Source of the DNA: an uncultured Candidatus Saccharibacteria bacterium
GTDB taxonomy: Bacteria; Patescibacteriota; Minisyncoccia; UBA6257
Reading direction: 5' to 3'
Assembly (NCBI GenBank): GCA_964618625.1
Contig: CAZUBI010000001.1
Coordinates: forward strand, 164,781-228,780
Length of the DNA stretch: 64,000 bases
Part shown: piece by piece, positions 1 through 64,000 of the stretch
Position numbering within the stretch: position 1 is the stretch's first letter
Layout: each line of letters opens with the position of its first letter
Notes under the pieces: generated by a model
Databases searched by the model: none
The model's input: only the letters and a program-made list of their open reading frames with translations
Told to the model about the DNA's origin: nothing
Position numbers and translations under genes: made by a program

Positions 1-150
1 TTCTATAATCTTATTCCTTATCCTTTAATTTCTTCTTCATTATTCTTTTAATCGCCATTCTTCTGCCGAACCAAACCCCCAGCATCCCTATGGCGAACAA
101 AAATAAATATTTTACAAAATCATTTTCCATAATTATCATTTTCCATAATT

Positions 151-849
151 TTACGCAATAAACTCTCCACCATCTACTGAATATATTCCACCAGTTACAT
201 AATTTGCTTCATCTGAAGCTAAAAAAGCTGCCACATTTGCAACATCTTCAGGTTTTCCAATTCTTCTCATCGGGTTTAACTCAGCATACTTATGAATCGC
301 TTCATCAGAAGAAAGAACTCTTCTTAACAAGGGAGTATCTATAGGCCCTGGCAATATCACATTTACCCTTACTCCCTCTGCAGCATACTCTTGAGCCATA
401 CATTTAGTAAGCATCACTATTGCTGCTTTAGTTGAACAATAAGCTGGAAATTCTGAATAAGGAATGCTGCCCGCAACTGAAGAAATATTAATAATATTGC
501 CTTTACTTTCTTTAATTAAAGGAAGCGCGTATTTAGAAATTAAATATGCTCCTTTAAAATTTACATCAATAATCTTATCCAATTGTTCTTTTGATGTTTC
601 TTCAACAGATGCTTGAAAAGAGATTCCTGCATTATTAACAACAATATCTAAATGTTTAATTTCCTCAAACGCTTTCTTAATTTGTTCCTCTTTGCTTATA
701 TCAACTTCATAAAAATCAACTTCATAATCTGGTTTTACAATGTCAAAGATTATAACCTTTGCCCCTTCATTTAAAAACCTCTGGGCAATAGCTTTTCCAA
801 TACCATTTGAACCACCAGTTACTAAAGCTACTTTTTTGTCTAATTTCAT
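151..849 (-). CDS. SDR-family short-chain dehydrogenase/reductase
   Basis: 232 aa ORF; TGGSNGIGKA Rossmann motif near N-terminus, NNAG, catalytic Y-x3-K (YCSTK). Confidence 0.85.
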   Translation of the reverse strand: MKLDKKVALVTGGSNGIGKAIAQRFLNEGAKVIIFDIVKPDYEVDFYEVDISKEEQIKKAFEEIKHLDIVVNNAGISFQASVEETSKEQLDKIIDVNFKGAYLISKYALPLIKESKGNIINISSVAGSIPYSEFPAYCSTKAAIVMLTKCMAQEYAAEGVRVNVILPGPIDTPLLRRVLSSDEAIHKYAELNPMRRIGKPEDVANVAAFLASDEANYVTGGIYSVDGGEFIA

Positions 850-888
850 ATTTTTATTTTAATTATTATTTTAAATTTAAAAAATGCC

Positions 889-1890
889 TTAAGTATTTAT
901 AAGATTTATGATTATTCTAATCAAAATATCTTTTTCTTTAGAATCACTTATTGCAACCAAAAGAGCTAAAGCAACTAAAGCATTATCATTTATTTTCTTC
1001 TCACCATTCTTGCGATAGAGATAGTTATTTTTATCTAAGAAATAAACAAACAAAAACGAAGCAATCCGCTTGTTACCATCTACAAATGGATGATCTTTAA
1101 TAGTAAAGTAAAGTAAATGCGCTGCTTTTTCCTCAATAGTTTTATACAATATTTTTCTATCAAATGTCTGGTATAAATTTTTAGCTATACCTTCAAATTT
1201 ACCTTCTGTCTCAACGCCAAAAAAACCACTGGCCTTTTTTTCTGCTATCAAATTCTTCCTTAATATAACAATGATATTCTTACAACTATTATATTCTAAA
1301 ACAAATTTCGCTTCTTTGCCTTTAGGCTTTTTTACTTTCCTTTTATCATACTGACTTAAAATACTAAGTGTTTTGGCGTAATTACCAAGTAAATCTAATA
1401 TCTCTTTTTCCTGACCTTTAAGCGTTTTCTTGCTTGATTTCTCCCGTAGAAAAGCAATAGCGCTTTGTAATTCATTAAACTTAGACCGAGTTTCTAATAG
1501 ACGTCTCTGATTAATGGTATAGCCATCAAAAATATGTTGTTTTAAAACCCTTGTTGCCCAAATTCTAAACTGTGTCGCTCTTTTAGAATTCACTCTGTAG
1601 CCAACAGAAATAATCATATCAAGATTATATTGATTCATTTGTCGAACTTTTCCATCGGCAGCAACCTGTGCAAAAATTGCACAGGTTGATTTTTCAAACA
1701 ATTCGCCACTTTTGTAAATATTGTGAATATGTTTTACAATCACGGTTCTATCAATATCAAAAATCTGCGCTATTTGATGCGCATTAAGCCAAATTGTTTC
1801 TTTCTCCAATTTAACTTTTACTTCAACTTCACCGCCTTTAGGCCGATAAATAACAATCTCACCTTTACTAATATCCTTTCCTTTTTTCAT
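889..1890 (-). CDS. RhuM/Fic (Fido) family protein
   Basis: 333 aa; C-terminal Fic motif HPFVDGNKRIAS; N-terminal IWLNAHQIAQIF..NIYKSGEL resembles RhuM-type proteins. Confidence 0.7.
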   Translation of the reverse strand: MKKGKDISKGEIVIYRPKGGEVEVKVKLEKETIWLNAHQIAQIFDIDRTVIVKHIHNIYKSGELFEKSTCAIFAQVAADGKVRQMNQYNLDMIISVGYRVNSKRATQFRIWATRVLKQHIFDGYTINQRRLLETRSKFNELQSAIAFLREKSSKKTLKGQEKEILDLLGNYAKTLSILSQYDKRKVKKPKGKEAKFVLEYNSCKNIIVILRKNLIAEKKASGFFGVETEGKFEGIAKNLYQTFDRKILYKTIEEKAAHLLYFTIKDHPFVDGNKRIASFLFVYFLDKNNYLYRKNGEKKINDNALVALALLVAISDSKEKDILIRIIINLINT

Positions 1891-1897
1891 AAAATTA

Positions 1898-2194
1898 TTA
1901 TACTACTTTTTTATTCTTTCCAAAAACTATTCTCAATTCTTTTTTGGCTTGTTCCAAAATCTTGCGTTGTTTTATATCAAGGTTTTTACCAGTACGATTA
2001 ATATAAAAATTGAGCATTGACATTGCTGATTGAAATGAAAAAGCTTTTCGTCTCTTACTTTCTTCAGCCGATCTTTTAAGCGATTGAGCAATACGTTTTG
2101 GATTCTTCCAAGTAAAAACACCTTCCTCTAAATCCAGAGCATTGCTCTTTAAAGTAACTTCTTTGGACCAATATTTTTCAGATTTTCCTGCCAT
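1898..2194 (-). CDS. small conserved hypothetical protein (DUF3175-like impression)
   Basis: 98 aa ORF tightly packed between neighbours; YWSKEVT..ALDLEEGVFT..SAMSMLNFYINR pattern recalled from the DUF3175 family, unverified. Confidence 0.5.
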   Translation of the reverse strand: MAGKSEKYWSKEVTLKSNALDLEEGVFTWKNPKRIAQSLKRSAEESKRRKAFSFQSAMSMLNFYINRTGKNLDIKQRKILEQAKKELRIVFGKNKKVV

Positions 2195-2199
2195 AAAAT

Positions 2200-2421
2200 T
2201 TAAAGCCCTTCTTTCTGGAACTTTTCTTCCTGTGTAGAATCTAATTTTCTAATTATCTTAATTAATTCAGCTACATGCTCTTTTTCATCATCTCTAATAT
2301 GACCTAATACTTTTTTAGCTTCATCATCGTCTATATCGTCAATATGCTCCTGATATTGATTAATAGCCCCTAATTCACCGACTAAATCTTCCCTTAAAGC
2401 TTTCAATGTTTTATTATCCAT
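2200..2421 (-). CDS. small acidic hypothetical protein (possibly ferritin-like)
   Basis: 73 aa ORF, 5 bp from the downstream gene; acidic helical sequence; no firm family call. Confidence 0.45.
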   Translation of the reverse strand: MDNKTLKALREDLVGELGAINQYQEHIDDIDDDEAKKVLGHIRDDEKEHVAELIKIIRKLDSTQEEKFQKEGL

Positions 2422-2428
2422 ATTTTTA

Positions 2429-2662
2429 TTATTTAACTTGTCCTGAGTTTATCGAAGGATTAATTTTCGACCTTTTTTGGTCTTTAATAAACATTTCAAA
2501 GGAACGATCAAAAGTTTTTTCTGCTTCTTTTGAAAAACAACAAGCCAGCAATTCATTATGCGCCAAATGATATTTTATACATTCACAACAAATACCCTTT
2601 CTTGGACAATCAGGATAAGTACAAGGACATATTTTTAAATTTTCTTCTTTTTGACATTCCAT
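2429..2662 (-). CDS. cysteine-rich small protein
   Basis: 77 aa, multiple CxC/CxxC; the C-terminal ~12 codons and the stop codon are supplied by the long-variant junction repeat. Confidence 0.5.
   Translation of the reverse strand: MECQKEENLKICPCTYPDCPRKGICCECIKYHLAHNELLACCFSKEAEKTFDRSFEMFIKDQKRSKINPSINSGQVK
2435..2482. repeat. junction repeat, long variant
   Basis: AACTTGTCCTGAGTTTATCGAAGGATTAATTTTCGACCTTTTTTGGTC. Confidence 0.8.
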
Positions 2663-2710
2663 AATAAATTCTCAATTTCTTCCTCTATAATATTTTAGCA
2701 TAAAACCTTT

Positions 2711-3775
2711 TTATTCTAAAAATTCATCTACTGCTTTAATAAACTTCAAAGGATCAACGCTCGCGCCATTTACTTTTATAGAAAGATGTAAATGAGGACC
2801 TAATGACCAACCAGTATTTCCAACAAGCCCAATTAATTCTCCTCTTTCTATCATTTTTCCTTCTGAAACTTTAAATTGAGAAAGATGTAAATATAAAGAA
2901 TAGATTCCTAAACCATGATCTATAATTATCGTATTTCCATAAACTGTTAATTCTTGAACAAGAGCTACTTTACCATTATTAATCGCATAAATTGGCGTTC
3001 CCACAATAACATCCAAATCCACTCCCAAATGCTGAATTGTAACATCTCCGTCTTTTCTAATGTTCCCAAAAGCTCCAACATCTATTATTTCCCCAAGTGG
3101 ATAAATAAATTTCTGGTTAAAATATGCTATAGGATTATATTTTCCTAAAACCTCATAAATGATAACTCCGTCTTTGGTGGCAATGGTTTTTGATATATTT
3201 GATGAAGTTAGGCCTTTTTCTTCCAATTCTGGCGTTATTACAATTTTAGTTATATAAAAATCCTTCTTTTTTACTGTTATTGTTTCTTCAATTTTTGATT
3301 CGCCAGAAAGAAAAATTGATAAAGAATACCCTCTAGGAGTTTTTTTTGCATCAATTCCCAGAAGAGCTATCCATTTTCCTTCTGATTCAGTTGGGAAAAA
3401 ATCAAATGATTTGTTATTAAATTTTCCAGTAATCTTTTCTTCTTCGGAAACATTTTCTGCCGTAATAATTAATGTATCTCCCTGCTCAAGCTCAGTAACT
3501 GATAATAAAACCGCAAAAGAAGATTTTATTAATTCTGTAGTAGTAGCAGTAGTTGTTGTAATAGTTGTGGTTACAGTAGTAGCTGCAGTAATGGTTGTAG
3601 TTGTTATTGAATCTTCATTAATAGTTATTTTTGCACTTAGTTTTTCTTCTGGCTGAATATTTTCAAACGACCATTTAGATGACAATTGTGAAATAAAAAA
3701 GATAATTCCTGCCAAAATCAAAAAAAACAAAAAGATTAATGTCTTTGCTGAATTTTTTCTTACAAATAAACCCAT
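2711..3775 (-). CDS. membrane-anchored M23 (LytM-type) metallopeptidase
   Basis: 354 aa; N-terminal TM helix, Thr-rich linker (TTTTITAATTVTTTITTTTATTT), HxxxD (HLGVDLD) and HxH (HLHLS) M23 motifs. Confidence 0.85.
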   Translation of the reverse strand: MGLFVRKNSAKTLIFLFFLILAGIIFFISQLSSKWSFENIQPEEKLSAKITINEDSITTTTITAATTVTTTITTTTATTTELIKSSFAVLLSVTELEQGDTLIITAENVSEEEKITGKFNNKSFDFFPTESEGKWIALLGIDAKKTPRGYSLSIFLSGESKIEETITVKKKDFYITKIVITPELEEKGLTSSNISKTIATKDGVIIYEVLGKYNPIAYFNQKFIYPLGEIIDVGAFGNIRKDGDVTIQHLGVDLDVIVGTPIYAINNGKVALVQELTVYGNTIIIDHGLGIYSLYLHLSQFKVSEGKMIERGELIGLVGNTGWSLGPHLHLSIKVNGASVDPLKFIKAVDEFLE

Positions 3776-3783
3776 TTTTTAAT

Positions 3784-3807
3784 TTTCAATTAATTTTTTA
3801 CCTTTTT
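3784..3807. repeat. junction repeat, short variant
   Basis: TTTTCAATTAATTTTTTACCTTTT. Confidence 0.7.
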
Positions 3808-3867
3808 ATAAAATTCGGTTTATTAAAATAATGAAAAACGCCCCATTGGGACGCTTTTCATTTTTCT

Positions 3868-4149
3868 TTATTCAGCTTTTCTTTTACCTTCTTCATATTT
3901 TCTCCAAGCACTAGCTACAGCCGGTTCAACTCTATCCAACTCACTAAGAATAATCTCTCTAATTTCACTTGCAGCTATTTCCTCTCTATTTTCAATCATA
4001 GGAATTACTGAGGATGCAACTTGCTCTGCTACTTCACTTTTTCTCTCTTCTGGGATATCAGCCTGTCGAGCAGCACCAGCAATTGATTTTTTAATTTTTT
4101 CAGGATCAAATGGTTCTTTTGTCCCATTTTTTTTGATAACTTGAGCCAT
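3868..4149 (-). CDS. ATP-cone domain protein
   Basis: 93 aa; MAQVIKKNGTKEPFDPEKIKKSI matches the ATP-cone N-terminal consensus; a hairpin plus T-run follows the stop. Confidence 0.65.
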   Translation of the reverse strand: MAQVIKKNGTKEPFDPEKIKKSIAGAARQADIPEERKSEVAEQVASSVIPMIENREEIAASEIREIILSELDRVEPAVASAWRKYEEGKRKAE

Positions 4150-4391
4150 AATTTATTAAGAATTATCTATTAATTAATGTTAACGACCTTTGTTCCACTA
4201 TTTTAATTATACCAGATTTTCAAAAAAACTAATATATTAGTAAATCCAGATATCATTTTTCACTCAATCAATTTCTAATTTTTTATAAACTTGACCTTCG
4301 TAATAGTTTATGGTATCATTTTATACAAATAGCATATTGAAATCTTAAAACAAAATCTGATAAAAAGAGAAAAAAGAGGGGGTAAAAGAAG

Positions 4392-4598
4392 ATGCGAAAG
4401 ATACCAAAAAGGATTCGCAGATGCAAGTATTGTGGCTATAAAACCCATCATGCACTTTGGAAAGATAAAGTGTGCCCAATTTGCGAATCCGCCGAGGGTT
4501 ACTCAGAGAGTACCCACGGTGGACTAAATACAATTGAAATAGAGATTGAAAAACAGAAAGTTCTTTCAACAATTCAAAAGCGACAAGGGGGGCAGTAG
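4392..4598 (+). CDS. small zinc-ribbon protein
   Basis: 68 aa; CKYCGYK..CPICES two Cx2C pairs; SD-like GAGGGGGT 8 nt upstream; TTGACC-17-TATCAT promoter-like sequence ~70 nt upstream. Confidence 0.55.
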   Translation: MRKIPKRIRRCKYCGYKTHHALWKDKVCPICESAEGYSESTHGGLNTIEIEIEKQKVLSTIQKRQGGQ

Positions 4599-4713
4599 TT
4601 AGTTCTCCGGCTCTCCTTGTCCTTACTTTCGTAGCCCGGAAAGCCCCAATACCTGACAATTAGATCTTGACAAAATTTTATCAATTCTTATAAAAAATAG
4701 GAGGTAGAAATTA

Positions 4714-4950
4714 ATGAAAGAATTTTTTCCTTTTAAAATCGAGAAAATTTTTTCTCGTATATTAGCGCTGCTAGGAATCCTACTCGTAATCTCTATTGTA
4801 ACATCTGTTATCTGCTTGATTATCATTATGTTTTCTCCAATAGAAAGATTAGCGGTCAAAAATATTGGTATAATGAGCTCAGATTCTACTATATATTTGC
4901 TCATAGCAATATTTACCATCTTTATAGTAGTTTATCATGAAAAGAAATAA
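4714..4950 (+). CDS. small membrane protein
   Basis: 78 aa, two predicted TM helices; strong SD AGGAGGT upstream; followed by a perfect hairpin (4968-4991) and a T-run. Confidence 0.55.
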   Translation: MKEFFPFKIEKIFSRILALLGILLVISIVTSVICLIIIMFSPIERLAVKNIGIMSSDSTIYLLIAIFTIFIVVYHEKK

Positions 4951-4967
4951 TAAATCTCACTATCACC

Positions 4968-5000
4968 GCCCAAGGATAAGCTTATCCTTGGGCATTTTAT
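4968..5000. terminator. bidirectional intrinsic terminator hairpin
   Basis: CCCAAGGATAAGCTTATCCTTGGG perfect palindrome followed by a T-rich run; lies between convergent genes at 4714-4950 (+) and 5017-5472 (-). Confidence 0.6.
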
Positions 5001-5020
5001 TTCTCAATTAATTTTTCTAC
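5001..5020. repeat. junction repeat (CTAC subtype)
   Basis: TTCTCAATTAATTTTTCTAC; supplies the TAG stop of 5017-5472. Confidence 0.8.
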
Positions 5021-5472
5021 AATGATATTTTTTCTAAAACTTTCTCAAACCCCGGCAGTAATTTCAACTTTTTTGCGTCCCTCAATCTAATCCATTTATA
5101 ATCTTTTGCTTCCCAATTCAGTTTCACCTTATCTGTTCTTACCTTAACCAACACTGGATGAACAATCCATGTCTTCTTATATCGGAGCGCTTCCTGATGA
5201 AAAATCTCGCCCATACAAATGCTTTTTATTTCTTTTCCGCCAATACCTAGCTCTTCCTTTAATTCCTCTTTTACTTTTTGCTTAAGAGTTTTTTTATCAT
5301 CTAAAAATCCAGAAATGCCATTCCAATAACTCGGATAAAAAGCCAAATTTTCGCTTCGTTGAACAACTAATACTTTTCCCTTGTAATTCAAAACACAATT
5401 TATTACTGGCACCCAATGCACTTCAGTATAATCAATTTGCCCTGGTTTTGGTTTAAATTTAATCTTTTTCAT
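5017..5472 (-). CDS. NUDIX hydrolase
   Basis: 151 aa; Nudix box GISGFLDDKKTLKQKVKEELKEELGI (G-x5-E-x7-REUxEExGU pattern); identical protein to 9372-9827. Confidence 0.85.
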   Translation of the reverse strand: MKKIKFKPKPGQIDYTEVHWVPVINCVLNYKGKVLVVQRSENLAFYPSYWNGISGFLDDKKTLKQKVKEELKEELGIGGKEIKSICMGEIFHQEALRYKKTWIVHPVLVKVRTDKVKLNWEAKDYKWIRLRDAKKLKLLPGFEKVLEKISL

Positions 5473-5506
5473 ATTATTAACACAATAAAACTATAATAAA
5501 TTTTAT

Positions 5507-5530
5507 TTCTCAATTAATTTTTGACGTTTT
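5507..5530. repeat. junction repeat
   Basis: TTCTCAATTAATTTTTGACGTTTT. Confidence 0.8.
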
Positions 5531-5566
5531 TTGAATTAACGAGGTCTGACCTCCAAACTCATGTCC

Positions 5567-6163
5567 TTAAATGAGTTTATGGGCTTCAAGAAAATTCCTT
5601 ACTTTTTGAAAAATTTTATTATGGCCCTTCGCATTTGGATGAAGGCCATCTTCAAAATCGCTATTTTCCAGAAGACCTAATATATCCAGAAACAAAACAC
5701 TGTTTTCTTTGCACACTTTTCGTATTATCTCGTTATAAGTCTTGATGTCTTTGTTTGTGTAATAAATATTCCGCCAAGGCACAGGCATTGTTTTCGATTC
5801 ATCGCAATTTTTAAAACCAATGAAGATAATATTATCGGTAATTCCATGCGCTCTTTTGATAATTTTTTCTAAATTCGCCTTGAACTCACTATGTAACACT
5901 TGGTGATTGCCTTCAGTATGCTCATAGGCGGCATCATTTCCGCCTGTTTGGAAAATCAAAACATCGGCTTCTCTTATCTTTGCTTCTGATTCAAACCGAG
6001 CAAGAATTGTTTTGGTTGTGCCATCAGAGATACTAAGATTGTAAACTTCGTTATCAGTATCTTTTTCTGCCAAGTGCAACCAAAGACGATTTACCCAACC
6101 GCCTTTTTCTATATCCCATGCACCCCAAGCGGTGCTAGTGCCAAAAATACAAAATGTATGCAT
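5567..6163 (-). CDS. SGNH/GDSL-family hydrolase
   Basis: 198 aa; N-terminal GTSTAWG block, GGNDAAY block and DGLHPN (DxxH) catalytic block. Confidence 0.8.
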   Translation of the reverse strand: MHTFCIFGTSTAWGAWDIEKGGWVNRLWLHLAEKDTDNEVYNLSISDGTTKTILARFESEAKIREADVLIFQTGGNDAAYEHTEGNHQVLHSEFKANLEKIIKRAHGITDNIIFIGFKNCDESKTMPVPWRNIYYTNKDIKTYNEIIRKVCKENSVLFLDILGLLENSDFEDGLHPNAKGHNKIFQKVRNFLEAHKLI

Positions 6164-6166
6164 ATA

Positions 6167-6194
6167 ATTTTCAATTAATTTTTGAGGTTTTGGT
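6167..6194. repeat. junction repeat
   Basis: TTTTCAATTAATTTTTGAGGTTTTGGTT; abuts the start codon of 5567-6163. Confidence 0.8.
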
Positions 6195-6256
6195 TTTTAA
6201 GCCAGATGGCTTGAATTAGATGCTTGGAGGTTGAACCTCCAAGCATCTATTGTCTT

Positions 6257-6481
6257 CTACCTTTCAGAACCACCTAGACAAAATGCACAATTGTCATAAC
6301 CTTCATTTTTTGCTTGTTCTAAAGTATCGGGATCAAAAACCACTGCATTACCAGCTTCTATAATTTCATTAATTTGGCATTGCTCCTTTTCATTTTTAAG
6401 ATCGTGAACCTCCATATGACCAGAACTACTATTTCCTAAATATTTTTTATCAATCGGGCGACTACTAATTGGAATTGCCAT
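6257..6481 (-). CDS. hypothetical small protein
   Basis: 74 aa ORF in cassette-like spacing; C-terminal CAFCLGG; no family call. Confidence 0.45.
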   Translation of the reverse strand: MAIPISSRPIDKKYLGNSSSGHMEVHDLKNEKEQCQINEIIEAGNAVVFDPDTLEQAKNEGYDNCAFCLGGSER

Positions 6482-6506
6482 AATCTTATTTTTTATTTTT
6501 ATTTTA

Positions 6507-6570
6507 TTATTTTCGACCTTTTGAATTATTTTTCAATTAATTTTTGACCTTTTAGTTATTTCTCGACTTT
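6507..6570. repeat. junction repeat (one full copy flanked by two partial copies)
   Basis: TTATTTTCGACCTTTTGAATT + TTTTTCAATTAATTTTTGACCTTTTAGTT + ATTTCTCGAC. Confidence 0.75.
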
Positions 6571-7167
6571 AAACGGTTTTCCGTGGCCAGGAATTATATA
6601 ATCTGCAAATGCTAAAACTTTCTTTCTGCTATTTACTAAATCTTCTTCATTTTTTACATAAGGGTCTTGCAACTCTATTAGACTTCCTTTATCGGTTTTC
6701 TGTTCCTGGCTATCTTCCCACCAAAAAACATCGCCAGCTATTGCCACCTTTCCAAGATTCTCATCTTGAACTAAAACAGAGCAATGGAACATATCGTGCC
6801 CAGGGGTTTTAATTATTTCAATATCAGTTCCAGGAATTTTACCTCCATGTGATTCTATTTTTCCATCCCAGGAATAAATGTCCTCATTATCCAAAATTTT
6901 TGCCTTTTCAAAAACTCCAGCTAAAAGTGAATGGTCTAAATGATAATGCGTAAGAATTACGTAATTAATTTTATCTGGAGATAAATTTTCTTTTCTTAAA
7001 GCCTCTAATAATAGCTCCCTATTCGTTCCAGGGTCAACAATGATCTTTAAATCTACTTCTTGAATTAAAGTAGTTGATGATGAAGCAAATTCAGCACCGT
7101 CTTTTTCTCTTGCATAACCTTCAATTAAAATTTTAACTTTCGCCATAGTTTTATTTTTATTTCTCAA
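6556..7167 (-). CDS. MBL-fold metallo-hydrolase
   Basis: 203 aa; THYHLDH (HxHxDH) metallo-beta-lactamase motif. Confidence 0.85.
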   Translation of the reverse strand: MRNKNKTMAKVKILIEGYAREKDGAEFASSSTTLIQEVDLKIIVDPGTNRELLLEALRKENLSPDKINYVILTHYHLDHSLLAGVFEKAKILDNEDIYSWDGKIESHGGKIPGTDIEIIKTPGHDMFHCSVLVQDENLGKVAIAGDVFWWEDSQEQKTDKGSLIELQDPYVKNEEDLVNSRKKVLAFADYIIPGHGKPFKVEK

Positions 7168-7190
7168 TTAATTTTTGATGTTTTGGTTGG
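7161..7190. repeat. junction repeat
   Basis: TTCTCAATTAATTTTTGATGTTTTGGTTGG. Confidence 0.8.
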
Positions 7191-7286
7191 ATTTTAGTTT
7201 GTGGATAAATGGGCTTGACAACAGGTGTATTCTTGATACAATTTAACTAGAATACACATGAAAAACACCTCTATGGGTTTCGTCCC

Positions 7287-7787
7287 TTAGCGGTGTTTTT
7301 CTTTATACTCGAGTTTTTTTCTTAAATTAGCCATAAAAAATATCTTTTCTTTAGCTGTCTTTTTTAATAAAACCGAGCAAGTCCTGATATATGGGCTTAT
7401 CACACAATTAAGCTTATTGTTTTTGTATAAATGTTTAACTAAAGAATAAAAATCTCCGTCGCTTGTAACAATTACGGCTTTATCATATTTCTTATAATCA
7501 ACCATTACTTGTAAAACTAAATCCGCGTCCACATTGCCTTTAACTTCCCCGTTTTTATCGGGTAGTGTTGGTTTAAAAATTAGAACATAACCATCCCTTT
7601 GTAATGAAGAATACAAATCTTGGTTAGCCGGAATATAACCAATAAATAGATAAACTGTTGACACTTTATACTTTTCCTTTAAATAAATTCTAAATCTTCG
7701 ATAATCCAATTTCCAACCCAAACTTTGAATTCCTAAGTTAAGATTTTGACTATCAATAAAAGCAAAATTGTTTTCTTGTTTCTTCAT
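7287..7787 (-). CDS. NYN-domain (LabA-like) protein
   Basis: 166 aa; FAFIDSQNL, VDADLVLQ and VIVTSDGDF acidic blocks typical of NYN/LabA nucleases. Confidence 0.7.
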   Translation of the reverse strand: MKKQENNFAFIDSQNLNLGIQSLGWKLDYRRFRIYLKEKYKVSTVYLFIGYIPANQDLYSSLQRDGYVLIFKPTLPDKNGEVKGNVDADLVLQVMVDYKKYDKAVIVTSDGDFYSLVKHLYKNNKLNCVISPYIRTCSVLLKKTAKEKIFFMANLRKKLEYKEKHR

Positions 7788-7941
7788 AAGTTTTATTTAC
7801 GAGATTCGACCTCATAATACCTACTTATTAACATTTTAACATAAAATGCTAATTTATAATAAAATCCCCAAAAATTTGGGGATTTTAACTTTTTATTTTA
7901 ATAAAACATAAGCACTCAAGGAGAACTGTTCTCCTTTATTC

Positions 7942-8385
7942 TTAATTCTTTTTAAACCAACTAATAGCTTCGTCTATCATTGAGCGATAATCTTCTATTT
8001 TAACATAATTGAAAAATTCATCTGATGGTATAAATTTTCTTTCCTTCACTGTCCCTGAATCAGGATCAATTGTGCGTGGTTTTTTCTTGTCCAATAAAGC
8101 AGCAAATCTAAGCTGATAAATGGTAGGTTTATCTGAAATAACTTCATAATATCCAATCATTATATTTTCACCAATAATTACATCAGCCTCTTCCTCAAGC
8201 TCACGTTTTAATGTTTGCTCTGGCGTTTCATTATTTTCTGGCTTTCCTCCTGGAATATTCCAACTTCCATTCGAGTGACGAATAATTAAAATATTTCCTC
8301 CATTATCAAAACATATACCATATACTTGAGTAATTGGTTTTAAAGAAAAATGATCTGTAGTTTTATGCCAAATAAATTTCTTCAT
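7942..8385 (-). CDS. NUDIX hydrolase
   Basis: 147 aa; Nudix box PGGKPENNETPEQTLKRELEEEADV. Confidence 0.8.
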   Translation of the reverse strand: MKKFIWHKTTDHFSLKPITQVYGICFDNGGNILIIRHSNGSWNIPGGKPENNETPEQTLKRELEEEADVIIGENIMIGYYEVISDKPTIYQLRFAALLDKKKPRTIDPDSGTVKERKFIPSDEFFNYVKIEDYRSMIDEAISWFKKN

Positions 8386-8400
8386 TTGTATTTTAAATTC

Positions 8401-8796
8401 TTACTTCCCAGTTAATTTTTGACCTTTTCGTTTACCAAAATCTGGACCAGAAATGAAATATAAACCAAGTGCAATACCCAAATAATAATGAATTCTACCA
8501 CCTTCTATTATAATCAGCGCTAAATTAACTATTACCATTAAAATTCCAATGATCAGAAAGCCCTTTTTGATTTTAGCGGTCGTTATATACCTGCGATATC
8601 TAGCACCAAGAAACATAGACATTGGCAAAACTACTATAAGCATTCCTACAGCAATAAGAACCGCCTTAACAGGTATTCGCCCACCATACGCAATAAAAAC
8701 AAGAAATAAACCAAATGCAGCCGCTGCCGCCGTATTTACTAAAATCTTTTTGATAAGAAGCTTATTATCAATTTTTGGTAGTTGATTATTTTCCAT
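8401..8796 (-). CDS. integral membrane protein
   Basis: 131 aa, 3-4 hydrophobic helices; last codons (GQKLTGK*) are read from the junction repeat. Confidence 0.55.
   Translation of the reverse strand: MENNQLPKIDNKLLIKKILVNTAAAAAFGLFLVFIAYGGRIPVKAVLIAVGMLIVVLPMSMFLGARYRRYITTAKIKKGFLIIGILMVIVNLALIIIEGGRIHYYLGIALGLYFISGPDFGKRKGQKLTGK
8407..8430. repeat. junction repeat (inside the ORF 3' end)
   Basis: CCCAGTTAATTTTTGACCTTTTCG. Confidence 0.7.
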
Positions 8797-8798
8797 AT

Positions 8799-8820
8799 TT
8801 TTTTCAATTAATTTTTGAAA
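8799..8820. repeat. junction repeat
   Basis: TTTTTTCAATTAATTTTTGAAA. Confidence 0.75.
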
Positions 8821-9346
8821 TTATTTTAATTACCTTATTTGATTTTTCTTTCCAGCTTTTAAAAGATTTTATTCCAATATCCCACGAATTAAGTCCTTTT
8901 CCGACTATAAAATTCTTTTTATAAAAATCGCTTGTTTTTATATCTAAACTAATAGTTCTTTTACTCTGATCAACTATAATCCAATGTTCATTAACATACA
9001 CCTCTATAACACAATGCCCCCTGTTTTTAGGGTTTAATTTATCTATACCCATTATATATTTTGCAGGAATTCCTACTGCTCTGCATAGCGTCGCAAATAC
9101 TAAGGCATTATCATGACACCCTGTAGTAAAACCATCTTCCAAAACCTTATTAACATTTCTCCTAGCAAATATCTTTAGTATCTTTTTATAATCTTTACAT
9201 TGTTTAAGGTTTTTATCCATCCATCGAATAATACTCTCTATTTTTTCAAAATCATTTCCTGAAAATTTAGAAACTAATTTTTTAATTGATTTAGTAACCT
9301 TGCTTTGTTTTCCTTCTTTTAACCAAATTTTTATATTTTCTTTCAT
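8804..9346 (-). CDS. transglutaminase-like cysteine peptidase family protein
   Basis: 180 aa; GCHDNALVFATLCRAVGIPAKYI matches the transglutaminase-like core. Confidence 0.65.
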   Translation of the reverse strand: MKENIKIWLKEGKQSKVTKSIKKLVSKFSGNDFEKIESIIRWMDKNLKQCKDYKKILKIFARRNVNKVLEDGFTTGCHDNALVFATLCRAVGIPAKYIMGIDKLNPKNRGHCVIEVYVNEHWIIVDQSKRTISLDIKTSDFYKKNFIVGKGLNSWDIGIKSFKSWKEKSNKVIKIISKIN

Positions 9347-9356
9347 ATTTTAAAAT

Positions 9357-9376
9357 TCTCAATTAATTTTTCTACA
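9357..9376. repeat. junction repeat (CTAC subtype)
   Basis: TTCTCAATTAATTTTTCTAC; identical to 5001-5020. Confidence 0.8.
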
Positions 9377-9827
9377 ATGATATTTTTTCTAAAACTTTTT
9401 CAAACCCAGGCAGTAATTTCAACTTTTTTGCGTCTCTCAATCTAATCCATTTATAATCTTTTGCTTCCCAATTCAGTTTCACCTTATCTGTTCTTACCTT
9501 AACCAACACTGGATGAACAATCCATGTCTTCTTATATCGGAGCGCTTCCTGATGAAAAATCTCGCCCATACAAATGCTTTTTATTTCTTTTCCGCCAATA
9601 CCTAGCTCTTCCTTTAATTCCTCTTTTACTTTTTGCTTAAGAGTTTTTTTATCATCTAAAAATCCAGAAATGCCATTCCAATAACTCGGATAAAAAGCCA
9701 AATTTTCGCTTCGTTGAACAACTAATACTTTTCCCTTGTAATTCAAAACACAATTTATTACTGGCACCCAATGCACTTCAGTATAATCAATTTGCCCTGG
9801 TTTTGGTTTAAATTTAATCTTTTTCAT
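9372..9827 (-). CDS. NUDIX hydrolase (duplicate copy)
   Basis: 151 aa, amino-acid identical to 5017-5472; the ~505 bp duplicated segment is bounded by junction repeats. Confidence 0.85.
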   Translation of the reverse strand: MKKIKFKPKPGQIDYTEVHWVPVINCVLNYKGKVLVVQRSENLAFYPSYWNGISGFLDDKKTLKQKVKEELKEELGIGGKEIKSICMGEIFHQEALRYKKTWIVHPVLVKVRTDKVKLNWEAKDYKWIRLRDAKKLKLLPGFEKVLEKISL

Positions 9828-9865
9828 ATTATTAACACAATAAAACTATAATAGATTTTATTTTT

Positions 9866-9913
9866 GAACTTGTCCTGAGCTTACCGAAGGATTAATTTTT
9901 CGACTTTTTGGTA
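9866..9913. repeat. junction repeat, long variant
   Basis: GAACTTGTCCTGAGCTTACCGAAGGATTAATTTTTCGACTTTTTGGT. Confidence 0.8.
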
Positions 9914-9920
9914 ATTTACT

Positions 9921-10568
9921 TTATTCCCATAAATCTTCTTCGGAAATTAAAAAATCTTTTCTTTCTTTTAAACTTTTTATTACTTCATTAAAATGCTTGA
10001 TGCATTCTAGAAAACCATTCTTAGAAATTTCCTTTGCCTTTTTTGTATAAAACCCCTCTTTAATAAATTTTTGAGTTCTTATTATCCCTCTTTCAATCCA
10101 TTTATCCATTGGGGTTGTTGATTCTTGTTGCGCTTTGTAAAAACTAAAAACCCCGCTAATTCCGGATTTTTCTAATCTATCCGCATCAAAAAGGATTTTC
10201 GCCTCAATTGTTTCTGGCTCTATTTTACCATCATGCGATTCTATGCAATGAGCAATTTTTTCAATTTCTTTTTTAGAATACCCGAGCTTCGGTATATCTC
10301 TTTTTATAATTGACACCCCTGCCTCTTTATGGTTTTCATGTTTACTTTCTGTTCCTCCAATATCATGCAGCAAAACAGCAGGGATTAGAATAAAATAATT
10401 TATATCATTCTCTATTTCGGCAATAATTAAAGCTCTGTATAAATCCCTTAAAACATGTTCTAAATTGTGCTGTGGAAGATTTGCCTTATCATATTTCTCT
10501 TTTGCATAATCATAAACTTTCTTTATCCGAGGATCTTTTTCAACAAAATAATCTAATTTCTTCACCAT
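9921..10568 (-). CDS. HD-domain phosphohydrolase
   Basis: 215 aa; H..LLHDIGG..D metal-binding HD motif. Confidence 0.8.
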   Translation of the reverse strand: MVKKLDYFVEKDPRIKKVYDYAKEKYDKANLPQHNLEHVLRDLYRALIIAEIENDINYFILIPAVLLHDIGGTESKHENHKEAGVSIIKRDIPKLGYSKKEIEKIAHCIESHDGKIEPETIEAKILFDADRLEKSGISGVFSFYKAQQESTTPMDKWIERGIIRTQKFIKEGFYTKKAKEISKNGFLECIKHFNEVIKSLKERKDFLISEEDLWE

Positions 10569-10580
10569 ATTTCTAAATTT

Positions 10581-10907
10581 TTATTTTTTTGTCTTTATTA
10601 AAAATAGTCGTTTTTTAAAGCCTCCCCGCTTTTTATTTTTTACTTTTTGTTGTTTGTGAATTTGTAATTTTGTTAGACCACTTTCCGATATTAAAACATT
10701 AATTAATTCTTGAACATCAACGATTTCATTAATAACCTCTTTTTTGCCCTTGGCTTCAATTAATTCTTTTGCTTCTTCCAGTATTTTCTTCTTTATCTCT
10801 TTAATATATTCTTTTTTATTTAAAACTCGAAAATAGGGCTTTTCTTTATTTGCCTCTATAATTTCCAAAATTCTATCCCGAATTAACTTATTATGTTTTT
10901 TAATCAT
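10581..10907 (-). CDS. MazG-like NTP pyrophosphohydrolase (putative)
   Basis: 108 aa; KLIRDRILEI, EEAKELIEA, EIVDVQELINVL pattern typical of small MazG/HisE-like all-alpha NTP pyrophosphatases. Confidence 0.55.
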   Translation of the reverse strand: MIKKHNKLIRDRILEIIEANKEKPYFRVLNKKEYIKEIKKKILEEAKELIEAKGKKEVINEIVDVQELINVLISESGLTKLQIHKQQKVKNKKRGGFKKRLFLIKTKK

Positions 10908-10913
10908 TTTTAT

Positions 10914-10937
10914 TTCTCAATTAATTTTTGACGTTTT
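10914..10937. repeat. junction repeat
   Basis: TTCTCAATTAATTTTTGACGTTTT. Confidence 0.8.
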
Positions 10938-10965
10938 TATTTTCTATAACTTCAATTATCAGTAT

Positions 10966-11541
10966 TTATATTTCTTTTTTTCTTTCATTTAAATACTTCC
11001 CAAATAAAGATTTCGTAGTTTTTGTTGAAAAGGGTCTTTTTATTAACTTCTCTTCATTTTCTAAATACTCAACCATAGCTTTTTTATCCTTTCTAAGAAT
11101 ATTCTTCATAATAGAAAATCCTTTTAGTGTTGCCATCCACATAAAGTCCAAATCGTTAAATACACCTAAAATGAGATCCTCCTTGTATATTTTATCTTCT
11201 CCTAATGCCCAATTATCATGAACCGATACATAGTATGAAATTTGGTTAATTTTATCTTTATTATAATTTAATTTCATTAAAATATTCCTTGATATTTTTT
11301 CTCCCTCCTCCATATGAGCCTTACGTAAATTAAGATCGAGAGGATTGCCTGATTCTATATTTCTATATCCAACATCATGTAAAATAACAAGCGGCAATAA
11401 TAAAGAATCGTCAATATTTTCTTCTTCGCATATAAACATAGCATCCTTCATCATCCAATTTATATGCTCTATATCATTAGGCCGCCCTTTTTCATAATAA
11501 GGCTTTGCTAACTTCCAGATATCTTTATATACTTCTTTCAC
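10966..11541 (-). CDS. HD-domain protein
   Basis: 191 aa; ILHDVGY plus downstream His/Asp residues. Confidence 0.75.
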   Translation of the reverse strand: MKEVYKDIWKLAKPYYEKGRPNDIEHINWMMKDAMFICEEENIDDSLLLPLVILHDVGYRNIESGNPLDLNLRKAHMEEGEKISRNILMKLNYNKDKINQISYYVSVHDNWALGEDKIYKEDLILGVFNDLDFMWMATLKGFSIMKNILRKDKKAMVEYLENEEKLIKRPFSTKTTKSLFGKYLNERKKEI

Positions 11542-11556
11542 TTTTTTAAAGATTTT

Positions 11557-11584
11557 ATTTTCAATTAATTTTTGACCTTTTGGT
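11557..11584. repeat. junction repeat
   Basis: TTTTCAATTAATTTTTGACCTTTTGGTT, followed by AGAT (GTTAGAT). Confidence 0.8.
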
Positions 11585-12167
11585 TAGATTTTTCGGAAAG
11601 TCTTATATATTTGATTAGTTTATTACCATCAATTAATTCAATTGGTTTATCTTCTGCAAATCTTTCAGCTTCTTCAGTAAAAAAATTAGTTGTGATAAAA
11701 AAAGCTTTATCATTAGATAATTTATCAGATAAAGCCCCACAAAACTCCCTAACGTCTTTAACTCCTACTTTATTATTATAATGCTTGCATTGAATATAGT
11801 GTTTTATTCCATCTTTTTCAGCAATAACATCAATTCCTTCATCATATGAACTACCAATAACCCTAGTTTTATATCCCAATTTATTAAATAAATCTCCAAT
11901 ATAATGTTCGAATTCCCAATGTTTTAAATTGTTCAACCACTTTATTAATTCTCCATCAGTGTTAAATTGACTTCGTTTATGAATTTTAGATCTTTTAATC
12001 AACAACCTTACTACGATCAGAGCAGCTAAAAACGCTAGCCCCCATAATAACAACTTCCAAAAAAGTACTTTATTTGTCCATAAAAAGATTAGTAGAAAAA
12101 GTACATAAACAATACCTACTTCTTTTAAAATATCTTCTAGTGTGTCTAACCATGCTTTTCTTGACAT
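11565..12167 (-). CDS. membrane-anchored Mrr-cat restriction-endonuclease-like protein
   Basis: 200 aa; two N-terminal TM helices then GIDVIAEKDGIKHYIQCKHY (D..EK..QxK PD-(D/E)xK-like Mrr_cat core); C-terminus NQKVKN* is read from the junction repeat. Confidence 0.7.
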   Translation of the reverse strand: MSRKAWLDTLEDILKEVGIVYVLFLLIFLWTNKVLFWKLLLWGLAFLAALIVVRLLIKRSKIHKRSQFNTDGELIKWLNNLKHWEFEHYIGDLFNKLGYKTRVIGSSYDEGIDVIAEKDGIKHYIQCKHYNNKVGVKDVREFCGALSDKLSNDKAFFITTNFFTEEAERFAEDKPIELIDGNKLIKYIRLSEKSNQKVKN

Positions 12168-12186
12168 ATTTTTATAATTAAATTAT

Positions 12187-12210
12187 TTTTCAATTAATTT
12201 TTGACCTTTC
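12187..12210. repeat. junction repeat
   Basis: TTTTCAATTAATTTTTGACCTTTC, then ACGAAG. Confidence 0.8.
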
Positions 12211-12234
12211 ACGAAGTTGAAATTTATAAGGTTA

Positions 12235-12591
12235 TTATTTTCTACTGAAAATGAGCATCGTTATAAAAATAATAACTGAAGGTATCCCAAAAGCTAATGC
12301 AAGTGTTTTGTTGCCAGAAACAAAATAATTTATAGAAAAACCAACGCCTCCAATTGATAGAAACTTAAACAACTCTATCCAAAAAAAGGTTTTTTGTCTT
12401 TCTTCTAAAACTACATTCTTTTTTTCTTGTTCAAATTTCTCCTCCCTCATTTTTTCAAGTTCATCCTGCGTTTCTTTTAAAGATTCTTTCAGTGTTTTAT
12501 TTTCATTAATAACAATTTTTACTACGCCCGGGCTTTTCAGGTCTTTTTTGGTTAAATCCGTTATTTTTTTATTATTTTTGTGACCCGACAT
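12235..12591 (-). CDS. hypothetical coiled-coil/membrane protein
   Basis: 118 aa; charged coiled-coil segment then two C-terminal TM helices. Confidence 0.5.
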   Translation of the reverse strand: MSGHKNNKKITDLTKKDLKSPGVVKIVINENKTLKESLKETQDELEKMREEKFEQEKKNVVLEERQKTFFWIELFKFLSIGGVGFSINYFVSGNKTLALAFGIPSVIIFITMLIFSRK

Positions 12592-12592
12592 G

Positions 12593-12970
12593 TTAAGTAA
12601 AAAATAGGTTTATCGGGTCCTTTTCTGACCAAGAAAAAGATTTAAATGGTTTAAATGGAACAAATTCAGTAAATGGACGAAATGATTCGAATTCTACAAA
12701 CCCTGGAAATGGCTTAAATTGTTTAAACGGGAAAAATGGCGCAGGATAATCAGTCGGATTTTCGCCAAACCCAACACAATTGCCACCCTTATCTCTCATT
12801 ATCCCATTCTCAAACCAGCCAACGTATCTCCCAGAATAATTAAAAAGATTTCCATCTTTTACAAAACCAATGCTTTTGCCGGGAAAGCTAACTAACCTAC
12901 CATTATCAAGTAGCCTTAAGGTTGGCGCTCCGTATCTATTGTAAATTGTGTCAATTTCTTGCTCGTTCAT
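12593..12970 (-). CDS. hypothetical protein with C-terminal FKPFP-type short repeats
   Basis: 125 aa; ORF abuts the downstream gene (1 bp gap). Confidence 0.5.
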   Translation of the reverse strand: MNEQEIDTIYNRYGAPTLRLLDNGRLVSFPGKSIGFVKDGNLFNYSGRYVGWFENGIMRDKGGNCVGFGENPTDYPAPFFPFKQFKPFPGFVEFESFRPFTEFVPFKPFKSFSWSEKDPINLFFT

Positions 12971-13036
12971 AAATGAGACGATACTTTACAACTTACGTTT
13001 TTATCTCCCCGCTCATTAATTTTGGTAAAAGTAAAT

Positions 13037-13086
13037 CACGAAGGATATTTTAATTTTAATTTTATTTCTCAATTAATTTTTCGATC
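13037..13086. repeat. junction repeat (CGAAGGAT piece plus short variant)
   Basis: CACGAAGGATATTTTAATTTT ... TTCTCAATTAATTTTTCGAT. Confidence 0.7.
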
Positions 13087-13412
13087 TAAAAATGAAAATT
13101 CTTAAGCCAATGAACTATTTTTTGAAACGACTTTGTCCTCGACAAAACACTTCCCAGCCATCCCATAATTAATCCTAAAATTGATAATATAATTGCAGCA
13201 GCATAAGGATTTTCAAAAAGTTTTACAAGATTTTCCTGTTTTGAAAAAAAACTATATAATAAAAACATTAAAAGACCCCAGAGTGCACTAAGTGCAAAAT
13301 ATTCAAAATCCCTTTTTTCTTTTGATCCTATAAAATAACGAAACGACCAGACTGTAATAAATCCAGGTATAACAAAGAGAAAAAAATGAAAATTCAATGG
13401 TTGTTCTAGCAT
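13086..13412 (-). CDS. small membrane protein
   Basis: 108 aa, three hydrophobic helices. Confidence 0.5.
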   Translation of the reverse strand: MLEQPLNFHFFLFVIPGFITVWSFRYFIGSKEKRDFEYFALSALWGLLMFLLYSFFSKQENLVKLFENPYAAAIILSILGLIMGWLGSVLSRTKSFQKIVHWLKNFHF

Positions 13413-13436
13413 ATTAATATTATGAATATTTTAGAA

Positions 13437-13462
13437 ATTTATTAATTTTTGACCCTTTGGTT
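13437..13462. repeat. junction repeat
   Basis: ATTTATTAATTTTTGACCCTTTGGTT. Confidence 0.7.
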
Positions 13463-14185
13463 TGGAGTGCTTAAGACTTCTTTTAAAAGTTGCGTAGCAG
13501 GATTAATAGGGCGCGCAATTCCAAGTCCAACGATTTCATATCTTTGTTGCTTTCCAACAATTGGTTTTGCAAATCGACCACTAATAAAACCTATGATCCT
13601 ACTAGATTTTTGAGAAAAAACTGGAGATCCACTAAATCCTTTGTCGCAATTTGTGTCTAAATAAAATAGCTCCGTTTTCTTTGTATTAGAATTCTTTTTG
13701 ATTGTAGCTATTATTGCATGAATATTTACAAAAGAAACGTTTTTTCTACCTGAAGAAATAGCCATTGTTGACTCGGGAAATCCAGAGAAAAAAAGTTTTT
13801 CACCTTCTTTAACTTTTTCAGAATCAGCAATAGCTAAAGGCTTAATGAACTGCTTTTTATCTTTATTAGCTCCCTCAGATATTTTCAGTAACTCAATAAT
13901 AACACAATCATTAATTATGTCTTGAGTTACAAATTTAGCATCACACATAATATAGTTAAATTCGTCTGATGAATCTAAAATCCAAATTTTTAGATTTCCC
14001 TTATCTTTATCAGGTATTTGATTATACACATGTGCCGCTGAAACAAAATAAGACGAGGATACACAAAAAGTTGTTCCTCTTATACCTAAAATTGTTTTTC
14101 CATTATTAGTACTGAAAAAACCAATAATCCCAATTGATGGTTTAACTCTCTCAATAAACTTCTCCAATGAATTTCTAAAACACAT
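13442..14185 (-). CDS. trypsin-like (S1/chymotrypsin-fold) serine protease
   Basis: 247 aa; VSAAHV (His block) and GFSGSPVF (Ser block, GDSGGP-like); C-terminus NQRVKN* is read from the junction repeat. Confidence 0.65.
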   Translation of the reverse strand: MCFRNSLEKFIERVKPSIGIIGFFSTNNGKTILGIRGTTFCVSSSYFVSAAHVYNQIPDKDKGNLKIWILDSSDEFNYIMCDAKFVTQDIINDCVIIELLKISEGANKDKKQFIKPLAIADSEKVKEGEKLFFSGFPESTMAISSGRKNVSFVNIHAIIATIKKNSNTKKTELFYLDTNCDKGFSGSPVFSQKSSRIIGFISGRFAKPIVGKQQRYEIVGLGIARPINPATQLLKEVLSTPNQRVKN

Positions 14186-14193
14186 AAATTTTT

Positions 14194-14213
14194 AAATTAA
14201 TTTTTGACCTTTT
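14194..14213. repeat. junction repeat
   Basis: AAATTAATTTTTGACCTTTT. Confidence 0.7.
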
Positions 14214-14270
14214 AAAATTTCTCCTAATTTTTTGGTGACTAGGACATAAATATAATTGCTTACTCGATAA

Positions 14271-16112
14271 TTATTTATTCTCATCAATTTGTGGTATAAG
14301 AAGTTGCGGTCGTTCTTTTATTTCTTGTTGAATAAATTTATCTAAGCTATCCTTTATTAAAATGAGTTGGGCGCGTTGTTTTTCTGTCAATTTAAATTCC
14401 ACATCTTTTAAATCTCCATCCTTAAATAAAATACCAAGCGCTTGTATTTCCCGAGGCTTACTAGGATTATTTGATGGTAAATTAAACTCGGTCCGAATAT
14501 TTTCTATAAGATCTCCGAAGTCATCTATTTCTTTCTTCAAAACCGTTTCTAAATTTTTACCAAATACTAACAACCTATTGTTAATTACTATCTCTGCATT
14601 TTTAACCTTCCTAATATCATCCATGGAAATATCGAAAGCGGTTGAATCTTTATTTTGAGCACTAGATTGATTAAGCACTTTAATAATTCTTTCGTTTATG
14701 CCATTTTCGCTGTTTGCCTCATCTCTATCAATCACTATAAGACAAGGGATTCCGAAAGCAGTAAGAAAAGTATAAATGGATGGAATATTATTTTTTCCAT
14801 CCGCTATTACCAACGCAAATTGATTTTTATCAATATTTGAAAAAGAATGAAATACCTCTGCGTCAGAGGGCCCTTCTACAATAACCGCTCTAGGAGCGAA
14901 AAGAGCTTCCCTCAAGCCGTTTGCAACTGTTTCAATAAGACTGTAATGAATATGTTGATCACTAATATTCTCTTTCTGTTGTCCCAAAGAAATTGTATGC
15001 TTCCTAAGTAGGGTACTATCCACATGTCTAACACTTATATTTTTATTTTCTTCCCATAAGACAACTATGTCTTCAAAGCTCCCGCAATCAATAAAATCTT
15101 CCGAATGAGTAGTATAAATTATTTGCCCTTCGGTATCCTCAGTTTTAATAGCTTGTTTCAAAACAGTAAACAAAGTTTTTCTTGCTTGTGGATGAAGGTA
15201 GCTTTCTGGCTCTTCTACTAAAAGCACAGCCCGATTATTTCTACTGTGTCTTTTCAAATAAGTTCGATAAATAGCTATAATTGCTAGTCTTTGAACACCT
15301 TCTCCTAATGTTTCCAACGGAACTTTGTTGCCATGTCTTTTAACCGAAAGCTTAAACTGACGATAATACCGCCATGGTTCATAATCAAGAAACTCCAGAT
15401 CTGTTCCACTAAGATTTAGAGGCTTAATCTGGCCCCAAAAAGTTTTTATATCTTTCTCAATATTCTTAAATTCCTGAGGGGCTCTTAATACCTTGACTGC
15501 ATCCGATATTTTCTTTTCAAATTCTTCTACTTTTTTCCCTTCATCTTCTTCGCTAAATATTCTTTCAACCTTCTGCAACATTCTCCCCAAAACACCCCAC
15601 TTGTTTGATGGTTGTTCGCCCTGAAGTTTTATCAGAGGAATCGTAATAACAACTGGTAAATTATTCTTGATATCCTGGCTTATTCTTATTTCGTTCTCCC
15701 ATTTATTTTTGGCTATTTCCCAATCACATTTATTAAAATCGTTTATCGTGTTGAGGAGAAAATAGTCAACACCAACAGAAGATTCACCATATCCAGTTTT
15801 TAAATGGTAGGCTTCAATAAGCAAACCGATAACTTCTTTATTTTCCCCGTAATAGGAAATTTCAATTGGGCTATTAAATTCCGCCGCTAGAATAATCTTT
15901 CTAGAAAGTTTATTGTTATAAAAATCATTTTCATTAAATTGGCTAGATGGCCATTTATCACCAAACAAAATATCTAGTGCCTTCAAAATGGTACTTTTGC
16001 CAACATTATTTGGACCAATCAAAGCAGTAAGACCAGAATTAGAAAATTCTATTATGACTGGTTCATCACCAAAACAGCGATAATTTTTTATTAGAAGCCT
16101 TTTTATAAACAT
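14271..16112 (-). CDS. OLD-family ATP-dependent endonuclease (AAA ATPase + Toprim)
   Basis: 613 aa; N-terminal Walker A GPNNVGKST in the LLIKNYRCF..LTALIGPNNVGKSTILKAL context typical of OLD/AAA_15-21; C-terminal Toprim block AVIVEGPSDAEVF. Confidence 0.8.
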   Translation of the reverse strand: MFIKRLLIKNYRCFGDEPVIIEFSNSGLTALIGPNNVGKSTILKALDILFGDKWPSSQFNENDFYNNKLSRKIILAAEFNSPIEISYYGENKEVIGLLIEAYHLKTGYGESSVGVDYFLLNTINDFNKCDWEIAKNKWENEIRISQDIKNNLPVVITIPLIKLQGEQPSNKWGVLGRMLQKVERIFSEEDEGKKVEEFEKKISDAVKVLRAPQEFKNIEKDIKTFWGQIKPLNLSGTDLEFLDYEPWRYYRQFKLSVKRHGNKVPLETLGEGVQRLAIIAIYRTYLKRHSRNNRAVLLVEEPESYLHPQARKTLFTVLKQAIKTEDTEGQIIYTTHSEDFIDCGSFEDIVVLWEENKNISVRHVDSTLLRKHTISLGQQKENISDQHIHYSLIETVANGLREALFAPRAVIVEGPSDAEVFHSFSNIDKNQFALVIADGKNNIPSIYTFLTAFGIPCLIVIDRDEANSENGINERIIKVLNQSSAQNKDSTAFDISMDDIRKVKNAEIVINNRLLVFGKNLETVLKKEIDDFGDLIENIRTEFNLPSNNPSKPREIQALGILFKDGDLKDVEFKLTEKQRAQLILIKDSLDKFIQQEIKERPQLLIPQIDENK

Positions 16113-16166
16113 AAAGATTTTAGTTCTTCAATTTTTCCCAATATTTCTTCCTATTTTTTATTATTT

Positions 16167-16238
16167 TTTATTTTCGACCTTTTTTATTTTTCAACTTGTC
16201 CTGAGCCTGTCGAAGGATTAATTTTTGACCTTTTGGTT
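16167..16238. repeat. junction repeat (partial copy plus long variant)
   Basis: TTATTTTCGACCTTTTTT ... TCAACTTGTCCTGAGCCTGTCGAAGGATTAATTTTTGACCTTTTGGTT. Confidence 0.8.
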
Positions 16239-16269
16239 ATTACGTTCAAAAATCAGACCTCATAATAAA

Positions 16270-17883
16270 TTAACTTTCGGACTCAGTGCCCATAGTCATA
16301 AAAGATACATTGTATCTAAATGCTCCATTCAATCTTTTTTGTGCATTTCGTAAATTTATTTTGCTAAAAAATGGAATATCAATTAAATTTCCATGCTTAC
16401 TGACAATCGCAAAAACAATTGTATATTCTGATGACTCTGGTCTTGTAATGGGCACTAATGATCTATGCGAAGAAGGTAAGATATCTCGCACTTTTTTTCT
16501 AAACTCTACATCAGACAAAAACAATTCTCCCGATACAAGACCTTGCGAAAATAGATGACTTAATACTGATGATGCGCCATATCGTTTGACATGAATAATC
16601 TTTTTATCACTGGTTAAAAGATCACAAAATTCAATCTTGCTATGGGCACCACCGTGAGAAACAAGTTTGCTATCCATATTACACACTCCTGAAAGCTCCA
16701 CGGATACTCTCTTATTATACTCGTCTTCCTTCTCTCCTTTTTGAGATTCTGGCAAACTAACAACTGGTGTAATCGTTCGGATACCCTCAAAATGATTATT
16801 AATTTCGTTAGCGAAATTAGTCTCTACTTCATACCATCTCCCATTGCTCAAAATATATGTTTTATCATTCTTTGTTAACTCTCCATATAAACAATTATAT
16901 GCTTTCCAGTGATCAATTAACTCCTCATTTTCTGCACCAATGCAATCAATAATTTCCGATTTAAATATTCCCAATGATAAATTATCACGAGCATTTGGAT
17001 CTAATGCCATAATAAAATCTTGTAAATAAATATCGTCACCTAGCGAATTTTTATTGCTTTCCATGCGAAATTCTAAAACTTTTTCCCATGGAATAATACT
17101 TGGAATTGCCATCCAAATTTTTTCTATATCTTCTATGCCTGAATTCTTAACTTTTTCTATCAGCTCATTATTTAATTCCTCAATAATCTTCGGGGATTTA
17201 ATTTCTGCAATATTATCTATCCAACTAAAATTGTTTTTATAATCACTACTATTATATTTTTCATAACATAATTTAAGAAAATTCTTGATATTTTTTAATT
17301 TTATTTTTATAGAAAGTGACAAAGCATCTTTTCCTGTAACTGTTTGTCCAAACTCTTCAAATTTCGATTTACCAGTCATTCCTTGTAGTAAATCTTGCTC
17401 AATATCAATTCCAAAATCTGCAACTGACCCACTTCTGGTCATTTGTTCAGTCACAAGCTTTGGAATAACTGTCATGTTCTTCCTATCAATATTTCTAATA
17501 TTCTCATGGTCAATTATATTAACTAAAACTTTGAGCCCAAACCGTTCTTCCCATACACCAGGATTCAAAAGCGTTCTACCATAACCAAATGTTACAGCAA
17601 ACAATCTACCTTCCACTTGAACAAGAAGGACTGCTTTTGCGCTGGCACTAAATATCTTAAGTTTATTATTGCCGTTTAGTTTTATATAATTATCAAAATC
17701 ACTCCCAAAAAACTTTTTAAGCCAAGTCGGTGAAAATATGTATGACTCCCCATAATAAATGTTCCCTACCTCATCTATTTGTTCGGTACTCAAATCATCA
17801 ACATTTTTAAAAATATCTACATCATTTGTATATTCATCTTTGATGAGATAAATCGTTAATTTGTTGCAATATTCTCTTGGCAT
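16270..17883 (-). CDS. hypothetical 537-aa protein immediately upstream of the OLD nuclease
   Basis: Long uninterrupted ORF; no motif I can assign; N-terminus MPREYCNKLTIYLIKDEY. Confidence 0.7.
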   Translation of the reverse strand: MPREYCNKLTIYLIKDEYTNDVDIFKNVDDLSTEQIDEVGNIYYGESYIFSPTWLKKFFGSDFDNYIKLNGNNKLKIFSASAKAVLLVQVEGRLFAVTFGYGRTLLNPGVWEERFGLKVLVNIIDHENIRNIDRKNMTVIPKLVTEQMTRSGSVADFGIDIEQDLLQGMTGKSKFEEFGQTVTGKDALSLSIKIKLKNIKNFLKLCYEKYNSSDYKNNFSWIDNIAEIKSPKIIEELNNELIEKVKNSGIEDIEKIWMAIPSIIPWEKVLEFRMESNKNSLGDDIYLQDFIMALDPNARDNLSLGIFKSEIIDCIGAENEELIDHWKAYNCLYGELTKNDKTYILSNGRWYEVETNFANEINNHFEGIRTITPVVSLPESQKGEKEDEYNKRVSVELSGVCNMDSKLVSHGGAHSKIEFCDLLTSDKKIIHVKRYGASSVLSHLFSQGLVSGELFLSDVEFRKKVRDILPSSHRSLVPITRPESSEYTIVFAIVSKHGNLIDIPFFSKINLRNAQKRLNGAFRYNVSFMTMGTESES

Positions 17884-17886
17884 ACT

Positions 17887-17914
17887 TTTTCAATTAATTT
17901 TTGACCTTTTGGTT
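17887..17914. repeat. junction repeat
   Basis: TTTTCAATTAATTTTTGACCTTTTGGTT, followed by GGGC (GTTGGGC). Confidence 0.8.
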
Positions 17915-18697
17915 GGGCAATTTTGAAGGTTGAATCTCTAAACGGTTTATTAAAAAATTACCAGATTCGAATTGTTCTTTTTGATTTTGATTTAAAGAAT
18001 TTTCTAAATATCCCAAAAGGTTATCCAAAATCTGTTTGCTATCTCCAACTAGTTGGTGATAGCTGTCAGAATTTCTAAGATCATTAAAATCCCATAAGGC
18101 TCTAAGCCCATTTTTAAAATTAGCCTTAAGAACAGTAATTATTTCTTCTATATGATTTTTTGCTTCTCCGATGTTTTCCGCAATTAAATATCTGATGGTT
18201 CTAAGGTAATAAAAAATTATTTGATTTTCAGGATCTAATAAGGTTTTTTGGAAAATACCCATCATTTGAATACTATTTATTGTTTCATCAAAATTATGGA
18301 AGTCTTTTATAAGTAAGTAAGCCTCTAAAAGTTCTAAGGTGGTATTAGAATCTGGTTTAATATATGAGGCTTCTTTTAACCTATTTATGGCGCTAATATA
18401 GTTTCTCGTTTTAATATGGCTCCTTCCATCCTGTTCTAATCTTTCAAATCTATTCTCTATTAGTTGCTTAAAAACAAGCCAAATAGAAAATATCGCGAAA
18501 ACTAAAATGCCTATTTGGGTTAAAAAATTCAAAAACCCAAATAACAAATTCAAGTCTTCTGCCATATCTAATCTCCGAATCATAGAAATTCCAAATATTA
18601 CCAAAATTAAAGTTCCTACCACGACCGTAGTCCAAAATCTTATATTAAAGGATGGAAACTTAAATATTTTTTCCCAAAATGTTTTTTTGTTATTCAT
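17894..18697 (-). CDS. membrane protein with cytoplasmic helical domain
   Basis: 267 aa; 2-3 N-terminal TM helices; C-terminus NQKVKN* is read from the junction repeat. Confidence 0.55.
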   Translation of the reverse strand: MNNKKTFWEKIFKFPSFNIRFWTTVVVGTLILVIFGISMIRRLDMAEDLNLLFGFLNFLTQIGILVFAIFSIWLVFKQLIENRFERLEQDGRSHIKTRNYISAINRLKEASYIKPDSNTTLELLEAYLLIKDFHNFDETINSIQMMGIFQKTLLDPENQIIFYYLRTIRYLIAENIGEAKNHIEEIITVLKANFKNGLRALWDFNDLRNSDSYHQLVGDSKQILDNLLGYLENSLNQNQKEQFESGNFLINRLEIQPSKLPNQKVKN

Positions 18698-18748
18698 ATT
18701 CTCTTAATCCTTTTGTTCGTTAAGATAATTTAAGCATTAAAGTCAAAT

Positions 18749-19039
18749 CTAAATTATTTTCTTTTTAAATTCTCTCATTTTTTTTCTTTCTGCATACTCC
18801 TTGAATGCTACCTGTTGTCCTTTGTCTTTTTCGTTTGTTTCCTTGGTCTCAACTTCGCCAATAATCTCTTCTTTACCTTTTTTTGCAATCCAATCAGGAA
18901 CATATCCCTTTATCTTTTTCGGCTTGTCATAGCCTGGAAGATCGGCTTTTACTTTATATCCTTGACCTTCATACCATTTAACACTTCTTAAAACTGCTTC
19001 ATCGTGTTGTTTTTGACCAATTTTGGTTCTTTTTTTCAT
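18749..19039 (-). CDS. small basic hypothetical protein
   Basis: 96 aa, Lys-rich; 2 bp downstream of the AIPR-like gene. Confidence 0.45.
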   Translation of the reverse strand: MKKRTKIGQKQHDEAVLRSVKWYEGQGYKVKADLPGYDKPKKIKGYVPDWIAKKGKEEIIGEVETKETNEKDKGQQVAFKEYAERKKMREFKKKII

Positions 19040-19041
19040 AA

Positions 19042-20670
19042 TTATTTTTCAATTAATTTTTCTACTACTTTCCAAGTTGCTTCATTTTTAAAAATATTAT
19101 TATAACTATATTCTTTGCCTTCCTTTTTTCTTATTATCTTAGCCGCTTTTTTGCAAAAATTAACAGCCTTTTTAAAACTTTGCACTTCTTTTTTATCGTA
19201 GTTATATAAAAAAGTCATAATATGAAAATTAGCATGATCTAAAAATGCTCTTTTGTTCTTATTATTGACGCCTTTTAATATCTTCTTCTCTCTTTTTATT
19301 TCTTCTTGTACAAAGATACAATAATCACAAATCTTTGTTATTTCATCTATTTTTAATTCTTCCTCGTTAAAAATCTCTTTGTATATTGATTTATCCCCTT
19401 TTATTATGTCAAATAGATCCTTTTTAGAAGATTTAGCTTTAGCTGGTTTCATATATTTACAAGAATAAATCCACTGCCCTAAATCAGTAATCAATATTTT
19501 GTCCTTAATTCCTGGCTTCTTTTTCCTTTGATATGAATAACCTTCTAGATTCAATATTTCTTCTAGCGTTTTTTGAATGAAATCATTTGTCCTAAGATCC
19601 CACTTATCTATTTTTCTTTGAGTATTAGTAGATTGGCAAACCGAATTTATCTCATTTTCATCCTCTGCCTCAAAAAGTCTAGTCAAAATCATAATTTTTT
19701 TACAGTCGCCTGCTAAAATTTCCTTATTTTGATACATATTATAAAGAGTACTTAATGATTGACATCCGTTTATAATTTGAGGATTGATAACATTAAAAAC
19801 ATATTTATCACTTATTTGTTTCAAATTCTTGCAGCTGACAGTAATACCATTATGAAAAAGATAAAATTTATTTTTTCGTTCTAAAATTGTATTTTTGAAA
19901 CTAAATTTTAGGCTTTTATCATTTTGATTAACTCTAATATTATCTTCAAAAATATTATATTTTTCATCATCTGCTTTTTCAAACATATCTAATAGTTTAA
20001 TCAATAAAACTTTACCAATAACAATACGATTTTTTTTATCATAAAAAGAACTATTATCTTGAAATTCTATCCTATCTAAAAAGTTAATCTTTTTCGAATA
20101 ATTAATATCTACTTTGACCAAATCTCTTAAATTAAGTAATTTCAATTCTACTCCTGTGTAATTATTGAGATGTGATTCTAGATTTTTTTTTAATTTATTC
20201 TCCGCATTCTTTTTGTCTGAATATCTTATTATGTTTAAATATATTTTATAATTTCCTTTTAAAAATCTTTTCCTTGCTTCCTTAATCTTCTTTGCCGCCA
20301 AAGGATTTAAATTATGCAAAGAAGTATTTGGATTGAAAAAATTCCTTTTTAATTCTTCTAAAAAACCATTAAGAATACTCTGACGATCAAATCCCTCGCT
20401 TTTAACATCTAAAATATTAATCTGCTTTTTTGCCTTGTTTACAACTATCGCATCAACCCCTCCATCCTTTTTTCCATCCGTAATCAATTCTTTATTATAT
20501 ATTTCATCATTATTAAAGCCAAAAAGTATTTTTATAATAGTTATGATCGCAGCATAAGCGTTTTCGCTCGAGCCCTTCATAGAATAATGTTCTCGATTGT
20601 GACTGAAAATCTTTTTAGCTAATTTAAAATCTTGATTTATTCTCCTTTCTATATATTCTTTTAAAAGCAT
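19042..20670 (-). CDS. AIPR-family (abortive infection phage resistance) protein
   Basis: 542 aa; N-terminal ITDGKKDGGVDAIVV block resembles the AIPR DG..DGGIDA signature; C-terminus EKLIEK* overlaps a junction-repeat copy. Confidence 0.6.
   Translation of the reverse strand: MLLKEYIERRINQDFKLAKKIFSHNREHYSMKGSSENAYAAIITIIKILFGFNNDEIYNKELITDGKKDGGVDAIVVNKAKKQINILDVKSEGFDRQSILNGFLEELKRNFFNPNTSLHNLNPLAAKKIKEARKRFLKGNYKIYLNIIRYSDKKNAENKLKKNLESHLNNYTGVELKLLNLRDLVKVDINYSKKINFLDRIEFQDNSSFYDKKNRIVIGKVLLIKLLDMFEKADDEKYNIFEDNIRVNQNDKSLKFSFKNTILERKNKFYLFHNGITVSCKNLKQISDKYVFNVINPQIINGCQSLSTLYNMYQNKEILAGDCKKIMILTRLFEAEDENEINSVCQSTNTQRKIDKWDLRTNDFIQKTLEEILNLEGYSYQRKKKPGIKDKILITDLGQWIYSCKYMKPAKAKSSKKDLFDIIKGDKSIYKEIFNEEELKIDEITKICDYCIFVQEEIKREKKILKGVNNKNKRAFLDHANFHIMTFLYNYDKKEVQSFKKAVNFCKKAAKIIRKKEGKEYSYNNIFKNEATWKVVEKLIEK
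19046..19065. repeat. junction repeat (CTAC subtype; inside the AIPR-like ORF 3' end)
   Basis: TTTTCAATTAATTTTTCTAC. Confidence 0.75.
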
Positions 20671-20721
20671 GTGTGATGAAATATTATATTTATCTATAGT
20701 GTTTTACTATATTTTATCAAT

Positions 20722-21492
20722 TTATTTCTCTAAAATCCGAAATTTCCCTGATTTTACTAATTTGATACTGTTATAATTTTTTGGATTCTCAAATTCAAAC
20801 TGCCAAATTGAATAGAGATCCTCACCGTGTGCTTTATCAAAAAATAAAGTAATTACTTTTTTTCTTATCTGCTCTTGCCATTGCCTAAAAGGATAGTAAA
20901 GCTGACGAATAATTACATTTGCTGCACTAAAGTTCTTTGCTTCAATTAATACAACCTGCTTCTTACCTTCATACCCAGCATCAACTTCAGTTTGTACACT
21001 TGAAACTTTAATTTTTTGTTTGCCAACTCTAAAGTCAAAGCTAGGTGTATATTTTCTACCTCGTATTGTAAGAACAAGCGAAGGATCATTCATAAAAGTA
21101 CGAATCAAACTTGAGGCATAAGCATAATCAAGATGCTGCATTTCTGAATTACCGATTCTTGCAGTATCTAATTGAAAATCTAATTTTGAGGAATAAATTG
21201 ACACTTCTTTTTTAATTTCTGGAATATCAACATAACCTTCTCCTTTAATAATATTATAATATCCATTTTTTACAGGAAGTAAAAATAAATTATGCTTTTG
21301 AAAAATGTCTGGTCTATCCTTTCGTCTGTCCTGCTTGCACAAAATACGAACCTCTTTTTTACCTGTTTCTTTAAACCTTTGACAAGCCTGCTTTATCTGT
21401 TTTGCAGAAAGTAAAAACGGTGATTTATCAAAATCATGATCTAAGATTTTATAATCATCAAATATCTTTTTCCAAGATTTACTATTTGCCAT
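20722..21492 (-). CDS. type II restriction endonuclease (putative)
   Basis: 256 aa; immediately downstream of the methyltransferase (15 bp gap); D..EGKKQVVLIEAK PD-(D/E)xK-like block. Confidence 0.55.
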   Translation of the reverse strand: MANSKSWKKIFDDYKILDHDFDKSPFLLSAKQIKQACQRFKETGKKEVRILCKQDRRKDRPDIFQKHNLFLLPVKNGYYNIIKGEGYVDIPEIKKEVSIYSSKLDFQLDTARIGNSEMQHLDYAYASSLIRTFMNDPSLVLTIRGRKYTPSFDFRVGKQKIKVSSVQTEVDAGYEGKKQVVLIEAKNFSAANVIIRQLYYPFRQWQEQIRKKVITLFFDKAHGEDLYSIWQFEFENPKNYNSIKLVKSGKFRILEK

Positions 21493-21507
21493 AATATCAA
21501 AAACAAT

Positions 21508-22464
21508 TTATTTTTTAAGACTATGATTTAATTTTTTAAAACGCTTTATTGATAAATCTAAATATTTTTTTTCTGTATCAATACCTACAAATTTTCTATT
21601 GTTAAAACATGCAGCTAAACCTGTCGTCGAACTACCTGTAAAAGGATCTAAAATAATATTGCCTTTATTTGTGCTTGCTAATACTATTCTTTTAAGTAAT
21701 TCAAGCGGCTTTTGGGTTGGATGTTTTCCAAATACTTTTTCTTCCTTTTTAGGAGTTGTTATAGCCCATACAGAACGCATTTGTTTCCCTTTCTTATGCA
21801 TTGGCTCTATAAACTCATCATTCTGACAACGAATCTTATAATTATTATCCCAATCTCGCATTAGTTTATAATTAAAAGTGTGTTTTACTTTTTTATATTT
21901 TCGCGCCCATAAAATTGTTTCATGGCTAGCTGTGAAATAACGACAACTTAAATTGGGTGAAGCATTTGGCTTAAACCATGAAATATCATTTAGTATATGA
22001 AAGCCGGCAACTTGTAAAGCAAACCCACATTGATAAATAGAATGATAAGTTCCGCTAATCCAAATTGTTCCGTTTGGTTTTAATACACGCCTGCATGCTT
22101 TAATCCACTCCAAATAAAATTCAAAATCCTTTTTTAATCCATTGCTTTTATCCCATTTACCTTTATTTACACTTACACGTTTCCCAGCATGAACCGTAAA
22201 TCCTCCGTTAGAAAGCAAATAAGGAGGGTCGGCAAATATCATATCAATTGAATTTTCTGGCAATTGTTCTAGTATTTTTAGACAATCAGATCTATATAAC
22301 ACAAAATCGCCTTTGGAAAAATAAGGCTTTTGCTTGATAGAAAAAAGTATTTTCTTATTTATACTCATAAAGTTGTTTTCTATCTCCGGAACTAATATTT
22401 TTATCTTTTCGCATCTATAATTAAGATCTAATTGTATTAAATTTTGTTTGTTACGGTGGGGCAT
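21508..22464 (-). CDS. DNA methyltransferase, beta-class amino-MTase (N6-adenine or N4-cytosine)
   Basis: 318 aa; motif IV DPPY (IFADPPYLL) precedes motif I FTGSSTTG near the C-terminus, which is the beta-class order. Confidence 0.85.
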   Translation of the reverse strand: MPHRNKQNLIQLDLNYRCEKIKILVPEIENNFMSINKKILFSIKQKPYFSKGDFVLYRSDCLKILEQLPENSIDMIFADPPYLLSNGGFTVHAGKRVSVNKGKWDKSNGLKKDFEFYLEWIKACRRVLKPNGTIWISGTYHSIYQCGFALQVAGFHILNDISWFKPNASPNLSCRYFTASHETILWARKYKKVKHTFNYKLMRDWDNNYKIRCQNDEFIEPMHKKGKQMRSVWAITTPKKEEKVFGKHPTQKPLELLKRIVLASTNKGNIILDPFTGSSTTGLAACFNNRKFVGIDTEKKYLDLSIKRFKKLNHSLKK

Positions 22465-22505
22465 AGTTTTAAATTGTTATATTGTTAAATTATTGATTGC
22501 TATGT

Positions 22506-22694
22506 TTATTTTTTTGGCTTCCAATCACTAATTGTAATTGTTTTCTTTTTTTCGTTTATTTTAAGTTCAACTTTCTGTCTTTCTCTCCAGCGCCATTTTC
22601 GAATAATATCTATAGGCAAAGTAACAGCATAGCTTTTTTTGCCTACTTTTGTAATTTTTCTAATATTTTTTTCTTTAATTTTTCTCCTTGGCAT
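22506..22694 (-). CDS. AbrB/SpoVT/MazE-family small DNA-binding protein (controller-like)
   Basis: 62 aa; KVGKKSYAVTLPIDIIRKW..ELKINEKKKTITI swapped-hairpin pattern; three ATTACGTAAT palindromes in its own leader. Confidence 0.65.
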   Translation of the reverse strand: MPRRKIKEKNIRKITKVGKKSYAVTLPIDIIRKWRWRERQKVELKINEKKKTITISDWKPKK

Positions 22695-22703
22695 TTTGAT
22701 TGT

Positions 22704-22745
22704 TTACGTAATATATTACGTAATTTATTACGTAATCCTATTATA
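22704..22745 (-). promoter_or_regulatory. promoter -10 (TATAAT) plus three tandem ATTACGTAAT palindromic operator boxes, 12-bp period
   Basis: Minus-strand reading: GGTATAATAGG ATTACGTAAT AA ATTACGTAAT AT ATTACGTAA ACAATCAAA ATG. Confidence 0.6.
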
Positions 22746-22814
22746 CCATTTTTTGTTTCAACCAACTATTATATATAGTACCCCTGTTATAAGATATTTT
22801 CAAACCCCAAAAAA

Positions 22815-22895
22815 TAACAAAAAAAGCCCTTAATTAGGCTTAAGATTTTGAAATGGTTCAGGAGGAGTAAGTAATTTATTACTTATTCCTCCTGA
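22815..22895 (-). terminator. conserved 3' element T1 (large GGAGG-containing hairpin, then AAGCC..GGGCTT hairpin plus U-tract)
   Basis: AAAAAAGCCCTTAATTAGGCTTAAGATTTTGAAATGGTTCAGGAGGAGTAAGTAATTTATTACTTATTCCTCC; similar copies at 23945-24015 and 27052-27145. Confidence 0.6.
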
Positions 22896-22901
22896 TATAC
22901 T

Positions 22902-23801
22902 TCAAATAACATAATATGTACTACGACAATGATAGTCATAGCACTTTTTCATTACCGCTTTAATAGCAGAATGAAAACATGACAATATTCCCGGTAATTC
23001 ATTCGGTTGCCCAGACCATATTTCTTTTTGCTCTATCCAGCATCTATTTCTCTTTTGAACTATAGAACATTGAATTAGATAAATTTTCTCTCCGTGATAA
23101 CCCTGACTACCTCTAGCAAGTACCGCAACTTGTGGAATCGAGAAATAGGCATGAATGCCATTAGACAAACTGCCACTTTTCGGTACCCAATATGGACGAA
23201 AAGCTTGTCCTCTTCTCCCACAAATAATTGTGGCACTCCCTCCGCTTGCCGTACTACCTCCTTCTTCAACCAATTCCATGCGAAGTTGCATATTGATTGA
23301 ATTAGGAATTAAAAACTTTGGTTTTTCCACTGCCTCTTTTTCCATCATCTTTTTATTCCTGTACCAATCTGCATATTCTCTTATAACGGTTGGTACATCT
23401 TGAGTCTTTAATTTCATCTCCTTTAAGGAATACCATGTTGTATAACGATCTCTACGATTATATCCTTTTTCATAAATCCATTGACTTGACCCAATAAGAA
23501 ATCTAAATTTCTCTTTAATCCCCCCTCTATCTTGATTTGCAACTTCAATAGTTCGAATAAAAAATAGTATATCATGGTAAAAATCCTTATCCCATCCCGA
23601 TTTATCCGGATCTTCTGGTTTTTCTTGTTCAAATCTTCCCTCTATTTCTGCGAGTTCAAGTGAATCAACTTTTTTAAGATTTATAACAATTCCTCCTCTA
23701 ACAATACGAGAATTGAATCCCTTATTTGTAAGAGATTCTTCCAAATCTTGATGTTCACCATAATGAAATCCGCTAATTTTGATTTCTTTTATTTCTCTCA
23801 T
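22902..23801 (-). CDS. hypothetical protein (module a cargo)
   Basis: ORF-track frame 22902-23867; likely start at MREIKEIK (ATG 23801), which is preceded by AAGGAG SD; the upstream codons in the track belong to the conserved leader. Confidence 0.6.
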   Translation of the reverse strand: MREIKEIKISGFHYGEHQDLEESLTNKGFNSRIVRGGIVINLKKVDSLELAEIEGRFEQEKPEDPDKSGWDKDFYHDILFFIRTIEVANQDRGGIKEKFRFLIGSSQWIYEKGYNRRDRYTTWYSLKEMKLKTQDVPTVIREYADWYRNKKMMEKEAVEKPKFLIPNSINMQLRMELVEEGGSTASGGSATIICGRRGQAFRPYWVPKSGSLSNGIHAYFSIPQVAVLARGSQGYHGEKIYLIQCSIVQKRNRCWIEQKEIWSGQPNELPGILSCFHSAIKAVMKKCYDYHCRSTYYVI

Positions 23802-23930
23802 TTCTTTCTCCTTTGTTCCCTTGCCTGTCATTACCAGATCAGGACTTGTGGAAACTAAAATTATCAAAGAACAGGCTAGTATCTAGCTTTATGCTAACAT
23901 ATTGGTGCTTAATCGTCAAGTATATAAATA
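23802..23930 (-). promoter_or_regulatory. conserved promoter plus 5' leader (module a)
   Basis: Leader CCTGATCTGGTAATGACAGGCAAGGGAACAAAGGAG shared with modules b and c; upstream TGTTCTTTGATAATTTTA block and TTGACG -35-like element. Confidence 0.5.
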
Positions 23931-23944
23931 ATGCCCCCGGCAAT

Positions 23945-24015
23945 AAAAAAAAGCCCTTAATTGGGCTTAAAGTTTTGGAAGGAGTAAGTATTTATTGCTT
24001 ACCCCTTCCGTTTTT
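23945..24015 (-). terminator. conserved 3' element T2
   Basis: AAAAAAAAGCCCTTAATTGGGCTTAAAGTTTTGGAAGGAGTAAGTATTTATTGCTTACCCCTTCC; hairpin plus T-run on the minus strand. Confidence 0.6.
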
Positions 24016-24023
24016 ATAATCTT

Positions 24024-24518
24024 TTATCTATATATTCCTTTCAGTGTGCAACCATAAAGATTAAACTCTATGCTTCTTATATCTCGATAAATATAAGTCG
24101 GGACTCGTACTTCTTTCTTACCAATTTTTATCCAAATACCATTATCCTTAATTTCAAAGGGAATATTCCTCTTAGTGTTTAAAAAATATAGTTCAACTAA
24201 TCTCTTCTTCTTCTTCTTTTGCTGTAGTTGATAATCCTTCATTATCTCAAAACAAATTTTCCAAGATGCCACTATTTCTTCTCCGCAGCTCTCTTCTTCA
24301 CAATTAATAGTAATCTCTTCTTCTTCTCCTGAAAAAAGAACTTCCTTTTCTAATCTCTTTTCTATCATTTTTCTTACAAAATCTTTGCTGGGAACACTTA
24401 TATCATCAACGTATTCTGCTGTCTGATCTAATGGAATACAAAACCCATTAATATACAAACCCTCTAAATTTGAAGAAATAAGCTTGACCTCTCCCCACAA
24501 TGTTTTAATTCTTGCCAT
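24024..24518 (-). CDS. hypothetical protein (module b, second gene)
   Basis: 164 aa; Glu-rich and Cys-containing; 38 bp downstream of module b gene 1. Confidence 0.55.
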   Translation of the reverse strand: MARIKTLWGEVKLISSNLEGLYINGFCIPLDQTAEYVDDISVPSKDFVRKMIEKRLEKEVLFSGEEEEITINCEEESCGEEIVASWKICFEIMKDYQLQQKKKKKRLVELYFLNTKRNIPFEIKDNGIWIKIGKKEVRVPTYIYRDIRSIEFNLYGCTLKGIYR

Positions 24519-24556
24519 TTTCTTTCCTCCTCTTTTATTTTTTTATCATTTATTCA

Positions 24557-24919
24557 TTACTTTTTTACTTTCAAAACAGAATCTAATTCATTTAATATCA
24601 AAACTTTCATTCTATTAATTGTTTCTTTAAATCCTATCTTTAGGTCCTCCTTTTTTAGAAAATACTTTTTTACGGGTGTTCTGCACTCTAATAAGCTAGC
24701 AGAAATGAGGAAATATTTTCCAAGAAGCTCTAATTCAAAAATCATTCCTGTAGCAGACAATTTAAACTCTATCTCGTATCCAGCATCTTGCGTCCCATAT
24801 ATTTCAATGGAATCTTTCAATATTCCTTCACTTCCTTCACCAAAACTCTCAATTATATAATCAATCACCCATTTTACCTTAGACGGGATATATCCAATAC
24901 CACCAATTTTCATTTTCAT
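24557..24919 (-). CDS. hypothetical protein (module b, first gene)
   Basis: ORF-track frame 24557-24949; likely start MKMKIGG (ATG 24919), which is preceded by GGAGG SD. Confidence 0.55.
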   Translation of the reverse strand: MKMKIGGIGYIPSKVKWVIDYIIESFGEGSEGILKDSIEIYGTQDAGYEIEFKLSATGMIFELELLGKYFLISASLLECRTPVKKYFLKKEDLKIGFKETINRMKVLILNELDSVLKVKK

Positions 24920-25050
24920 CTCTTTCCTCCATATTACCTTGCCTGTCATAAGTGCATCAGGGCTTATCGGTTTTTTTCAAAAAACTATACTATTATCTTG
25001 TATAATAGTATATTAACAGTAGACTGTCAAGTATATAAAATCACTGGCAA
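24920..25050 (-). promoter_or_regulatory. conserved promoter plus 5' leader (module b); upstream terminator hairpin
   Basis: Minus-strand reading: TTGACA-gtctactgttaatatac-TATTAT, then leader ..CCCTGATGCACTTATGACAGGCAAGGTAATATGGAGGAAAGAG ATG; ACTGGCAAATTGCCAGT hairpin just upstream. Confidence 0.6.
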
Positions 25051-25113
25051 ATTGCCAGTTTAAGAGTTTAAAGGTTTAAAGATTAAGAGATCTTTCGTTA
25101 TTGCTCAGGATGA

Positions 25114-26127
25114 CTATGAGATTGCCAGAAAAATAGATCTAAATATTTTATCAACTTCTTCTTTATAGAGATAACCCTCCTTAGCAAGAGTACTTCTTAC
25201 GGGACTGATCTCCTTATCGACAAAGGTCTGATCTCCTATTTTGTAAGTCTCAGTTTTTGTCTTAAATTTTGTCAAAGAATCACAGGGAGTACTTGCTAAT
25301 GGAAAACTATTAACTACACGCAATAAAGTGCCTGACACAATAAAGCGTCCTACTCTTAGCATATCAAAAACTTTATTTCTATCTTTACTTTCTTTGATAT
25401 AAGAAACAACAGAACTCTTGTTCTTGCCTTCAAGAAATACAACATCAAATCCTTGATATTTCCCCTTGCGAATTTTAACGTCTTTGGGGAATTTATTCTT
25501 CACTTCTCCCATTGCCTTTTCCAACTCCTTAATCTGTTCTTTAGTTATATAATCCTTCATCACACCACTTTTAAAAAGTTCCCTCAGAGTAGTTTTATCA
25601 CTCATTCCTGGTATGCTCATTCCTGGAACAGAAGCGTCTAAAAAGCCCTGCGTTGGCACTAAACGACGGCTTTCCAGAATTTGTTTGGCTGTTTTCTCAT
25701 TAGCGAGTTCTGTGATAATAATAAAACCATGATAATCAAATTTTTCTGCCACAGGAGCAAGTAAATCATCTTGTTTCAAGCTTTCTATTGCCTCGCTGCT
25801 TTGCTCTTTCAACTTTTGCACTTTTTGGATGAGATCCGTCTGCCCAAATGCTTGAGCATACGATTCCAGCATTTGCTCACCTTCTTGTTGAGCTCTTTCC
25901 CATATCTTTGGACCGTGTGGACGTTCTGAACCAATTATAATCGTTTGGCTAGTTTCACTTTCTGCAAAAACTCTTGGATTGATAAAATTAAGGTCAGCAT
26001 TACGCCGAGGGTCAATATGACCGATTTTTACCTTAAATCTTGTTTCATCTGCCTGACGTAAGATTTCCTCCCATTGTTTGGTAAGAAGCCAACTTTTAGA
26101 CAATATTTTAGTTATTTTTACCCCCAT
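25114..26127 (-). CDS. hypothetical protein
   Basis: 337 aa ORF; no recognisable motif. Confidence 0.6.
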   Translation of the reverse strand: MGVKITKILSKSWLLTKQWEEILRQADETRFKVKIGHIDPRRNADLNFINPRVFAESETSQTIIIGSERPHGPKIWERAQQEGEQMLESYAQAFGQTDLIQKVQKLKEQSSEAIESLKQDDLLAPVAEKFDYHGFIIITELANEKTAKQILESRRLVPTQGFLDASVPGMSIPGMSDKTTLRELFKSGVMKDYITKEQIKELEKAMGEVKNKFPKDVKIRKGKYQGFDVVFLEGKNKSSVVSYIKESKDRNKVFDMLRVGRFIVSGTLLRVVNSFPLASTPCDSLTKFKTKTETYKIGDQTFVDKEISPVRSTLAKEGYLYKEEVDKIFRSIFLAIS

Positions 26128-26192
26128 TTTTATAATATTAATAGGATGAGAATAAATTGTTAATTTTTAAACAATCCCATTGTGGATAACTC

Positions 26193-26221
26193 TTGCTTGA
26201 CATAAGGTTTTTTGATATAAT
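26193..26221 (+). promoter_or_regulatory. sigma70-type promoter with extended -10
   Basis: TTGCTT, 17 bp spacer, then TGATATAAT (TGnTATAAT); no protein-coding gene lies downstream on the plus strand. Confidence 0.55.
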
Positions 26222-26227
26222 GCAGAT

Positions 26228-26314
26228 GGTGCTTGGAGGGCCTTGGCCCTGTCACGGCTATATCCAAGCTGTACCCAAGTACCACTAAAGAATACCGTAA
26301 AAACGGTATTTTTT
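26228..26314 (+). ncRNA. candidate small RNA (~85 nt)
   Basis: Own promoter; GC-rich structured body (GGTGCTTGG pairs with CCAAGTACC; internal AGGGCCTTGGCCCT hairpin); ends in ACCGTAAAAACGGT hairpin plus TTTTTT. Confidence 0.35.
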
Positions 26315-26320
26315 AGTTGT

Positions 26321-26806
26321 TTAATCATTTTCAAGGTCTCCACTGTGTAAAATTCTCTTACTTGTTACTTTATCAACGCCCCAAAATGGAACTACGCTCC
26401 AAAAATGCTTTTCTCCGCCTAACACTTGTTTAATAATCACTTTTAGTCTTATAGTATCTATAACTGCAGTAAATTCATAATATATTACATCTTTCATAAC
26501 CTGCTCCCACCTGCTATTCATCTTTTGAACTTCAAATCTTCTTATTTGCCAAATACCTTGTAAAGTATGGGATCGTTTTAAAACTTCTGGCGCGAAATGA
26601 ATAAGTTTTAATCTTGAGTATTGATCTTTTTTAGGTCTGGCTTGCCTATTTGATTTAAATTTTAAATGTTTTAATCCTTTTGTGTTAAAAGCAATTTTTT
26701 CTTTAAAATAGGGGCAATAAATATCATTAATTGTTTTATAGAATTTTTCTGCTCCATTTTTAACTTTTAAAAAATCTTTTTCATCTTTAAAATTAAATTT
26801 TCCCAT
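26321..26806 (-). CDS. hypothetical protein
   Basis: 161 aa ORF; extended -10 TGATATAAT about 70 nt upstream on the minus strand. Confidence 0.55.
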   Translation of the reverse strand: MGKFNFKDEKDFLKVKNGAEKFYKTINDIYCPYFKEKIAFNTKGLKHLKFKSNRQARPKKDQYSRLKLIHFAPEVLKRSHTLQGIWQIRRFEVQKMNSRWEQVMKDVIYYEFTAVIDTIRLKVIIKQVLGGEKHFWSVVPFWGVDKVTSKRILHSGDLEND

Positions 26807-27051
26807 ATACTAAAAACATATCTTTTAATTTTCCCCATCAGTATGGTTCGACTTCACTCACCACAAGCTTTGTTTTTATTATGTAGTTATATTATATCAT
26901 AATCATGGTATATTCTTACCATAAATCAGGTTTTTATTTTGTTTACTCTTCTTTTAATAATTGCGCAAGAATCGCGCAAGAATCGCGCAAACAAAACCCA
27001 TTGTTTTCTCTTTATATTTTACCCTTATTAAGAGGTGTTTTCAAACCTCAA

Positions 27052-27145
27052 AAAACAAAAAAAGCCCTTAATTAGGCTTAAAATTTTGAAATGTTTGGGA
27101 AGGAGTAAAATATTATGATTTTCATAATACTTTACTCCTTCTATT
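27052..27145 (-). terminator. conserved 3' element T3
   Basis: AAAAAAAGCCCTTAATTAGGCTTAAAATTTTGAAATGTTTGGGAAGGAGTAAAATATTATGATTTTCATAATACTTTACTCCTTC. Confidence 0.6.
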
Positions 27146-27173
27146 CTTTATAAATACGTGTTCTTTAGGGAAA

Positions 27174-27530
27174 TTAAACAAAATCCTCAATTTTTGGCCC
27201 CCTCGAGGGATCAAATCCGATCCAAACTCCCTCGATCCAAGTTCCATTCTTGTTGAATCTTTTTCCAGCAGCTATTCTCTTTACAATCTTTTGTAAATTA
27301 CAGAGAATAGCTTTCCGTCTTCCAAGAATAAAAATTTTATCCACAAAAGGCCCAGTACTACCTCTACCACGCATATGCAACACTAAATTTAAGATTGAAC
27401 ATTGATTCTCGCTTAAAACTTTCTTAAGAACTTTTAAAATTTCCTCTTTGGTTGCTAATAAACTATCTTCTTTGGTCCCCGGGTCTTCCCACAAAGAAAT
27501 TTCCTTTGTGAGAATTTGTGGCATTCCCAT
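27174..27530 (-). CDS. hypothetical protein (module c cargo)
   Basis: ORF-track frame 27174-27590; likely start MGMPQ (ATG 27530) after AAGGAG SD; the first ~25 residues resemble those of module a. Confidence 0.55.
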   Translation of the reverse strand: MGMPQILTKEISLWEDPGTKEDSLLATKEEILKVLKKVLSENQCSILNLVLHMRGRGSTGPFVDKIFILGRRKAILCNLQKIVKRIAAGKRFNKNGTWIEGVWIGFDPSRGPKIEDFV

Positions 27531-27680
27531 TTCTTTTCTCCTTGTTCCCTTGCCTGTCGTTACCAATCCGATCAGGACTTTTGGGAACATATAAAATTAT
27601 CAAAGAACATTCTACTATTTATATAATGATATATTAATATATTTATATAATGGTATATTAATAATTGATTGTCAACAACT
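27531..27680 (-). promoter_or_regulatory. conserved promoter plus 5' leader (module c)
   Basis: TTGACA-atcaattattaatatac-CATTAT, then TGTTCTTTGATAATTTTA..AAGTCCTGATCGGATTGGTAACGACAGGCAAGGGAACAAGGAG ATG. Confidence 0.55.
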
Positions 27681-30277
27681 TAATCTTCGGTCTGGTGGCG
27701 GACAATGAAATAATGTTTTGCCGCTTCAATAAAACCTAATTCTATTATGCCCAGGGTAACAATAATTAACCAATCATAAACTCCTAATGGGGCAGTCTTT
27801 AAAAGTGTTTGAAATAAAGGCACATAAACAGCGACAACTAGCATTATTATTCCAATAATGACTGAACCTATTAAAAATTTGTTAGAGAAAAGATTTATGT
27901 GCCATAAATTCTTGCGTAAGCTTTTACAAGAAAAAACATAAAAAAGCGAATCTATAGTAAGGCAGGCAAAAATCATTGTCCTGATATAAGTAATATCAAA
28001 ACCTTGTTTCCATAACCAGAAGAATAATCCTAGAAGTATTAAATCAGTAATCACTCCGATAATCACAATTATGAATTTCATCTCTTTGGTTAACAAAGGA
28101 ACTTCATGAGCCGCAGGTTTCTGCTGCATTATTTCTTTTTCTTTCGGCTCAAAAGCCAAAGCCATACCAGGTAAGCCATCTTCTATTAAATTAACCCATA
28201 AGATCTGTACTGCTATTATTGGTAAAGGAAGCCCAACAAAAATACTGGTTCCTACTAAGATTATTTCAGTAAAACTATCTGAAAGCAGATAAGTAATAAC
28301 CTTTCTAATATTATCAATAATAACTCTTCCCTCTTCTATGGCTTTAACAATAATAGAAAAACTGTCATTTAATAGAATTAAATCAGAACTTTCTTTTGCC
28401 ACAGCTGTTCCAGAGCCTAAAGCTATTCCAATATCAGCTTTTTTCAAAGCTGGCGCGTCGTTTATTCCATCGCCAGTCATTGCTACAACTTCACCTTTGT
28501 CCTGCCAAGCGCCAATAATCCTCATTTTATGTTTAGGCTCTACTCTGGAATAAATCTGTATCTTATCCAAAATTTCTTCAAATTCTTTATCAGAAAGTTT
28601 ATCTAAATCCATTCCTTCTAAAATATTTTCTTTTGTTATTTTAAAGCCTAATTCTTCTGCAACAGCTTTAGCTGTTAATTTATGGTCGCCAGTAACAATA
28701 ATGGGTCTCATACCAGCTTTTCTACAAATTCGCATTGCTTGTTTCACCTCTTTGCGAATTGGATCACTTAAAGCAATAAAACCTGTAAAAATAAAATCAT
28801 AACAAAGAGCTTCTAATCCTTTAATTTCATAGGTTATATTCTCGCTTTTTTCAACTTTTCTGCATCCTGTGGCAAGTACGCGCAAGCCTTTGCCAGTTAA
28901 TTCTTTTAATTTTTCTTCTAATTTTCTCTTTTCTTGATCAGTTAAATTACTTCTTTCAAAAATTCTTTCTGGAGCGCCGCAAATATACAAATTCATTTCG
29001 CCTGATTCTTGATAAAAAGCAGCGGCAAATTTATTTATAGGATTAAAAGGAACTTCGGATAATTTACCTTCTTCCATCTTTTTCTTCATATTAATCAATC
29101 CATTTTCAATTCCAGCTTCTAATAAAGCCCTGTCTGTGGGCCTTCCCCTTAAAATCCATTTTTTCATAATATCATCGGGATTTTCAATAAACGCTTCTGA
29201 TGTTAAAACAGCTGATTTAAGAATCAAAGATTTATCACCAATTATTTCACTAACTTTCATTTTCCCTTTTGTTAAAGTCCCGGTTTTATCAGTACATATT
29301 ATGCTGGTATTTCCCAAAGTTTCTGCTGAAGATAGTTTTCTTATTAATCCTTTCTTTTTTAATACTTTTTGCATTCCTAAAGCTAAAATAACTGTTATTG
29401 CCACAGGCAATCCTTCAGGTATGGCGGAAACAGCAATAGCGACAGAAGTAGTAAACATTTCTACAAATTCTTTTCCCTTTATTATTCCCTCAAAAAAGAT
29501 AAAGGCACAAATAATAGTAATGCCTATTCCAATCATAGTTGAAAAACTTGTTAGTTTCTTCTGGTATGGAGTTTTTCTTTCTGGCGCCTCTTTTACCATT
29601 TTGGCAATCTTTCCAATCTCTGTATATATACCAGTATTTACCACAATCGCTTTGCCTTTCCCAGCTTCTATCACACATCCCATATAAACCATATTATCCC
29701 TGTCCATCAAATGCGTCTGGCCTAATAATGTTCTGGAAATTTTTTCTGATGGCAGCCACTCGCCAGTCAAAGCCATTTCATTAACTTTTAAGCCCTGGAA
29801 CTCAATAATTCTTGCATCTGCAGGAACTTTATCCCCAGGATTTAGAATAATAATATCTCCAGGAACTAATTCTTCAGAATTGATAATTTTTAAATTCCCA
29901 TTCCTGAGAACTTCGGATTCCTGTTTAACAACTTCTTTTAATGCTTTTAAAGCGTTTGAAGTTCTATTTTCCTGAACAAAACCAACTGTAGTATTTACAA
30001 GTATAGCCGCCCAAATAACAATAGTATCAGCAAACTCTTTTAAAAGTAAAGTAACAATTCCAGCAACTATTAGAATATAAACAAAGGGGCTATGAAACTG
30101 CTCCAAATATATTTTTAATTTTGATAATGGCTTTTCTTCAGGAAGCTTATTTTTGCCAAATTCTTTTTCACGGATTTTTATTTCTTCACCAGATAATCCT
30201 TGTTTTAAATCTGAGTTTAATATTTGTAATGCTTCCTGCCAAGAAAGACTATGCCACATTCTATTCATTAATATCAT
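27680..30277 (-). CDS. cation-transporting P-type ATPase, type II (Ca2+/Mg2+ family)
   Basis: 865 aa; DKTGTLT phosphorylation site, PEGLP in TM4, [11 protein letters not shown] hinge, 8-10 TM helices. Confidence 0.9.
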   Translation of the reverse strand: MILMNRMWHSLSWQEALQILNSDLKQGLSGEEIKIREKEFGKNKLPEEKPLSKLKIYLEQFHSPFVYILIVAGIVTLLLKEFADTIVIWAAILVNTTVGFVQENRTSNALKALKEVVKQESEVLRNGNLKIINSEELVPGDIIILNPGDKVPADARIIEFQGLKVNEMALTGEWLPSEKISRTLLGQTHLMDRDNMVYMGCVIEAGKGKAIVVNTGIYTEIGKIAKMVKEAPERKTPYQKKLTSFSTMIGIGITIICAFIFFEGIIKGKEFVEMFTTSVAIAVSAIPEGLPVAITVILALGMQKVLKKKGLIRKLSSAETLGNTSIICTDKTGTLTKGKMKVSEIIGDKSLILKSAVLTSEAFIENPDDIMKKWILRGRPTDRALLEAGIENGLINMKKKMEEGKLSEVPFNPINKFAAAFYQESGEMNLYICGAPERIFERSNLTDQEKRKLEEKLKELTGKGLRVLATGCRKVEKSENITYEIKGLEALCYDFIFTGFIALSDPIRKEVKQAMRICRKAGMRPIIVTGDHKLTAKAVAEELGFKITKENILEGMDLDKLSDKEFEEILDKIQIYSRVEPKHKMRIIGAWQDKGEVVAMTGDGINDAPALKKADIGIALGSGTAVAKESSDLILLNDSFSIIVKAIEEGRVIIDNIRKVITYLLSDSFTEIILVGTSIFVGLPLPIIAVQILWVNLIEDGLPGMALAFEPKEKEIMQQKPAAHEVPLLTKEMKFIIVIIGVITDLILLGLFFWLWKQGFDITYIRTMIFACLTIDSLFYVFSCKSLRKNLWHINLFSNKFLIGSVIIGIIMLVVAVYVPLFQTLLKTAPLGVYDWLIIVTLGIIELGFIEAAKHYFIVRHQTED

Positions 30278-30313
30278 TTTACTATCATTTTGCTGTATTC
30301 ACAAACAACAAAA

Positions 30314-30343
30314 AACCACTCTGTTTTTAATTTTGGAGTGGTT
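30314..30343 (-). terminator. intrinsic terminator downstream of the methyltransferase
   Basis: AACCACTC..GAGTGGTT 8-bp stem followed on the minus strand by TTTTTGTTGTTTG. Confidence 0.5.
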
Positions 30344-30414
30344 AATTAACTCTTTTAATTACTCCATTTCCATCTGAGCAAAAGGACAACGCAAATAAGG
30401 AAAATTATATTTTT

Positions 30415-30488
30415 TCAGAATTTTCCTTGTTTTATATTGTCTAAAAGATCTGCTAAAAGAGTGTTTTTGGTAATCTTTACCATTATTC
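30415..30488. repeat. ~73-bp direct repeat, copy 1 (flanks methyltransferase)
   Basis: CAGAATTTTCCTTGTTTTATATTGTCTAAAAGATCTGCTAAAAGAGTGTTTTTGGTAATCTTTACCATTATT; second copy at 31222-31296 with 3-4 mismatches. Confidence 0.8.
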
Positions 30489-30494
30489 CAGTCC

Positions 30495-31184
30495 TTATTT
30501 TCTAAAAATGTAAATCTGAATTTTCTCGATTACGGTTTTTTCCTCTAGGCCTTTGCCTTCCAATACTTTATGAATTCTGTTTACTAATATTTGTCTTTCT
30601 TCGTCATCTTTTGGAATTAATATATCTGACCACCAATCCAACATAGTATTATCAAGTTCTGTAATATCATTAAAAACCATATCTATTTGGCCAGTTTTAT
30701 ATTGGAGTAACTTATGACCATTTTGTTGCATATAGTTTTTTATGGTTGAAGCGGATTTTTTAATTCGTTCACCATGATTCTCATTCGGATCAAAAACCCT
30801 AAACAAATCATTTGTCACTGATCTTTCTGTTGGATCTATGAATATAAGCAAACCATTATCTTTAAGAACGCGCATAGCTTCGTTTAGCACATCTGTTTGT
30901 TTTTCATGGTCAATTTCGTGAAAACTAGATGAAAAAACGACATCAAAGAACTTATCATTAAATTTCAAATCGCTGGCATCCATTAATAAAAATTCAGTAT
31001 TTGGTGCAGAATTTTCTTTTATGTTCATATCAATAAACATTTGCAATAAATCAATGCTCTTAAGCGATTTTGCGTATTTTTGTATTATTTGCGTATAGCT
31101 ACCGTCACCACAACCAATTTCCAAAACATCTTTGTCTTTAGCTTGTTTGATTACATCCTCGACAATGTGCATATCTCTTTTCAT
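30495..31184 (-). CDS. class I SAM-dependent methyltransferase
   Basis: 229 aa; VLEIGCGDGSYT motif I; acidic motif II. Confidence 0.8.
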   Translation of the reverse strand: MKRDMHIVEDVIKQAKDKDVLEIGCGDGSYTQIIQKYAKSLKSIDLLQMFIDMNIKENSAPNTEFLLMDASDLKFNDKFFDVVFSSSFHEIDHEKQTDVLNEAMRVLKDNGLLIFIDPTERSVTNDLFRVFDPNENHGERIKKSASTIKNYMQQNGHKLLQYKTGQIDMVFNDITELDNTMLDWWSDILIPKDDEERQILVNRIHKVLEGKGLEEKTVIEKIQIYIFRK

Positions 31185-31221
31185 TTTATTATTTATTTAT
31201 TTTTTATATTTTACTAATTTT

Positions 31222-31296
31222 TCCAGAATTTTCCTTGTTTTAGTATTGTTTAAAAAATCTGCTAAAAGAGTGTTTTTGGTAATCTTTACCATTATT
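31222..31296. repeat. ~73-bp direct repeat, copy 2
   Basis: CCAGAATTTTCCTTGTTTTAGTATTGTTTAAAAAATCTGCTAAAAGAGTGTTTTTGGTAATCTTTACCATTATT. Confidence 0.8.
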
Positions 31297-31485
31297 TTAA
31301 ATGTCGGAGATAAGTTGAAACCTTAAAATCTTTCTATATTTTTAGTTTAACAAAAATATGAATGAAAGTAAATTTTTTAACCCATTGTTATACTATTGAC
31401 TCAAAATCTATTAGTTGCTAAACTAGAAATAGACCCATACCTGTGGTCGGGGTGTGGATAACTTGATTAATAGTCTTTAAAAACT

Positions 31486-31758
31486 ATGTCTAATCAAAAA
31501 GAAAAAACATTTATTAACTTTAAAAAAGCGCAGGGCTCAATTGCAAAAATTATTAAAATGGTTGAAAGCAATGAATACTGCATTAATATTATGCAGCAAA
31601 ATTTAGCAGTCATTGGGCTTTTAAAGTCCGCCCATCAAATGTTAATGGAAAATCATCTAAATACCTGTTTTAAAACAGCAATGGGAACAAAGAATGAGAA
31701 AAGAAAACAAGAAATGATCGAAGAAATTTTAAAGGTTACAAGATTGTTTAATAAATAA
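31486..31758 (+). CDS. csoR: CsoR/RcnR-family metal-sensing transcriptional repressor
   Basis: 90 aa; conserved Cys (YCINIM) and His/Cys (HLNTC) ligand positions of the DUF156 family; first gene of the copper island. Confidence 0.75.
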   Translation: MSNQKEKTFINFKKAQGSIAKIIKMVESNEYCINIMQQNLAVIGLLKSAHQMLMENHLNTCFKTAMGTKNEKRKQEMIEEILKVTRLFNK

Positions 31759-31779
31759 GCTTAAGAAATATAATTTACG

Positions 31780-33492
31780 ATGCTTAAAAAAACTAAAATT
31801 CAAATTGAAAATATCCGCTCGGAAAACGATAAAGCGTTGATTGAGACTGAAGTTGATATTTTAGAAGGAGTAAAAGATATTAATATTAACGAAAAAAACG
31901 GCGAAACTATTATAGAATTTGATGACAATATTATTTCTTTAGATGAAATACGAAGAGTAATTAAAAAACTGGGTTTTCAAATAGAAAGCCAAGAAAAAAT
32001 CTTGTCAGTGCAAAAGGAGCATATTTATTTTGTTAAAGGAATGCACTGCGCTTCTTGTGAGGTTTTGATAGAAAAAAAATTATTAACTTTTAAACAGATA
32101 AAATCAGTTGAGGCATCGGCTGATAAGGGCAGAGTTTTTATTGTCTATGAAGGAGAGAGGCCAAGCACTGACAGATTAAACAAAAATTTTAGAAAAGAAA
32201 ATTATCTTTTCTTTGACCACCCAGCAAAAATCACAGAGAAAAAAGAAGGGAACAACTTTTTCATAATCGCTGGCACGGCGTTATTTATTATCATCGGATT
32301 TTTTATTATTAAAAACAGCGGCTTTACCGGTTTGATAAATGTTAATTCAACTTCATCTTTGCCTACGTTCTTTTTCTTGGGGCTATTGGCCGGAGTTTCT
32401 AGCTGCGCGGCTTTGGTTGGTGGCTTGGTTCTTTCAATGTCAAAACAATGGCTTCAAATGTATTCTGAAAAAAACTCAACTTTAGAAAAACTTCAGCCCC
32501 ATTTAATGTTTAATATCGGAAGAATTGTTTCTTATGCTCTTTTAGGAGGCGTTATTGGCGCCATCGGCAGTAAATTTCAAATCTCTTTAACTTTTACTTC
32601 TGTTTTAATTATCGCTGTTTCTATAATGATGTTCTTTTTAGCTTTACAAATGTTAGGGGTAAAAGCTTTCCGAAAATTTCAGTTTACAATGCCTAAATTT
32701 ATAACCAGACGCATTGTTGATGAAACTAAATTCCAAGGAAAATACATGCCATTTCTAATGGGAGCGCTGACTTTTTTTCTGCCTTGCGGTTTTACCATTA
32801 CTGCCCAAGGACTGGCTTTAATTTCCGGAAACGCGGTTCAGGGCGCTTTAATTATGCTTTTCTTTGCCCTGGGAACATTGCCGGCACTTCTGGCAATTGG
32901 ATTATCGGCGGTTAAATTTTTTGAGAAGCCTCATTTGTCCTATAAATTTCTAAAAGTTGCCGGCGTTCTGGTTTTGTTTTTCGCTTTATACAATATTAAT
33001 TCCCAATTAAATGTTTTGGGATTTTCCAGTTTTAGCGATATAAAACCGAACTTTATTGGTCGGCAAAATGAAGAGGGATTGCCGCCGATTGTTAACGGCA
33101 AACAGGTTATAAAGATGGATGCCTTGAGTTTTGGCTATAAACCAAATTATTTTAAGGTCAAAGTCGGAGTTCCTGTCAGATGGGAAATTAGTGATAAAGG
33201 AACAAGCGGATGTACTAACGCCATTATTTCCAAAGGCCTATTTAAAGAAGAAATTCCTCTTACTCCGGGCCAGACAAGTATTACAGAATTTACGCCGGCA
33301 AAGCCGGGAAAGTATAAATTTAGTTGTTGGATGGGGATGGTTTCTGGCATTATAGAGGTAGTTGACGGTAAAATTGCAGCAAAAAACCCTGTCGCTAATG
33401 TTCAAGCCGCCAACGGGGACGATGATATTATCCCCTCCGGCGCCAAAGGATGCGGCTGCGGCGGCGAAAGCGGCAGCTGCGGCGCAAGATAA
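31780..33492 (+). CDS. HMA-domain / CcdA-TauE-like membrane domain / cupredoxin-like fusion protein
   Basis: 570 aa; GMHCASC HMA site, TM helices with GLLAGVSSC and FFLPCG cysteines, C-terminal cupredoxin-like domain (FSCWMGM) and a GCGCGGESGSCGA tail. Confidence 0.65.
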   Translation: MLKKTKIQIENIRSENDKALIETEVDILEGVKDININEKNGETIIEFDDNIISLDEIRRVIKKLGFQIESQEKILSVQKEHIYFVKGMHCASCEVLIEKKLLTFKQIKSVEASADKGRVFIVYEGERPSTDRLNKNFRKENYLFFDHPAKITEKKEGNNFFIIAGTALFIIIGFFIIKNSGFTGLINVNSTSSLPTFFFLGLLAGVSSCAALVGGLVLSMSKQWLQMYSEKNSTLEKLQPHLMFNIGRIVSYALLGGVIGAIGSKFQISLTFTSVLIIAVSIMMFFLALQMLGVKAFRKFQFTMPKFITRRIVDETKFQGKYMPFLMGALTFFLPCGFTITAQGLALISGNAVQGALIMLFFALGTLPALLAIGLSAVKFFEKPHLSYKFLKVAGVLVLFFALYNINSQLNVLGFSSFSDIKPNFIGRQNEEGLPPIVNGKQVIKMDALSFGYKPNYFKVKVGVPVRWEISDKGTSGCTNAIISKGLFKEEIPLTPGQTSITEFTPAKPGKYKFSCWMGMVSGIIEVVDGKIAAKNPVANVQAANGDDDIIPSGAKGCGCGGESGSCGAR

Positions 33493-33521
33493 AAATTTAT
33501 TAAAATAATTAAATTCAAATT

Positions 33522-34496
33522 ATGAAAAAAGCAAAATTTAAAATTCATGGCATGTATTGCAACTCCTGCGCCATTCTTATTCAAGAAAGATTAAAAAATC
33601 TGCCGGGTGTGATTCAAGTAAAAATAAATCATGAGTCGGAAAAAGGCGTGATAGCTTACGATGAAAATGCGATTGAAGAAACGGAAATTCAGAGTGAGAT
33701 TGAAAGCGTCGGTGAATACAGCGTTGAAAAAATTGAAGACACAGAAAAAGAAAAAAATATTAAAGAAGATTATTTTCAGACCTTGGAAAAGAAGAAAGAT
33801 TATTCTCGTCCCAATCTTTCTATACCAATCTCCATAATTATCGCAGGCTTGATTATCGGAGGGGCAGTTATTATCAGTAGTGGAAATGTAAATATCGGTA
33901 AAGAAATTGCCACCACTGGACAAATAGCCCAAAATTTGCCCGTTAACGATACTCAACCGCCCGAAGTGCCAGCAATTGCTCAATTTGACATTACAAAAAA
34001 CGACCATATTCGCGGCGATTTCAATGCGCCGATTACTTTGGTTGAATTTTCTGATTTTGAATGTCCGTTCTGCGCCAGACATAATCCAACTCTGATTAAA
34101 ATTTTAGACGATTATAAGGGAAAGGTCAGGTTAGTTTATAAACATTTTCCTTTGGGATTCCATTCAAACGCTCAAAAAGCGGCCGAGGCCTCGGAGTGCG
34201 CCAGCGAGCAAGGCAAGTTTTGGGAATATCACGATAAATTATTTGAAAATTTAGCTACAAGCGGTTATAGTCTCGTGAATTTTAAACAATGGGCGAAGGA
34301 TTTGGGTCTTAATTCAAAGAAGTTTGACGATTGTCTTGATTCGGGAAAATTCGCTCAAAAAGTTCAGGCTGATTTTCAGGAAGGATCACAAAAAGGAGTA
34401 AACGGAACGCCAGCCACTTTTGTTAACGGCCAGTTTGTAAGCGGCGCCTTACCTTATGATTCGTTCAAGCAGATAATTGATTCATTGTTGCGATAA
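33522..34496 (+). CDS. HMA-domain protein fused to a membrane-anchored thioredoxin/DsbA-like domain
   Basis: 324 aa; GMYCNSC HMA site, one TM helix, FSDFECPFCAR CxxC thioredoxin fold. Confidence 0.75.
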   Translation: MKKAKFKIHGMYCNSCAILIQERLKNLPGVIQVKINHESEKGVIAYDENAIEETEIQSEIESVGEYSVEKIEDTEKEKNIKEDYFQTLEKKKDYSRPNLSIPISIIIAGLIIGGAVIISSGNVNIGKEIATTGQIAQNLPVNDTQPPEVPAIAQFDITKNDHIRGDFNAPITLVEFSDFECPFCARHNPTLIKILDDYKGKVRLVYKHFPLGFHSNAQKAAEASECASEQGKFWEYHDKLFENLATSGYSLVNFKQWAKDLGLNSKKFDDCLDSGKFAQKVQADFQEGSQKGVNGTPATFVNGQFVSGALPYDSFKQIIDSLLR

Positions 34497-34500
34497 AATT

Positions 34501-35712
34501 ATGGACATAGATAAAATTAGACCGGATTTTCCCTTGTTGCAAACGAAGATTAATGGGAAATCTATAATTTATTTTGATAACGCCTGCCAGTCATTGCGTC
34601 CTTGGCGGGTTATTAATGCCATAAATGATTATTATCAAAAATATTCGGCTTGCGGTGGCCGCAGTGTTCATAAATTAGGAGAATTAGTGACTCAAAAATG
34701 TGATGAATCAAGAAGGGTGGTCGCTGATTTTATCGGCGCCAGAAGAAAGGAAGAAATAATCTTTACCCGTAATACCACTGAAGGAATAAATTTGGTTGCC
34801 CAGTCACTAGGATTAAAAAGGGGAGATATTGTTTTAACTACCGACAAAGAACATAATTCCAATTTGATCCCCTGGCAGATTTTGGCAAAAAATATCGGGA
34901 TTATCCACAAGATAGTTCCTTCAAAAAAAGACAACACTTTTGATTTGAAAAAATTCACAGAGATGATGAGCGAGCGAATAAAATTGGTTTCAATGGTTTG
35001 GACATCCAACTTAGATGGAGTGACAATTCCGGCGCGAGAAATAATTAATATTGCCCACAAAAAAGGAGCAATCGTATTGCTGGATGCCGCTCAGACTGCC
35101 TCACACCAGAAGATTGATGTGGCAATGCTGGATGTGGATTTTTTAGCTTTTTCCGGTCATAAAATGCTCGGACCATCCGGCATGGGAGTATTATACGGGA
35201 AATATCACCTTTTAGAGGAATTAGATCCTTTTTTGGTCGGCGGAGAAACGGTTGAATCTTCAACTTACGAAAATCATAAATTGCTTCCGCCGCCGGAAAA
35301 ATTTGAAGCTGGATTACAGGATTTTGCCGGCATCATTGGATTGGGCGAAGCGGTTAAATATCTGCAACAAATCGGCTTTAAAGACATAATCCGGCAAGAA
35401 TTAGAATTAAACAAATTTATTACAGAAGAAATAAGCAAAATTCCTTCAGTGAGAATTATCGGACCGCTTGATCCGGCGTTGCGGGGTGGAATTATTTCTT
35501 TCTGGGTTGAAGGAATGGATTCTCATCAAGTAGCTTTGGTTATGGATGAAATGAGCGGGATAATGATTCGCTCCGGTCAGCACTGCGTCCATTCATGGTT
35601 TAATGCCCATCAGATCAAAAGCTCTGTAAGAGCTTCCTTGTATTTCTATAATATGATCGCGGAAGCGAAAATCTTTGTAGAGAGCTTAAATAAAATTATT
35701 AAATTAATATAA
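34501..35712 (+). CDS. cysteine desulfurase (class V aminotransferase, SufS/NifS-like)
   Basis: ORF-track frame starts 34477; PLP-lysine region SGHKMLGPSGMGVLYG; conserved C-terminal Cys (SGQHCVHS). Confidence 0.85.
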   Translation: MDIDKIRPDFPLLQTKINGKSIIYFDNACQSLRPWRVINAINDYYQKYSACGGRSVHKLGELVTQKCDESRRVVADFIGARRKEEIIFTRNTTEGINLVAQSLGLKRGDIVLTTDKEHNSNLIPWQILAKNIGIIHKIVPSKKDNTFDLKKFTEMMSERIKLVSMVWTSNLDGVTIPAREIINIAHKKGAIVLLDAAQTASHQKIDVAMLDVDFLAFSGHKMLGPSGMGVLYGKYHLLEELDPFLVGGETVESSTYENHKLLPPPEKFEAGLQDFAGIIGLGEAVKYLQQIGFKDIIRQELELNKFITEEISKIPSVRIIGPLDPALRGGIISFWVEGMDSHQVALVMDEMSGIMIRSGQHCVHSWFNAHQIKSSVRASLYFYNMIAEAKIFVESLNKIIKLI

Positions 35713-35717
35713 ATCCA

Positions 35718-36644
35718 ATGCTTTGCATAATTGCCTTAATAGTTTTTGCATTTTTAGGAATTTTTAGCGCCAGCCATCGTGCGCTGGCAAAAGAAGCGCT
35801 TGATTGTGTTCTGCGGCGCATCACTTTAAGACCTTGTAATACTGGATTTAATGAAAAAATAAAGGGTAGGATGATTGGCAAACTACTTAATCGATCTGTG
35901 TTGGCCGCCCGCGTTTTCAATAAACACTTTGAATTAATTTCCTGGATTTTTATTATTTTGTCTTTAACAAGCGCTTTTTATGTAGTCAAAGGAGGCTACA
36001 ATTATTATCTATATGGTAGTTGCAATGGTTTAAATCAGAGTGGATTCTGCGTATTTGATCCGATGGGAGGAAGTAATAAAGTATCGCCAGTTAATAGCAA
36101 TACTTGCCCTATTCACCAGGATACCAAAGAAGCCGTAACCTTGACCGGTTTAGATCTTGCCCAATTCCCGCAAAAAAAGTTTGATTCTAAAAATCAAGTT
36201 GTTTTTATCGGATGTTATAACTGCGATTATAGTCGTAAGGTTTACCCCCTTATTCAAAAACTTATCAATAAAAATAAAGCTGATTTTACTTTTATTCATA
36301 TCCCGGCTAAGGAGGAAACGAATTATATTTCCGACTATGTATATTGTCTCTACAAAGAAGATCAAGAAAAATTCTGGAGCTTTAACGATAATCTGTTTGC
36401 TTCCGATAAAAAAGATATAGAAAACAATGATTACATTAAACAGTTGGCCGGAAATGTCGGCTTTGATATGACAAAATTACAGCAATGTGTTTCAAGCAGT
36501 GAAACCAAAAACGTTGTCAGTCAACAGTTTGAACAAATTCAGGCTACGGGAGTCTATGGCACGCCCACCATTTTTATAAATGGCGAAACGCTTGTTGGAC
36601 CCAAGCCTTACAGGGTTTATGAAAAAATGCTTAAAAATAATTAA
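35718..36644 (+). CDS. membrane-anchored DsbA-like thioredoxin-fold protein
   Basis: 308 aa; N-terminal TM region with Cys pairs; CYNC CxxC in a DsbA-like C-terminal domain. Confidence 0.6.
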   Translation: MLCIIALIVFAFLGIFSASHRALAKEALDCVLRRITLRPCNTGFNEKIKGRMIGKLLNRSVLAARVFNKHFELISWIFIILSLTSAFYVVKGGYNYYLYGSCNGLNQSGFCVFDPMGGSNKVSPVNSNTCPIHQDTKEAVTLTGLDLAQFPQKKFDSKNQVVFIGCYNCDYSRKVYPLIQKLINKNKADFTFIHIPAKEETNYISDYVYCLYKEDQEKFWSFNDNLFASDKKDIENNDYIKQLAGNVGFDMTKLQQCVSSSETKNVVSQQFEQIQATGVYGTPTIFINGETLVGPKPYRVYEKMLKNN

Positions 36645-36663
36645 TTATTATAAAAATAAAAAT

Positions 36664-37491
36664 ATGTCAAAAAATAAATATCATACAAACCAGCAAGGGG
36701 AAAAATATTGGCCGATTTTTGTAGTCGTAGTTGTTGTTTTGATTGTCGGAGGGTTTTTTCTTTTGAGAAAGTCTGAAGAAAAAAATATTAGCCAAAGCCA
36801 ATGTCAAGTCAAAGAGATGATTTTTTATTATCGAGATGGTTGTTCTTGGTGTCAAAAAGTTAAAAATGAGGGAACAATTAAGAATATTAAAGAATTAGGA
36901 GTAAGTGTTAAAGAAATTAATACAGATATTGGTCCGATCAAGCATCAATTTCAAGGAGTACCAACTTTTGTCATTGATGAAAAGGTTTACTCCGGTTATA
37001 AAACCTTTGAAGAGTTAAAGGAGCTTCTTGTCTGCTCAACGGACGGCAAGCAAGGTCTTGAAACTCAAAATCAAGCATCGCTTCCGGTTCAGGCCGAAAA
37101 AGCCTTTTTTGGCGAAAAGGGCGAAAATGTATTCTTGGAAAATGGAGAAATTAAATTGGACGCTTCGCAATTTAATGATAATCAAGCGCGTTTCTACAAC
37201 ATAAAAATGTCCGGCGGAAAAATAATTTATTTTTTTGCAGTGAAGGATAAAAACGGAATTTACAGAGCCGCCGCTAATGCCTGCGCGATCTGTTTTAAAA
37301 CATATAAAGGATTTCGCCAGGAAGGCAACGAGATCGTCTGTAATAATTGCGGGAATCGTTATCCGATAGAAAAAATCGCCACTGAAAAAGGCGGCTGCAA
37401 TCCCGGCCCGATTAATCCGAATTTATCAATTCAAAGCGGTAAAATTATTATAGAGCAGGCCGACATTGAACAAGTCGCCGATCTTTTTTGA
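36664..37491 (+). CDS. membrane-anchored thioredoxin/glutaredoxin-like protein with C-terminal Cys-rich domain
   Basis: Start at MSKNK (ATG 36664) chosen to avoid overlap with the upstream gene; CSWC active site; C-terminal CAIC..CNNCGN Cx2C pairs. Confidence 0.6.
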   Translation: MSKNKYHTNQQGEKYWPIFVVVVVVLIVGGFFLLRKSEEKNISQSQCQVKEMIFYYRDGCSWCQKVKNEGTIKNIKELGVSVKEINTDIGPIKHQFQGVPTFVIDEKVYSGYKTFEELKELLVCSTDGKQGLETQNQASLPVQAEKAFFGEKGENVFLENGEIKLDASQFNDNQARFYNIKMSGGKIIYFFAVKDKNGIYRAAANACAICFKTYKGFRQEGNEIVCNNCGNRYPIEKIATEKGGCNPGPINPNLSIQSGKIIIEQADIEQVADLF

Positions 37492-37524
37492 AAACATTAA
37501 AATTAAAAATTAACCGCAAATATT

Positions 37525-39756
37525 ATGGAAAAAACAATCTTAAAAATCTCTGGAATGCATTGTGCTTCTTGCTCGGCAATAATTGAAAACGCCCTTAAAA
37601 AAGAAAGGGGCGTTATTTCAGTAAATGTTAATTTTGCCTCAGAAAAAGCGAATTTAGAGTTTGATCCTAAAAAGATTAAAATTGAGGAAATTCAAAAAAT
37701 TATTCAAGGATTAGGGTATAAGATCGAGAAAGATATTAATAAAGAAGCTATCAACTATCAAAAAAGCCAAAAAATAAAACAATTAAAAAAACGGTTTATT
37801 ATTTCTTTTGTTTTTGGTTTACCTCTCATTTATATTGTTATGGGCGGAATGCTCAGTTTGCCAATACCGCAATTTTTCAAAGAATGGAATATTTTAATTC
37901 AATTTATTTTAGCAACCATTGTAATTTTAGTTTGCTTTAATCTTTGGATTTCTGGCTTTAAGAATTTAATACGACTGAGGCCTAATATGGATTCTTTAAT
38001 TTTTATTGGCACGGCTACTGCTTATTTTTATAGTCTTGCTGTCACCACCTTTTTTTGGCTAGGCGTTCAAAAACTGCCTCTTCATTTATATTATGAAAGC
38101 GCTGTCTTTATCCTTATTTTTATTTCACTTGGCAAATATTTAGAAGCAGTTACTAAAGGAAAGACCAGTGAAGCCATTAAAAAATTAATTGGGTTGCAGC
38201 CAAAGGAAGCGACAGTTATCAAAGATAGACAGGAAATCAAAATCCCAATCTCTGAAGTGAAAGTTGGTAGTGTTATTTTGGTGAGACCGGGTGAAAAGAT
38301 TCCAGTTGATGGAGTTGTAATTGATGGGTATTCGGGCGTTGATGAGAAAGCAATTACTGGCGAGAGTATTCCAGTTGAGAAAAGCAAGGGAGACGAAGTC
38401 ATTGGCGCAACAATTAACAAGACGGGAGTTTTAAAATTTAAAACAACAAAGATTGGAAAAGATACAATGCTTGCTCAAATTATTAAAACAGTAGAAGAAG
38501 CCATGGAGTCTAAAGCGCCAATTCAACTTCTGGCTGACAGAGTTTCTTTTTATTTTGTTCCAGGAGTAATCGGGATAGCCATTTTAGCTTTTATTGTCTG
38601 GATTGTTTTAGGCCAACCCTTTGTTTTTGCCTTGACAATTTTCGTTGCGGTTCTTATTATTGCTTGCCCCTGCGCCTTAGGGTTGGCGACACCGACAGCA
38701 GTGATGATGGGGACAGGTTTAGCGGCGCAAAACGGTATTTTAATCAAAACCAGTAAGGCTTTAGAAACAGCCCAGAAAGTGAATATAGTTGTTTTTGATA
38801 AAACAGGCACCTTAACTAAAGGTGAGCCAGAAATAACAAATATTGTAAACATCTCGAATTCCAAATCTCAAGAACAAATTTTGCAATTAGCTGCTTCAAT
38901 AGAAAAAAATTCTGAACATCCTCTTGCCCAAGCCGTTACTCAAAAAGCTCAAAAAGAAAATATAAGCTTGTTAGATGTCCAAAATTTTGAGGCAATACCT
39001 GGTAAAGGTGTTATGGCTCTATCTAAAGGTGCTAAGATTTTATTAGGAACAAGAAAATTAATGAGCGAAAATAATATCAATGTAGATTTTATTGAAGAAA
39101 AATTAGTAAAATTAGAAAACCAAGGTAAAACAGCAATGATTTTGGCTCATAATGGAAATGTTGTCGGAATAATTGCTGTAGCTGATACTTTGAAAAAGTA
39201 TTCTAAAGAAGCAGTAACCATGTTACACAAATTAGGTAAAAAAGTTGCCATAATCACTGGGGATAATAAAAGAGTGGGACAAGCTATTGCTCAACAAGTT
39301 GGTATAGATAGAATTTTAGCTGAAGTTTTGCCGCAGGAAAAATCAGAGGAAATTAAAAAATTACAAAAAGAAGGAAATATAGTGGCAATGGTAGGCGACG
39401 GAATAAACGACGCTCCAGCTTTAGCTCAGGCAGATTTAGGCATTGCTTTGGGCTCTGGCACTGATATTGCCATAGAAACAGGAGAAATAGTTTTAATAAA
39501 AGATGATCTACGGGATGTAGTTAAAGCTATTGATTTGAGTAAATATACTTTTAAAAAAATCAAACAAAATCTTTTCTGGGCTTTCTTTTACAATAGTATT
39601 GGTATTCCTATTGCCGCGGGCATTTTATATCCGCTAACTGGTTGGCTTCTCAATCCAGCAATCGCGGCTTTAGCCATGGCTTTTTCCTCAGTAAGCGTTA
39701 TCTCTAATGCTCTTTTAATGAAACGATATAAGTTACAAACTGTTAAAAAATTTTAG
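37525..39756 (+). CDS. copA: copper-translocating P1B-type ATPase
   Basis: 743 aa; N-terminal HMA GMHCASC, CPC in TM6 ([12 protein letters not shown]), [17 protein letters not shown]. Confidence 0.9.
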
Positions 39757-39770
39757 GGAGTTATTTCGGT

Positions 39771-39849
39771 TGGTCGGGGTGACAGGATTCGAACCTGCGA
39801 AGTCTCTCGCACCCCATGCGAGCGCCCTAAACCACTGGGCCACACCCCG
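39771..39849 (-). tRNA. trnP: tRNA-Pro (anticodon GGG)
   Basis: Cloverleaf read by eye: acceptor CGGGGTG/CACCCCG, D-stem GCCC/GGGC, anticodon stem CTCGC/GCGAG with loop ATGGGGT, T-arm GCAGG-TTCGAAT-CCTGT, encoded CCA. Confidence 0.85.
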
Positions 39850-39859
39850 AAGGTCTGTG

Positions 39860-40054
39860 TTATTTTTCCGTAATCTCAATAGCCCCAACAGGACAATTTT
39901 CTGCTGCTTGTTTTATGCAATCTTTGTGTTTTTCTAAATCTACTTCTTCTTTAATTTTTGATTTTCCATCTTTTAATTCAAAAACCTCGGGGCAAAGACT
40001 GATACATACTCCGCAACCGAGGCATTTTTGTTTATCTATTTTTACCTTTTTCAT
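39860..40054 (-). CDS. 4Fe-4S ferredoxin
   Basis: ORF-track frame 39860-40093; likely start MKKVKID; CLGCGVCISLCP and C..C..CP clusters. Confidence 0.75.
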   Translation of the reverse strand: MKKVKIDKQKCLGCGVCISLCPEVFELKDGKSKIKEEVDLEKHKDCIKQAAENCPVGAIEITEK

Positions 40055-40112
40055 AAGGGTGTAAAGGGATTGCCACGGCCTTCGGCCTCGCAATGACAGG
40101 TAGATTGTCAGT

Positions 40113-40304
40113 TTAGGTGATTGTTTTAGAGAGGCGTTTGCGGCATTTAGTGCAAGCCTTTACTCTTTTACCATCTGGCATTCTAAACCATTGCAAATTA
40201 GGCTTCTGGCGATGTTGAGCAACTGGATTATAAGCTGAATGCACTTTTTTGTATTTAGTGGCATTTTGATAGCTTTTTCCGCAAATTGAACAAACTCGTG
40301 ACAT
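40113..40304 (-). CDS. rpmB: 50S ribosomal protein L28
   Basis: 63 aa; MSRVCSICGK..PNLQ..KACTKC L28 pattern. Confidence 0.8.
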   Translation of the reverse strand: MSRVCSICGKSYQNATKYKKVHSAYNPVAQHRQKPNLQWFRMPDGKRVKACTKCRKRLSKTIT

Positions 40305-40486
40305 AATAGTAATAATTGAAGTAAATAACGGGCCCTACCCGCAACTAAGGTCGAATCAGCTAGTAGTAAAGTGGGTGCTCGCGCTTTTGCCCAACAGGAC
40401 AAAAGACATTGAGCTCCCTAAGAAAACCAACTTGTCCTGAATCGTTCCTTAATCCGGCAAGACCCAGTGGATTATAGCATAAAAGT

Positions 40487-41896
40487 TTAAGATTTTAAAG
40501 TCTTGATGTGAAGATCCTTCAACTGCTTTTCATCCACTTCTGCTGGAGCATTCATCATTAAATCTTTACCGTCTCCGGTTTTAGGAAAAGCAATTACTTC
40601 CCGAATACTCGATTCATCTTCCAAAATCATTACAATTCTATCAAGTCCCAATGCAATGCCCCCATGAGGGGGAACTCCATACTTAAACGCTCCGATTAAA
40701 TGACCAAATTTTTCCGCAATGTCTTCTTTTTTATGACCCAATATTTCAAAAATAGTTTCTAATAGTTTTGGTTCATGAATTCTTAAAGAACCGCCTCCAA
40801 TCTCATAACCATTTAAAACAAAATCATATTGGTCAGCAAATGGTTTGCCTGGATCTTTTTTAATTCTTTCAATCAGCTGCTCAATTGTTTCGTCTTTTTC
40901 TAATTTAGGCCTTGTAAATGGATGATGGACAGCTCCCCATTTCTTTTCTTCTTTTTTAAATTCAAAAAGAGGAAAGTCAACAATAAAAACAAAAGCTAAT
41001 TCATTTGGATTGTCTTTATCTTTTCTCAAATCAGGCTTATCTGATTTATATTTTTCAACTGCATCTTTGTATTTAATGCGGGGGAAAGGAAATTCTTTTA
41101 TCTTTTTCTCAGGATAAATCTTTTCAATTAATTGTTTAAATAAATTTTCTATTAAGCTTAAAATGTCTTCCTGGGCAGGAAAATCCATTTCCAAATCTAA
41201 TTGGGTAAATTCAGGTTGTCTGTCTCCACGCGTATCTTCATCCCGAAAACAACGGGCAATTTGAAAATATCTTTCAATCCCGGCCACCATTAAAAGTTGT
41301 TTGTATTGCTGGGGGCTTTGCGGTAAAGCGTAAAATTTTCCCGGTTCCAAGCGGGAGGGAACAATATAATCACGAGCTCCTTCTGGAGTAGATTTAGTTA
41401 AAATAGGTGTTTCTACTTCTATAAAACCATCATCTGAAAGAAAGTCACGTATAAACTTAATTATTTTATGCCTATAAATAAGATTTTTACTTAAACGCTC
41501 ACGACGCAAATCCAAATATCTATATTTTAAACGCACTTCTTCATTAATATCTCTGCCATCAGCTGATAAATCAAATGGTGGAGTAAGCGCTTCGCTTAAT
41601 ATTTTTAATTCAGTTGCTTCAATTTCTATGGAGCCTGTTGGCATTTTGGGATTTTCCATTGATTTGGGCCGAGCTTTCACAACACCCTTCATCTCTACAA
41701 CCCATTCTGAACGCAGTTTATTGCCTAATCCATAAGTTTCTTTTTTGTCTGGGGAAAAAACTATCTGTACTTTGTCTGTTCTATCACGTAAATCAATAAA
41801 AATAATCTTTCCGTGATCTCTACGGGAATCTACCCATCCATAAAGGGTTATCTCTTCATCAATATGTTGTGGCGTGTCCTTTATCCAAAGACGCAT
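40487..41896 (-). CDS. aspS: aspartate--tRNA ligase (short form lacking the GAD insertion)
   Basis: 469 aa; class II motif 2 FRDEDTRGDRQPEFTQLD; N-terminal OB-fold anticodon-binding domain. Confidence 0.85.
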   Translation of the reverse strand: MRLWIKDTPQHIDEEITLYGWVDSRRDHGKIIFIDLRDRTDKVQIVFSPDKKETYGLGNKLRSEWVVEMKGVVKARPKSMENPKMPTGSIEIEATELKILSEALTPPFDLSADGRDINEEVRLKYRYLDLRRERLSKNLIYRHKIIKFIRDFLSDDGFIEVETPILTKSTPEGARDYIVPSRLEPGKFYALPQSPQQYKQLLMVAGIERYFQIARCFRDEDTRGDRQPEFTQLDLEMDFPAQEDILSLIENLFKQLIEKIYPEKKIKEFPFPRIKYKDAVEKYKSDKPDLRKDKDNPNELAFVFIVDFPLFEFKKEEKKWGAVHHPFTRPKLEKDETIEQLIERIKKDPGKPFADQYDFVLNGYEIGGGSLRIHEPKLLETIFEILGHKKEDIAEKFGHLIGAFKYGVPPHGGIALGLDRIVMILEDESSIREVIAFPKTGDGKDLMMNAPAEVDEKQLKDLHIKTLKS

Positions 41897-41958
41897 AATA
41901 TTAAAAAATTAAAAATTTGATATGATTTTATTGTATAATAAAAAGCGTTATTAGGCAA

Positions 41959-42783
41959 CTATTTAATTTTAAAACGGATTGTACCGTCTAAATCAGTACG
42001 AAAGATTTGAGCGCCAATGTTTCTTAAACGCTCAAGCGTATCAGGATGAGGATGACCATAACTATTTTCCCCAACTTCAATAACCGCTATTTGAGGTTTA
42101 AATTCTTCTAAAAACAACGCAGAAGATGAATAGCGAGAACCGTGATGCGGAACTTTTAATATCCGGGAATTATTATCAGGGCAGAGGAGCAAAGACAAGA
42201 TTTTCTTTTCTTGAGCAGAACTAATGTCTCCGGTAAAAAGAAAACAATTTTGTCCCAAAAATAACATGTGAACTGAACTAAATTTATTAGGATCTTGCCT
42301 GGAAGAAACCATTATGTCTGGATAAAGAAATAAAAGATTGTCTTGATTTTCCCAACTTACCTTTGTGCCAATTATTCCTTTAATTATCAATGTTTCTCTT
42401 TTATCTAATTCCTGAAGCAGTTTTTGAAACAAAGAATTGGAATAAGATAAATTATTAAGTATTATAGCCCTAACTTTATATCTTTCCAATATATCAAACA
42501 AACCATTAAAATGGTCTTTGTTAGGATGAGAAAGTATAAATAAATCAATTGTCCTGTCGTAAAAAGGCAGTAATTTATCTAATTCAGAAAGAATCTTTGC
42601 GTCAGGACCAGCGTCAATCAAAATGTTGCCTCCTGGAATTTGAATAAATTCAGCGTCGCCTTGCCCAACAGACAAAAAACTCACTTCACCTTTAGACATA
42701 CAAAGAAAATCAAGAATAATCCAATAAGCAAAAATATTGGCGGCAATAAGAATTATTAAAAAATATTTAAAAGGTTTTTTCAT
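41959..42783 (-). CDS. comEC: ComEC C-terminal metallo-beta-lactamase domain protein
   Basis: ORF-track frame extends to 42870, but MKKPF (ATG 42783) overlaps the upstream TGA as ATGA; HPNKDH..VPHHGS MBL motifs. Confidence 0.7.
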   Translation of the reverse strand: MKKPFKYFLIILIAANIFAYWIILDFLCMSKGEVSFLSVGQGDAEFIQIPGGNILIDAGPDAKILSELDKLLPFYDRTIDLFILSHPNKDHFNGLFDILERYKVRAIILNNLSYSNSLFQKLLQELDKRETLIIKGIIGTKVSWENQDNLLFLYPDIMVSSRQDPNKFSSVHMLFLGQNCFLFTGDISSAQEKKILSLLLCPDNNSRILKVPHHGSRYSSSALFLEEFKPQIAVIEVGENSYGHPHPDTLERLRNIGAQIFRTDLDGTIRFKIK

Positions 42784-44186
42784 GTTCTTTTGCGGATGTA
42801 GAAGAAGAGAAAAATATAATAAGGAATAATGAACCAATGCAAAACAGATGGAATATAAATCTGCGACCAAGACAAAGAAGAAAATAATGAAATAACTTTT
42901 AGGAAATAGGCAAGAATTAAATTAAGCAAGGCCCCGAGAAAAAGCCCGAATGGATAAAACAATAAAGAAGAAATCGCTACAATTGCTCCACCTGCCATTA
43001 TTAAAGGAACTAAAGGGAGAATTAAAAGATTTGTAATCGGAGAAACCAAAGAAAGAACCTGCATTTTAAATATCACCCAAGGAATAACAAATGTTAAAGC
43101 TGAAGATGTAGAAAGAACTGTTTCTCTAATAATTTGGCCTTTTTTATTAAACCAATCCTGTTGCCAAAATGGACTTTCTTTCCATATAGGATAAAGAAAA
43201 ATTATTCCTGCAGTAGCTAAAAAAGAAAGTTGAAAACCCAAATCCCAAAAAAGAACCAAAGGATTTAGCCAAATCATTATCACAGCAGCTAAAAGCAGAG
43301 CATTAAAGGAATTGTAAAGACGAAAACTGAAGCGGGATAAAATCAATAAAGACGCCATAATAGCAGCCCTAATAATAGACGGGGTTAAACCTGCCATAAA
43401 AGCAAAGCTTAATATAAACAGAGAAGAAATAATAAAATTAACAGAATTACTCATACATAAAATATCAAGAAAACCAGAAAGCGCTTTTGCTATTATTGAT
43501 AAATGAAGGCCGGACGCGACAATAACATGGGACAAGCCACATCTTCTTATTTGCTTTTCCAAAACAGACGTTAAATTATTTTTAGCGCCAAACATTAAAC
43601 TAATAAGAAGGCTGGATTTGGGTTCAGGAATTATTTTTTGTAAAGATGATGTAATTTTATTTTTTACTAATAAAGCGGTTCTCCTCAAAGAAAATTTAGC
43701 AGGAGAAAAAAGCTCTATTGAGGGATAACTTATTTTTCCAGAAATAATTATTGAACTATATGAACGAAATTCAGAAAAAGGCTTAACTTTACCCTTAATA
43801 TTTATGATATCCCCATAATGATAACGGGGATACCTGTCTGTATAAATAACAATTTTTGGAATGATAATTCTTTGATAATTCTCTTTGAAAATAGGCTCAG
43901 CAATAATTGCAGCCTTGATTTCTATTTGCTCTTCCTCAATAATGGCAGTATTTTTTAATTCCCTAAAAACAACAAAATATCGATATCCTCCTAAAAATAA
44001 ACTTAATAAAACTAAAATCAAAACAATAAATTCTTTTTTTCTGACAAAAAAATAGGCACAAATTAAAAAAGCGAAAAAGCAAATCGCCTGTAAAGAAAAA
44101 GACGAGTTAGTAAAATAAGACAAAATTACACCAATTAAAAAAGACGCCCCGCATTGGCGAAATACTCTTGAAGCCGAAAGCGTCAT
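42780..44186 (-). CDS. comEC: ComEC N-terminal competence membrane domain protein
   Basis: 468 aa polytopic membrane protein; ends in a TGA that overlaps the ATG of the MBL-domain ORF. Confidence 0.7.
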   Translation of the reverse strand: MTLSASRVFRQCGASFLIGVILSYFTNSSFSLQAICFFAFLICAYFFVRKKEFIVLILVLLSLFLGGYRYFVVFRELKNTAIIEEEQIEIKAAIIAEPIFKENYQRIIIPKIVIYTDRYPRYHYGDIINIKGKVKPFSEFRSYSSIIISGKISYPSIELFSPAKFSLRRTALLVKNKITSSLQKIIPEPKSSLLISLMFGAKNNLTSVLEKQIRRCGLSHVIVASGLHLSIIAKALSGFLDILCMSNSVNFIISSLFILSFAFMAGLTPSIIRAAIMASLLILSRFSFRLYNSFNALLLAAVIMIWLNPLVLFWDLGFQLSFLATAGIIFLYPIWKESPFWQQDWFNKKGQIIRETVLSTSSALTFVIPWVIFKMQVLSLVSPITNLLILPLVPLIMAGGAIVAISSLLFYPFGLFLGALLNLILAYFLKVISLFSSLSWSQIYIPSVLHWFIIPYYIFLFFYIRKRT

Positions 44187-44878
44187 CTTATATTACATTT
44201 GGAAAAATACGGTTTTATTTTTTTTAATAACTGCTTTGTCCTTTGTTCTGACCATGGTTGAGCATTTTTAAATTTTTCATCCAAAACTTTGCCTCTCTGA
44301 AAACGCTGAAGATAGTAATGGGGAGCGAATTTTATCCAATCAACAATGGCTAAAACATCCTGCTCATCTAAAACATCAGAAACCAAAGTTGTTCTAAATT
44401 CGTAATCAATTTTATCCCGTTTTAATAATTCTATACTTTTATCAACTTTTTCTACAATATTCTTATCTTCACTAAAAATTTCATACTTTTCTTTCGGCGC
44501 TTTTATATCCATTGCCACATAATCTATTAATTTTTCCTCAATTAAATTATTTAAAACATTCGGACAAGAACCATTCGTGTCTAATTTTATCAAAAAACCC
44601 AAATCCTTTACTTTTTTTATAAAATCAATCAAATCAGGTTGAATAGCAGGTTCTCCTCCAGTAATACATAACCCTTCTAATAGTTTCCGGCGTTCTTTTA
44701 AAAAATCAAGAATTTCTTTTTCTGTAATTTTTGGCTGTTTTTTTATTAATTCTGGCAAAACTAATTCTGGATTATGGCAATATGGGCAACGAAAATTGCA
44801 GCCAACAGCGAAAACAGTAGCTGCCACTTTCCCCGGATAATCAACTAAAGTTGTTTTTTGCAAACCGCCAAACAACAT
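44183..44878 (-). CDS. nrdG: anaerobic ribonucleoside-triphosphate reductase activating protein
   Basis: 231 aa; radical-SAM CNFRCPYCHNPE. Confidence 0.85.
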   Translation of the reverse strand: MLFGGLQKTTLVDYPGKVAATVFAVGCNFRCPYCHNPELVLPELIKKQPKITEKEILDFLKERRKLLEGLCITGGEPAIQPDLIDFIKKVKDLGFLIKLDTNGSCPNVLNNLIEEKLIDYVAMDIKAPKEKYEIFSEDKNIVEKVDKSIELLKRDKIDYEFRTTLVSDVLDEQDVLAIVDWIKFAPHYYLQRFQRGKVLDEKFKNAQPWSEQRTKQLLKKIKPYFSKCNIR

Positions 44879-44881
44879 AAT

Positions 44882-47800
44882 TTATATTTTAAAGGTGGAA
44901 CGTTCTTTAAATTCTTCCTGTTTTCCTTTATGCCATTGTTGTACAGGACGCAAATATCCGACAACTCTGGAATAAACCTCACAAGGCTGTTCTATTGTAC
45001 ATTTTGGACAAATAAAATGTTCCCCTGCTATATATCCATGAATAGGGCAGACAGAAAAAGTAGGCGTAAGAGTAAAATATGGCAAACGGAATTTTTCAAA
45101 AACAATTTTAATTAAAGATTTTACTGATTCAGAATCAGACACTGCTTCTCCTAGGAAAGAATGAAATACCGTATTATGAATAAATACTAAAGTATTTTTA
45201 CCAGCTAAATAATTATGATTTTTTTGAGTGGTCAAATCATAAAATTGATTATCTTTCACATCAACTTTTGAAATTTTCTTTACTCTGATTACGGGTAAAA
45301 ATCTTTTCTTTCTATTAGAAAACTTATTGTTAATTCTTTCTTTATTAACAGTGTTTTTTAATTGATCTTTTATTTTAATCATCTCGTATTGTGGTATTCG
45401 AATCCGCCAAATATCCACCTCATTTTTTCTTTTATTTTTCTTCCTTGTCTTACCGACCATAATTCCAGCGATTGAGCAAATCTCTAAAATATCATCAGCT
45501 AACCCCTCGGAAACAGTATAATATTCGAAAAACCCATCTCTTTTATCAATATGACCATCGCTATCCATTAACCCTGATAAAAGTGAATAAAAATTCTCTT
45601 TTCTAATGTTCGCTTTTACTATTTCAGGAATTCTTATTATATAAGTTTTTTCTCCAAAAGAAAATCCATATTTAAAGAAAAACTGCCAAACAGCTTTTTT
45701 AGACGTTGAAACACATCTCAATAATTTACTCCTTTTATCATTTTGTATTACATTCACATGACAATTAAAATATTTATTAAGAATATTCTTTATTTTGCTT
45801 AGTGCTACTCGATGTTCGGAAAAAAAACGCACTACAAATTTTTCAATCTGATTTCCTCCTCGATTATCAAAAAACTGAGAGATGGAACCATCGCCAATAA
45901 AAAATCCAATTAACCACATTAAATTATTATCTAGCCTAGATGATTTTTCTAAATAAAGATTGAAAGAGTTTTGTAAAATATAATCACTTTTCTTCAGCTC
46001 ATCTGCTCTTTTTTCTATTACTCTATATTTTGACATTTTTGAATACTTCAATCGACATTGTGCATGATGCTTTAAATGAACAGCAAAACCTTTAATATTG
46101 CTTACCTTTTCTTGACAAATAGGACAACAAGAATCAGGTTTTATCTTTTCCAAAACAAAAAATGGATGCCAATCAGAAGTAGTAATATCCATTCCCTTCT
46201 CTCCCTTTATCCTAATTTTATTCTTTTTTTTAACATTAATTTTAAAAACATCAACAATTGCGTCCCATTCGCTAACGCCTTTCTTTAAATTGTAGCTTAA
46301 AGCTTTAATGGGTTTTAATTTTTCAAAATTCTCTACTATTTCTTCTATTTTAATCAAACCTTTATTAGTCAAAACTTTATTCCCTTTCTCAATACATCCA
46401 CCTGTATATTTTGTTTGTAAAGAATCCTGTAATTTTAAAGCTTCAAATAAATCATCTGTGTAATTTACAGGTAGTTGGGTGGAATTAGTATAATAAGGCT
46501 CTTTTCCCCCTGCAGTAATAATATCAGGATATTTTTTCTTATCTTTTAGCGCCAAACGATAAGAAGTTCCTTCGGCAGGAGTAGCCTCTAAATTATATAG
46601 ATTTCCGGTTTCTTCCTGATACTCTACCAACCTATCACGCATAAAATCTAATACTTCTAAAGCAAATTTAACTCCTTTTTTATTACCTAAATTTATTCCC
46701 AAAAAATTAAGAAGCGCTTCATTCATGCCAATCAATCCAATGGTGGAAAAATGATTGCCCCAATAACAACTTCTCATCTTCTTCACTCCGTTTAAATAAT
46801 ATTTTGCATAAGGATAAAGCCCTTTATCTGTCCAATCTTCCAAAACCTTTCTTTTTATTTCCAAGCTTATTTTAGCTAAATTCATTATATGCGCTAATTT
46901 TTGGAAAAATTCTTTTTTTGTTTTGGATAAATAAGCCAAACGAGGCATATTAATCGTTGCCACGCCAATACTCCCTGTGAGCGGAGCTGCTCCAAACAAT
47001 CCTCCTCCACGTTTATAAAGTTCTCTATTATCCAACCTAAGTCGACAGCACATTGAACGCGAATCTTCTGGACTCATATCAGAATTGATAAAATTTGAAA
47101 AATATGGAATTCCGTACTTTGCCGTCATTTTCCAAATTCCATCATAAACTGGATTATTCCAGTCAAAATCTTTAGTAATGTTATAAGTAGGAATAGGGAA
47201 GGTAAAAACTCTTCCACTCGCATCACCATCTACATAAACCTCGCAAAACGCCTGATTAAGCATATCCATTTCTTCTTGAAACTCTTTGTAAGTTTCTTTT
47301 TGATGCTCACCACCAATTATCACAGGCAACTCTTTAAAATGACTTGGAACTTTTAAATCCAAAGTAAGATTTTCAAAAGGGGTTTGAAAGCCTACTCTTG
47401 TAGGGATATTACAATTAAAAAGAAATTCCTGCAAAGATTGTTTTACCTCATTATAGGTTAAATTATCATAACGAATAAAAGGCGCTAATAAAGTATCAAA
47501 ATTAGAAAAAGCCTGGGCCCCGGCTCCTTCTCCTTGTAATGTATAGAAAAAATTAACTACTTGACCTAAAGCAGAACGAAAATGTTTTGCAGGTTTTGAT
47601 TGAATTTTACCAAAAACTCCACCAAATCCTTTTAAAAGAAGATCATATAAATCCCAGCCACAACAATAAGTGGCTAAAATATCTAAATTATGAATATGAA
47701 AATCTCCGCTTTCAGTTGCTTCCCTGACTTCTGGCGGATAAATTTTTCTCAACCAGTATTTTTTTGCCACATAAGCAGCAACATAATGATTTAATCCCTG

Positions 47801-48217
47801 CAAAGAAAAGGCCATATTGCTATTTTCTTTTACCTCCCAATCTTTCTCCTTTAAATATTCATCTACTAAGCTTATTGCTTCTTCAGAAATGATACGGCTT
47901 TCCCTTAATTTTTTTCGCTGTTCACGATATAAGATATAGGCTTTTGATGTCTCCACTAAATTCTCTAAAATTAGAACCTCTTCAACAATATCCTGAATCT
48001 GCTCTACGGTAGGAATTTCATCTTTTTTAAATCTTCTGTTTAAAATTTTTATCACGCGAGCGCATAATTGCCGCGATAAAACTTTGCCACCTTCATCAGT
48101 GGCTGTTAAAGCTTTATAAATAACTTCTTCAATCTTCTTTTTATCAAAAAGAACAATATCCCCTGTTCTTTTTTTTACTTGCTTTATATGATTATGAAAT
48201 TTTCTTTTTGGGGACAT
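44882..48217 (-). CDS. nrdD: anaerobic ribonucleoside-triphosphate reductase (class III) containing an intein
   Basis: 1111 aa; ATP-cone N-terminus, glycyl-radical motif RVVGYLRP, C-terminal Zn ribbon CPIHGY..CPKC; ~408-aa insertion carrying intein and LAGLIDADG motifs. Confidence 0.85.
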   Translation of the reverse strand: MSPKRKFHNHIKQVKKRTGDIVLFDKKKIEEVIYKALTATDEGGKVLSRQLCARVIKILNRRFKKDEIPTVEQIQDIVEEVLILENLVETSKAYILYREQRKKLRESRIISEEAISLVDEYLKEKDWEVKENSNMAFSLQGLNHYVAAYVAKKYWLRKIYPPEVREATESGDFHIHNLDILATYCCGWDLYDLLLKGFGGVFGKIQSKPAKHFRSALGQVVNFFYTLQGEGAGAQAFSNFDTLLAPFIRYDNLTYNEVKQSLQEFLFNCNIPTRVGFQTPFENLTLDLKVPSHFKELPVIIGGEHQKETYKEFQEEMDMLNQAFCEVYVDGDASGRVFTFPIPTYNITKDFDWNNPVYDGIWKMTAKYGIPYFSNFINSDMSPEDSRSMCCRLRLDNRELYKRGGGLFGAAPLTGSIGVATINMPRLAYLSKTKKEFFQKLAHIMNLAKISLEIKRKVLEDWTDKGLYPYAKYYLNGVKKMRSCYWGNHFSTIGLIGMNEALLNFLGINLGNKKGVKFALEVLDFMRDRLVEYQEETGNLYNLEATPAEGTSYRLALKDKKKYPDIITAGGKEPYYTNSTQLPVNYTDDLFEALKLQDSLQTKYTGGCIEKGNKVLTNKGLIKIEEIVENFEKLKPIKALSYNLKKGVSEWDAIVDVFKINVKKKNKIRIKGEKGMDITTSDWHPFFVLEKIKPDSCCPICQEKVSNIKGFAVHLKHHAQCRLKYSKMSKYRVIEKRADELKKSDYILQNSFNLYLEKSSRLDNNLMWLIGFFIGDGSISQFFDNRGGNQIEKFVVRFFSEHRVALSKIKNILNKYFNCHVNVIQNDKRSKLLRCVSTSKKAVWQFFFKYGFSFGEKTYIIRIPEIVKANIRKENFYSLLSGLMDSDGHIDKRDGFFEYYTVSEGLADDILEICSIAGIMVGKTRKKNKRKNEVDIWRIRIPQYEMIKIKDQLKNTVNKERINNKFSNRKKRFLPVIRVKKISKVDVKDNQFYDLTTQKNHNYLAGKNTLVFIHNTVFHSFLGEAVSDSESVKSLIKIVFEKFRLPYFTLTPTFSVCPIHGYIAGEHFICPKCTIEQPCEVYSRVVGYLRPVQQWHKGKQEEFKERSTFKI
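45173..46396 (-). mobile_element. intein with LAGLIDADG homing endonuclease inside nrdD
   Basis: Begins at Cys 608 (TGG|CIEKGNKV), ends VFIHN|T; LIGFFIGDGSIS and LSGLMDSDGHI LAGLIDADG blocks; coordinates computed from residue positions. Confidence 0.7.
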
Positions 48218-48356
48218 ACAAATATAATTTTTAATTTTATAATTTTTAATTTTTGAGTCTATACAAGAATTGTTTAAAAATTAAAAAATAAGCAATTAAT
48301 AATAATTGGGATTGCCGCACTCGCCTGTTGGCTCGTTCGCAATGACAAAATATTTA

Positions 48357-49586
48357 TTATTCTTCTTCGTCGTCTTTTTTGTTCTTTCTTCGGAGAAAAG
48401 CGGGAATCTCAAATTCTTTTGCTTTTTCTTCTTTTTTTTCTTCTTCGTTCACAGGAATTTTTATTTCTAATGGTAAAACGCGACTAGTTTCTCTAAATTC
48501 TTCTCCAAAACCTCCAGCTACAACTGTAACTTTTATTTCTCCTTTTCTAAGATCATTATCAAAACTAGCGCCGAAAACCACCTGTGCATCTTTTGCTATA
48601 GATTCAGTAATAACTCGAGCCGCGTCATGAATTTCCACTAATGACATATCTTTCCCGCCAGCCACATTAAACAGAACACGTCTTGCCCCATCTATAGAAA
48701 TATCTAATAAAGGTGAGGAAATAGCTAATTGAGCCGCTTTTTTCGCCCGTTCCTGCCCTTTTGATTTTCCTATTCCCAATAAAGTACTTCCGGCTTCAGT
48801 TAAAATTGCTCTTAAATTTGCAAAATCTAGATTAATTAAACCAGGATAAGCAATTAAATTAACCATTCCTTCCACTCCTTGCTTTAAAACATCGTCAACT
48901 TTAATAAAAGCGTCAAGAATCGGCGTCTTTTCATCAATAATATTAAAAATTCTATCATTAGGAATTGTCACCAAAGCGTCAACTTCATTAAAAAGCTTAC
49001 TCCATGCCTCCTCGGCAATTTCCAACCTTTTTTCTCCTTCAAAAACAAATGGCCTTGTTACTACCGCTATCACCAAAGCTCCTGATTGTTTTGCCAGATT
49101 TGCAACAACAGGCGAGCCGCCAGAACCAGTTCCTCCTCCCAAACCACATGTAAGAAATAGCATATCAGTCCCTTGGATTATCTGATTTATTTCTTCAATA
49201 TTTTCCTCTGCCGCTTCTCTTCCCCTTATTGGGTCCATTCCAGCCCCTAACCCGCGGCAAACTTCTTTTCCAATTTGTAATTTAATATCTGCCTTTGTAC
49301 TATGCAAACCTTGAACATCAGTATTAATAGTAATAAACTCTACTCCCTCAATTTTTTTCTCTTTCATCCTTGTCACTACATTTCCACCAGCTCCCCCTAT
49401 ACCAACTATTTTTACACAAATATTTTTAGTTAAAAACTTCTTCTTTTCTTTTTTCTCTGCTTTCTTCCTTATTGGCTTCGATCTTTGCTTTGGTTTCTCA
49501 ACCAATTTCTGTTTTGGTTTCTGTTTGTGTTTTAGCCTTTTATTCTGTTTTTTTTCTATTAGTACTCTTTTTTTTTGTTTTTTCAT
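48357..49586 (-). CDS. ftsZ: cell division protein FtsZ (with ~55-aa Lys-rich N-terminal extension)
   Basis: GGGTGSGG tubulin signature; VGIGGAGGN; N-terminal MKKQKKRVLIEKKQNKRLKHKQKPK.. extension before the GTPase core. Confidence 0.9.
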   Translation of the reverse strand: MKKQKKRVLIEKKQNKRLKHKQKPKQKLVEKPKQRSKPIRKKAEKKEKKKFLTKNICVKIVGIGGAGGNVVTRMKEKKIEGVEFITINTDVQGLHSTKADIKLQIGKEVCRGLGAGMDPIRGREAAEENIEEINQIIQGTDMLFLTCGLGGGTGSGGSPVVANLAKQSGALVIAVVTRPFVFEGEKRLEIAEEAWSKLFNEVDALVTIPNDRIFNIIDEKTPILDAFIKVDDVLKQGVEGMVNLIAYPGLINLDFANLRAILTEAGSTLLGIGKSKGQERAKKAAQLAISSPLLDISIDGARRVLFNVAGGKDMSLVEIHDAARVITESIAKDAQVVFGASFDNDLRKGEIKVTVVAGGFGEEFRETSRVLPLEIKIPVNEEEKKEEKAKEFEIPAFLRRKNKKDDEEE

Positions 49587-49635
49587 AAAATTATTGTAAT
49601 GCTACGCTGTCAGTTTAAAAGTTTAATGCTTAATA

Positions 49636-50844
49636 TTATAAACGGCCATTGAAAAAATTCCTAATTTTTTGAAAAATCTTATTTTCCATGGGAATCGGAC
49701 CATTTTCTGCTTGAAATTTCAAGTTAAGTAATCCCAATACAGGAATAAAAGATAAATCTGGGTTTTCTCTATACCATTCAATATCTGGATTAGCTAATCT
49801 TACAGGAAGTTTAAATTTTTCTTTTGCTAACTCAACAATAGAAGGCATATTAGCCCCACCGCCATAAAGAACCACACCGCCAGGAAGTTTTCCAAAGCGA
49901 TCAATTTCTTTTAATCTTTTTATTACTAAATCGAAAATTTCTGATAAGCGAGCTTCAATAATTTCCGCTAAAAATCTTCTACTTACTTTCTCGCTAGATT
50001 CAGTTTCTTCCAAGTAAATATTTAAATCTATATTCTCGTTCTTGCCAATTTTCTTTTTAATTGCCGCACCTTCATTAACTTTTATTTTTTCAGCAATATC
50101 AACATATGTTTTTAGTCCTACTGCAATATCATTTGTAATATTGTCCCCTCCCATTGAAAACACCTGCAAATCCAAAATCTCATCATTTTCATAAACACAA
50201 GCGCTAGTAGTCCCAGCGCCTAAATCCAGAGCTATTACCCCTAAATCTTTATCCTGGTCAGTAAGAACAATTTCTGCGCCTGCAAATGGTAAAATAATTT
50301 TTGGATCAAGCCTTAAGCCAATTATTTCGCCTAAACGATTAATATAACTAATATTAGGGCTGAAAGCATCAATCAAAAGGCACTCGGTCTCAATTTTTAA
50401 TCCTTTCATTCCTACTGGATCTTTTACTTTTGTCACTCCGTCAACAATGTAGCTTCTTGAAACAGTTTGAACTAATGTTCTGTTAGATGGAAGAGCAAAA
50501 GCTTGGGCAGCTTTATCTGCTCTTTCTTTATCTTCCTCAGTAATCTCCTGATCTGGCCGTGAAACTACGGCCACACCCTTAGAAAGACGGGTTTTTATAT
50601 TAGGGCCTCCTATGCCTATAATGGATTCTTTAAAATGAACATTCTTTAGCATTCCTTCTATTTCTGCCACCAAATTATCCAATTCCTCAGCTGTTCCTTC
50701 TATATCCACAATTTCTCCTTTTTTAATGCCGCGAGATTTTCTATGGGCAGGCAAAACAACGCTCCAATTGTCAGAATCTTCCTTTCCAACTAAAGCTTTC
50801 ATATTAGACGTGCCTAAATCTATTGCTAAAATATGAGAACGCAT
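49636..50844 (-). CDS. ftsA: cell division protein FtsA
   Basis: 402 aa actin-like ATPase; ILAIDLGTSN phosphate-1 motif; immediately upstream of ftsZ. Confidence 0.85.
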   Translation of the reverse strand: MRSHILAIDLGTSNMKALVGKEDSDNWSVVLPAHRKSRGIKKGEIVDIEGTAEELDNLVAEIEGMLKNVHFKESIIGIGGPNIKTRLSKGVAVVSRPDQEITEEDKERADKAAQAFALPSNRTLVQTVSRSYIVDGVTKVKDPVGMKGLKIETECLLIDAFSPNISYINRLGEIIGLRLDPKIILPFAGAEIVLTDQDKDLGVIALDLGAGTTSACVYENDEILDLQVFSMGGDNITNDIAVGLKTYVDIAEKIKVNEGAAIKKKIGKNENIDLNIYLEETESSEKVSRRFLAEIIEARLSEIFDLVIKRLKEIDRFGKLPGGVVLYGGGANMPSIVELAKEKFKLPVRLANPDIEWYRENPDLSFIPVLGLLNLKFQAENGPIPMENKIFQKIRNFFNGRL

Positions 50845-50874
50845 ATTTGTGATTTACCAATTACCAATTATTAA

Positions 50875-51330
50875 TTACCCATTAATTGCTTGCAGAATTT
50901 TATTTTCTAAACTTTCCATTTTCAACTTGTTCTCCTTTTTATCATGGGTATACCCATAAAGATGCAATAGGCTATGGACTACTAATTTTTGATAAAAAGA
51001 ATCCAGGGATACATTGAATATTTTAACTTGTCTTTTTATTTCTTCAGGGCAAAGAAAAATATCCCCAAGTATTTTTTCTTTTTTTCCTAATTCTAGCGGA
51101 AGAGTTTCATTCAAGGAGAAAGAAAGAACAGCAGTCTCTTTATTTTTCCCTCGCCAATAATTATTTAACCGGCGAATATTTTGAGAATTGACAAAAATTA
51201 AAGATAAAACTATTCTTTTGTTTTCTTTTAGAACGATTAAGGCCTTCTCAATGATGCTGTAAAAGAATCTTTTAGAAGGGATATTTTGCCTATCTAAATT
51301 ATATATTAAAACTTCATGCTTGAAAACCAT
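50875..51330 (-). CDS. ybeY: rRNA maturation RNase YbeY
   Basis: 151 aa; HSLLHLYGYTHD (H-x3-H-x5-H). Confidence 0.85.
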   Translation of the reverse strand: MVFKHEVLIYNLDRQNIPSKRFFYSIIEKALIVLKENKRIVLSLIFVNSQNIRRLNNYWRGKNKETAVLSFSLNETLPLELGKKEKILGDIFLCPEEIKRQVKIFNVSLDSFYQKLVVHSLLHLYGYTHDKKENKLKMESLENKILQAING

Positions 51331-51339
51331 CGTTTTATG

Positions 51340-51555
51340 TTAAAGAATCCCCTTTTTTCTCTTAATAGCTACTTCTTTAAGAACTTTTATTTTATGAAGA
51401 GCTGATAATTTTTGGCTTCTTTTAGTCGGTTTAGGATGGTAATATTTTCTTTTTCGAGCTTCCAAAAGCACACCACTTTTTTTTATAATCTTAAAGGCTC
51501 GGCCGAGAAAAGAACTCTGATTTTCTCCTTGTCTTCTTTTTACTGTAATAGGCAT
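51340..51555 (-). CDS. rpsU: 30S ribosomal protein S21
   Basis: 71 aa basic; MPITVKRRQGE..ARKRKYYHPKPTKRSQK pattern. Confidence 0.75.
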   Translation of the reverse strand: MPITVKRRQGENQSSFLGRAFKIIKKSGVLLEARKRKYYHPKPTKRSQKLSALHKIKVLKEVAIKRKKGIL

Positions 51556-51568
51556 AATCTATGAATTG

Positions 51569-52903
51569 CTAAATTGTTAAATTGTTAGTTGTTATTTGCT
51601 TTTTGCTTTTTGTTTTTTGTTTCTTTAATCGCTTTTTAACTTCATTAATTATCTTTTCCAGAGGAATTAATTCTTGCAGGCCTGAATCCATATCTTTCAA
51701 AATTATCATACCATTTAAAACCTCCTCCTGTCCAAGTATAAGAACATAGTCTACATTTAATTTATTGGCGGCTGTTAATTGAGCCCTTAAACTCTCTTTT
51801 CCTAAATTCTCCCCAAGAAAAATATTTTCTTTACGAAATTGCTCTAAAAGCTTAAAAGATTGTCTTTTTGCCGCATCCCCTATTTGCACCAAAAATATTT
51901 TTGGTTTTGGCAAAACTAATTCTTTGCCTTTTTCTATCAACTCATTCATCAATCTTTCAACGCCAAAAGCAACGCCAACAGCCGGTTTATATGTTCCGCC
52001 TAAAGATTTTACCAATTTATCATATCTTCCACCGCCAGCTAAAGCAATCCTTTTTATTTCGTTGCCAAGAAAAAATTCAAAAACAGTTCTCGTATAATAA
52101 TCAAGCCCCCGAACTAATGTTTTATCCAGTATGTAAGAAACGCCTAAATAATCCAATAGTTCTAAAATATCTTTAAAATGGCTATGACATTCTGAACAAA
52201 GGTAATCTAAAAAAGTTGGAGCGCCATTTTTAATAGATAAACATTCCTCATTTTTACAATCTAAAACCCTTAAAGGATTTTCTTTTATGCGCCTTCGGCA
52301 ATCAGCACAAATTTGCTTAATATATTTTCTATAATATCTTTTTAATTCTTTTATATAAACAGGCCTACATTCAGAACAGCCAATACTATTAAGAGATAAA
52401 CAAATATTCTTTTGCTTAAATCCTAAGTTTTCCAAAAAGACTTTTGAAGCAATAATTATTTCTACATCAGTGGCTGGGGAACCTTCCCCAATTATCTCCG
52501 CTCCTAATTGATAGAATTGACGGTAGCGGCCGGCTTGGGGTTTTTCATGGCGAAAGAAGGGGCCAAAATAATAAAACTTGACTGGCTGAGGTAAATTAAA
52601 CATTCCTTTCTCTACATATGCCCTTACTACTGAAGCTGTTCCTTCTGGCCGAAGAGCCAATAATTCCTTATTTTCTTTGGCTCTCAAAATATACATCTCT
52701 TTTTCTACAATATCTGTTTTTTTGCCTATTCCTTTGGTAAATAATTCGGCTTTTTCTAATATGGGAGTTTCTATTCTTTGAAAACCGTAAAATTCGAAAA
52801 TCTTTTTAGCATTAGATAAAATATAATCATAATAAAGCCAATTTTTTGCCGAGATATCTTTCATCCCGCGGAGCGCTTGAAAAGACTTTCTTTTATAAAC
52901 CAT
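51569..52903 (-). CDS. hisS: histidine--tRNA ligase
   Basis: 444 aa; LRPEGTASVVRAY motif, GGGRYD motif 3 region. Confidence 0.9.
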   Translation of the reverse strand: MVYKRKSFQALRGMKDISAKNWLYYDYILSNAKKIFEFYGFQRIETPILEKAELFTKGIGKKTDIVEKEMYILRAKENKELLALRPEGTASVVRAYVEKGMFNLPQPVKFYYFGPFFRHEKPQAGRYRQFYQLGAEIIGEGSPATDVEIIIASKVFLENLGFKQKNICLSLNSIGCSECRPVYIKELKRYYRKYIKQICADCRRRIKENPLRVLDCKNEECLSIKNGAPTFLDYLCSECHSHFKDILELLDYLGVSYILDKTLVRGLDYYTRTVFEFFLGNEIKRIALAGGGRYDKLVKSLGGTYKPAVGVAFGVERLMNELIEKGKELVLPKPKIFLVQIGDAAKRQSFKLLEQFRKENIFLGENLGKESLRAQLTAANKLNVDYVLILGQEEVLNGMIILKDMDSGLQELIPLEKIINEVKKRLKKQKTKSKKQITTNNLTI

Positions 52904-53423
52904 AAGCCATTATTCTTTGTGAAGGCCAAAGCCGAAGCCATACCCGACCTATTACCAATTTTTCATCCAACGGCCCCCAATTACGTGAATCATAAGAAGC
53001 CAAACGATTATCGCCTAAAACAAAAAGTTCGTTTTCTCCAAGGATTAACTCAAGATTGCCTGAGGTATTTGATGTCTCAGGTAAAAAATCTTCCTCTAAA
53101 GAGATTTGATCTCCAGAACTATCAAGTACAGTTATATTACCATCTTCTATAATTATTGTTTCCGTAGGCAAAGCAAGGATTCTTTTGATATAATATTGAT
53201 GTGGATGATTAGGGGCTTTAAAAACTATTACTTCATATCTTGTTGGCTGACGAAAGCGATACGACAATTCATCAATAATGAGATAATCCTGGGTATAGAA
53301 ATTTGGCTCCATACTACTGCCATGAACTATAAAAGGTTGAATTAAAAAATATCTTATAGGAGCGACTATAAGAATAGCGATAAAAATCATTTCTATATTT
53401 TCCCGAACAATTTTCTTCCACAT
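52893..53423 (-). CDS. lepB: signal peptidase I
   Basis: 176 aa; GSSMEPNF catalytic Ser box; GDNRLASYDSRNWGP box. Confidence 0.85.
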   Translation of the reverse strand: MWKKIVRENIEMIFIAILIVAPIRYFLIQPFIVHGSSMEPNFYTQDYLIIDELSYRFRQPTRYEVIVFKAPNHPHQYYIKRILALPTETIIIEDGNITVLDSSGDQISLEEDFLPETSNTSGNLELILGENELFVLGDNRLASYDSRNWGPLDEKLVIGRVWLRLWPSQRIMAYGL

Positions 53424-53540
53424 ATAAGAACCTCGTTTACAAGAACCTTGTTATTCGCCTTTGGCTCATAATTAGTAAAAACTATTGCTGATAATACCAT
53501 AATTGAACCATCAAAGCAAATATGTTAAATTATAGAAAGT

Positions 53541-54557
53541 ATGACGTTAATTAACAAAAAAACCATCACATTGGGGTTAATTATTGGCGGAATTGTATTT
53601 CTGTTCTTTTTATTTTATGGATTAAATGATTCAAAAGAATACTCTTTTTCTTATAATAATGATTCTATTGCGTTCTCAAAAAAAGAATTTCCAAAACCAG
53701 AAAATTCACCAATTAATATCCTTTTTTTAGGAATAGTAGGAGAAGGATCGCGAGGCGCTTTTCTTACCGACACCATTTTCGTCGCGAGTATTATCCCATC
53801 TAAAAAACAAATCTCAATGATTTCCCTGCCCCGAGATTTATGGGTAAAAATTCCAAGTGGCTCTACTGGCGTTAAGATTAATTCCCTTTATGAATTAGAA
53901 AATAAGGGAAAAAGATTTTCAAAAGCAGACTCTTATGAATTAATAAAAGAAAAAATGGAGGACATAACAGGATTACCTATGGATTATATTGTTATTCTTG
54001 ATTTAAAAGGATTTGAAAAATTAATTGACGCTTTGGGAGGAATAGATATTTGGCTGGAAAAAGATATAATAGATCCGAGTTTAGTAAATCCCCATAATCC
54101 TTCGGAAATTTTCCACCTTTCTGCTGGCTGGCGCCACTTAGACGGAGCATTAGTTATAAAATTTATTCGCACACGTTATGCCCCTAATGGCGATTTCTAT
54201 AGAATTAAGCATCAACAACAAATAATTGCCGCATTAAAAGATAAACTTACTAAATTAGCTGACATTTGGAATTTAATTACTTGGTTAAAGATTTGGCAGT
54301 CTTTAAGCGGGCATATTATTACTAACCTGGATTTTAATACAATATGGCAAATATTCCCTGTTGTAAAAGATATATCATCCAGCCAAATCCAATATCTCAG
54401 CATAACAAACAAGCCCCCTGATGAATTATTAATGACATCTACAATATATGACAATTTGGCTGATAAGGATATTTATATTCTTATACCAGCTAAAGGATTT
54501 GAAAATTATGAAGAAATAAATAATTATATTAAGGAAAAAATTTATTCACTCCGTTAG
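53541..54557 (+). CDS. LytR-CpsA-Psr (LCP) family cell-envelope transferase
   Basis: 338 aa; N-terminal TM; RGAFLTDTIFV (R-x-DT) and LPRDLWV blocks. Confidence 0.8.
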   Translation: MTLINKKTITLGLIIGGIVFLFFLFYGLNDSKEYSFSYNNDSIAFSKKEFPKPENSPINILFLGIVGEGSRGAFLTDTIFVASIIPSKKQISMISLPRDLWVKIPSGSTGVKINSLYELENKGKRFSKADSYELIKEKMEDITGLPMDYIVILDLKGFEKLIDALGGIDIWLEKDIIDPSLVNPHNPSEIFHLSAGWRHLDGALVIKFIRTRYAPNGDFYRIKHQQQIIAALKDKLTKLADIWNLITWLKIWQSLSGHIITNLDFNTIWQIFPVVKDISSSQIQYLSITNKPPDELLMTSTIYDNLADKDIYILIPAKGFENYEEINNYIKEKIYSLR

Positions 54558-54657
54558 AAGTTTGTCATACTTAAATATGTTAAAATCTAAACAATCACTT
54601 TATCTTATTAAACTTTCGCCAAAAAGACGATTCTGCCTTTTTGACCAATAACTATAT

Positions 54658-55221
54658 ATGCAAACTTCTAACGGGGTGAATAAAAACTATCTTCTCATTG
54701 GCTTAGGAAATCCTGATAAAAAATATGAAAAAAACCGACATAATATCGGTTCTGATTTTGTCATGTTTTTAGAAAAAGAATGGCGTGGTTCTGGTTGGAA
54801 AAAGAATAAAAAATGCTTTGCTGAAATAAGCTACGTTGAAAAAAAAGATAAAAAGATTATCTTAGCCAAACCATTGGTATTTATGAATAATTCAGGAAAA
54901 AGCGTGGTCCAGCTTAAAAGATTTTATAATGTACCGCTAAAAAATATATTCATTGCGCAAGATGATACTGATATAAACTTAGGAGATTTTAAAATAAGCT
55001 ATGATCGCGGATCAGCAGGACATAATGGCATTAAATCTATTATTAATTACCTCAAATCAAAAACTTTTTATAGAATAAGAATAGGCATTAGGCCTTCTTC
55101 CAAAAAAAGGGAAAAAGCCGATAAATTGGTTCTTAAAAATTTCACTCTGCAAGAAAATAAGATTTTAGAAAAACTTTTCCCAATCATATTGGAAGAGATA
55201 AATAACAAAACGGAAAATTAA
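54658..55221 (+). CDS. pth: peptidyl-tRNA hydrolase
   Basis: 187 aa; LIGLGNPDKKYEKNRHNIG signature. Confidence 0.85.
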   Translation: MQTSNGVNKNYLLIGLGNPDKKYEKNRHNIGSDFVMFLEKEWRGSGWKKNKKCFAEISYVEKKDKKIILAKPLVFMNNSGKSVVQLKRFYNVPLKNIFIAQDDTDINLGDFKISYDRGSAGHNGIKSIINYLKSKTFYRIRIGIRPSSKKREKADKLVLKNFTLQENKILEKLFPIILEEINNKTEN

Positions 55222-55812
55222 AATGCTAAGTACCCCTAATGCTAAAGTACTCAGGGAAAGATAACTTAGAAGCAAGAAAAATTCCAAATTCACAAGAATC
55301 AAAACCAAAAATAACGGTAGAAAATCTGAGCGCAAGGTGTCGGTGGAAAAAAAATAAAAATAGGAAAAACCTATTAGCCCTAAAACATAAACTAAAAACC
55401 CAATCCAAAAAGGATAATTAAGAAAAAAATAAAGGCCATAGGAAATAATTATCCAAAATAAAAAAAGATAATAGAATAAAAGTTCCTGCCAATACTTTTC
55501 TTTAGGTAGAGGAAAAAATAATTTCTTCCAAAAAAGACCAAGAAATATTAAAACAAAACCAATAGCCCACAAAGGTTTTACGAAAAAGACTAAAATATTG
55601 ACTTCGAGAGAAGCTAAAAGAAGAAAGATAAAATTAAACCAGGAGAGGCCTAAAAACGCTTTCCATAAAAAGATTAACAAAAAACATATAAAAATAGACT
55701 GAAAAAAAGATAAAGAAAAAAGGATGCTACCAATCAGACAAAAACCGTAGAACAAAAAAAAGAGAAACTTTCTAATTCCGATAAGAGGAAGAAAATCTTT
55801 TATTGTTTGCAT
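55165..55812 (-). CDS. polytopic membrane protein (hypothetical)
   Basis: 215 aa, highly hydrophobic; overlaps pth 3' end and clpB 5' end by a few codons, so the true start is uncertain. Confidence 0.45.
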   Translation of the reverse strand: MQTIKDFLPLIGIRKFLFFLFYGFCLIGSILFSLSFFQSIFICFLLIFLWKAFLGLSWFNFIFLLLASLEVNILVFFVKPLWAIGFVLIFLGLFWKKLFFPLPKEKYWQELLFYYLFLFWIIISYGLYFFLNYPFWIGFLVYVLGLIGFSYFYFFSTDTLRSDFLPLFLVLILVNLEFFLLLSYLSLSTLALGVLSILIFRFVIYLFQYDWEKFF

Positions 55813-58433
55813 AAATTCAGAGTATTCTTCTTTAAAGAAACAGTAATTTTGTCTCCTTCTTTTATTTTACTCTTGATAATTTCATCAGCTAAAGGATCAA
55901 GGACTTCTTTTTCAATAAGCCTTTTTAACGGTCGCGCGCCATAATTAGGATTATAACCTTTTTGAGCTAAATATTTCTTTGCCTCTTTGCTTAATTTTAA
56001 AACAATCTTCTTATCAGCTAACCGATGATTAATTATATTTATTTGCAAATCTACAATTCTTTCTATGCTCCGAATGCTTAAAGCATTAAAAATGACAATT
56101 TCATCAACACGATTAAGGAATTCTGGACGGAATTTTTCCCTTAAAGCATCATGAATTTTAACTTTTAATTCCTCTTTCTGTTGCTCCACCTTATTCTTTT
56201 TATTTGCAACAAATCCCAAAGAAACCATTTCCTGTAAATATTCCCCACCCAAGTTAGAGGTCATAATAATAATCGTGTTTTTAAAATTCACTACCCGACC
56301 CTTACCGTCAGTAAGGCGGCCATTATCTAATATTTGAAGAAGAATATTAAATACCTCTGGATTGGCCTTTTCTATTTCATCAAACAAAATCAGGCTATAT
56401 GGGCGATGTTTTATTGCTTCTGTTAATTGCCCCCCTTCTTCATAGCCAACATATCCAGGAGGAGAACCGATTAAACGGGCAATACTATGTTTTTCCATAT
56501 ACTCGGACATATCTATACGAATCATTGCTTTTTCATTAGAAAACATAAATTCTGCCAAAGCCCTAGCAAGCTCTGTTTTTCCCACTCCAGTTGGCCCTAA
56601 AAACATAAAAGAACCAATCGGCCTGTCTTCTTCGGATATTCCCGCGCGAGCTCTTCTAATAGCCCTGCTCACCGCAAAAATAGCCTCTTTTTGTCCCACA
56701 ACTCTTTTGTTCAAATCTTTTTCCATTCTCACTAATTTTTTGCTTTCTTCTTCAAGCATTCTTGTTACAGGAATTCCAGTCCATCGGGAAACTACGCGAG
56801 CGATATCTTCGGCTGTTACCTCGTCTTTTAAAAACCTTTCCCCTTCAGCAATTTTACTTAAAGACTTCCCATTAGATCTTAATGTTTTTCTTAATTGAGG
56901 AATTTTGCCATAAATTATTTCGGCAACTTTATCTAATTGCCCGATTCTTTCAAATTCTTGCGAATTTTTTTCTAATTCTTCTATTTCTTTTTTAATGGCG
57001 CTCACTTCGCTAAATATTTCTTTTTCCTTCTGCCATTTACTTTTTATCTTATTATATTTTTGTTTTAATTTCTTTAACTCATTTCCGATTCTTCTTCTAT
57101 CTTGCGTTATTTTTTTACCTTTTCGTATTTCCTTTTTGTTTGCCTCTTTTTGCAATTCCAAAGATTTTATTTTGGCCTCTAATTCAGAGATGGGCAAAGG
57201 AATACTGCCAATTTCCAAACTCATTGATGAAGCGGCTTCATCCATTAAATCTATGGCTTTATCAGGCAAAAAACGGGAGGTAATATAACGGCTGGATAAT
57301 TGCACCGCCATTATAATTGCTTCATCAGATATCTTTAATCCATGATGAACTTCATATTTTGATTTTAATCCCCGTAAAATCTCAATTGCTTCTTCAATTG
57401 AGGGTTCTTCTACTAATACTGGCTGAAAACGCCTTTCTAAAGCCGGGTCTTTTTCAATATATTCACGGTAATCTTTAAAAGTTGCCGCTCCAATAGCCCG
57501 CAATTCACCTCTGGCTAATGCGGGTTTTAATAAATTAGAAGCGTCAATAGCTCCTTCAGCTGCTCCTGCCCCTACCAATGTATGAATTTCATCAATGAAA
57601 ATTATAATATTACCGGCCTTTTTTATTTCTTTAAGAAGATTTTTTAATCGTTCTTCAAACTCCCCTCTAAAACGGGTCCCGGCTATTAATGCCCCTAAAT
57701 CTAACGATATAATCTTTTTATCAATTAAACTTTCCGGAACTTCAGAAGAAGCAATACGTTGAGCCAATCCTTCTACAATAGCGGTTTTTCCAACACCTGC
57801 TTCACCCATTAATATTGGGTTATTTTTTGTCCTGCGTGACAATATTTGCATAACCCGCCGTAATTCTTCCTCTCTTCCTATCACTGGATCCAATTTATTC
57901 TCTCTTGCTAATTCAGTAAGATCTTGTGTATATTTTTCTATGGCGTTAGCGCCAACTTCTTGGAATTCATCAGTAATTTTTTCACCATCTGTATAATGAT
58001 GAAGCGCCTCTAAAAACTCTTCCTTGCTAATATTAAATTCGCTTATTAATTCCTGCGCAGAATTTTTAGAAGCAAGTATGCCATAAAATAAATATTCTGG
58101 GGAAATAAATTCATTTTTTTCCTCCATCGCCTTTTTAGCAGTCACTTCTATAATTTGCAACATTTCCTGAGAAAGATACATTGGACCAAAACCCTTGCCA
58201 ATAGAAAAGATACGCGGTAATTTAATAATTTCTTCTAATATCTTCTTTAAAAATTTTTCTACATTAACTTTTAATTCTTTTTCTAAAATTTCCCTTGGGC
58301 CAGACCCTTCTTCATCTAACAAAACATACAAAAGATGGAGAGCGCGCATCTCTCCCTGGTTTCTTTCCATAGCCATTTGCTGAGCTCTTTCTATTGCCGC
58401 TTGAGCTTTTGCTGTAAATCTTCCTAAAGGCAT
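55800..58433 (-). CDS. clpB: ATP-dependent chaperone ClpB
   Basis: 877 aa; two AAA modules ([20 protein letters not shown]) and a long M-domain coiled coil. Confidence 0.9.
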
Positions 58434-58653
58434 AAATAAAAATTAAACGTAATATATAGTATACAATAATCCATATTATTTTCCAAAACGACGACGACGT
58501 TTTTGGAATTCTTTAATAGCTAAGTCAAATTGTTTTTTGGTAAAATCTGGCCCATACCCTTTCTATGCCTCTTTTATGGCCTAAAAAAGCAGGGGGTTTC
58601 TTCTCCCTAGCCCAACGGCGATTACCGTGTTTTTGAAATAATCTCTTCCCGCT

Positions 58654-61600
58654 TTACTCTCTAAACCCTGTCCCCGCAGGAATCAACCTGCCAATAATAA
58701 CATTTTCTTTGAGCCCTTTTAGATAATCTTTCTTTCCTTCAACAGCAGCTCTGATTAACACTCTTGATGTTTCTTGGAAGGACGCAGCTGAAAGTAAGCT
58801 GTCAGAATTCAACGCAACGTTTTTAATTCCCATAAGTACTTCGCTTCCCTTAGGCACTTCTTTCTTTAAACTTTTTAATCTATCTACTTCTCCTTGAAAA
58901 GATTTTTTAGATACCACTTCACCTGGAATAAACTCACTATCACCGCTATGTGTAATCTTTAATTGAGAGAACATTTGTTTAATGATTATCTCAAAATGCT
59001 TATTATTAATATTCTCGCCCGCAATATCGTATACTTTCTTTATTTCCGTCAATATATATTCCTGGCAAGCATTTTTGCCTAAAATCCTAAAAAGTTTTTT
59101 AAGATTAAGATGTCCTTCGCAAAGCTGATCGCCTTTTTTGACTTCTTCTCCATTTTTAACCCATAAAGTTACTACTTCAGATATAACATATTCAAGTACA
59201 CGAGATTTTTTGTCGTCTGGTTTTATCCTGATAAATTTTTGATGATTTATTTTTTTTATTTCAATAATCTCTCCATCTACTTCGCTCATAGGCGCCTCAC
59301 CTTTAGGTATCCTGGCTTCAAAAATCTCTTCTACTCTTGGCAACCCTTGAGTGATATCAACGGCTTGAGCTACTCCGCCAGTATGAAATGTCCTTAAAGT
59401 TAACTGGGTACCTGGTTCTCCTATAGATTGAGCAGCAACAACACCAACTGCTTCCCCTAAATCAATAAGTTTTCTCCATGCCAAATCAAGTCCGTAACAC
59501 TTCTGGCAAATTCCATTTGAGCTTTCGCAAGTGATTGGAGAACGAACTAATATTTCTCCAACTGAAGAATCTACTATTTTTTTAGTTAATATTTCATCTA
59601 TTAACTCCCCCTTTTTAGCTATAATTTTGCCTTTTTTATCAACAGCATTATCACCCAAAATTCTTCCAAAAATCTTCTTTGATAAATCTTCATTTTGTTC
59701 TTCAACCTTTTTTCTATTAACAATCAAGCCCTTTTTTGTTCGGCAATCTTTTTCCCTGATAAGAACATCTTGAGCAACATCCACTAATCTTCTGGTAAGA
59801 TATCCTGCAAAAGAGGTCTTTAAAGCAGTATCAGCTAATCCTTTTCTTCCACCATGTGAAGCAGCAAAATATTCCAAAACATTAAACCCTTCCTGATGGC
59901 AAGATAAAATAGGCATTTCTATCAACTGCCCAAGAGGATTAATCACTAATCCCTTCATGCCCATAATTTGCGTGGCTACTGCCCAATTTCCTTTTGCCCC
60001 TGAATTAAAAAATATGTAAACTGAATCTTTCGGGTCTAAAGTCTTTAAAACTAATTCTGATATTTGATCAACAGCATGCCTCCATTGTGTCTCTGTTAAA
60101 ATCTTCTTTTCCTGCGCAGTTAAAAGCCCTTCTTCATATTGAGTGGTAATCTCTTCAACTTTTGCAGATGTCTCATCCAAAATCTCCTTTTTCTTTGAAG
60201 GGACTCTTATATCAGTAAGTCCCCATGACACGCCTGATAAAGTAGAATAATAAAAACCTAACTTTTTTATATCATTTAGAATTTCGGCGCTTTTATTAAA
60301 ATCATTAAAATAATGAATTATATCCTTAGTAATACCTTTTATGTCTTTACTCGTTAATTGTTTGTTTATAAACGGAAAGTCTTCTGGTAAAATCTCGTTA
60401 AAAATAATTCTTCCTACAGTAGTACTAATCAATTTATTGTTTTCTTTTAAAATACGGACCTTAATTCTTTCTTGAAGTCCGATCTTTTTATATTCATAAA
60501 TTAATAACGCATCACTTGAATCAGAAAAGATTTTTTCTTTTAAATCATCGCCTTTAACCTCTTCCTCCGTCATATCCATTGTTAACCAATAAATACCTGC
60601 CACCATTTCATGTCGAGGTAACATAGCAGGTTCTCCATTAGATGGCTTTAATAATCCTAAGGTTGATAACATTCTATTTTCACTCTCCCTCTGAGCTTCT
60701 TCAGATAAAGGAACATGCACTGCCATTTGATCTCCATCAAAATCAGCATTAAAAGGAGGACAAACCATTGCAGGAATCTGAATAGCTAATCCTTCAATTA
60801 ATTTTGGACGAAAAGCTTCAATACTTAAACGATGAAGCGTAGGAGCTCTATTTAAAAGAACATATTTATCTTTCACTATATTTTCTAAAATTTCCCATAT
60901 AACGTCAGACCCTTCTTCAATTAAATGATTTGCAGCGCGAGGATTAAAAACAATTTCTCTTTTTATTAACTCGCCAGCTACAAATGGTTTAAATAATTCC
61001 AAAGCCATTTTTTTTGGCAATCCACATTCGTGAATTTTTAGTTCAGGGCCAATAACAATTACTGAACGGCCTGAATAATCCACTCTTTTTCCTAAAAGAT
61101 TCTGACGGAAACGCCCCTGCTTGCCTTGTAAAATATCAGCTAAAGAACGCAACGGACGATGTTGAGCCGAATGCATAGGTGTAGCACCAGAACCTTTTCT
61201 TATAGAATTATCAATTAAAGCGTCTACTGCTTCCTGCAGCATCCTCTTTTCATTCTTTATAATAACTTCAGGCGCTCTAAGCTCTAATAATTTTTTTAAA
61301 CGATTATTACGATTAATGACACGGCGATAAAGATCATTTAAATCTGACGTAGCAAATTTTCCTCCATCCAACTCAACCATTGGACGCAAATCAGGAGGAA
61401 GTACGGGAAGTATAGTTAAAAACATCCACTCTGGGCGTGCCTTTGAGTGTAAAAACCCTTTCGCTAATTTAAGACGATTAAGAACTTTTTTATCAACATT
61501 TTTTAAGTGCGATTTTTTCTCAATTTCTTTTTCTAACTCACTAACCAATTTTTTAAGGTCTATCTGTTCCAAGAATTTTCTCACTGGCTCACTTCCTGTT

Positions 61601-62262
61601 TCTGCTGTGAAAACTTCACCGTATTTTTTTGAAAGGTTTAAATAATCAATTTCAGAAAAAATAGCTTTTGGCTTTATCATATCTAATCCTATTCGCGCTT
61701 GACTGCGGGATTTTGTTAAATCTTTTTTCTTATCTTTAGGCCATGTTTTTGATTTAATCTTGTATTCAGATTCTATTTCATCTAAAGCTCTTTTTTTTGC
61801 GGCTTCATCTACAGAAGCTACAATATAGCTATTGTAATAAATGACTCTTTCTAAAGCGGCCATTGGAACATCAAGCGCTAAAGCAATTCGTGAAGGAATG
61901 CTACGTAAAAACCAAATATGAACTACTGGAGTAGCTAATTTAATATGACCCATTCTTTCTCTACGAACAAAAGAACGGGTTATTTCTACTCCGCAACGAT
62001 CGCAAATAATCCCTTTGTAGTGGGCGCCTTTATACTTTCCACAAGGACATTCATAATCTTTTACAGGTCCAAAAATCTGCTCAGAAAAGAGACCTTCTTT
62101 TTCCGGCTTTTGAGTTCGATAGTTAATTGTCTCAGCTTTAATAATTTCTCCATATGACTTATTCCCTTCTATATATGACCAAGATAAAATCTCCTCTGGA
62201 GAGGCAATTTTTAAACCAAGCGCTTCAAAATCACTAACCTTTTTTTCTATGTCTTTTATCAT
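58654..62262 (-). CDS. rpoC: DNA-directed RNA polymerase subunit beta'
   Basis: 1202 aa; NADFDGDQMAVH catalytic motif, Zn-binding Cys cluster near the N-terminus. Confidence 0.95.
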   Translation of the reverse strand: MIKDIEKKVSDFEALGLKIASPEEILSWSYIEGNKSYGEIIKAETINYRTQKPEKEGLFSEQIFGPVKDYECPCGKYKGAHYKGIICDRCGVEITRSFVRRERMGHIKLATPVVHIWFLRSIPSRIALALDVPMAALERVIYYNSYIVASVDEAAKKRALDEIESEYKIKSKTWPKDKKKDLTKSRSQARIGLDMIKPKAIFSEIDYLNLSKKYGEVFTAETGSEPVRKFLEQIDLKKLVSELEKEIEKKSHLKNVDKKVLNRLKLAKGFLHSKARPEWMFLTILPVLPPDLRPMVELDGGKFATSDLNDLYRRVINRNNRLKKLLELRAPEVIIKNEKRMLQEAVDALIDNSIRKGSGATPMHSAQHRPLRSLADILQGKQGRFRQNLLGKRVDYSGRSVIVIGPELKIHECGLPKKMALELFKPFVAGELIKREIVFNPRAANHLIEEGSDVIWEILENIVKDKYVLLNRAPTLHRLSIEAFRPKLIEGLAIQIPAMVCPPFNADFDGDQMAVHVPLSEEAQRESENRMLSTLGLLKPSNGEPAMLPRHEMVAGIYWLTMDMTEEEVKGDDLKEKIFSDSSDALLIYEYKKIGLQERIKVRILKENNKLISTTVGRIIFNEILPEDFPFINKQLTSKDIKGITKDIIHYFNDFNKSAEILNDIKKLGFYYSTLSGVSWGLTDIRVPSKKKEILDETSAKVEEITTQYEEGLLTAQEKKILTETQWRHAVDQISELVLKTLDPKDSVYIFFNSGAKGNWAVATQIMGMKGLVINPLGQLIEMPILSCHQEGFNVLEYFAASHGGRKGLADTALKTSFAGYLTRRLVDVAQDVLIREKDCRTKKGLIVNRKKVEEQNEDLSKKIFGRILGDNAVDKKGKIIAKKGELIDEILTKKIVDSSVGEILVRSPITCESSNGICQKCYGLDLAWRKLIDLGEAVGVVAAQSIGEPGTQLTLRTFHTGGVAQAVDITQGLPRVEEIFEARIPKGEAPMSEVDGEIIEIKKINHQKFIRIKPDDKKSRVLEYVISEVVTLWVKNGEEVKKGDQLCEGHLNLKKLFRILGKNACQEYILTEIKKVYDIAGENINNKHFEIIIKQMFSQLKITHSGDSEFIPGEVVSKKSFQGEVDRLKSLKKEVPKGSEVLMGIKNVALNSDSLLSAASFQETSRVLIRAAVEGKKDYLKGLKENVIIGRLIPAGTGFRE

Positions 62263-62283
62263 AAACTACTTAATTACTAATTA

Positions 62284-64000
62284 CTATCTATCGTTATTTG
62301 TTTCTTCTTTTTTGACTCCAATCAAATTTACTGATAAAGATAATGATTGCAATTCTTTGAGAATCACGTTAAAAGCAGCGGGGATATTTGGGTTTTTAAT
62401 CTTTTCCCCGGTAATTATAGCTTCGTAAGCTGACCCCCTTCCAAATACATCATCAGATTTTATCGTTATCATTTCCTGAAGTGTGTATGCGGCGCCATAT
62501 CCTTCTAATGCCCAAACTTCCATTTCGCCGAATCTCTGACCTCCAAGATGAGCTCGACCGCCTAAAGGTTGCTGGGTAATTAAAGAATATGGACCAATTG
62601 CTCTCATATGAACTTTGTCCTTTACCATATGCTCTAATTTCATTATATATATTATGCCTACTGCCACATCTTTATGAAATTTCTCGCCAGTTTTGCCATT
62701 ATATAAAGCAATTTTTCCATCTTCTGGCAATCCGGCTTTTACAAGTTCTTTTTTTACATCTTCCTCAGTGGCACCATCTAAAGACGGAGTAACAGCTCTA
62801 TATCCTAATTTTTGAGCTGCTAAACCTAAATGATTTTCAAAAACCTGCCCTAAATTCATTCGGCTGCCGATTCCTAAAGGATTTAAAACCACATCAATTG
62901 GAGTTCCATCTTCTAAATAAGGCATATTTTCTTCAGGAACAATAACAGAAATAACGCCTTTATTTCCGTGCCGTCCAGATAATTTATCTCCTGCCATAGT
63001 TTTTCTTAACTCTGCAATTTCCACGCTTATACTTTTTATAACGCCAACGTTTAATTTATCCCCTTCTTTACGGGAAAGAATTTTTGTTTTAACAACTCTG
63101 CCTTGTCGAGATGGCTGAAGAATTAAAGATGTATCTTTTATATCCTTCATCTGCTCTCCAAAAATAGCTTGTAGCAATCTTTCTTCAGGAGTTAGTTCTG
63201 CTTTTCCTTTCGGTGAAATTTTCCCAACTAAAATATCCCCCCCTTTTACCTCAGCTCCTATCATTATGACTCCATCCTCATCTAAGTTCTTTAATTTATT
63301 CTCGGAAACATTAGGTATATCACGAGTGGTGCTTTCCTGACCTAACTTAGTTTCCACTACATCACAAGTAAATTCTTCTAAATAAACTGAAGTAAAATAA
63401 TCATTTTTTAAAACTCGTTCTGAAATAACAATTGCATCTTCATAATTAGCTCCAAAAAATGGCATAAAAGCAACCAATAAATTTTGCCCTAAAGCTAAAA
63501 CTCCGTTTTCCGTAGCTGCTCCATCTGCCAATAAAGTTCCTTCCTTTACAACATCTCCTTTGTTCACAACAGGTTTTTGCATCAACCAACTATTTTTATT
63601 GCTGCGGCCAAAATTAATTAATTCGTAAGTTCTATTTTTTTTATTATGAGTTGAAGACGAATAAGAAGGTTCTCGCGAAACGAGGTTCTTATCATTTGTC
63701 TTTACAACAATATGATTTGCGTCCACTTCAATAACTTTTCCCTCAATATCGCTAATCAGGCACTGGCCCGACTCAAAAGCAATTTTTTCCTCCATTCCAG
63801 TACCAACCAACGGAGCTTTTGGCCTTAAACAAGGAACAGCCTGCCTTTGCATATTTGCTCCCATTAACGCTCTATTAGATTCATCATGCTCTAAGAATGG
63901 TATTAAACTAACAGCAACAGAGATAATTTGCTGGCAAGAAACATCAATTAATTCGACTTCTTTGTTGTGAATTAAAGTTGGCTCCCCTTTAACCCTTGCC
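62284..64000 (-). CDS. rpoB: DNA-directed RNA polymerase subunit beta (C-terminal part; gene continues beyond window end)
   Basis: Open frame runs to the window edge; conserved C-terminal beta-subunit blocks (GGQRFGEMEVWALEGYGAAY). Confidence 0.95.
   Translation of the reverse strand, partial: ARVKGEPTLIHNKEVELIDVSCQQIISVAVSLIPFLEHDESNRALMGANMQRQAVPCLRPKAPLVGTGMEEKIAFESGQCLISDIEGKVIEVDANHIVVKTNDKNLVSREPSYSSSTHNKKNRTYELINFGRSNKNSWLMQKPVVNKGDVVKEGTLLADGAATENGVLALGQNLLVAFMPFFGANYEDAIVISERVLKNDYFTSVYLEEFTCDVVETKLGQESTTRDIPNVSENKLKNLDEDGVIMIGAEVKGGDILVGKISPKGKAELTPEERLLQAIFGEQMKDIKDTSLILQPSRQGRVVKTKILSRKEGDKLNVGVIKSISVEIAELRKTMAGDKLSGRHGNKGVISVIVPEENMPYLEDGTPIDVVLNPLGIGSRMNLGQVFENHLGLAAQKLGYRAVTPSLDGATEEDVKKELVKAGLPEDGKIALYNGKTGEKFHKDVAVGIIYIMKLEHMVKDKVHMRAIGPYSLITQQPLGGRAHLGGQRFGEMEVWALEGYGAAYTLQEMITIKSDDVFGRGSAYEAIITGEKIKNPNIPAAFNVILKELQSLSLSVNLIGVKKEETNNDR

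Follow-up and report, generated by a model that had tools for sequence, protein, structure and literature searches.

The co-oriented ORFs clustered near the start of the 64-kb window (the whole stretch of DNA analyzed here) form a cassette array of about 17 kb on a Saccharibacteria-like chromosome, and there is about an even chance that its cassettes are mobilized at a new double-strand site by an unlinked site-specific recombinase. The junction site of this array is not previously described.

A profile search of the window returned 21 copies of the motif on the minus strand, all co-oriented, at 2426-19071, while at the same threshold no copy was found on the plus strand or in 19.1-64 kb. The ORFs between positions 2429 and 19039 are likewise all on the minus strand (27/27). 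The first-pass annotation had put about 20 copies and about 25 co-oriented ORFs at 2.4-19.1 kb and had described the housekeeping half of the window as free of the motif, and both statements are borne out. When the 14-mer ATTAATTTTTGACC was searched with at most two mismatches, we obtained 17 matches compared with 3.9 ± 2.0 expected (0 of 100 shuffles reached 17), and 16 of the 17 fell within 2459-17906 on a single strand. The conserved unit, CCAAAAGGTCAAAAATTAATTGArAAATAA, can be written in parts as CCAAAAGGTC-AAAAATTAAT-TGArAAATAA; the conserved motif reported earlier is real, but its length is 30 bp rather than 28. In the 30-bp logo, the left edge is sharp and the core is at least 97% invariant; the invariant part of the motif is its centre and not two separated boxes. 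Conservation holds regardless of the reading frame in which an upstream ORF runs through the motif. Three copies (2426-2478, 9858-9911, and 16184-16236) have the long form. The features of the array are as follows.

2426..19071, minus strand: cassette array as a whole, with 21 sites and some 27 co-oriented ORFs
19042..19071, minus strand: first array site (8.1 bits); core and right arm only, left arm non-consensus; overlaps the 3' end of the AIPR ORF
17883..17912, minus strand: junction site, consensus short form (29.3 bits)
16184..16236, minus strand: long-form junction site; core and right arm separated by a 22-nt insert, CCTTCGACAGGCTCAGGACAAG
~16170-16183, minus strand: partial site (GGTCGAAAAT) after the long-form site 16184..16236
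14186..14215, minus strand: junction site (19.6 bits)
13431..13460, minus strand: junction site, right arm divergent (17.5 bits)
13062..13091, minus strand: junction site, left arm weak (10.7 bits)
12183..12212, minus strand: junction site upstream of the Mrr cassette
11554..11583, minus strand: junction site, consensus (29.3 bits)
10910..10939, minus strand: junction site upstream of the MazG-like cassette
9858..9911, minus strand: long-form junction site of the +1 subtype (GTCGAAAAATT), located upstream of NUDIX copy B
9356..9855, minus strand: NUDIX cassette, copy B
9352..9381, minus strand: junction site closing NUDIX copy B at its 3' end; left arm lies in coding sequence
8797..8826, minus strand: junction site
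8401..8430, minus strand: junction site supplying ...KGQKLTGK* to ORF 8401-8796
7157..7186, minus strand: junction site between the NYN and MBL cassettes
6526..6555, minus strand: junction site, with a second, partial site after it at 6495-6524
6164..6193, minus strand: junction site
5503..5532, minus strand: junction site upstream of NUDIX copy A
5001..5500, minus strand: NUDIX cassette, copy A, 99% identical to copy B
4997..5026, minus strand: junction site closing NUDIX copy A at its 3' end
3779..3808, minus strand: junction site upstream of the M23 peptidase cassette; preceded by a terminator-like hairpin at 3830-3862
2426..2478, minus strand: last array site, long form

The reading frames of nine ORFs close within the motif (examples are ...LPNQKVKN*, ...KSNQKVKN*, ...KGQKLTGK*, and ...VVEKLIEK*), where at least six had been noted. 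In the window, TTGA and the start codon that follows it are 6 to 101 nt apart, a variable spacing as noted before. Pfam upheld the cargo annotations: we found three NUDIX proteins, two HD proteins, MazG-like, MBL, GDSL, NYN, transglutaminase, and Mrr proteins, as well as trypsin-like, OLD, DUF6119, and AHJR proteins. Two of the three NUDIX cassettes are 99% identical duplicates that lie 4.3 kb apart in the window, each bounded by sites, and their identity begins just past the upstream site and stops at TTGAGAA of the downstream site. The upstream neighbors of the first site are AIPR, DUF6996/6997, and DNA methylase genes.

Arrays of the same motif are also present in several Candidatus Saccharibacteria MAGs and in about 25 metagenome contigs, a comparison set made up mostly of short-read metagenome contigs. 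Across 35 sequences, the array strand carried 237 copies and the opposite strand not one, and the motif was restricted to the arrays and not placed beside housekeeping genes. The 190 units delimited by sites have a median of 734 bp, 132 of them contain a single ORF, and 272 of the 277 ORFs in this set are co-oriented. Upstream stop codons are scattered relative to the site, while start codons mostly lie 7 to 15 nt after TTGA. Of 59 long 3' UTRs, 16 contain a strong hairpin that ends 5 to 10 nt short of the left arm; these hairpins mostly have no T-run, and most sites have no hairpin.

Comparison of related genomes revealed that motif-bounded units are gained, lost, duplicated, and reordered, which supports the earlier proposal of a cassette array. 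The 272 units fall into 142 families (94 singletons), and what related arrays show is shuffled neighbors rather than fixed synteny: shared families have many different neighbors (family 1, for example, occurs at 9 loci with 8 different upstream neighbors), and 53 cassette pairs are 93 to 100% identical and have different neighbors. Homology blocks between the window and other contigs stop at sites. In one pair of loci (L085 and L092), two adjacent blocks (99.5% and 99.3% identical) occur in swapped order, with all ends at sites. Variants of the left arm co-segregate with the upstream cassette (p 0.0005-0.02) and variants of the right arm with the downstream cassette (p 0.03); family 1, for instance, retains the right arm TTAATAA in six different contexts. 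Agreement switches from the upstream to the downstream cassette between columns 19 and 31 of the site. Since the left arm goes with the upstream cassette and the right arm with the downstream one, exchange is placed inside the invariant core, and the homology break falls there, roughly at TCAAAAATTAATTG. The 5' end of a cassette is thus formed by the right arm, and its 3' end by the left arm together with the core. The first-pass annotation had assigned the motif to the 3' end of each ORF, which is right for the left arm and core, but the right arm belongs to the downstream cassette.

We hypothesize that a site-specific recombinase whose gene lies elsewhere in the genome catalyzes the exchange. 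If two direct sites recombined, the DNA between them would be excised as a circle with one reconstituted site, and this circle could re-enter at any other site. The site may be read as two arms of about 11 bp, CAAAAGGTCAA and TTGArAAATAA, with inner TCAA/TTGA inverted repeats around a 7-bp AT core; on this reading it is laid out like the core site of a tyrosine recombinase. Probably the A-rich right arm doubles as a short translation leader of the downstream ORF; the genome has no Shine-Dalgarno sequences. Several observations speak against a dedicated recombination system. As the first-pass annotation had stated, there is no tyrosine recombinase in the window: Pfam scans of ORFs of at least about 70 amino acids and one 58-residue ORF gave no Phage_integrase domain or other recombinase in the 64 kb, and the 6 kb beyond the window start likewise yielded none. 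Searches of the array loci, among them a phmmer screen with XerD and gamma-delta resolvase sequences, found no integrase or recombinase in any of them. The arms share only the 4-bp inverted repeat, and the site is unlike the dif consensus. The sample examined contained no excised circle, empty-site variant, or clean A-B versus A-X-B case. Homologous recombination, moreover, equally predicts breakpoints inside a conserved core. We place slightly below even the chance that an environmental Saccharibacteria (CPR) clade possesses an independent gene-capture platform functionally analogous to integrons, a chromosomal store of more than 100 families of mobile single-gene cassettes. Exchange would then take place at the unstructured double-strand site of 30 bp, and the recombinase, not linked to the array, may belong to a family not yet tied to cassette mobility. 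In its behavior the array resembles an integron-style gene store.

The main alternative, possible although we judge it somewhat unlikely, is that the motif, joined in some cassettes by the hairpin before it, serves chiefly to express the downstream ORF (as non-sigma-70 promoter, operator, RNA-processing site, or translation leader) and that shuffling is a by-product of homologous recombination between identical patches of 13 to 30 bp, perhaps after natural transformation. The precedent is found in the hyperplastic regions of T4-type phages, where shuffling by homologous recombination between promoter-stem-loop repeats (PeSLs) was shown and mini-circles arise from recombination between repeats (PMC2839356). 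The two systems share several features: a repeated intergenic motif lies just upstream of the starts of small non-essential ORFs, a hairpin sometimes precedes it, and modules are inserted, deleted, or replaced with crossovers inside the repeat. The clustering of start codons after TTGA against scattered upstream stops, together with the hairpins before some sites (the terminator-like one lies directly before 3779-3808), fits such a terminator-plus-expression unit and counts against our preferred reading (PMC2839356), as do the movement of the right arm with the downstream ORF and the lack of a recombinase in the array loci. ComEC, which is encoded in the window, also favors this account. However, PeSLs are about 100 bp long with consensus sigma-70 -35/-10 boxes and working terminators, whereas the motif here is 30 bp, has no -35/-10 consensus, and is mostly without a hairpin. 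No core hexamer fits TAnnnT, that is, none has both A-11 and T-7, even though the canonical TGCTATAAT box does occur in the genome. Sigma-70-like sites were not enriched in the promoter scan (88 versus 98.7 expected). Among the matches listed, a single junction site of the 21 (9352-9381) was represented, by two 9-of-12 hits, the minimum score of the scan. An invariant centre in place of two boxes, and some 40 other genes of the window with no motif upstream, also argue against an expression signal. Moreover, PeSLs reside in phage genomes and use the phage's own very efficient homologous recombination, while the arrays are on a bacterial chromosome, where a 30-bp patch is short for RecA-dependent exchange; despite this, cassettes of 99 to 100% identity are already in different contexts.

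The recombinase reading has a special case, which we consider improbable: dif-like sites at which the cassettes are moved by the host's XerC/XerD, or by a single Xer. The site of a dif module has 28 bp, with an 11-bp XerC arm, a variable 6-bp centre, and an 11-bp XerD arm, and is similar to chromosomal dif. An 11-7-11 reading with the inner TCAA/TTGA repeats is possible for our site, but its 7-bp centre is invariant. In the Acinetobacter plasmid modules (pdif, XerC/XerD) for which this mechanism was proposed, double-strand sites of 28 to 30 bp bound small accessory-gene modules in varied contexts with no linked recombinase gene, and conservation is highest in the inner, palindromic part of the arms, the outer bases being more variable (PMC6449649); the length of about 29 to 30 bp, the arms, and the window free of a dedicated recombinase are alike here. 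Those modules, however, are flanked by inversely oriented sites, C/D and D/C (PMC6449649), whereas 237 of 237 sites here are direct. The arrays are chromosomal with 10 to 20 units, their arms are unlike the XerC or XerD consensus with no sequence similarity to dif, and the array in the window does not sit at a GC-skew switch. The geometry, in turn, is that of sedentary chromosomal integrons and CALINs: long arrays of mostly single, co-oriented, unrelated small ORFs with one conserved site per junction split between neighboring cassettes, duplication and reshuffling between relatives, cassette size, ORF-less mini-cassettes, much defence or toxin-like cargo, and, as in CALINs, no adjacent integrase. 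Nonetheless, that the motif is a degenerate attC recombined by IntI as folded single-stranded DNA is the least probable explanation of all. An attC is an imperfect palindrome of 55 to 140 bp (R''-L''...L'-R') whose structure is conserved; it recombines as a folded single strand, with crossover at G|TT; IntI accompanies attI and Pc at the array head but is not required for a CALIN. The site here is 30 bp, unstructured, and strongly conserved in sequence, with exchange in an AT-rich core; IntI (in the window and array loci), attI, and Pc were not identified, and the host lineage is CPR/Saccharibacteria. When ten site regions were folded as single-stranded DNA, z-scores on either strand ranged from -1.3 to +0.3, and consistent inverted repeats were not found at the junctions, in line with the earlier statement that the motif is no canonical attC and has no extended palindrome; attC identity is contradicted. 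The suggested link to the GTTRRRY integron core did not hold: RYYYAAC-like bases occur at columns 3-9 of some sites, but no GTTRRRY partner complements them, their conservation at the outer edge of the left arm is weak (at most 0.4 bit, or 0.74 including column 9), and they are outside exchange columns 19-31. Finally, the motif is short and AT-rich and could be a generic intergenic repeat (a terminator or REP/MITE) in fixed synteny, or the shuffling could be an artefact of metagenome mis-assembly across it in a set of mostly short-read contigs; both are very unlikely. The strictly single orientation, the confinement to arrays, the clearly variable synteny, and the lack of a palindrome or T-run stand against the former, and a REP/MITE, which would be palindromic or TIR-bounded, dispersed, and in both orientations, is ruled against. 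Mis-assembly is countered by single reads, which span a 30-bp repeat, and by independent assemblies that repeat the same array orders (the window, L077, L142, and L144 share one order, and L062, L081, and L120 share another).

The run of co-oriented copies of one junction motif that had been described from the sequence by the first-pass annotation proved to be real and well beyond the chance expectation. Allowing two mismatches at most, the 14-mer ATTAATTTTTGACC matched 17 times in the window against 3.9 matches expected by chance, and 16 of these lay between 2459 and 17906, on one strand throughout. When we searched with a profile made from the copies, 21 sites were found at 2426-19071, all on the minus strand, while the plus strand and the 19.1-64 kb part of the window gave none at the same threshold, so that the housekeeping half lacks the motif, as had been stated. 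All 27 ORFs within the array interval are encoded on that minus strand. The motif also provides ORF ends: nine ORFs stop within it, using its TAA, TGA or TAA codons, and the distance from TTGA to the next start codon is 6-101 nt in the window.

Features of the array in the window
2426-19071, minus strand: array of 21 sites
2426-2478, 9858-9911 and 16184-16236, minus strand: long-form sites
6495-6555 and 16170-16236: double sites
4995-5522: NUDIX cassette, single-cassette homology block (blastn)
6526-7158: MBL cassette, likewise
8800-9372: transglutaminase cassette, likewise
9891-10564: HD cassette, likewise
10574-10920: MazG-like cassette, likewise
11552-12209: Mrr cassette, likewise

Comparison of the window with other contigs by blastn gave homology blocks that were single cassettes with ends at sites. 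Clustering of 272 units gave 142 families, 94 of them singletons, and the families found repeatedly had many different neighbours: family 1 had eight different upstream neighbours at nine loci, family 4 six at six loci, and family 7 four upstream and five downstream neighbours at five loci. What comes after the NYN cassette differs between arrays: MBL in the window, an unrelated gene and then M23 in L034 (from an unclassified MAG), and a homologue of the window gene 25114-26127 in L008 (on a 314-kb Saccharibacteria contig). Altogether, 53 cassette pairs with 93-100% nucleotide identity differed in at least one neighbour. The clearest recent event is seen between two other array sequences, L085 and L092, in which adjacent blocks of 2812 bp (99.5%) and 544 bp (99.3%) are swapped in order, with all ends at sites. 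Two of the three NUDIX genes in the window are 99% identical duplicates; the duplicated unit begins right after one site and stops at the TTGAGAA of the next, and the sites upstream of the two copies differ, one being short and the other long. A clean single-cassette indel (A-B versus A-X-B) was not present in this sample. Mis-assembly is unlikely because the same orders recur across independent assemblies (window, L077, L142 and L144; L062, L081 and L120) and the 30-bp repeat is shorter than a read. Related arrays thus differ in unit neighbours, order and copy number with block ends at sites, in keeping with the earlier cassette-array reading.

To locate the exchange, we compared junction pairs in which only the upstream cassette was shared with pairs in which only the downstream cassette was shared. 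Upstream-sharing pairs had excess agreement in the left arm (alignment columns 9-10, p 0.0005; columns 15-19, p 0.006-0.02), while downstream-sharing pairs had no excess at the left-arm positions and a weaker excess in the right arm (columns 30 and 32, p 0.03). Family 1 cassettes retained an unusual right arm, TTAATAA, whichever of six upstream cassettes preceded them. Among pairs at least 90% identical, agreement exceeded background only up to column 19 when the upstream cassette was shared, and only from column 31 on when the downstream cassette was shared; since the agreement switches between these columns, the break lies within the invariant core. These results establish that the region is a cassette array and that exchange takes place at its junction motif. 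The first-pass annotation was confirmed in its observation and in part in its interpretation: the cassette array stood, while the resemblance to the integron core consensus GTTRRRY was not supported, the exchange not being at a GTTRRRY site. An excised unit would consist of right arm, ORF, left arm and core, and its circularization would rebuild one full site.

The site logo, made from 115 distinct contexts, has 30 conserved positions (CCAAAAGGTCAAAAATTAATTGArAAATAA) with a sharp left edge, a centre (TCAAAAATTAATT) that is at least 97% invariant, and less conserved outer parts; conservation is independent of the reading frame of the upstream ORF. From this we infer two arms of ~11 bp (CAAAAGGTCAA and TTGArAAATAA), inner TCAA/TTGA inverted repeats, and a 7-bp AT centre. 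The absence of an extended imperfect palindrome was upheld: folding of the site regions as ssDNA of either strand gave no structure (z-scores -1.3 to +0.3), and an inverted-repeat scan at the junctions gave nothing consistent. For the whole window, Rfam at the gathering threshold returned tRNA-Pro only. The long form, present in three window copies, is the short form with an insert of 22-23 nt (CCTTCG-N5-6-CTCAGGACAAG) that sits precisely at the core/right-arm boundary, after AAATTAA(T) and before TTGAr. Long-form sites were also seen in L018, L087, L092, L128 and L131, with longer versions in L018 and L114. A subtype with one extra base (GTCGAAAAATT) accounts for 9 of 124 strong sites, and some sites, among them the first of the window array, lack the left-arm consensus. 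At double sites a second site, often partial, follows 8-12 nt after a full one; outside the window they occur at L088 831, L121 4982 and 5491, and L129 8666. This second site, often truncated, begins (T/A)AGGTCGAAAA. Double sites explain 6 of 10 GGTCGAAAA occurrences in 314 kb, and a lone truncated second-site copy lies at L137 4925, ~1.9 kb beyond the window start.

Two explanations for the movement of cassettes were weighed. That a site-specific recombinase acts on the junction sites and moves cassettes through them stands, in our judgement, at an even chance. It is favoured by the site's length, layout and invariant centre, by the strict direct orientation of the sites, by the confinement of the motif to arrays, by the insertion of the long-form segment exactly at the core/right-arm boundary, and by the rate at which near-identical cassettes are reshuffled although they have only 13-30 bp of sequence in common. 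The motif is also without a sigma-70 consensus, though the genome uses canonical boxes (TGCTATAAT at ~40470), and a sigma-70 promoter scan gave no enrichment and no consistent match on it. To our knowledge, the ECF, sigma-54 and Bacteroidetes promoter consensus sequences, hix and dif all misfit the motif in spacing or sequence. Against a recombinase, however, none was found in the window or 6 kb beyond its start, nor in any array locus or flank searched. Pfam detected no recombinase or transposase domain in the window ORFs of at least ~70 aa and one 58-aa ORF, which agrees with the earlier remark that no tyrosine recombinase is visible, and no recombinase in the array flanks of L129, L117, L121, L008 and L088. 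Besides R-M genes and RadC, the array flanks carry core metabolism genes, among them those for PRPP synthetase, Pta, AckA and POR. A phmmer search with approximate XerD and gamma-delta resolvase sequences as queries matched none of the ORFs in 35 array sequences; no recombinase was among the 25 commonest of the 174 families in a Pfam census, so that a single one could be hidden among the rest; and two unannotated proteins of 320-340 aa near the array (22902-23867 and 25114-26127) had no PDB relative.

Two further features weigh against the recombinase. Most start codons lie 7-15 nt past TTGA in a genome without Shine-Dalgarno sequences, so the A-rich right arm may be a translation leader, and 16 of 59 long 3' UTRs terminate in a strong hairpin that stands 5-10 nt ahead of the left arm. 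This hairpin recalls the promoter-stem-loop (PeSL) cassettes of T4-type phages, for which modular shuffling and mini-circles via homologous recombination between repeats are described (PMC2839356). The motif could likewise be an expression-signal repeat, with shuffling by homologous recombination between its copies, but promoter boxes are absent from the motif, no T-runs stand behind the hairpins, most sites have no hairpin and the shared patch is short; we consider this explanation possible but doubtful. If it held, the array would be the first bacterial-chromosome counterpart of phage PeSL shuffling. A minority of cassettes have a perfect-hairpin family (TTGGAGGTTCAACCTCCAA or ACGAGGTnnnACCTCGT, then AAATCTAA) 5-10 nt upstream of the left arm, all without a T-run (window 5540-5580 and 6217-6249; L082, L085, L092, L094, L098 and L131). 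Shine-Dalgarno sequences are missing from almost all genes of the window. Upstream regions are A/T-rich, many with a TATAAT-like box near the ATG, and initiation of translation thus appears Shine-Dalgarno-independent.

When one genome per GTDB species was scanned for an exact 19-mer, 72 loci were obtained, mostly single chance matches. Multi-copy co-oriented arrays in that scan were limited to MAGs titled Candidatus Saccharibacteria (L008 and L041 on the same 314-kb contig, L011, L018), L034, and three contigs of one MAG labelled Methanosarcinales (L016, L044, L062), which we take as mis-binned because their cassette order equals that of metagenome contigs with the same arrays. A 21-mer metagenome scan added ~25 array-bearing contigs, with as many as 11 sites within 13 kb; window 5376-8251 and L077 are 100% identical. 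The proposed search of related bins recovered arrays of the same motif. In 35 oriented sequences the array strand held 237 sites and the opposite strand none. The motif is local in the 314-kb contig as well, since the exact 19-mer occurs there at two loci only. Viral contigs gave single chance matches only, plasmid and phage collections no match to the array, and exact-protein matches sought for alternative contexts the same strain only, or nothing. In L121, a related contig from the same metagenome, an 8-kb core metabolism block (5491-13617; PRPP synthetase, SDR, Pta, AckA, POR) splits the site run, which then resumes, so sites can flank essential genes. The arrays of the window, L121 and L129 lie at a similar chromosomal position. 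A decayed core stands 5' of the conserved unannotated gene 25114-26127 (AAAAATTAAC in the window, 25114-26170; AAAAATTAAT in L008, 300-440), and the cassette region may once have reached beyond 19.1 kb.

The sites delimit 190 units with a median length of 734 bp; 132 hold one ORF, 272 of 277 ORFs are co-directional, and ORF-less units of 30-118 bp are present. In the Pfam census, 138 protein-cluster representatives matched 174 families; the cargo includes methyltransferases, NYN, HNH, GmrSD, Mrr, type I R-M subunits, NUDIX, trypsin-like proteases and hydrolases, and several match defence-system models. Pfam on the window ORFs upheld the cargo annotations first listed. A stand-alone ATP-cone protein of 93 aa is encoded by one cassette (3868-4149). 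In the NYN cassette, the 3' UTR of ~100 nt (7187-7290) is conserved and common to L034, L008 and L121; its antisense strand has a near-consensus sigma-70-like promoter (7215-7242, plus; TTGACA-16-TGATACAAT), from which an antisense RNA to the NYN nuclease gene may be transcribed.

In function, the array most resembles a sedentary chromosomal integron or a CALIN (cluster of attC sites lacking an integrase). It fails the defining tests of that family, as no attC structure and no IntI were found and the exchange lies away from GTTRRRY. Acinetobacter dif modules are alike in their short double-strand sites and unlinked recombinase, but those sites are inversely oriented with a variable centre (PMC6449649), whereas here they are direct with an invariant centre. 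In the literature searched, no account of arrays like these was found for Saccharibacteria or any other CPR lineage. We regard this one as a cassette array with a new family of sites, in a new lineage. The genomes of CPR bacteria are tiny, and few routes of gene acquisition are ascribed to these organisms. If true, a dedicated cassette store would explain a flexible accessory pool for defence, nucleotide housecleaning and the cell envelope, and would be a second, independent answer to the problem that integrons solve; the site would be short enough for use as a tool, and the 30-mer would be a sequence tag to harvest the lineage's mobile gene pool from metagenomes.

Three features outside the array were also observed.

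31486-39849, plus strand: island with G+C 36-39% versus ~30%, terminating at tRNA-Pro (39771-39849)
40400-40475, minus strand: canonical extended -10 box (TGCTATAAT), then a GC-richer stretch containing TTCAGGACAAGTT
44882-48217, minus strand: NrdD (anaerobic ribonucleotide reductase)

The island has no integrase; its genes code for a heavy-metal P-type ATPase, a CsoR-like repressor, a cysteine desulfurase, and HMA-domain and DsbD/DsbA-like proteins. It probably represents a metal-resistance island gained by horizontal transfer. The stretch at 40400-40475 had no Rfam match at the gathering threshold and may be a small RNA gene; its TTCAGGACAAGTT is related to the long-form insert. NrdD is split by an intein with a LAGLIDADG homing-endonuclease domain.

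Follow-up and report, generated by a model that had tools for sequence, protein, structure and literature searches.

In integrons, a gene for an IntI-type tyrosine recombinase adjoins an array of gene cassettes, and the cassette sites, called attC, are imperfect inverted repeats (R''-L''...L'-R') of ~57–141 nt that form a stable single-stranded hairpin, where strands are always exchanged at the same place, G|TT, of the R' box GTTRRRY. The cargo of chromosomal integrons comprises NUDIX, MazG, and HD proteins, small enzymes, and defence genes. Another arrangement is that of the pdif sites of Acinetobacter plasmids, namely 28-bp XerC/XerD sites composed of inverted 11-bp arms and a 6-bp spacer, which lie in alternating orientation around modules. 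T4-type phages, in turn, carry PeSLs, conserved intergenic expression motifs that extend from the stop codon of one gene to the start codon of the following gene, are concentrated in hyperplastic regions of small non-essential genes, and recombine by homology to give insertions, deletions, replacements, and mini-circles (PMC2839356, PMC4122927). Each PeSL combines a sigma-70 promoter of consensus type with a stable stem-loop that acts as terminator and with a Shine-Dalgarno sequence (PMC2839356).

The array described here is chromosomal, spans ~17 kb, and belongs to a small-genome Patescibacteria bacterium; it was found in a stretch of 64 kb that was analyzed as a whole and is referred to below as the window. 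Its genes all lie on the minus strand, with the exception of one two-gene reverse module, and they form co-oriented, mostly promoterless cassettes with a single ORF (Table 1). According to Pfam, the cargo includes three NUDIX genes, GDSL, MBL, NYN, a transglutaminase-like protein, two HD proteins, and a MazG-like protein, in addition to Mrr, a trypsin-like protease, OLD, DUF6119, and an AHJR-like protein. The window also holds a gene for ComEC (competence) at 42780–44186.

Table 1. Coordinates of the array, its junctions, and the two NUDIX cassettes in the window
Feature	Position	Strand	Details
Array	2424–19064	-	~30 co-oriented genes, mostly single-gene cassettes, with 17 short and 3 long junction motifs; from ORFs, Pfam, and motif positions
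Long junction variant (first of three)	2437–2467	-	
Reverse two-gene module adjoining copy 1	4392–4993	+	Zn-ribbon protein, 4392–4598; 78-aa membrane protein, 4714–4950
Bidirectional terminator hairpin of the reverse module	4968–4993		
Junction after NUDIX copy 1	4994–5019	-	Overlapped by the TAG stop; right end (ATAAAATGCCC...) is part of the next module
NUDIX cassette copy 1 (repeat unit)	5001–5508	-	ORF 5017–5472; 41-nt leader, listed as 5473–5508
49-nt stretch, copy 1	5173–5221	-	8 differences between the window and the ENA scaffold (2 amino-acid changes)
Short junction, GDSL cassette / NUDIX copy 1	5500–5541	-	Coding strand AAAAAACGTCAAAAATTAATTGAGAAATAAAAT
Junction, NUDIX copy 2 / ATG of transglutaminase-like cassette	9344–9374	-	TAG stop of NUDIX copy 2 overlaps
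NUDIX cassette copy 2 (repeat unit)	9356–9863	-	ORF 9372–9827
49-nt stretch, copy 2	9528–9576	-	Same 8 differences
Long junction, HD cassette / NUDIX copy 2	9855–9918	-	
Long junction variant (third of three)	16195–16225	-	

The cassettes are joined by a motif that reads ATYTAACCAAAAGGTCAAAAATTAATTGAGAAATAAAATT-ATG on the coding strand, and all 20 of its copies between 2.4 and 19.1 kb point in one orientation; the 45 kb of the window that hold housekeeping genes are free of it. The whole junction element measures ~45 nt (30–45 nt as a linear repeat), with an invariant core of 11–13 nt and a typical shared identity of 20–25 nt. Its short form contains ATTGAGA and its long form GTTGAAA, GTTCAAA, or GTTAAAT, the latter form being the short motif with the insert CCTTCGGTAAGCTCAGGACAAG between TTAAT and TTCAAAAAT. 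Dyad symmetry, as read directly from the sequence, consists of the 8-bp AATTAATT and an imperfect TCAA-N7-TTGA only. When the short and long motifs were folded as single-stranded DNA, on both strands, the minimum free energies were -1.2 to -3.1 kcal/mol (z from +0.48 to -0.75), and the consensus fold of eight long variants gave -2.4 kcal/mol, without compensatory pairs. An attC hairpin was rejected because neither a stable fold nor an R''/L''-L'/R' structure is present, and a Xer/dif (pdif) site was rejected on account of the single orientation and the limited symmetry. The motif matches no Rfam family, and one scan of viral contigs for it returned a single match, at chance level.

Regarding the position of the motif between genes, its TTGA lies 13–17 nt from the ATG, with a mode of 15 nt, and 24% of the upstream ORFs terminate within it. 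At least two reading frames are closed by 95% of the junctions and all three by 43%, compared with 15% and 0.3% of random 16-mers. A scan for sigma-70 promoters did not report the motif, which was for this reason not identified as such a promoter, and found no enrichment of promoter-like sites (78 versus 86.7 in shuffles); extended -10 promoters (TGnTAnAAT) precede only those array genes that have no motif. The 13 terminator-like sites in 18 kb are seldom on the coding strand, and none is within the motif. Shine-Dalgarno sequences are rarely used in this genome, and its housekeeping genes have other A/T-rich leaders, so that an expression signal alone may not need conservation as strong as that of the motif, which is retained between cassettes that are just 70–90% identical. 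We propose that this conservation is in part due to a role of the element as a universal joint between cistrons, which would close two or three frames with stops and then provide an A-rich leader devoid of a Shine-Dalgarno sequence, with a fixed distance from TTGA to ATG.

The two NUDIX segments represent a single gene cassette that is integrated twice. Their sequences match over 508 nt, at an offset of 4355, with four mismatches (positions 5044, 5053, 5080, and 5499 in copy 1), as found concordantly by pairwise alignment, a repeat finder, BLAST, and direct count, and the bases next to the repeat are unlike at either end (T at 5000 but A at 9355; C at 5509 but T at 9864). The initial annotation had recognized the near-identical pair and its few mismatches, with coordinates that were off by 0–3 nt, and its reading of both segments as encoding the same 151-aa NUDIX hydrolase holds, as the minus-strand ORF of each copy gives a protein 100% identical to that of the other, all three coding differences being synonymous. 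This protein is assigned by its Pfam match to the NUDIX hydrolase superfamily (PF00293, E = 6.3e-11; 42.8 bits, with a curated threshold of 21.1), and it has 853 homologues at E ≤ 1e-20, for the most part in Patescibacteria.

On the plus strand the identity begins at TTCTCAATTAATTTTTCTA. This sequence, which overlaps the TAG stop of the NUDIX gene, is the motif of the cassette that follows downstream, and its place agrees with the annotated start exactly at a junction motif. At its other end the repeat adjoins a motif that is, as had been annotated, short at copy 1 (core 5510–5525) and long at copy 2 (9869–9899), but the identity does not stop just before this motif and instead reaches 9 nt (ATTTTATTT) into it. 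The similarity thus stops within the junction motif at both ends, and not well beyond it, as the pairwise alignment that had been suggested demonstrates. Only ~2.5% of the array is within 10 nt of a motif core, and since all four repeat ends are located there, chance placement is excluded (p ~4e-7). On either side of copy 1 stands one unit of a perfect direct repeat of 23 nt (4994–5016 and 5500–5522), and the flanks of copy 2 have just 11 nt in common. Position +14 of the leader is C in copy 2 and in a homologue from a related locus (L095) and T in copy 1; the T is therefore the derived state. Moreover, the reverse module, with its junction ...TTGAGAAATAAAATGCCC and its hairpin, stands after other cassettes in five related loci (L044, L080, L085, L087, and L089), whose junctions act as "empty-site" equivalents for the site of copy 1.

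This motif also stands between the cassettes of 26 related loci of ~30% GC, the nearest MAGs of which are labelled Saccharibacteria, and 161 unique junctions were collected across 27 sequences. Homologous cassette families have different neighbours and a different order from one locus to another, and the NUDIX cassette occurs in five different neighbourhoods. Homology ends within 40 nt of the motif in 59% and 38% of cases, compared with 10.6% of random positions (p = 3e-52 and 8e-20). When matches of 95% identity or more are considered, the motif window, which makes up 6% of the sequence, holds 23 of the 44 unique homology ends; six more are at its edge, and ~3 are elsewhere in intergenic DNA. 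Eight presence/absence pairs were read; in the clearest cases, L083 versus L077 in particular, a motif borders the insert on each side, and the empty site has a single one. These comparisons show that related arrays acquire, lose, and rearrange modules at a common junction sequence, and the earlier proposal that the motif delimits mobile units is sustained by the 26 loci, the breakpoints, the presence/absence pairs, and the five NUDIX neighbourhoods, with the corrections that the boundary lies inside the motif and that no support was found for the motif as a dedicated recombination site.

Within the motif, positions up to -10 go with the upstream cassette and those from +2 onwards with the downstream cassette. 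The left part and core (ATYTAACCAAAAGGTCAAAAATTAATT) move together with the cassette upstream, as part of its 3' end; the right part (GAGAAATAAAATT) is the leader of the gene that follows. Both breakpoints of the NUDIX pair fall at the same 2 nt, TTGAG|AA. The G/A markers at +2 and +4 mismatch at ~75% of background in both kinds of pair, and in one family of 278-aa cassettes (cluster c1) the junction spacing is 8, 9, 10, or 17 nt depending on context. The crossover points look variable by these alignments, and crossovers inside the invariant core would be indistinguishable from one another. Small inserts are located exactly in the exchange zone, which hints at a specific activity there.

These observations can be joined in one explanation. 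Copies of the junction would recombine with one another, whereby cassettes are excised, inserted, duplicated, and exchanged between genomes, and this is the step that the comparison of loci bears out. Copy 1 looks derived: a cassette circle with one reconstituted junction would have entered by a single crossover, its target being the junction ahead of the reverse-oriented module, and the 23-nt direct repeat around copy 1 would be the scar. The recombination would most likely be performed by the homologous or short-homology machinery of the host, without a dedicated integrase and in parallel with the PeSLs of T4-type phages, which is the weakest step, and the substrate may be DNA acquired by natural transformation. 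Recombination of cassettes from motif to motif is, taken alone, highly probable, while the whole explanation, with circle insertion and host machinery included, has a probability of about 0.5.

That the repeat or a strain variant was placed twice by the assembler is very improbable. A second assembly (ENA ERZ23486238, scaffold_8, 533 kb) contains this array too; both copies occupy identical sites there and are told apart by the same four differences, which lie near the edges of the repeat, and unique sequence stands on both sides of each copy within one contig. The synonymous nature of the coding differences also speaks against an artefact, as do the duplicates of other cassettes within the arrays of related loci (L073 and its sub-fragment L016, 89%; L018, 73%; L077, 77%). 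On the other side, the two assemblies derive probably from one sample, and they differ solely by 8 SNPs, all within the central 49 nt of the repeat, where each assembly shows one allele in both copies, like an unresolved repeat bubble. The interior of the repeat may thus be unphased, and the true identity of the copies could then be as low as ~97.6%; a diversity-generating retroelement was rejected as the source of this SNP cluster, as the changes (C>T, A>G, G>A, C>T, C>G, A>G, G>A, G>A) are not confined to adenine. The existence of two NUDIX loci is well supported, and the pair is most unlikely to be a collapsed or misassembled repeat. It is also unlikely, though less so, that the motif is an expression signal only, that is an intercistronic joint or leader, with the cassettes moved by transformation through long flanking homology or by illegitimate recombination, and with the breakpoints merely apparent since the motif fills short spacers and alignments run on into it. 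The fixed distance to the ATG and the stops in several frames suit such a role, and for cassettes with a long 3'-UTR, in matches of at least 85% identity, homology ends are no more frequent at the motif than over the rest of the span from stop codon to motif (8 of 23, with 33% expected). However, at 95% identity or more the ends at the motif number 23 (29 with edge cases) versus 9 (3) elsewhere in intergenic DNA, inserts are bounded by the motif on both sides where the empty site has a single motif, copy 1 lies between exact 23-nt repeats of the motif, and exchange by flanking homology alone is not expected to give single-gene modularity at this scale.

The nature of the enzyme is a closer question. 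The junction could serve a dedicated site-specific recombinase, with its gene at another place in the genome, as attachment site, as in an integron analogue where a short linear site replaces the folded attC and circles are excised and re-inserted at any junction, the NUDIX duplication being one such event; we regard this as possible but doubtful. It would account for a conserved block at the 3' end of the cassette with exchange near the 3' edge of the block, as in attC, for the shared TTGAG|AA breakpoints, for +2 or +4 markers that follow the upstream context in five recent events, and for a cargo that resembles that of chromosomal integrons. Several of its supports count directly against recombination by host homology, namely a core and a shared identity at or below the range of efficient RecA recombination, and a motif that is confined to arrays, always in a single orientation, and conserved across the lineage; in addition, the junction upstream of copy 2 is the long variant and its flanks share 11 nt, and a homology-driven event there would therefore rest on microhomology. 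Conversely, the Pfam scan, which covered nearly all ORFs of at least 150 aa in the window that are not antisense to a larger gene, gave no match to Phage_integrase, Resolvase, or transposase among ~70 main ORFs, a regular-expression search for tyrosine and serine recombinase motifs found nothing in 681 ORFs, and no recombinase was seen in the 5 kb beyond the window start (ENA locus L093) or among the representative proteins of the 26 related loci (one scan, with 25 of 33 matched families listed). Terminal overlaps were found in 0 of 15 complete short contigs. The small dyad symmetry, the lack of a stable hairpin, the heterogeneous junction spacing, and the +2/+4 markers, which assort as for variable crossover points, are likewise at odds with a dedicated recombinase, and on balance we would favour short-homology recombination by the host over an unlinked site-specific enzyme. 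A tentative and rather unlikely extension is that a lineage of Patescibacteria possesses an undescribed cassette platform, in which the ~45-nt linear element serves as attC and an unlinked recombinase or specialised activity works at TTGAG|AA; if true, this would be a second, independently evolved integron-like system that moves single metabolic and defence gene cassettes.

Compared with the systems introduced at the outset, the array shares with pdif modules the discrete gene modules in varied contexts, with short conserved sites and no recombinase gene inside, and differs from them in that all sites point one way and the main dyad is 8 bp. As for PeSLs, a conserved intergenic motif reaches from one gene's stop to the start of the next and is concentrated in a hyperplastic region of small, presumably non-essential genes, and gene indels, replacements, and duplications are found that arise from recombination between copies of a repeat; however, the motif has none of the sigma-70 promoter, stem-loop terminator, or Shine-Dalgarno sequence of a PeSL, and it resides in a bacterial chromosome and not in a phage. 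By analogy, the array seems much like an integron without its enzyme or its hairpin sites. Unlike sedentary chromosomal integrons and CALINs, such as the Vibrio superintegron with its VCR attC repeats, it has no IntI gene nearby (64 kb and a further 5 kb searched), its repeat is linear, lacks the R''/L''-L'/R' hairpin, and is conserved in sequence across the lineage, its crossover points look variable, and its host belongs to the Patescibacteria. Like them, it is a long one-directional array of mostly single-gene, promoterless cassettes, in which every cassette has a conserved repeat at its 3' end and the following cassette starts with a few bases of that site, in which cassettes are duplicated, lost, and reordered between relatives, and in which the cargo consists of small enzymes (NUDIX, MazG, HD) and defence genes.

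The NUDIX unit that occurs twice in the array of minus-strand single-gene cassettes is 508 nt long and differs between its copies at four positions (5044, 5053, 5080, and 5499), and the bases immediately outside the two copies are unlike on both the left and the right. Each copy contains one 151-aa ORF with a Pfam match to NUDIX, and, as the three coding differences are all synonymous, the two proteins are identical. The near-identical duplication reported in the initial annotation is confirmed. On the coding (minus) strand, the unit begins within the sequence ...TTGAG followed by AAATAAAAT, the boundary lying between these two parts, and it ends directly after ...GTAGAAAAATTAATTGAGAA; both ends are therefore inside copies of the junction motif, the ∼45-nt element located between neighboring cassettes, at the same 2-nt position. 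This alignment also bears out the claim that the copies are bounded by the motif. Positions no more than 10 nt from a motif core make up ∼2.5% of the array, so the probability that all four repeat ends are at the motif by chance is p ∼4e-7.

The exact NUDIX protein of the window has no record in the public protein index, and a 99% relative of it is present twice on scaffold_8 (533 kb) of ENA ERZ23486238, with a spacing of 4355 nt and the same gene order as in the window. Scaffold_8 and the window differ at 16 positions in 19,827 nt, namely at 8 substitutions that recur identically in both NUDIX copies, where they are clustered within 49 nt and alter 2 amino acids. The presence of the cassette at two loci is well supported, because scaffold_8 reproduces both the layout and the four positions close to the repeat ends that distinguish the copies. 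Regarding the repeat interior, either it has undergone concerted change (gene conversion) or it was left unphased by the assemblers, and in the latter case the true divergence between the copies could reach 12 of 508 positions. A DGR was ruled out as the source of the substitution cluster, since the eight changes are not adenine-specific.

The window belongs to a low-GC bacterial chromosome with rpoB/rpoC, clpB, ftsA/ftsZ, tRNA synthetases, comEC, and an intein-containing nrdD; the MAGs nearest to it are labeled Candidatus Saccharibacteria, and the NUDIX homologues are distributed across Patescibacteria. The array genes are small, unrelated in function, and nearly all on the minus strand, and they are separated by 17 short and 3 long copies of the motif, all in a single orientation. 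The other 45 kb of the window contain no motif except chance near-matches.

Features of the window and, where a locus is named, of related sequences
Feature	Position	Remark
Cassette array	∼2.4-19.1 kb	three NUDIX, GDSL, MBL, NYN, transglutaminase-like, two HD proteins, MazG-like, Mrr, trypsin-like protease, OLD, DUF6119, AHJR-like
NUDIX copies 1 and 2	5001-5508, 9356-9863	
NUDIX ORFs	5017-5472, 9372-9827	minus strand
49-nt stretch of each copy	5173-5221, 9528-9576	on scaffold_8 (region L092): 10252-10300, 14607-14655
23-nt direct repeat	4994-5016, 5500-5522	flanks of copy 1
Long junction variants	2437-2467, 9869-9899, 16195-16225	also L018, L041, L078, L089
Second insert family	L094 ∼2160-2200, 3440-3480	
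Reverse module	4392-4950	plus-strand Zn-ribbon/membrane-protein gene pair
Extended -10 sites in the array	22748, 20719, 7841, 4214, 2700	
Antisense promoter region	7215-7290	plus strand
AIPR	19042-20670	abortive-infection gene
AbrB/SpoVT-like gene	22506-22760	
Repeat family D7	22812-22870, 23939-23997, 27050-27108	minus-strand genes; 5' leader and N-terminus
Repeat family D6	23796-23836, 24914-24954, 27525-27565	3' terminator region of the same three paralogues
Gene with strong Shine-Dalgarno	24024-24518	
67-nt direct repeat	30421-30487, 31230-31296	
Methyltransferase ORF	30495-31184	
nrdD	44882-48217	

Other elements were observed in the surroundings of the array. The small AbrB/SpoVT-like gene is the first of a methyltransferase/DUF6996-6997/AIPR operon; ahead of this gene are TGGTATAAT and, in three copies, ATTACGTAA(T), an arrangement resembling a controller-protein operator, and transcription from this operon could read into the cassette array. 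Beside the array, three paralogous minus-strand genes of unknown function have a common 5' leader and N-terminus, and families D6 and D7 constitute a second, unrelated repeat system. Farther away, the two members of the 67-nt repeat (88% identity, 809 nt apart), which on the minus strand code for an N-terminus (MVKITKNTLLADLL...), bracket a methyltransferase ORF, and this suggests that a gene was inserted with duplication of the start of its target gene. The intein of nrdD, the anaerobic ribonucleotide reductase, includes a LAGLIDADG homing-endonuclease domain.

In exact-pattern scans, several MAGs and 18 contigs from metagenomes proved to have arrays with the motif, each at ∼28-33% GC, and the remaining genome matches to the pattern were mostly single chance matches. 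Protein clustering was applied to 27 sequences, i.e., the window and 26 loci (208 kb), in which cassette families recur with different neighbors and in different orders. Homology ends within 40 nt of the motif for 59% of left and 38% of right ends, against 10.6% of random positions. For cassettes with a long 3'-UTR, the ends of matches of at least 85% identity are no more frequent at the motif than in the remainder of the spacer; in this test, fast-diverging UTRs have probably shortened the matches. Among the 44 unique ends of recent events (matches of at least 95% identity), 23 fall in the motif window, which represents 6% of the sequence, with 6 further ends at its edge and ∼3 elsewhere in intergenic DNA. 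In presence/absence pairs, the empty site has one motif and the insert has a motif at each end, the clearest case being locus L083 (empty) compared with L077, which has a 1032-nt insert between flanks that are 95% identical. Shuffled cassettes, recent homology ends, and presence/absence pairs together support the earlier proposal that motif-delimited units move, and extend it to the whole lineage. The NUDIX cassette, along with its own 41-nt leader, is found in five neighborhoods (twice in the window and in L089, L094, and L095), and a relative of 36% GC (L096) has the NUDIX orthologue among secA, maf, and mreB with no motif. Further duplications within arrays were found in L073, with its sub-fragment L016 (89%), in L018 (73%), and in L077 (77%).

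The cargo of the related arrays (L018, L034, L041, L075, L085, and other loci) includes metabolic enzymes, such as acetate kinase, PRPP synthetase, SAM synthetase, purine nucleoside phosphorylase, and a class IV aminotransferase, as well as defense proteins, namely AbiJ, Shedu SduA, NERD, HEPN AbiU2, type I restriction-modification, and GmrSD. The same kind of bacterial cassette array is present on contigs (L016, L044, and L062; CAYWLA010000015.1 and CAYWLA010000085.1) of a MAG labeled "uncultured Methanosarcinales archaeon"; as these overlap L073 and L085, which are contigs from metagenomes, they are probably mis-binned.

The coding-strand sequence of the motif is ATYTAACCAAAAGGTCAAAAATTAATTGAGAAATAAAATT-ATG, placed directly 5' of the next start codon, with a TTGA-to-ATG spacing that peaks sharply at 13-17 nt (mode 15). 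The long variant, found 3 times in the window and 6 more times in related loci, consists of the short motif plus an insert, CCTTCG-N5-7-CTCAGGACAAG, between TTAAT and TTGA, whose variable part is 31 nt in one case; a second insert family, TCATCACTACCAAATTTTGGGGTAAGGGCAAG, occupies the same position. Both families are located precisely at the exchange zone of the motif and can fold, at best, into a weak hairpin whose loop is variable. Taking the first T of TTGA as position 0, pairs having only the upstream cassette in common are similar above background at and to the left of -10, and pairs with a common downstream cassette at and to the right of +2, so the left part and the core are part of the upstream cassette's 3' end, and the right part belongs to the next gene. 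The boundary in the duplicated cassette of L073 agrees with this placement. Mismatches at the G/A markers in positions +2 and +4 occur at ∼3/4 of background in both kinds of pairs, the level expected if crossovers occur about equally often on either side, and the junction spacing of one cassette family differs between contexts; downstream of +7, the ungapped anchored comparison is blurred by indels in the A-run.

The motif also has features that may bear on expression. In some cassettes, including NUDIX, AIPR, and the 278-aa family (cluster c1), the stop codon overlaps the motif core, with just ∼27 nt to the next ATG; this leaves no room for a promoter, so co-transcription is most likely for the cassettes that have the motif. 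Stop codons in three different frames (TAA, TGA, and TAA) are found in the core and right half, and among 161 unique junctions at least two frames are closed within 16 nt in 95% and all three in 43%, compared with 15% and 0.3% of random 16-mers, respectively; 24% of upstream ORFs actually end in the motif. As a recognizable Shine-Dalgarno precedes only ∼17% of the housekeeping genes (start regions in 24000-62300), the A-rich leader at fixed distance is a plausible start region, and loss of the Shine-Dalgarno as a cassette-specific trait was ruled out, because housekeeping genes also do without it. Strong sites (GGAGG) occur in the reverse module inside the array and at one gene outside it.

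Several other identities of the motif were considered and rejected. Single-stranded DNA and RNA folds of the short and long variants, on either strand, were no better than those of shuffled sequences, which excludes an attC-like hairpin; the long variant had no compensatory changes (covariation), and Rfam (E ≤ 1, window 1-24000) returned two chance matches only, with the motif in no family. No match to a sigma-70 promoter was found, and the -35/-10, extended -10, leaderless, Bacteroidetes-type, and T7-like layouts, fitted by eye, all failed. The recognizable promoters of this genome are extended -10 sites (TGnTAnAAT), which in the array occur only before genes lacking the motif. A phage origin was likewise discarded, as a scan of viral contigs gave a single chance match. 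A near-consensus sigma-70 promoter (TTGACA-16-TACAAT with TG), with a hairpin after it, is directed in antisense into the NYN cassette's 3' UTR; this region, conserved in L011, L034, and L008, may be the source of a small antisense RNA or be organized like a type I toxin-antitoxin system.

The flanks of the two NUDIX copies are informative about the origin of the duplication. On either side of copy 1, the same 23 nt of the motif are present as a perfect direct repeat; the flanks of copy 2 have only 11 nt in common. To the right of the 23-nt repeat, the junction ...ATAAAATGCCC, a hairpin, and the reverse module form a sequence that follows other cassettes in five related loci. In the simplest history, a circular NUDIX cassette with one reconstituted junction would have entered the array through a single crossover at the junction that precedes the reverse module; an unequal exchange and a subsequent deletion, each at motifs, would be an equivalent route. 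A search for circular contigs by terminal overlaps yielded none among 15 complete short contigs.

Regarding the agent, we favor recombination by the host itself, homologous or based on short homology, perhaps following natural transformation (the window has a ComEC gene), because the arrays have no linked recombinase, the sites lack recombinase-like symmetry, and the crossover points and spacing are variable. Indeed, neither a tyrosine/serine recombinase nor a transposase was detected by Pfam on the main ORFs of the 64 kb and by a recombinase-motif regex, and none was found in the 5 kb beyond the window start or, among the families listed in Pfam summaries, in representative proteins of related arrays; moreover, the motif has no inverted arms like those of the core sites of Xer or other tyrosine recombinases. 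A site-specific recombinase encoded elsewhere and acting at the junctions stays a serious rival, because the core is short, the motif is specific to the arrays, a single orientation is strictly kept, and the small inserts are precisely at the exchange zone, all of which count against host recombination. That the array is a new site-specific cassette platform seems to us less likely than not.

The genomes of Patescibacteria are tiny, and these bacteria live attached to other cells; little is understood of how accessory genes are acquired and rearranged in them. The array points to a modular gene store, in which dozens of single-gene units linked by one conserved joint are exchanged among relatives and which comprises defense genes, nucleotide-cleaning enzymes, and even metabolic enzymes. 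If host recombination alone is responsible, the outcome of an integron would be reachable in a cellular chromosome with nothing but an expression joint common to the units, in line with what has been proposed for T4 phages; if a dedicated enzyme is involved, this would be a new site-specific cassette system and possibly a tool. Either way, the motif offers a simple metagenome marker for the flexible gene pool of these organisms.

In the literature searched, full-text queries turned up nothing on arrays of this type from Saccharibacteria, Patescibacteria, or CPR bacteria, which is no proof of novelty. The layout of the array resembles that of sedentary chromosomal integrons and CALINs, but two defining features of integrons are missing, namely intI (in the 64 kb and the 5 kb beyond the window start) and the attC structure. 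The structure and orientation of its sites also set the array apart from pdif modules. The closest system in likely mechanism is that of the PeSL cassettes of T4-type phages, in which conserved promoter/terminator motifs extend from the upstream stop to the downstream start codon and mediate modular shuffling and mini-circle formation (PMC2839356, PMC4122927); the array motif, however, lacks both the PeSL promoter and the stem-loop, and it resides in a bacterial chromosome.

Follow-up and report, generated by a model that had tools for sequence, protein, structure and literature searches.

Probable chance neighbours in a bacterial defence island: genes for a class-1-type OLD nuclease and a DUF6119/TIGR04141 protein

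The substrate of class 1 OLD enzymes varies with the member: some act on DNA, which they nick or degrade, and others cleave tRNA, as is reported for P2 Old. The described members (P2 Old, TsOLD of PDB entry 6P74 and the Vibrio cholerae class 1 OLD) are single polypeptides in which an ABC ATPase with a dimerisation insert is followed by a Toprim domain. What places a gene in this class is its genomic context: it stands alone and has no conserved partner gene (PMC10568477). Gabija (GajA/GajB, class 2) and PARIS (AriA/AriB, class 4) share the same ATPase-Toprim logic, and class 3 OLD proteins belong with retrons. Independent defence genes are also known from within R-M operons, where the precedents are PrrC, TgvAB and the genes found by 'guilt-by-embedding' (PMC11411939; bioRxiv 10.1101/2024.01.29.577857). 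PrrC in EcoprrI, TgvAB in VPI-2 of V. cholerae and the HEC/PDC genes (Payne et al. 2024) are inserted among hsd genes or among those of other R-M, Hma or BREX systems. One of the HEC genes, HEC-04, is a validated ATPase-Toprim fusion.

Here we describe an OLD gene and its neighbour, a gene of the DUF6119/TIGR04141 family, in a 64-kb stretch of DNA (the window) from a low-GC bacterium with a small genome. The region is a defence island, a chromosomal variable island in which AbiU/AIPR, Mrr and a type II R-M system lie close to the pair; such a setting was implied by the initial annotation and is borne out. That annotation proposed two alternatives, a standalone class 1 OLD or a new OLD-partner combination. 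In our analysis the two genes are probably separate single-gene defence cassettes that are neighbours by chance, with the DUF6119 gene encoding a candidate nuclease linked to R-M systems. The positions of the features are given in Table 1.

Table 1. Genes, domains and junction motifs at the OLD and DUF6119 loci of the window
Feature	Position	Strand	Remarks
Trypsin-like gene	13442-14185		Downstream of OLD; Trypsin_2 3.8e-10
Junction motif 3' of OLD, directly ahead of the trypsin-like gene	14183..14213	-	Repeat family D1
OLD-family nuclease gene, 613 aa	14271..16112	-	N-terminal ABC-type ATPase and C-terminal Toprim; probable class-1-type single-gene unit
OLD Toprim domain (residues 404-464)	14721..14903	-	PF20469 match 1.3e-10; E413-G414 and acidic D462-x-D464
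Walker A / P-loop codons of OLD (G33-S40, GPNNVGKS)	15993..16016	-	Read from translation
Composite junction motif, DUF6119 stop to OLD start	16182..16244	-	Simple motif with 23-nt insert; repeat family D10
DUF6119/TIGR04141 gene, 537 aa	16270..17883	-	Probable independent single-gene cassette; candidate R-M-linked nuclease
C-terminal ~157 residues of DUF6119 (381-537)	16273..16743	-	Predicted restriction-endonuclease-like (PD-(D/E)xK) fold
Junction motif directly upstream of the DUF6119 start	17877..17914	-	Repeat families D1 and D3
267-aa membrane protein gene	17894-18697		Upstream of DUF6119

The OLD ORF is intact in the translation of the window and has the hallmarks that were first noticed in it. 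The Walker A GPNNVGKST occupies residues 33-41, and the Toprim block VIVEGPSDAEVF holds the Toprim glutamate E413. Pfam returned AAA_15 (1.3e-40), AAA_21 (6.8e-28) and OLD-like_TOPRIM (1.3e-10), and the top PADLOC model was 'Old' (5e-44). In an alignment of the 26-member subclade (A2) the Walker A GPNNVGKS, with G33, N35, N36, G38, K39 and S40, and the Walker B/H-loop segments LLVEEPES and TTHS are invariant, as are E413, G414 and D462; D464 is at least 90% conserved. The window protein keeps every residue that is invariant in this alignment. The subclade is tight and separate, with about 60 proteins at 44-62% identity, beyond which identity drops to 29% or less. In this it differs from the described class 1 enzymes, as it does in the roughly 120 extra residues that follow the Toprim match at the C-terminus.

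The best solved relative among PDB sequences is the class 1 TsOLD of Thermus scotoductus (6P74, E 2.4e-52), and the GajA structures match at just ~1e-10. The weaker PADLOC matches to GajA (1e-32) and AriA (2e-40) lie in the ATPase part, and the AriA model covers that part alone (residues 1-341). PARIS splits the two domains, but here they are fused on one polypeptide of a single ORF, and no split AriB (DUF4435) partner was found near it. Unlike in Gabija, no UvrD/PcrA/Rep-like GajB helicase was found by Pfam or PADLOC beside the gene, the flanks of which are the DUF6119 and trypsin-like protease genes. A retron arrangement would call for an adjacent reverse transcriptase or msr/msd RNA. Pfam detected no reverse transcriptase domain in the ORFs scanned between 12.6 and 22.5 kb, and Rfam found one tRNA only in the window, so no msr/msd match. 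Because TsOLD is the closest solved relative, no helicase, reverse transcriptase or AriB lies nearby and no neighbour is conserved among the relatives, the first of the two alternatives, a standalone class-1-type OLD nuclease, is supported.

The neighbourhoods of the OLD subclade were compared at 14 distinct loci (members 44-62% identical), a small sample in which many contigs are short. The gene neighbours differ from locus to locus and none is common to all, as in other class 1 OLDs. R-M genes are present at some of them. The order hsdM-OLD-hsdS-hsdR occurs in three loci (L090-L092), identified by Pfam in L091 and by common HsdS/HsdR neighbour clusters in the other two. Elsewhere the relative is placed after a type III Res (L086) or an MmeI-type enzyme (L134), or adjoins an MvaI/BcnI R-M system (L084) or secDF (L087); one has prophage-like surroundings (L085) and one is alone (L135). 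The DUF6119 HMM found no member in any of the 14 neighbourhoods. A 532-aa ORF upstream of the L086 relative had been guessed from its length to be DUF6119, and is really the C-terminal portion of a protein resembling type III Res. In the textbook picture class 1 OLDs are isolated genes (PMC10568477), whereas the window OLD sits in a defence island and several of its relatives in R-M operons. Repeated nesting of a class-1-type subclade in type I, IIG and III R-M loci thus qualifies that view. In the mechanism we propose, the ABC-type ATPase would regulate or target a two-metal Toprim nuclease, nucleic acid would be cut on infection, and no dedicated partner would be required.

The second ORF is likewise intact. 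It was rightly judged to be neither a UvrD-like helicase nor AriB-like, but the initial annotation could assign no motif to it, and here it proves to be a full-length family member. It matches PF19614 (DUF6119) at 4.4e-140 over residues 9-528 (468 bits vs a Pfam cut-off of 27) and TIGR04141 at 2.2e-141 (472 bits vs an NCBIfam cut-off of 35), the two matches together spanning residues 9-529. More than 1,700 homologues are distributed across many phyla, and the closest named one is from a Candidatus Falkowbacteria MAG (67% identity), by which the bacterium of the window is probably one of the CPR/Patescibacteria. The literature holds three incidental mentions of DUF6119/TIGR04141 and no described function, and the family is not named in the accessible part of Payne et al. 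2024. No PADLOC-DB v2 model, PDC candidates included, matched at E <= 0.01, and no PDB sequence at E <= 1. When three fragments of the protein were run against Pfam at E <= 10, DUF6119 alone was returned.

An AF2 model of the protein (pLDDT 79) predicts a restriction-endonuclease-like fold for the C-terminal domain, in which E386, D404, E418, D421, H431 and K433 are invariant. The (D/E)xK position reads H431-x-K433, a non-canonical H-x-K pattern. Foldseek against the PDB gave nothing significant, and the first 380 residues had no confident fold match. Other PD-(D/E)xK effectors (the FokI cleavage domain, HamA, McrC, Cas4 and SduA) show no sequence-level similarity to DUF6119, nor do PrrC or GmrSD show any kinship in sequence. 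On the basis of the model, the C-terminal domain is predicted to be a candidate PD-(D/E)xK-type nuclease. DUF6119 may be a stand-alone effector with a sensing or binding region in its N-terminal and middle parts and the nuclease domain at its C-terminus.

The neighbourhoods of DUF6119 genes were examined at 86 loci: 80 from GTDB species representatives, the 3 closest relatives (66-72% identity) and 3 on plasmids or phage. Genes that recur beside DUF6119 in the same orientation encode HsdM/HsdS/HsdR, Mod/Res with SNF2, or type II methyltransferases (MTases), with an MTase no more than four genes away in 41 of the 80 loci. The typical order is hsdM-hsdS-DUF6119-hsdR. In other genomes the gene recurs inside, or attached to, complete type I, II and III R-M systems, and the most likely role of DUF6119 is therefore that of an accessory or second-line nuclease, for restriction or for abortive infection. 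Nesting of the kind known for PrrC, TgvAB and HEC genes is common to the DUF6119 and OLD-subclade homologues, although in the window neither gene is inside an R-M operon. We put at about even the chance that DUF6119 proteins are stand-alone defence nucleases embedded in R-M loci, widespread and as yet uncharacterised. For a family so large and so highly conserved this is now a testable hypothesis, in which an accessory nuclease is linked to R-M systems and candidate catalytic residues can be named.

Two more specific roles for DUF6119 may be considered. It could be a guard of the PrrC kind, kept inactive by the R-M complex and set free as a suicide nuclease by a phage anti-restriction protein. 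DUF6119 is strictly embedded in the hsd operon at no fewer than 11 loci and there takes the place that PrrC has in EcoprrI, and the adjoining R-M systems already own a nuclease, to which DUF6119 is always an addition. However, about half of the 80 loci have no MTase within four genes, the linkage extends to four R-M types that differ in mechanism, which speaks against a specific latch between proteins, and the window copy is three genes from the R-M pair in a cassette of its own. We consider such a guard unlikely. It narrows down what the preferred explanation says of DUF6119 and leaves the independence from OLD unaffected. Somewhat less likely again is a modification-dependent, type IV-like nuclease directed against phages with modified DNA and complementing the nearby R-M system. 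This would be consistent with the embedding pattern, which is that of TgvAB/GmrSD-like genes in type I loci (PMC11411939), with a predicted nuclease-like C-terminal domain beside a large N-terminal region of no assigned fold, and with the sporadic spread of the family, which includes plasmids and one temperate phage.

One or both genes might instead act outside defence, for example in the upkeep of the cassette array or of mobile elements, or in DNA repair. In archaea one OLD class (Cran1) functions in the cell cycle and not in defence (PMC12796447), DUF6119 is a family known from sequence alone, and the array of the window holds many non-defence cassettes, among them lipase, NUDIX, HD and M23 peptidase genes. 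Against this, embedding in R-M operons is a strong and recurrent feature of both families across phyla, and the immediate neighbours here are the AbiU/AIPR, Mrr and type II R-M genes; we regard the proposal as improbable.

The case for two independent cassettes rests on co-occurrence and on the boundary between the genes. Three HMMs of different breadth found no OLD-type ATPase-Toprim gene within about 10 kb of DUF6119 in any of the 86 other loci (0/86), and the reciprocal search gave 0/14. A junction motif between the genes had been noted at the outset and is confirmed as a composite copy, one of three of its kind (2424, 9856 and 16182). From these observations it follows that the pair is not a conserved system. 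It had been suggested that the module would fall if the 537-aa family never accompanied OLD nucleases and the genes were separable cassettes in related genomes. They are separable; the families nevertheless share a context, since R-M operons repeatedly hold members of each.

Units bounded by the motif behave as discrete cassettes, because a duplicated 508-nt cassette (5001-5508 and 9356-9863, 504/508 identical) terminates exactly in the motif, with both ends inside it. The window holds 15 copies of the motif core TCAATTAATTTTTGAC, where chance would give 0.63. The genuine two-gene R-M pair of the window (21508-22464 and 20722-21492) has no motif between its genes. Within the copy upstream of DUF6119 lies the stop codon of the 267-aa gene before it, the product of which ends in NQKVKN. 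A scan for promoters and terminators over 13-23 kb gave counts equal to those of shuffled sequence and is therefore uninformative on co-transcription. The OLD and DUF6119 genes may be co-transcribed, as they are co-oriented, the gap is 157 nt, and no convincing terminator or promoter was found between them.

A partnership of DUF6119 with an ABC ATPase does exist somewhere in the family, since in a distant subclade (L045, L047 and L059) a downstream ABC ATPase (AAA_15/AAA_21 with DUF3696) is translationally coupled to it, together with a third conserved gene. The ABC ATPases near DUF6119 in L036, L058 and L007 are unrelated (for example fused to AbiJ) and several genes away. DUF6119 proteins could be new nuclease effectors that work with ABC-type ATPases, AAA_15/DUF3696 in that subclade and OLD here, which would be a further context for OLD. 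We hold this to be very unlikely. A shade less credible still is a new two-gene system, amounting to another OLD class, in which DUF6119 replaces the helicase GajB or cooperates with the OLD ATPase. The close, co-oriented arrangement would suit such a system, as would the multi-component nature of OLD classes 2 to 4 (PMC10568477) and the three loci with a coupled ATPase of the same broad superfamily as that of OLD. However, the L045-type ATPase lacks a Toprim and has no BLAST similarity to the window OLD, the window DUF6119 shares just ~35% identity with that subclade, the nearest relatives of either gene are found in other contexts, and neither co-occurrence search nor the dividing junction favours a pair. 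The two-gene system thus dissolves, and the effort of cloning the pair as a new Gabija-like or PARIS-like system can be saved. That OLD pairs with the trypsin-like protease, or DUF6119 with the 267-aa membrane protein, is already largely refuted: the gaps are short (85 and 10 nt), the protease, correctly recognised from the start, matches the PADLOC PDC-M35A candidate and LmuA-like models, and an OLD relative (L133) has a Trypsin_2 gene two genes off, but that gene is on the opposite strand with no detectable homology to the window protease, phmmer (E <= 1e-3) found no homologue of either proposed partner in the ~135 fetched loci, and junction motifs divide both pairs.

The array resembles those of integrons, being unidirectional and made of unrelated, mostly single-gene units with a conserved junction and a duplicated cassette whose ends lie in that junction. 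Unlike in integrons, no IntI or other integrase/recombinase domain was found by Pfam in the 60 window ORFs scanned, and the junction is short, just ~30 nt or, when composite, about 53 nt, with no R''/L''-L'/R' attC architecture evident in it. The motif is missing from about 135 other loci fetched and is lineage-specific, which makes it a handle on how a bacterium with a small genome builds its variable island. Inspected by eye, the ~30-nt motif shows only a 4-bp palindrome (TCAA...TTGA).

Both ORFs lie where the initial annotation had placed them, separated by an intergenic gap of 157 nt (Table). The 613-aa product has the OLD hallmarks ascribed to it, a Walker A motif (GPNNVGKST) and a Toprim motif (VIVEGPSDAEVF), and matches the Pfam families AAA_15 (1.3e-40), AAA_21 (6.8e-28) and OLD-like_TOPRIM (1.3e-10). 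Its top PADLOC model is 'Old' (5e-44), with the AriA and GajA models ranked lower. The closest relatives form a tight subclade of approximately 60 proteins (44-62% identity; next relatives at most 29%), and alignment shows that the window OLD keeps all subclade-invariant residues (Walker A, Walker B, H-loop, Toprim E413-G414 and D462). OLDs are sorted into classes by their genomic surroundings: those of class 1 stand alone, those of class 2 occur with a UvrD-like helicase, those of class 3 reside in retrons and those of class 4 are split as AriA/AriB (PMC10568477). Pfam, PADLOC and Rfam scans found no hallmarks of class 2, 3 or 4 at this gene. In a search with the subclade profile, the Thermus scotoductus class 1 OLD (TsOLD, 6P74) scores 2.4e-52 and GajA structures just ~1e-10. 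Together with the lack of a conserved partner among 14 subclade neighbourhoods, this supports the standalone class 1 OLD offered earlier as an alternative. The window OLD is a further representative of the already known class-1-type OLD nucleases.

The other proposal of the initial annotation, a new OLD-partner combination, found no support in either direction. DUF6119 homologues were surveyed at 80 loci from GTDB species-representative genomes, with flanks of up to 10 kb per side (shorter at contig ends). One single-sequence search and three HMMs (subclade; subclade plus distant OLDs; distant OLDs) found an ATPase-plus-Toprim ORF at 0 of the 80. None lay beside the three closest DUF6119 relatives (66-72% identity) or at three plasmid or phage loci. 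Conversely, an HMM search found no DUF6119 gene in the 14 distinct neighbourhoods of OLD-subclade members. Homologues of the window protease, 267-aa protein, AHJR, AIPR and REase were absent from every fetched locus, the methyltransferase (MTase) being the only other window neighbour with homologues there. Neither gene, therefore, has a conserved partner present in the window. A functional link between them is very improbable, and is given any weight because a distant DUF6119 subclade shows ABC ATPase partnering.

This subclade is represented by loci from Steroidobacteraceae (L045), Planctomycetota (L047) and Chloroflexota (L059), whose DUF6119 proteins share 65-80% identity among themselves and ~35% with that of the window. 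In all three, translational coupling joins DUF6119 to an ABC ATPase of the AAA_15/AAA_21 type (66-73% identical across the loci), the genes overlapping or abutting; the complete L045 copy also has a DUF3696 domain. DUF6119 can thus partner with an ABC ATPase. The L045-type ATPase lacks a Toprim domain, and BLAST shows no similarity between it and the window OLD. The L059 contig ends within the ATPase gene, and in L045 and L047 the ATPase gene is followed by a conserved third gene (~313 aa, 63% identical, without a Pfam match). The overlapping or abutting genes and their 63-80% identity across three phyla suggest that a candidate multi-gene system with DUF6119 at its core has spread horizontally.

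Elsewhere, co-oriented restriction-modification (R-M) genes recur beside DUF6119, as seen by clustering the neighbours of the 80 loci and confirming them by Pfam. An MTase lies within four genes at 41 of these loci. Type I genes occur at approximately 23, with HsdM/HsdS upstream and HsdR downstream, in the strict order hsdM-hsdS-DUF6119-hsdR at at least 11. The order SNF2-DUF6119-Mod-Res is found in Neisseria, Haemophilus, Salinisphaera and Methylomonas. DUF6119 is appended to complete type IIS systems at two loci, following TdeIII REase, Dam-like MTase and N6_N4 MTase in L005 and RadC-Dam MTase, AlwI REase and N6_N4 MTase in L076. The closest relative overall (72%) is directly 3' of a fused Eco57I-type enzyme, and the closest named one (Falkowbacteria, L004, 67%) follows a type III Mod-Res pair.

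The OLD subclade is likewise found in or beside R-M genes. The order hsdM-OLD-hsdS-hsdR occurs at L090-L092, with 4-nt gene overlaps and Pfam confirmation in L091; L090 and L092 were assigned through the HsdS/HsdR neighbour clusters they have in common with it. In other loci OLD directly follows an MmeI-type fused R-M enzyme (L134), lies downstream of a type III Res (L086) or adjoins an MvaI/BcnI system (L084). The embedded relatives in L090-L092 and L134 do not fit the customary picture of class 1 OLDs as genes that occur in isolation. Autonomous defence genes nested in R-M operons are a known pattern (PrrC, TgvAB, 'guilt-by-embedding'; PMC11411939; 10.1101/2024.01.29.577857), to which we liken both families. 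Because their habitats are alike, adjacency in one island requires no functional link.

The 537-aa protein, in which no motif had been assignable, matches Pfam DUF6119 over its full length (4.4e-140), as it does NCBIfam TIGR04141 (2.2e-141), a family titled 'sporadically distributed protein'. No PADLOC model matched it, and a full-text search found no literature on the function of the family. When residues 1-380 were modelled and structure-searched alone, nuclease-like fold matches disappeared, which assigns the fold to residues ~381-537. The family alignment has invariant E386, D404, E418, D421, H431 and K433 there. Because a Foldseek search with the model gave nothing significant and the candidate catalytic motif departs from the canonical form, the nuclease fold is treated as putative. 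The sole long low-confidence model segment (residues 136-163, pLDDT 30-47) is crowded with invariants (P141, K142, E146, Q147, F157, E162-Q163-D164-L165) and probably forms a flexible loop with a function, perhaps in binding the substrate or in regulation. From these models and contexts we propose that DUF6119 is an R-M-linked stand-alone nuclease effector, which might act as a PrrC-like guard, as a modification-dependent enzyme or in some other way. DUF6119 is an uncharacterised family whose R-M association is now well documented and whose nuclease hypothesis is testable.

Features of the window and of comparison loci from other genomes (locus named where coordinates are not those of the window)
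Feature	Coordinates	Strand	Remarks
Type II N6_N4 MTase	21508-22464	-	Pfam/PADLOC
REase, DUF6996/DUF6997	20722-21492	-	PADLOC REase_II 4e-37
AIPR/AbiU	19042-20670	-	1e-31
AHJR-like small nuclease-fold protein	18749-19039	-	2-nt gap after AIPR/AbiU
267-aa membrane protein	17894-18697	-	
Junction copy before DUF6119	17877-17914		
DUF6119/TIGR04141 gene	16270-17883	-	537 aa; Pfam PF19614, NCBIfam
DUF6119 residues 136-163	17395-17478		
Composite junction between DUF6119 and OLD	16182-16244		carries 23-nt insert
OLD-family ATPase-Toprim gene	14271-16112	-	613 aa; Pfam, PADLOC
Junction copy after OLD	14183-14213		
Trypsin-like protease	13442-14185	-	downstream of OLD
Mrr, HD, NUDIX, NYN and other small genes	beyond protease	-	
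Other composite junctions	2424-2486, 9856-9918		simple motif broken by conserved 23-nt insert
Cassette array	2400-19100	-	
Duplicated cassette	5001-5508, 9356-9863		504/508 positions identical
151-aa ORFs	5017-5472, 9372-9827		
DUF6119-ATPase modules	L045 4313-8582; L047 10001-14324; L059 1307-3866		
hsdM-OLD-hsdS-hsdR	L091 4115-11983		
MmeI-type enzyme, OLD	L134 1558-6836		

The arrangement of the window itself also speaks for two independent genes. The two genes belong to a unidirectional array of ~25 mostly single-gene units with unrelated functions (M23 peptidase, GDSL lipase, MBL, NYN, NUDIX, transglutaminase-like, HD, Mrr, beta-flower, protease, OLD and DUF6119), separated by a conserved junction of ~30 nt. 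This motif (coding strand ...AAAGGTCAAAAATTAATTGAAAAATAAA...) marks gene boundaries over ~2.4-19 kb, its core having 15 copies in the whole window versus 0.63 expected by chance. It often provides the stop codon, so several ORFs end in ...NQKVKN*. The junction motif noticed earlier between OLD and DUF6119 is indeed there, as a composite copy, and no motif separates the genes of the two-gene R-M pair of the same array. The insert of the three composite junctions reads CCTTCG-N5-CTCAGGACAAGT on the coding strand and has no Rfam match at gathering score; a second half-site, AAAGGTCGAAAATAA, follows two of the three. The duplicated cassette, both ends of which fall within the motif, is the strongest, direct evidence that motif-bounded units get moved or copied as cassettes. 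It carries a 151-aa gene whose product, by eye, resembles a NUDIX hydrolase. The layout is like that of an integron, but a recognisable attC or IntI is lacking; no recombinase or integrase gene is encoded within the 64-kb window, and none of the other fetched loci contains the motif.

The two genes sit in a defence island with every gene on the minus strand. The defence cluster upstream of the two genes spans 18749-22464, and a 62-aa ORF at 22506-22694 is possibly MazE-like. The trypsin-like protease cassette reported directly downstream of OLD is present and matches PADLOC models for a PDC-M35A candidate (3e-13), retron RT-proteases and an LmuA-like protein. Since none of the fetched loci has a homologue, this protease may be a further stand-alone effector of the defence type.

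In its right half the window holds ordinary chromosomal genes (aminoacyl-tRNA synthetase, ComEC, NrdD, FtsZ, FtsA). The anaerobic ribonucleotide reductase gene nrdD (44882-48217) is split by an intein that contains a LAGLIDADG homing-endonuclease domain. Adjoining the array, six ORFs of 130-337 aa without Pfam matches (22800-27600) are interspersed with terminator-like hairpin repeats (AAAAAAAGCCCTTAATTAGGCTTAA) at 22812, 23939 and 27050. Three of these ORFs have a conserved 5' end in common (23798, 24916 and 27527), pointing to a small family of paralogues.
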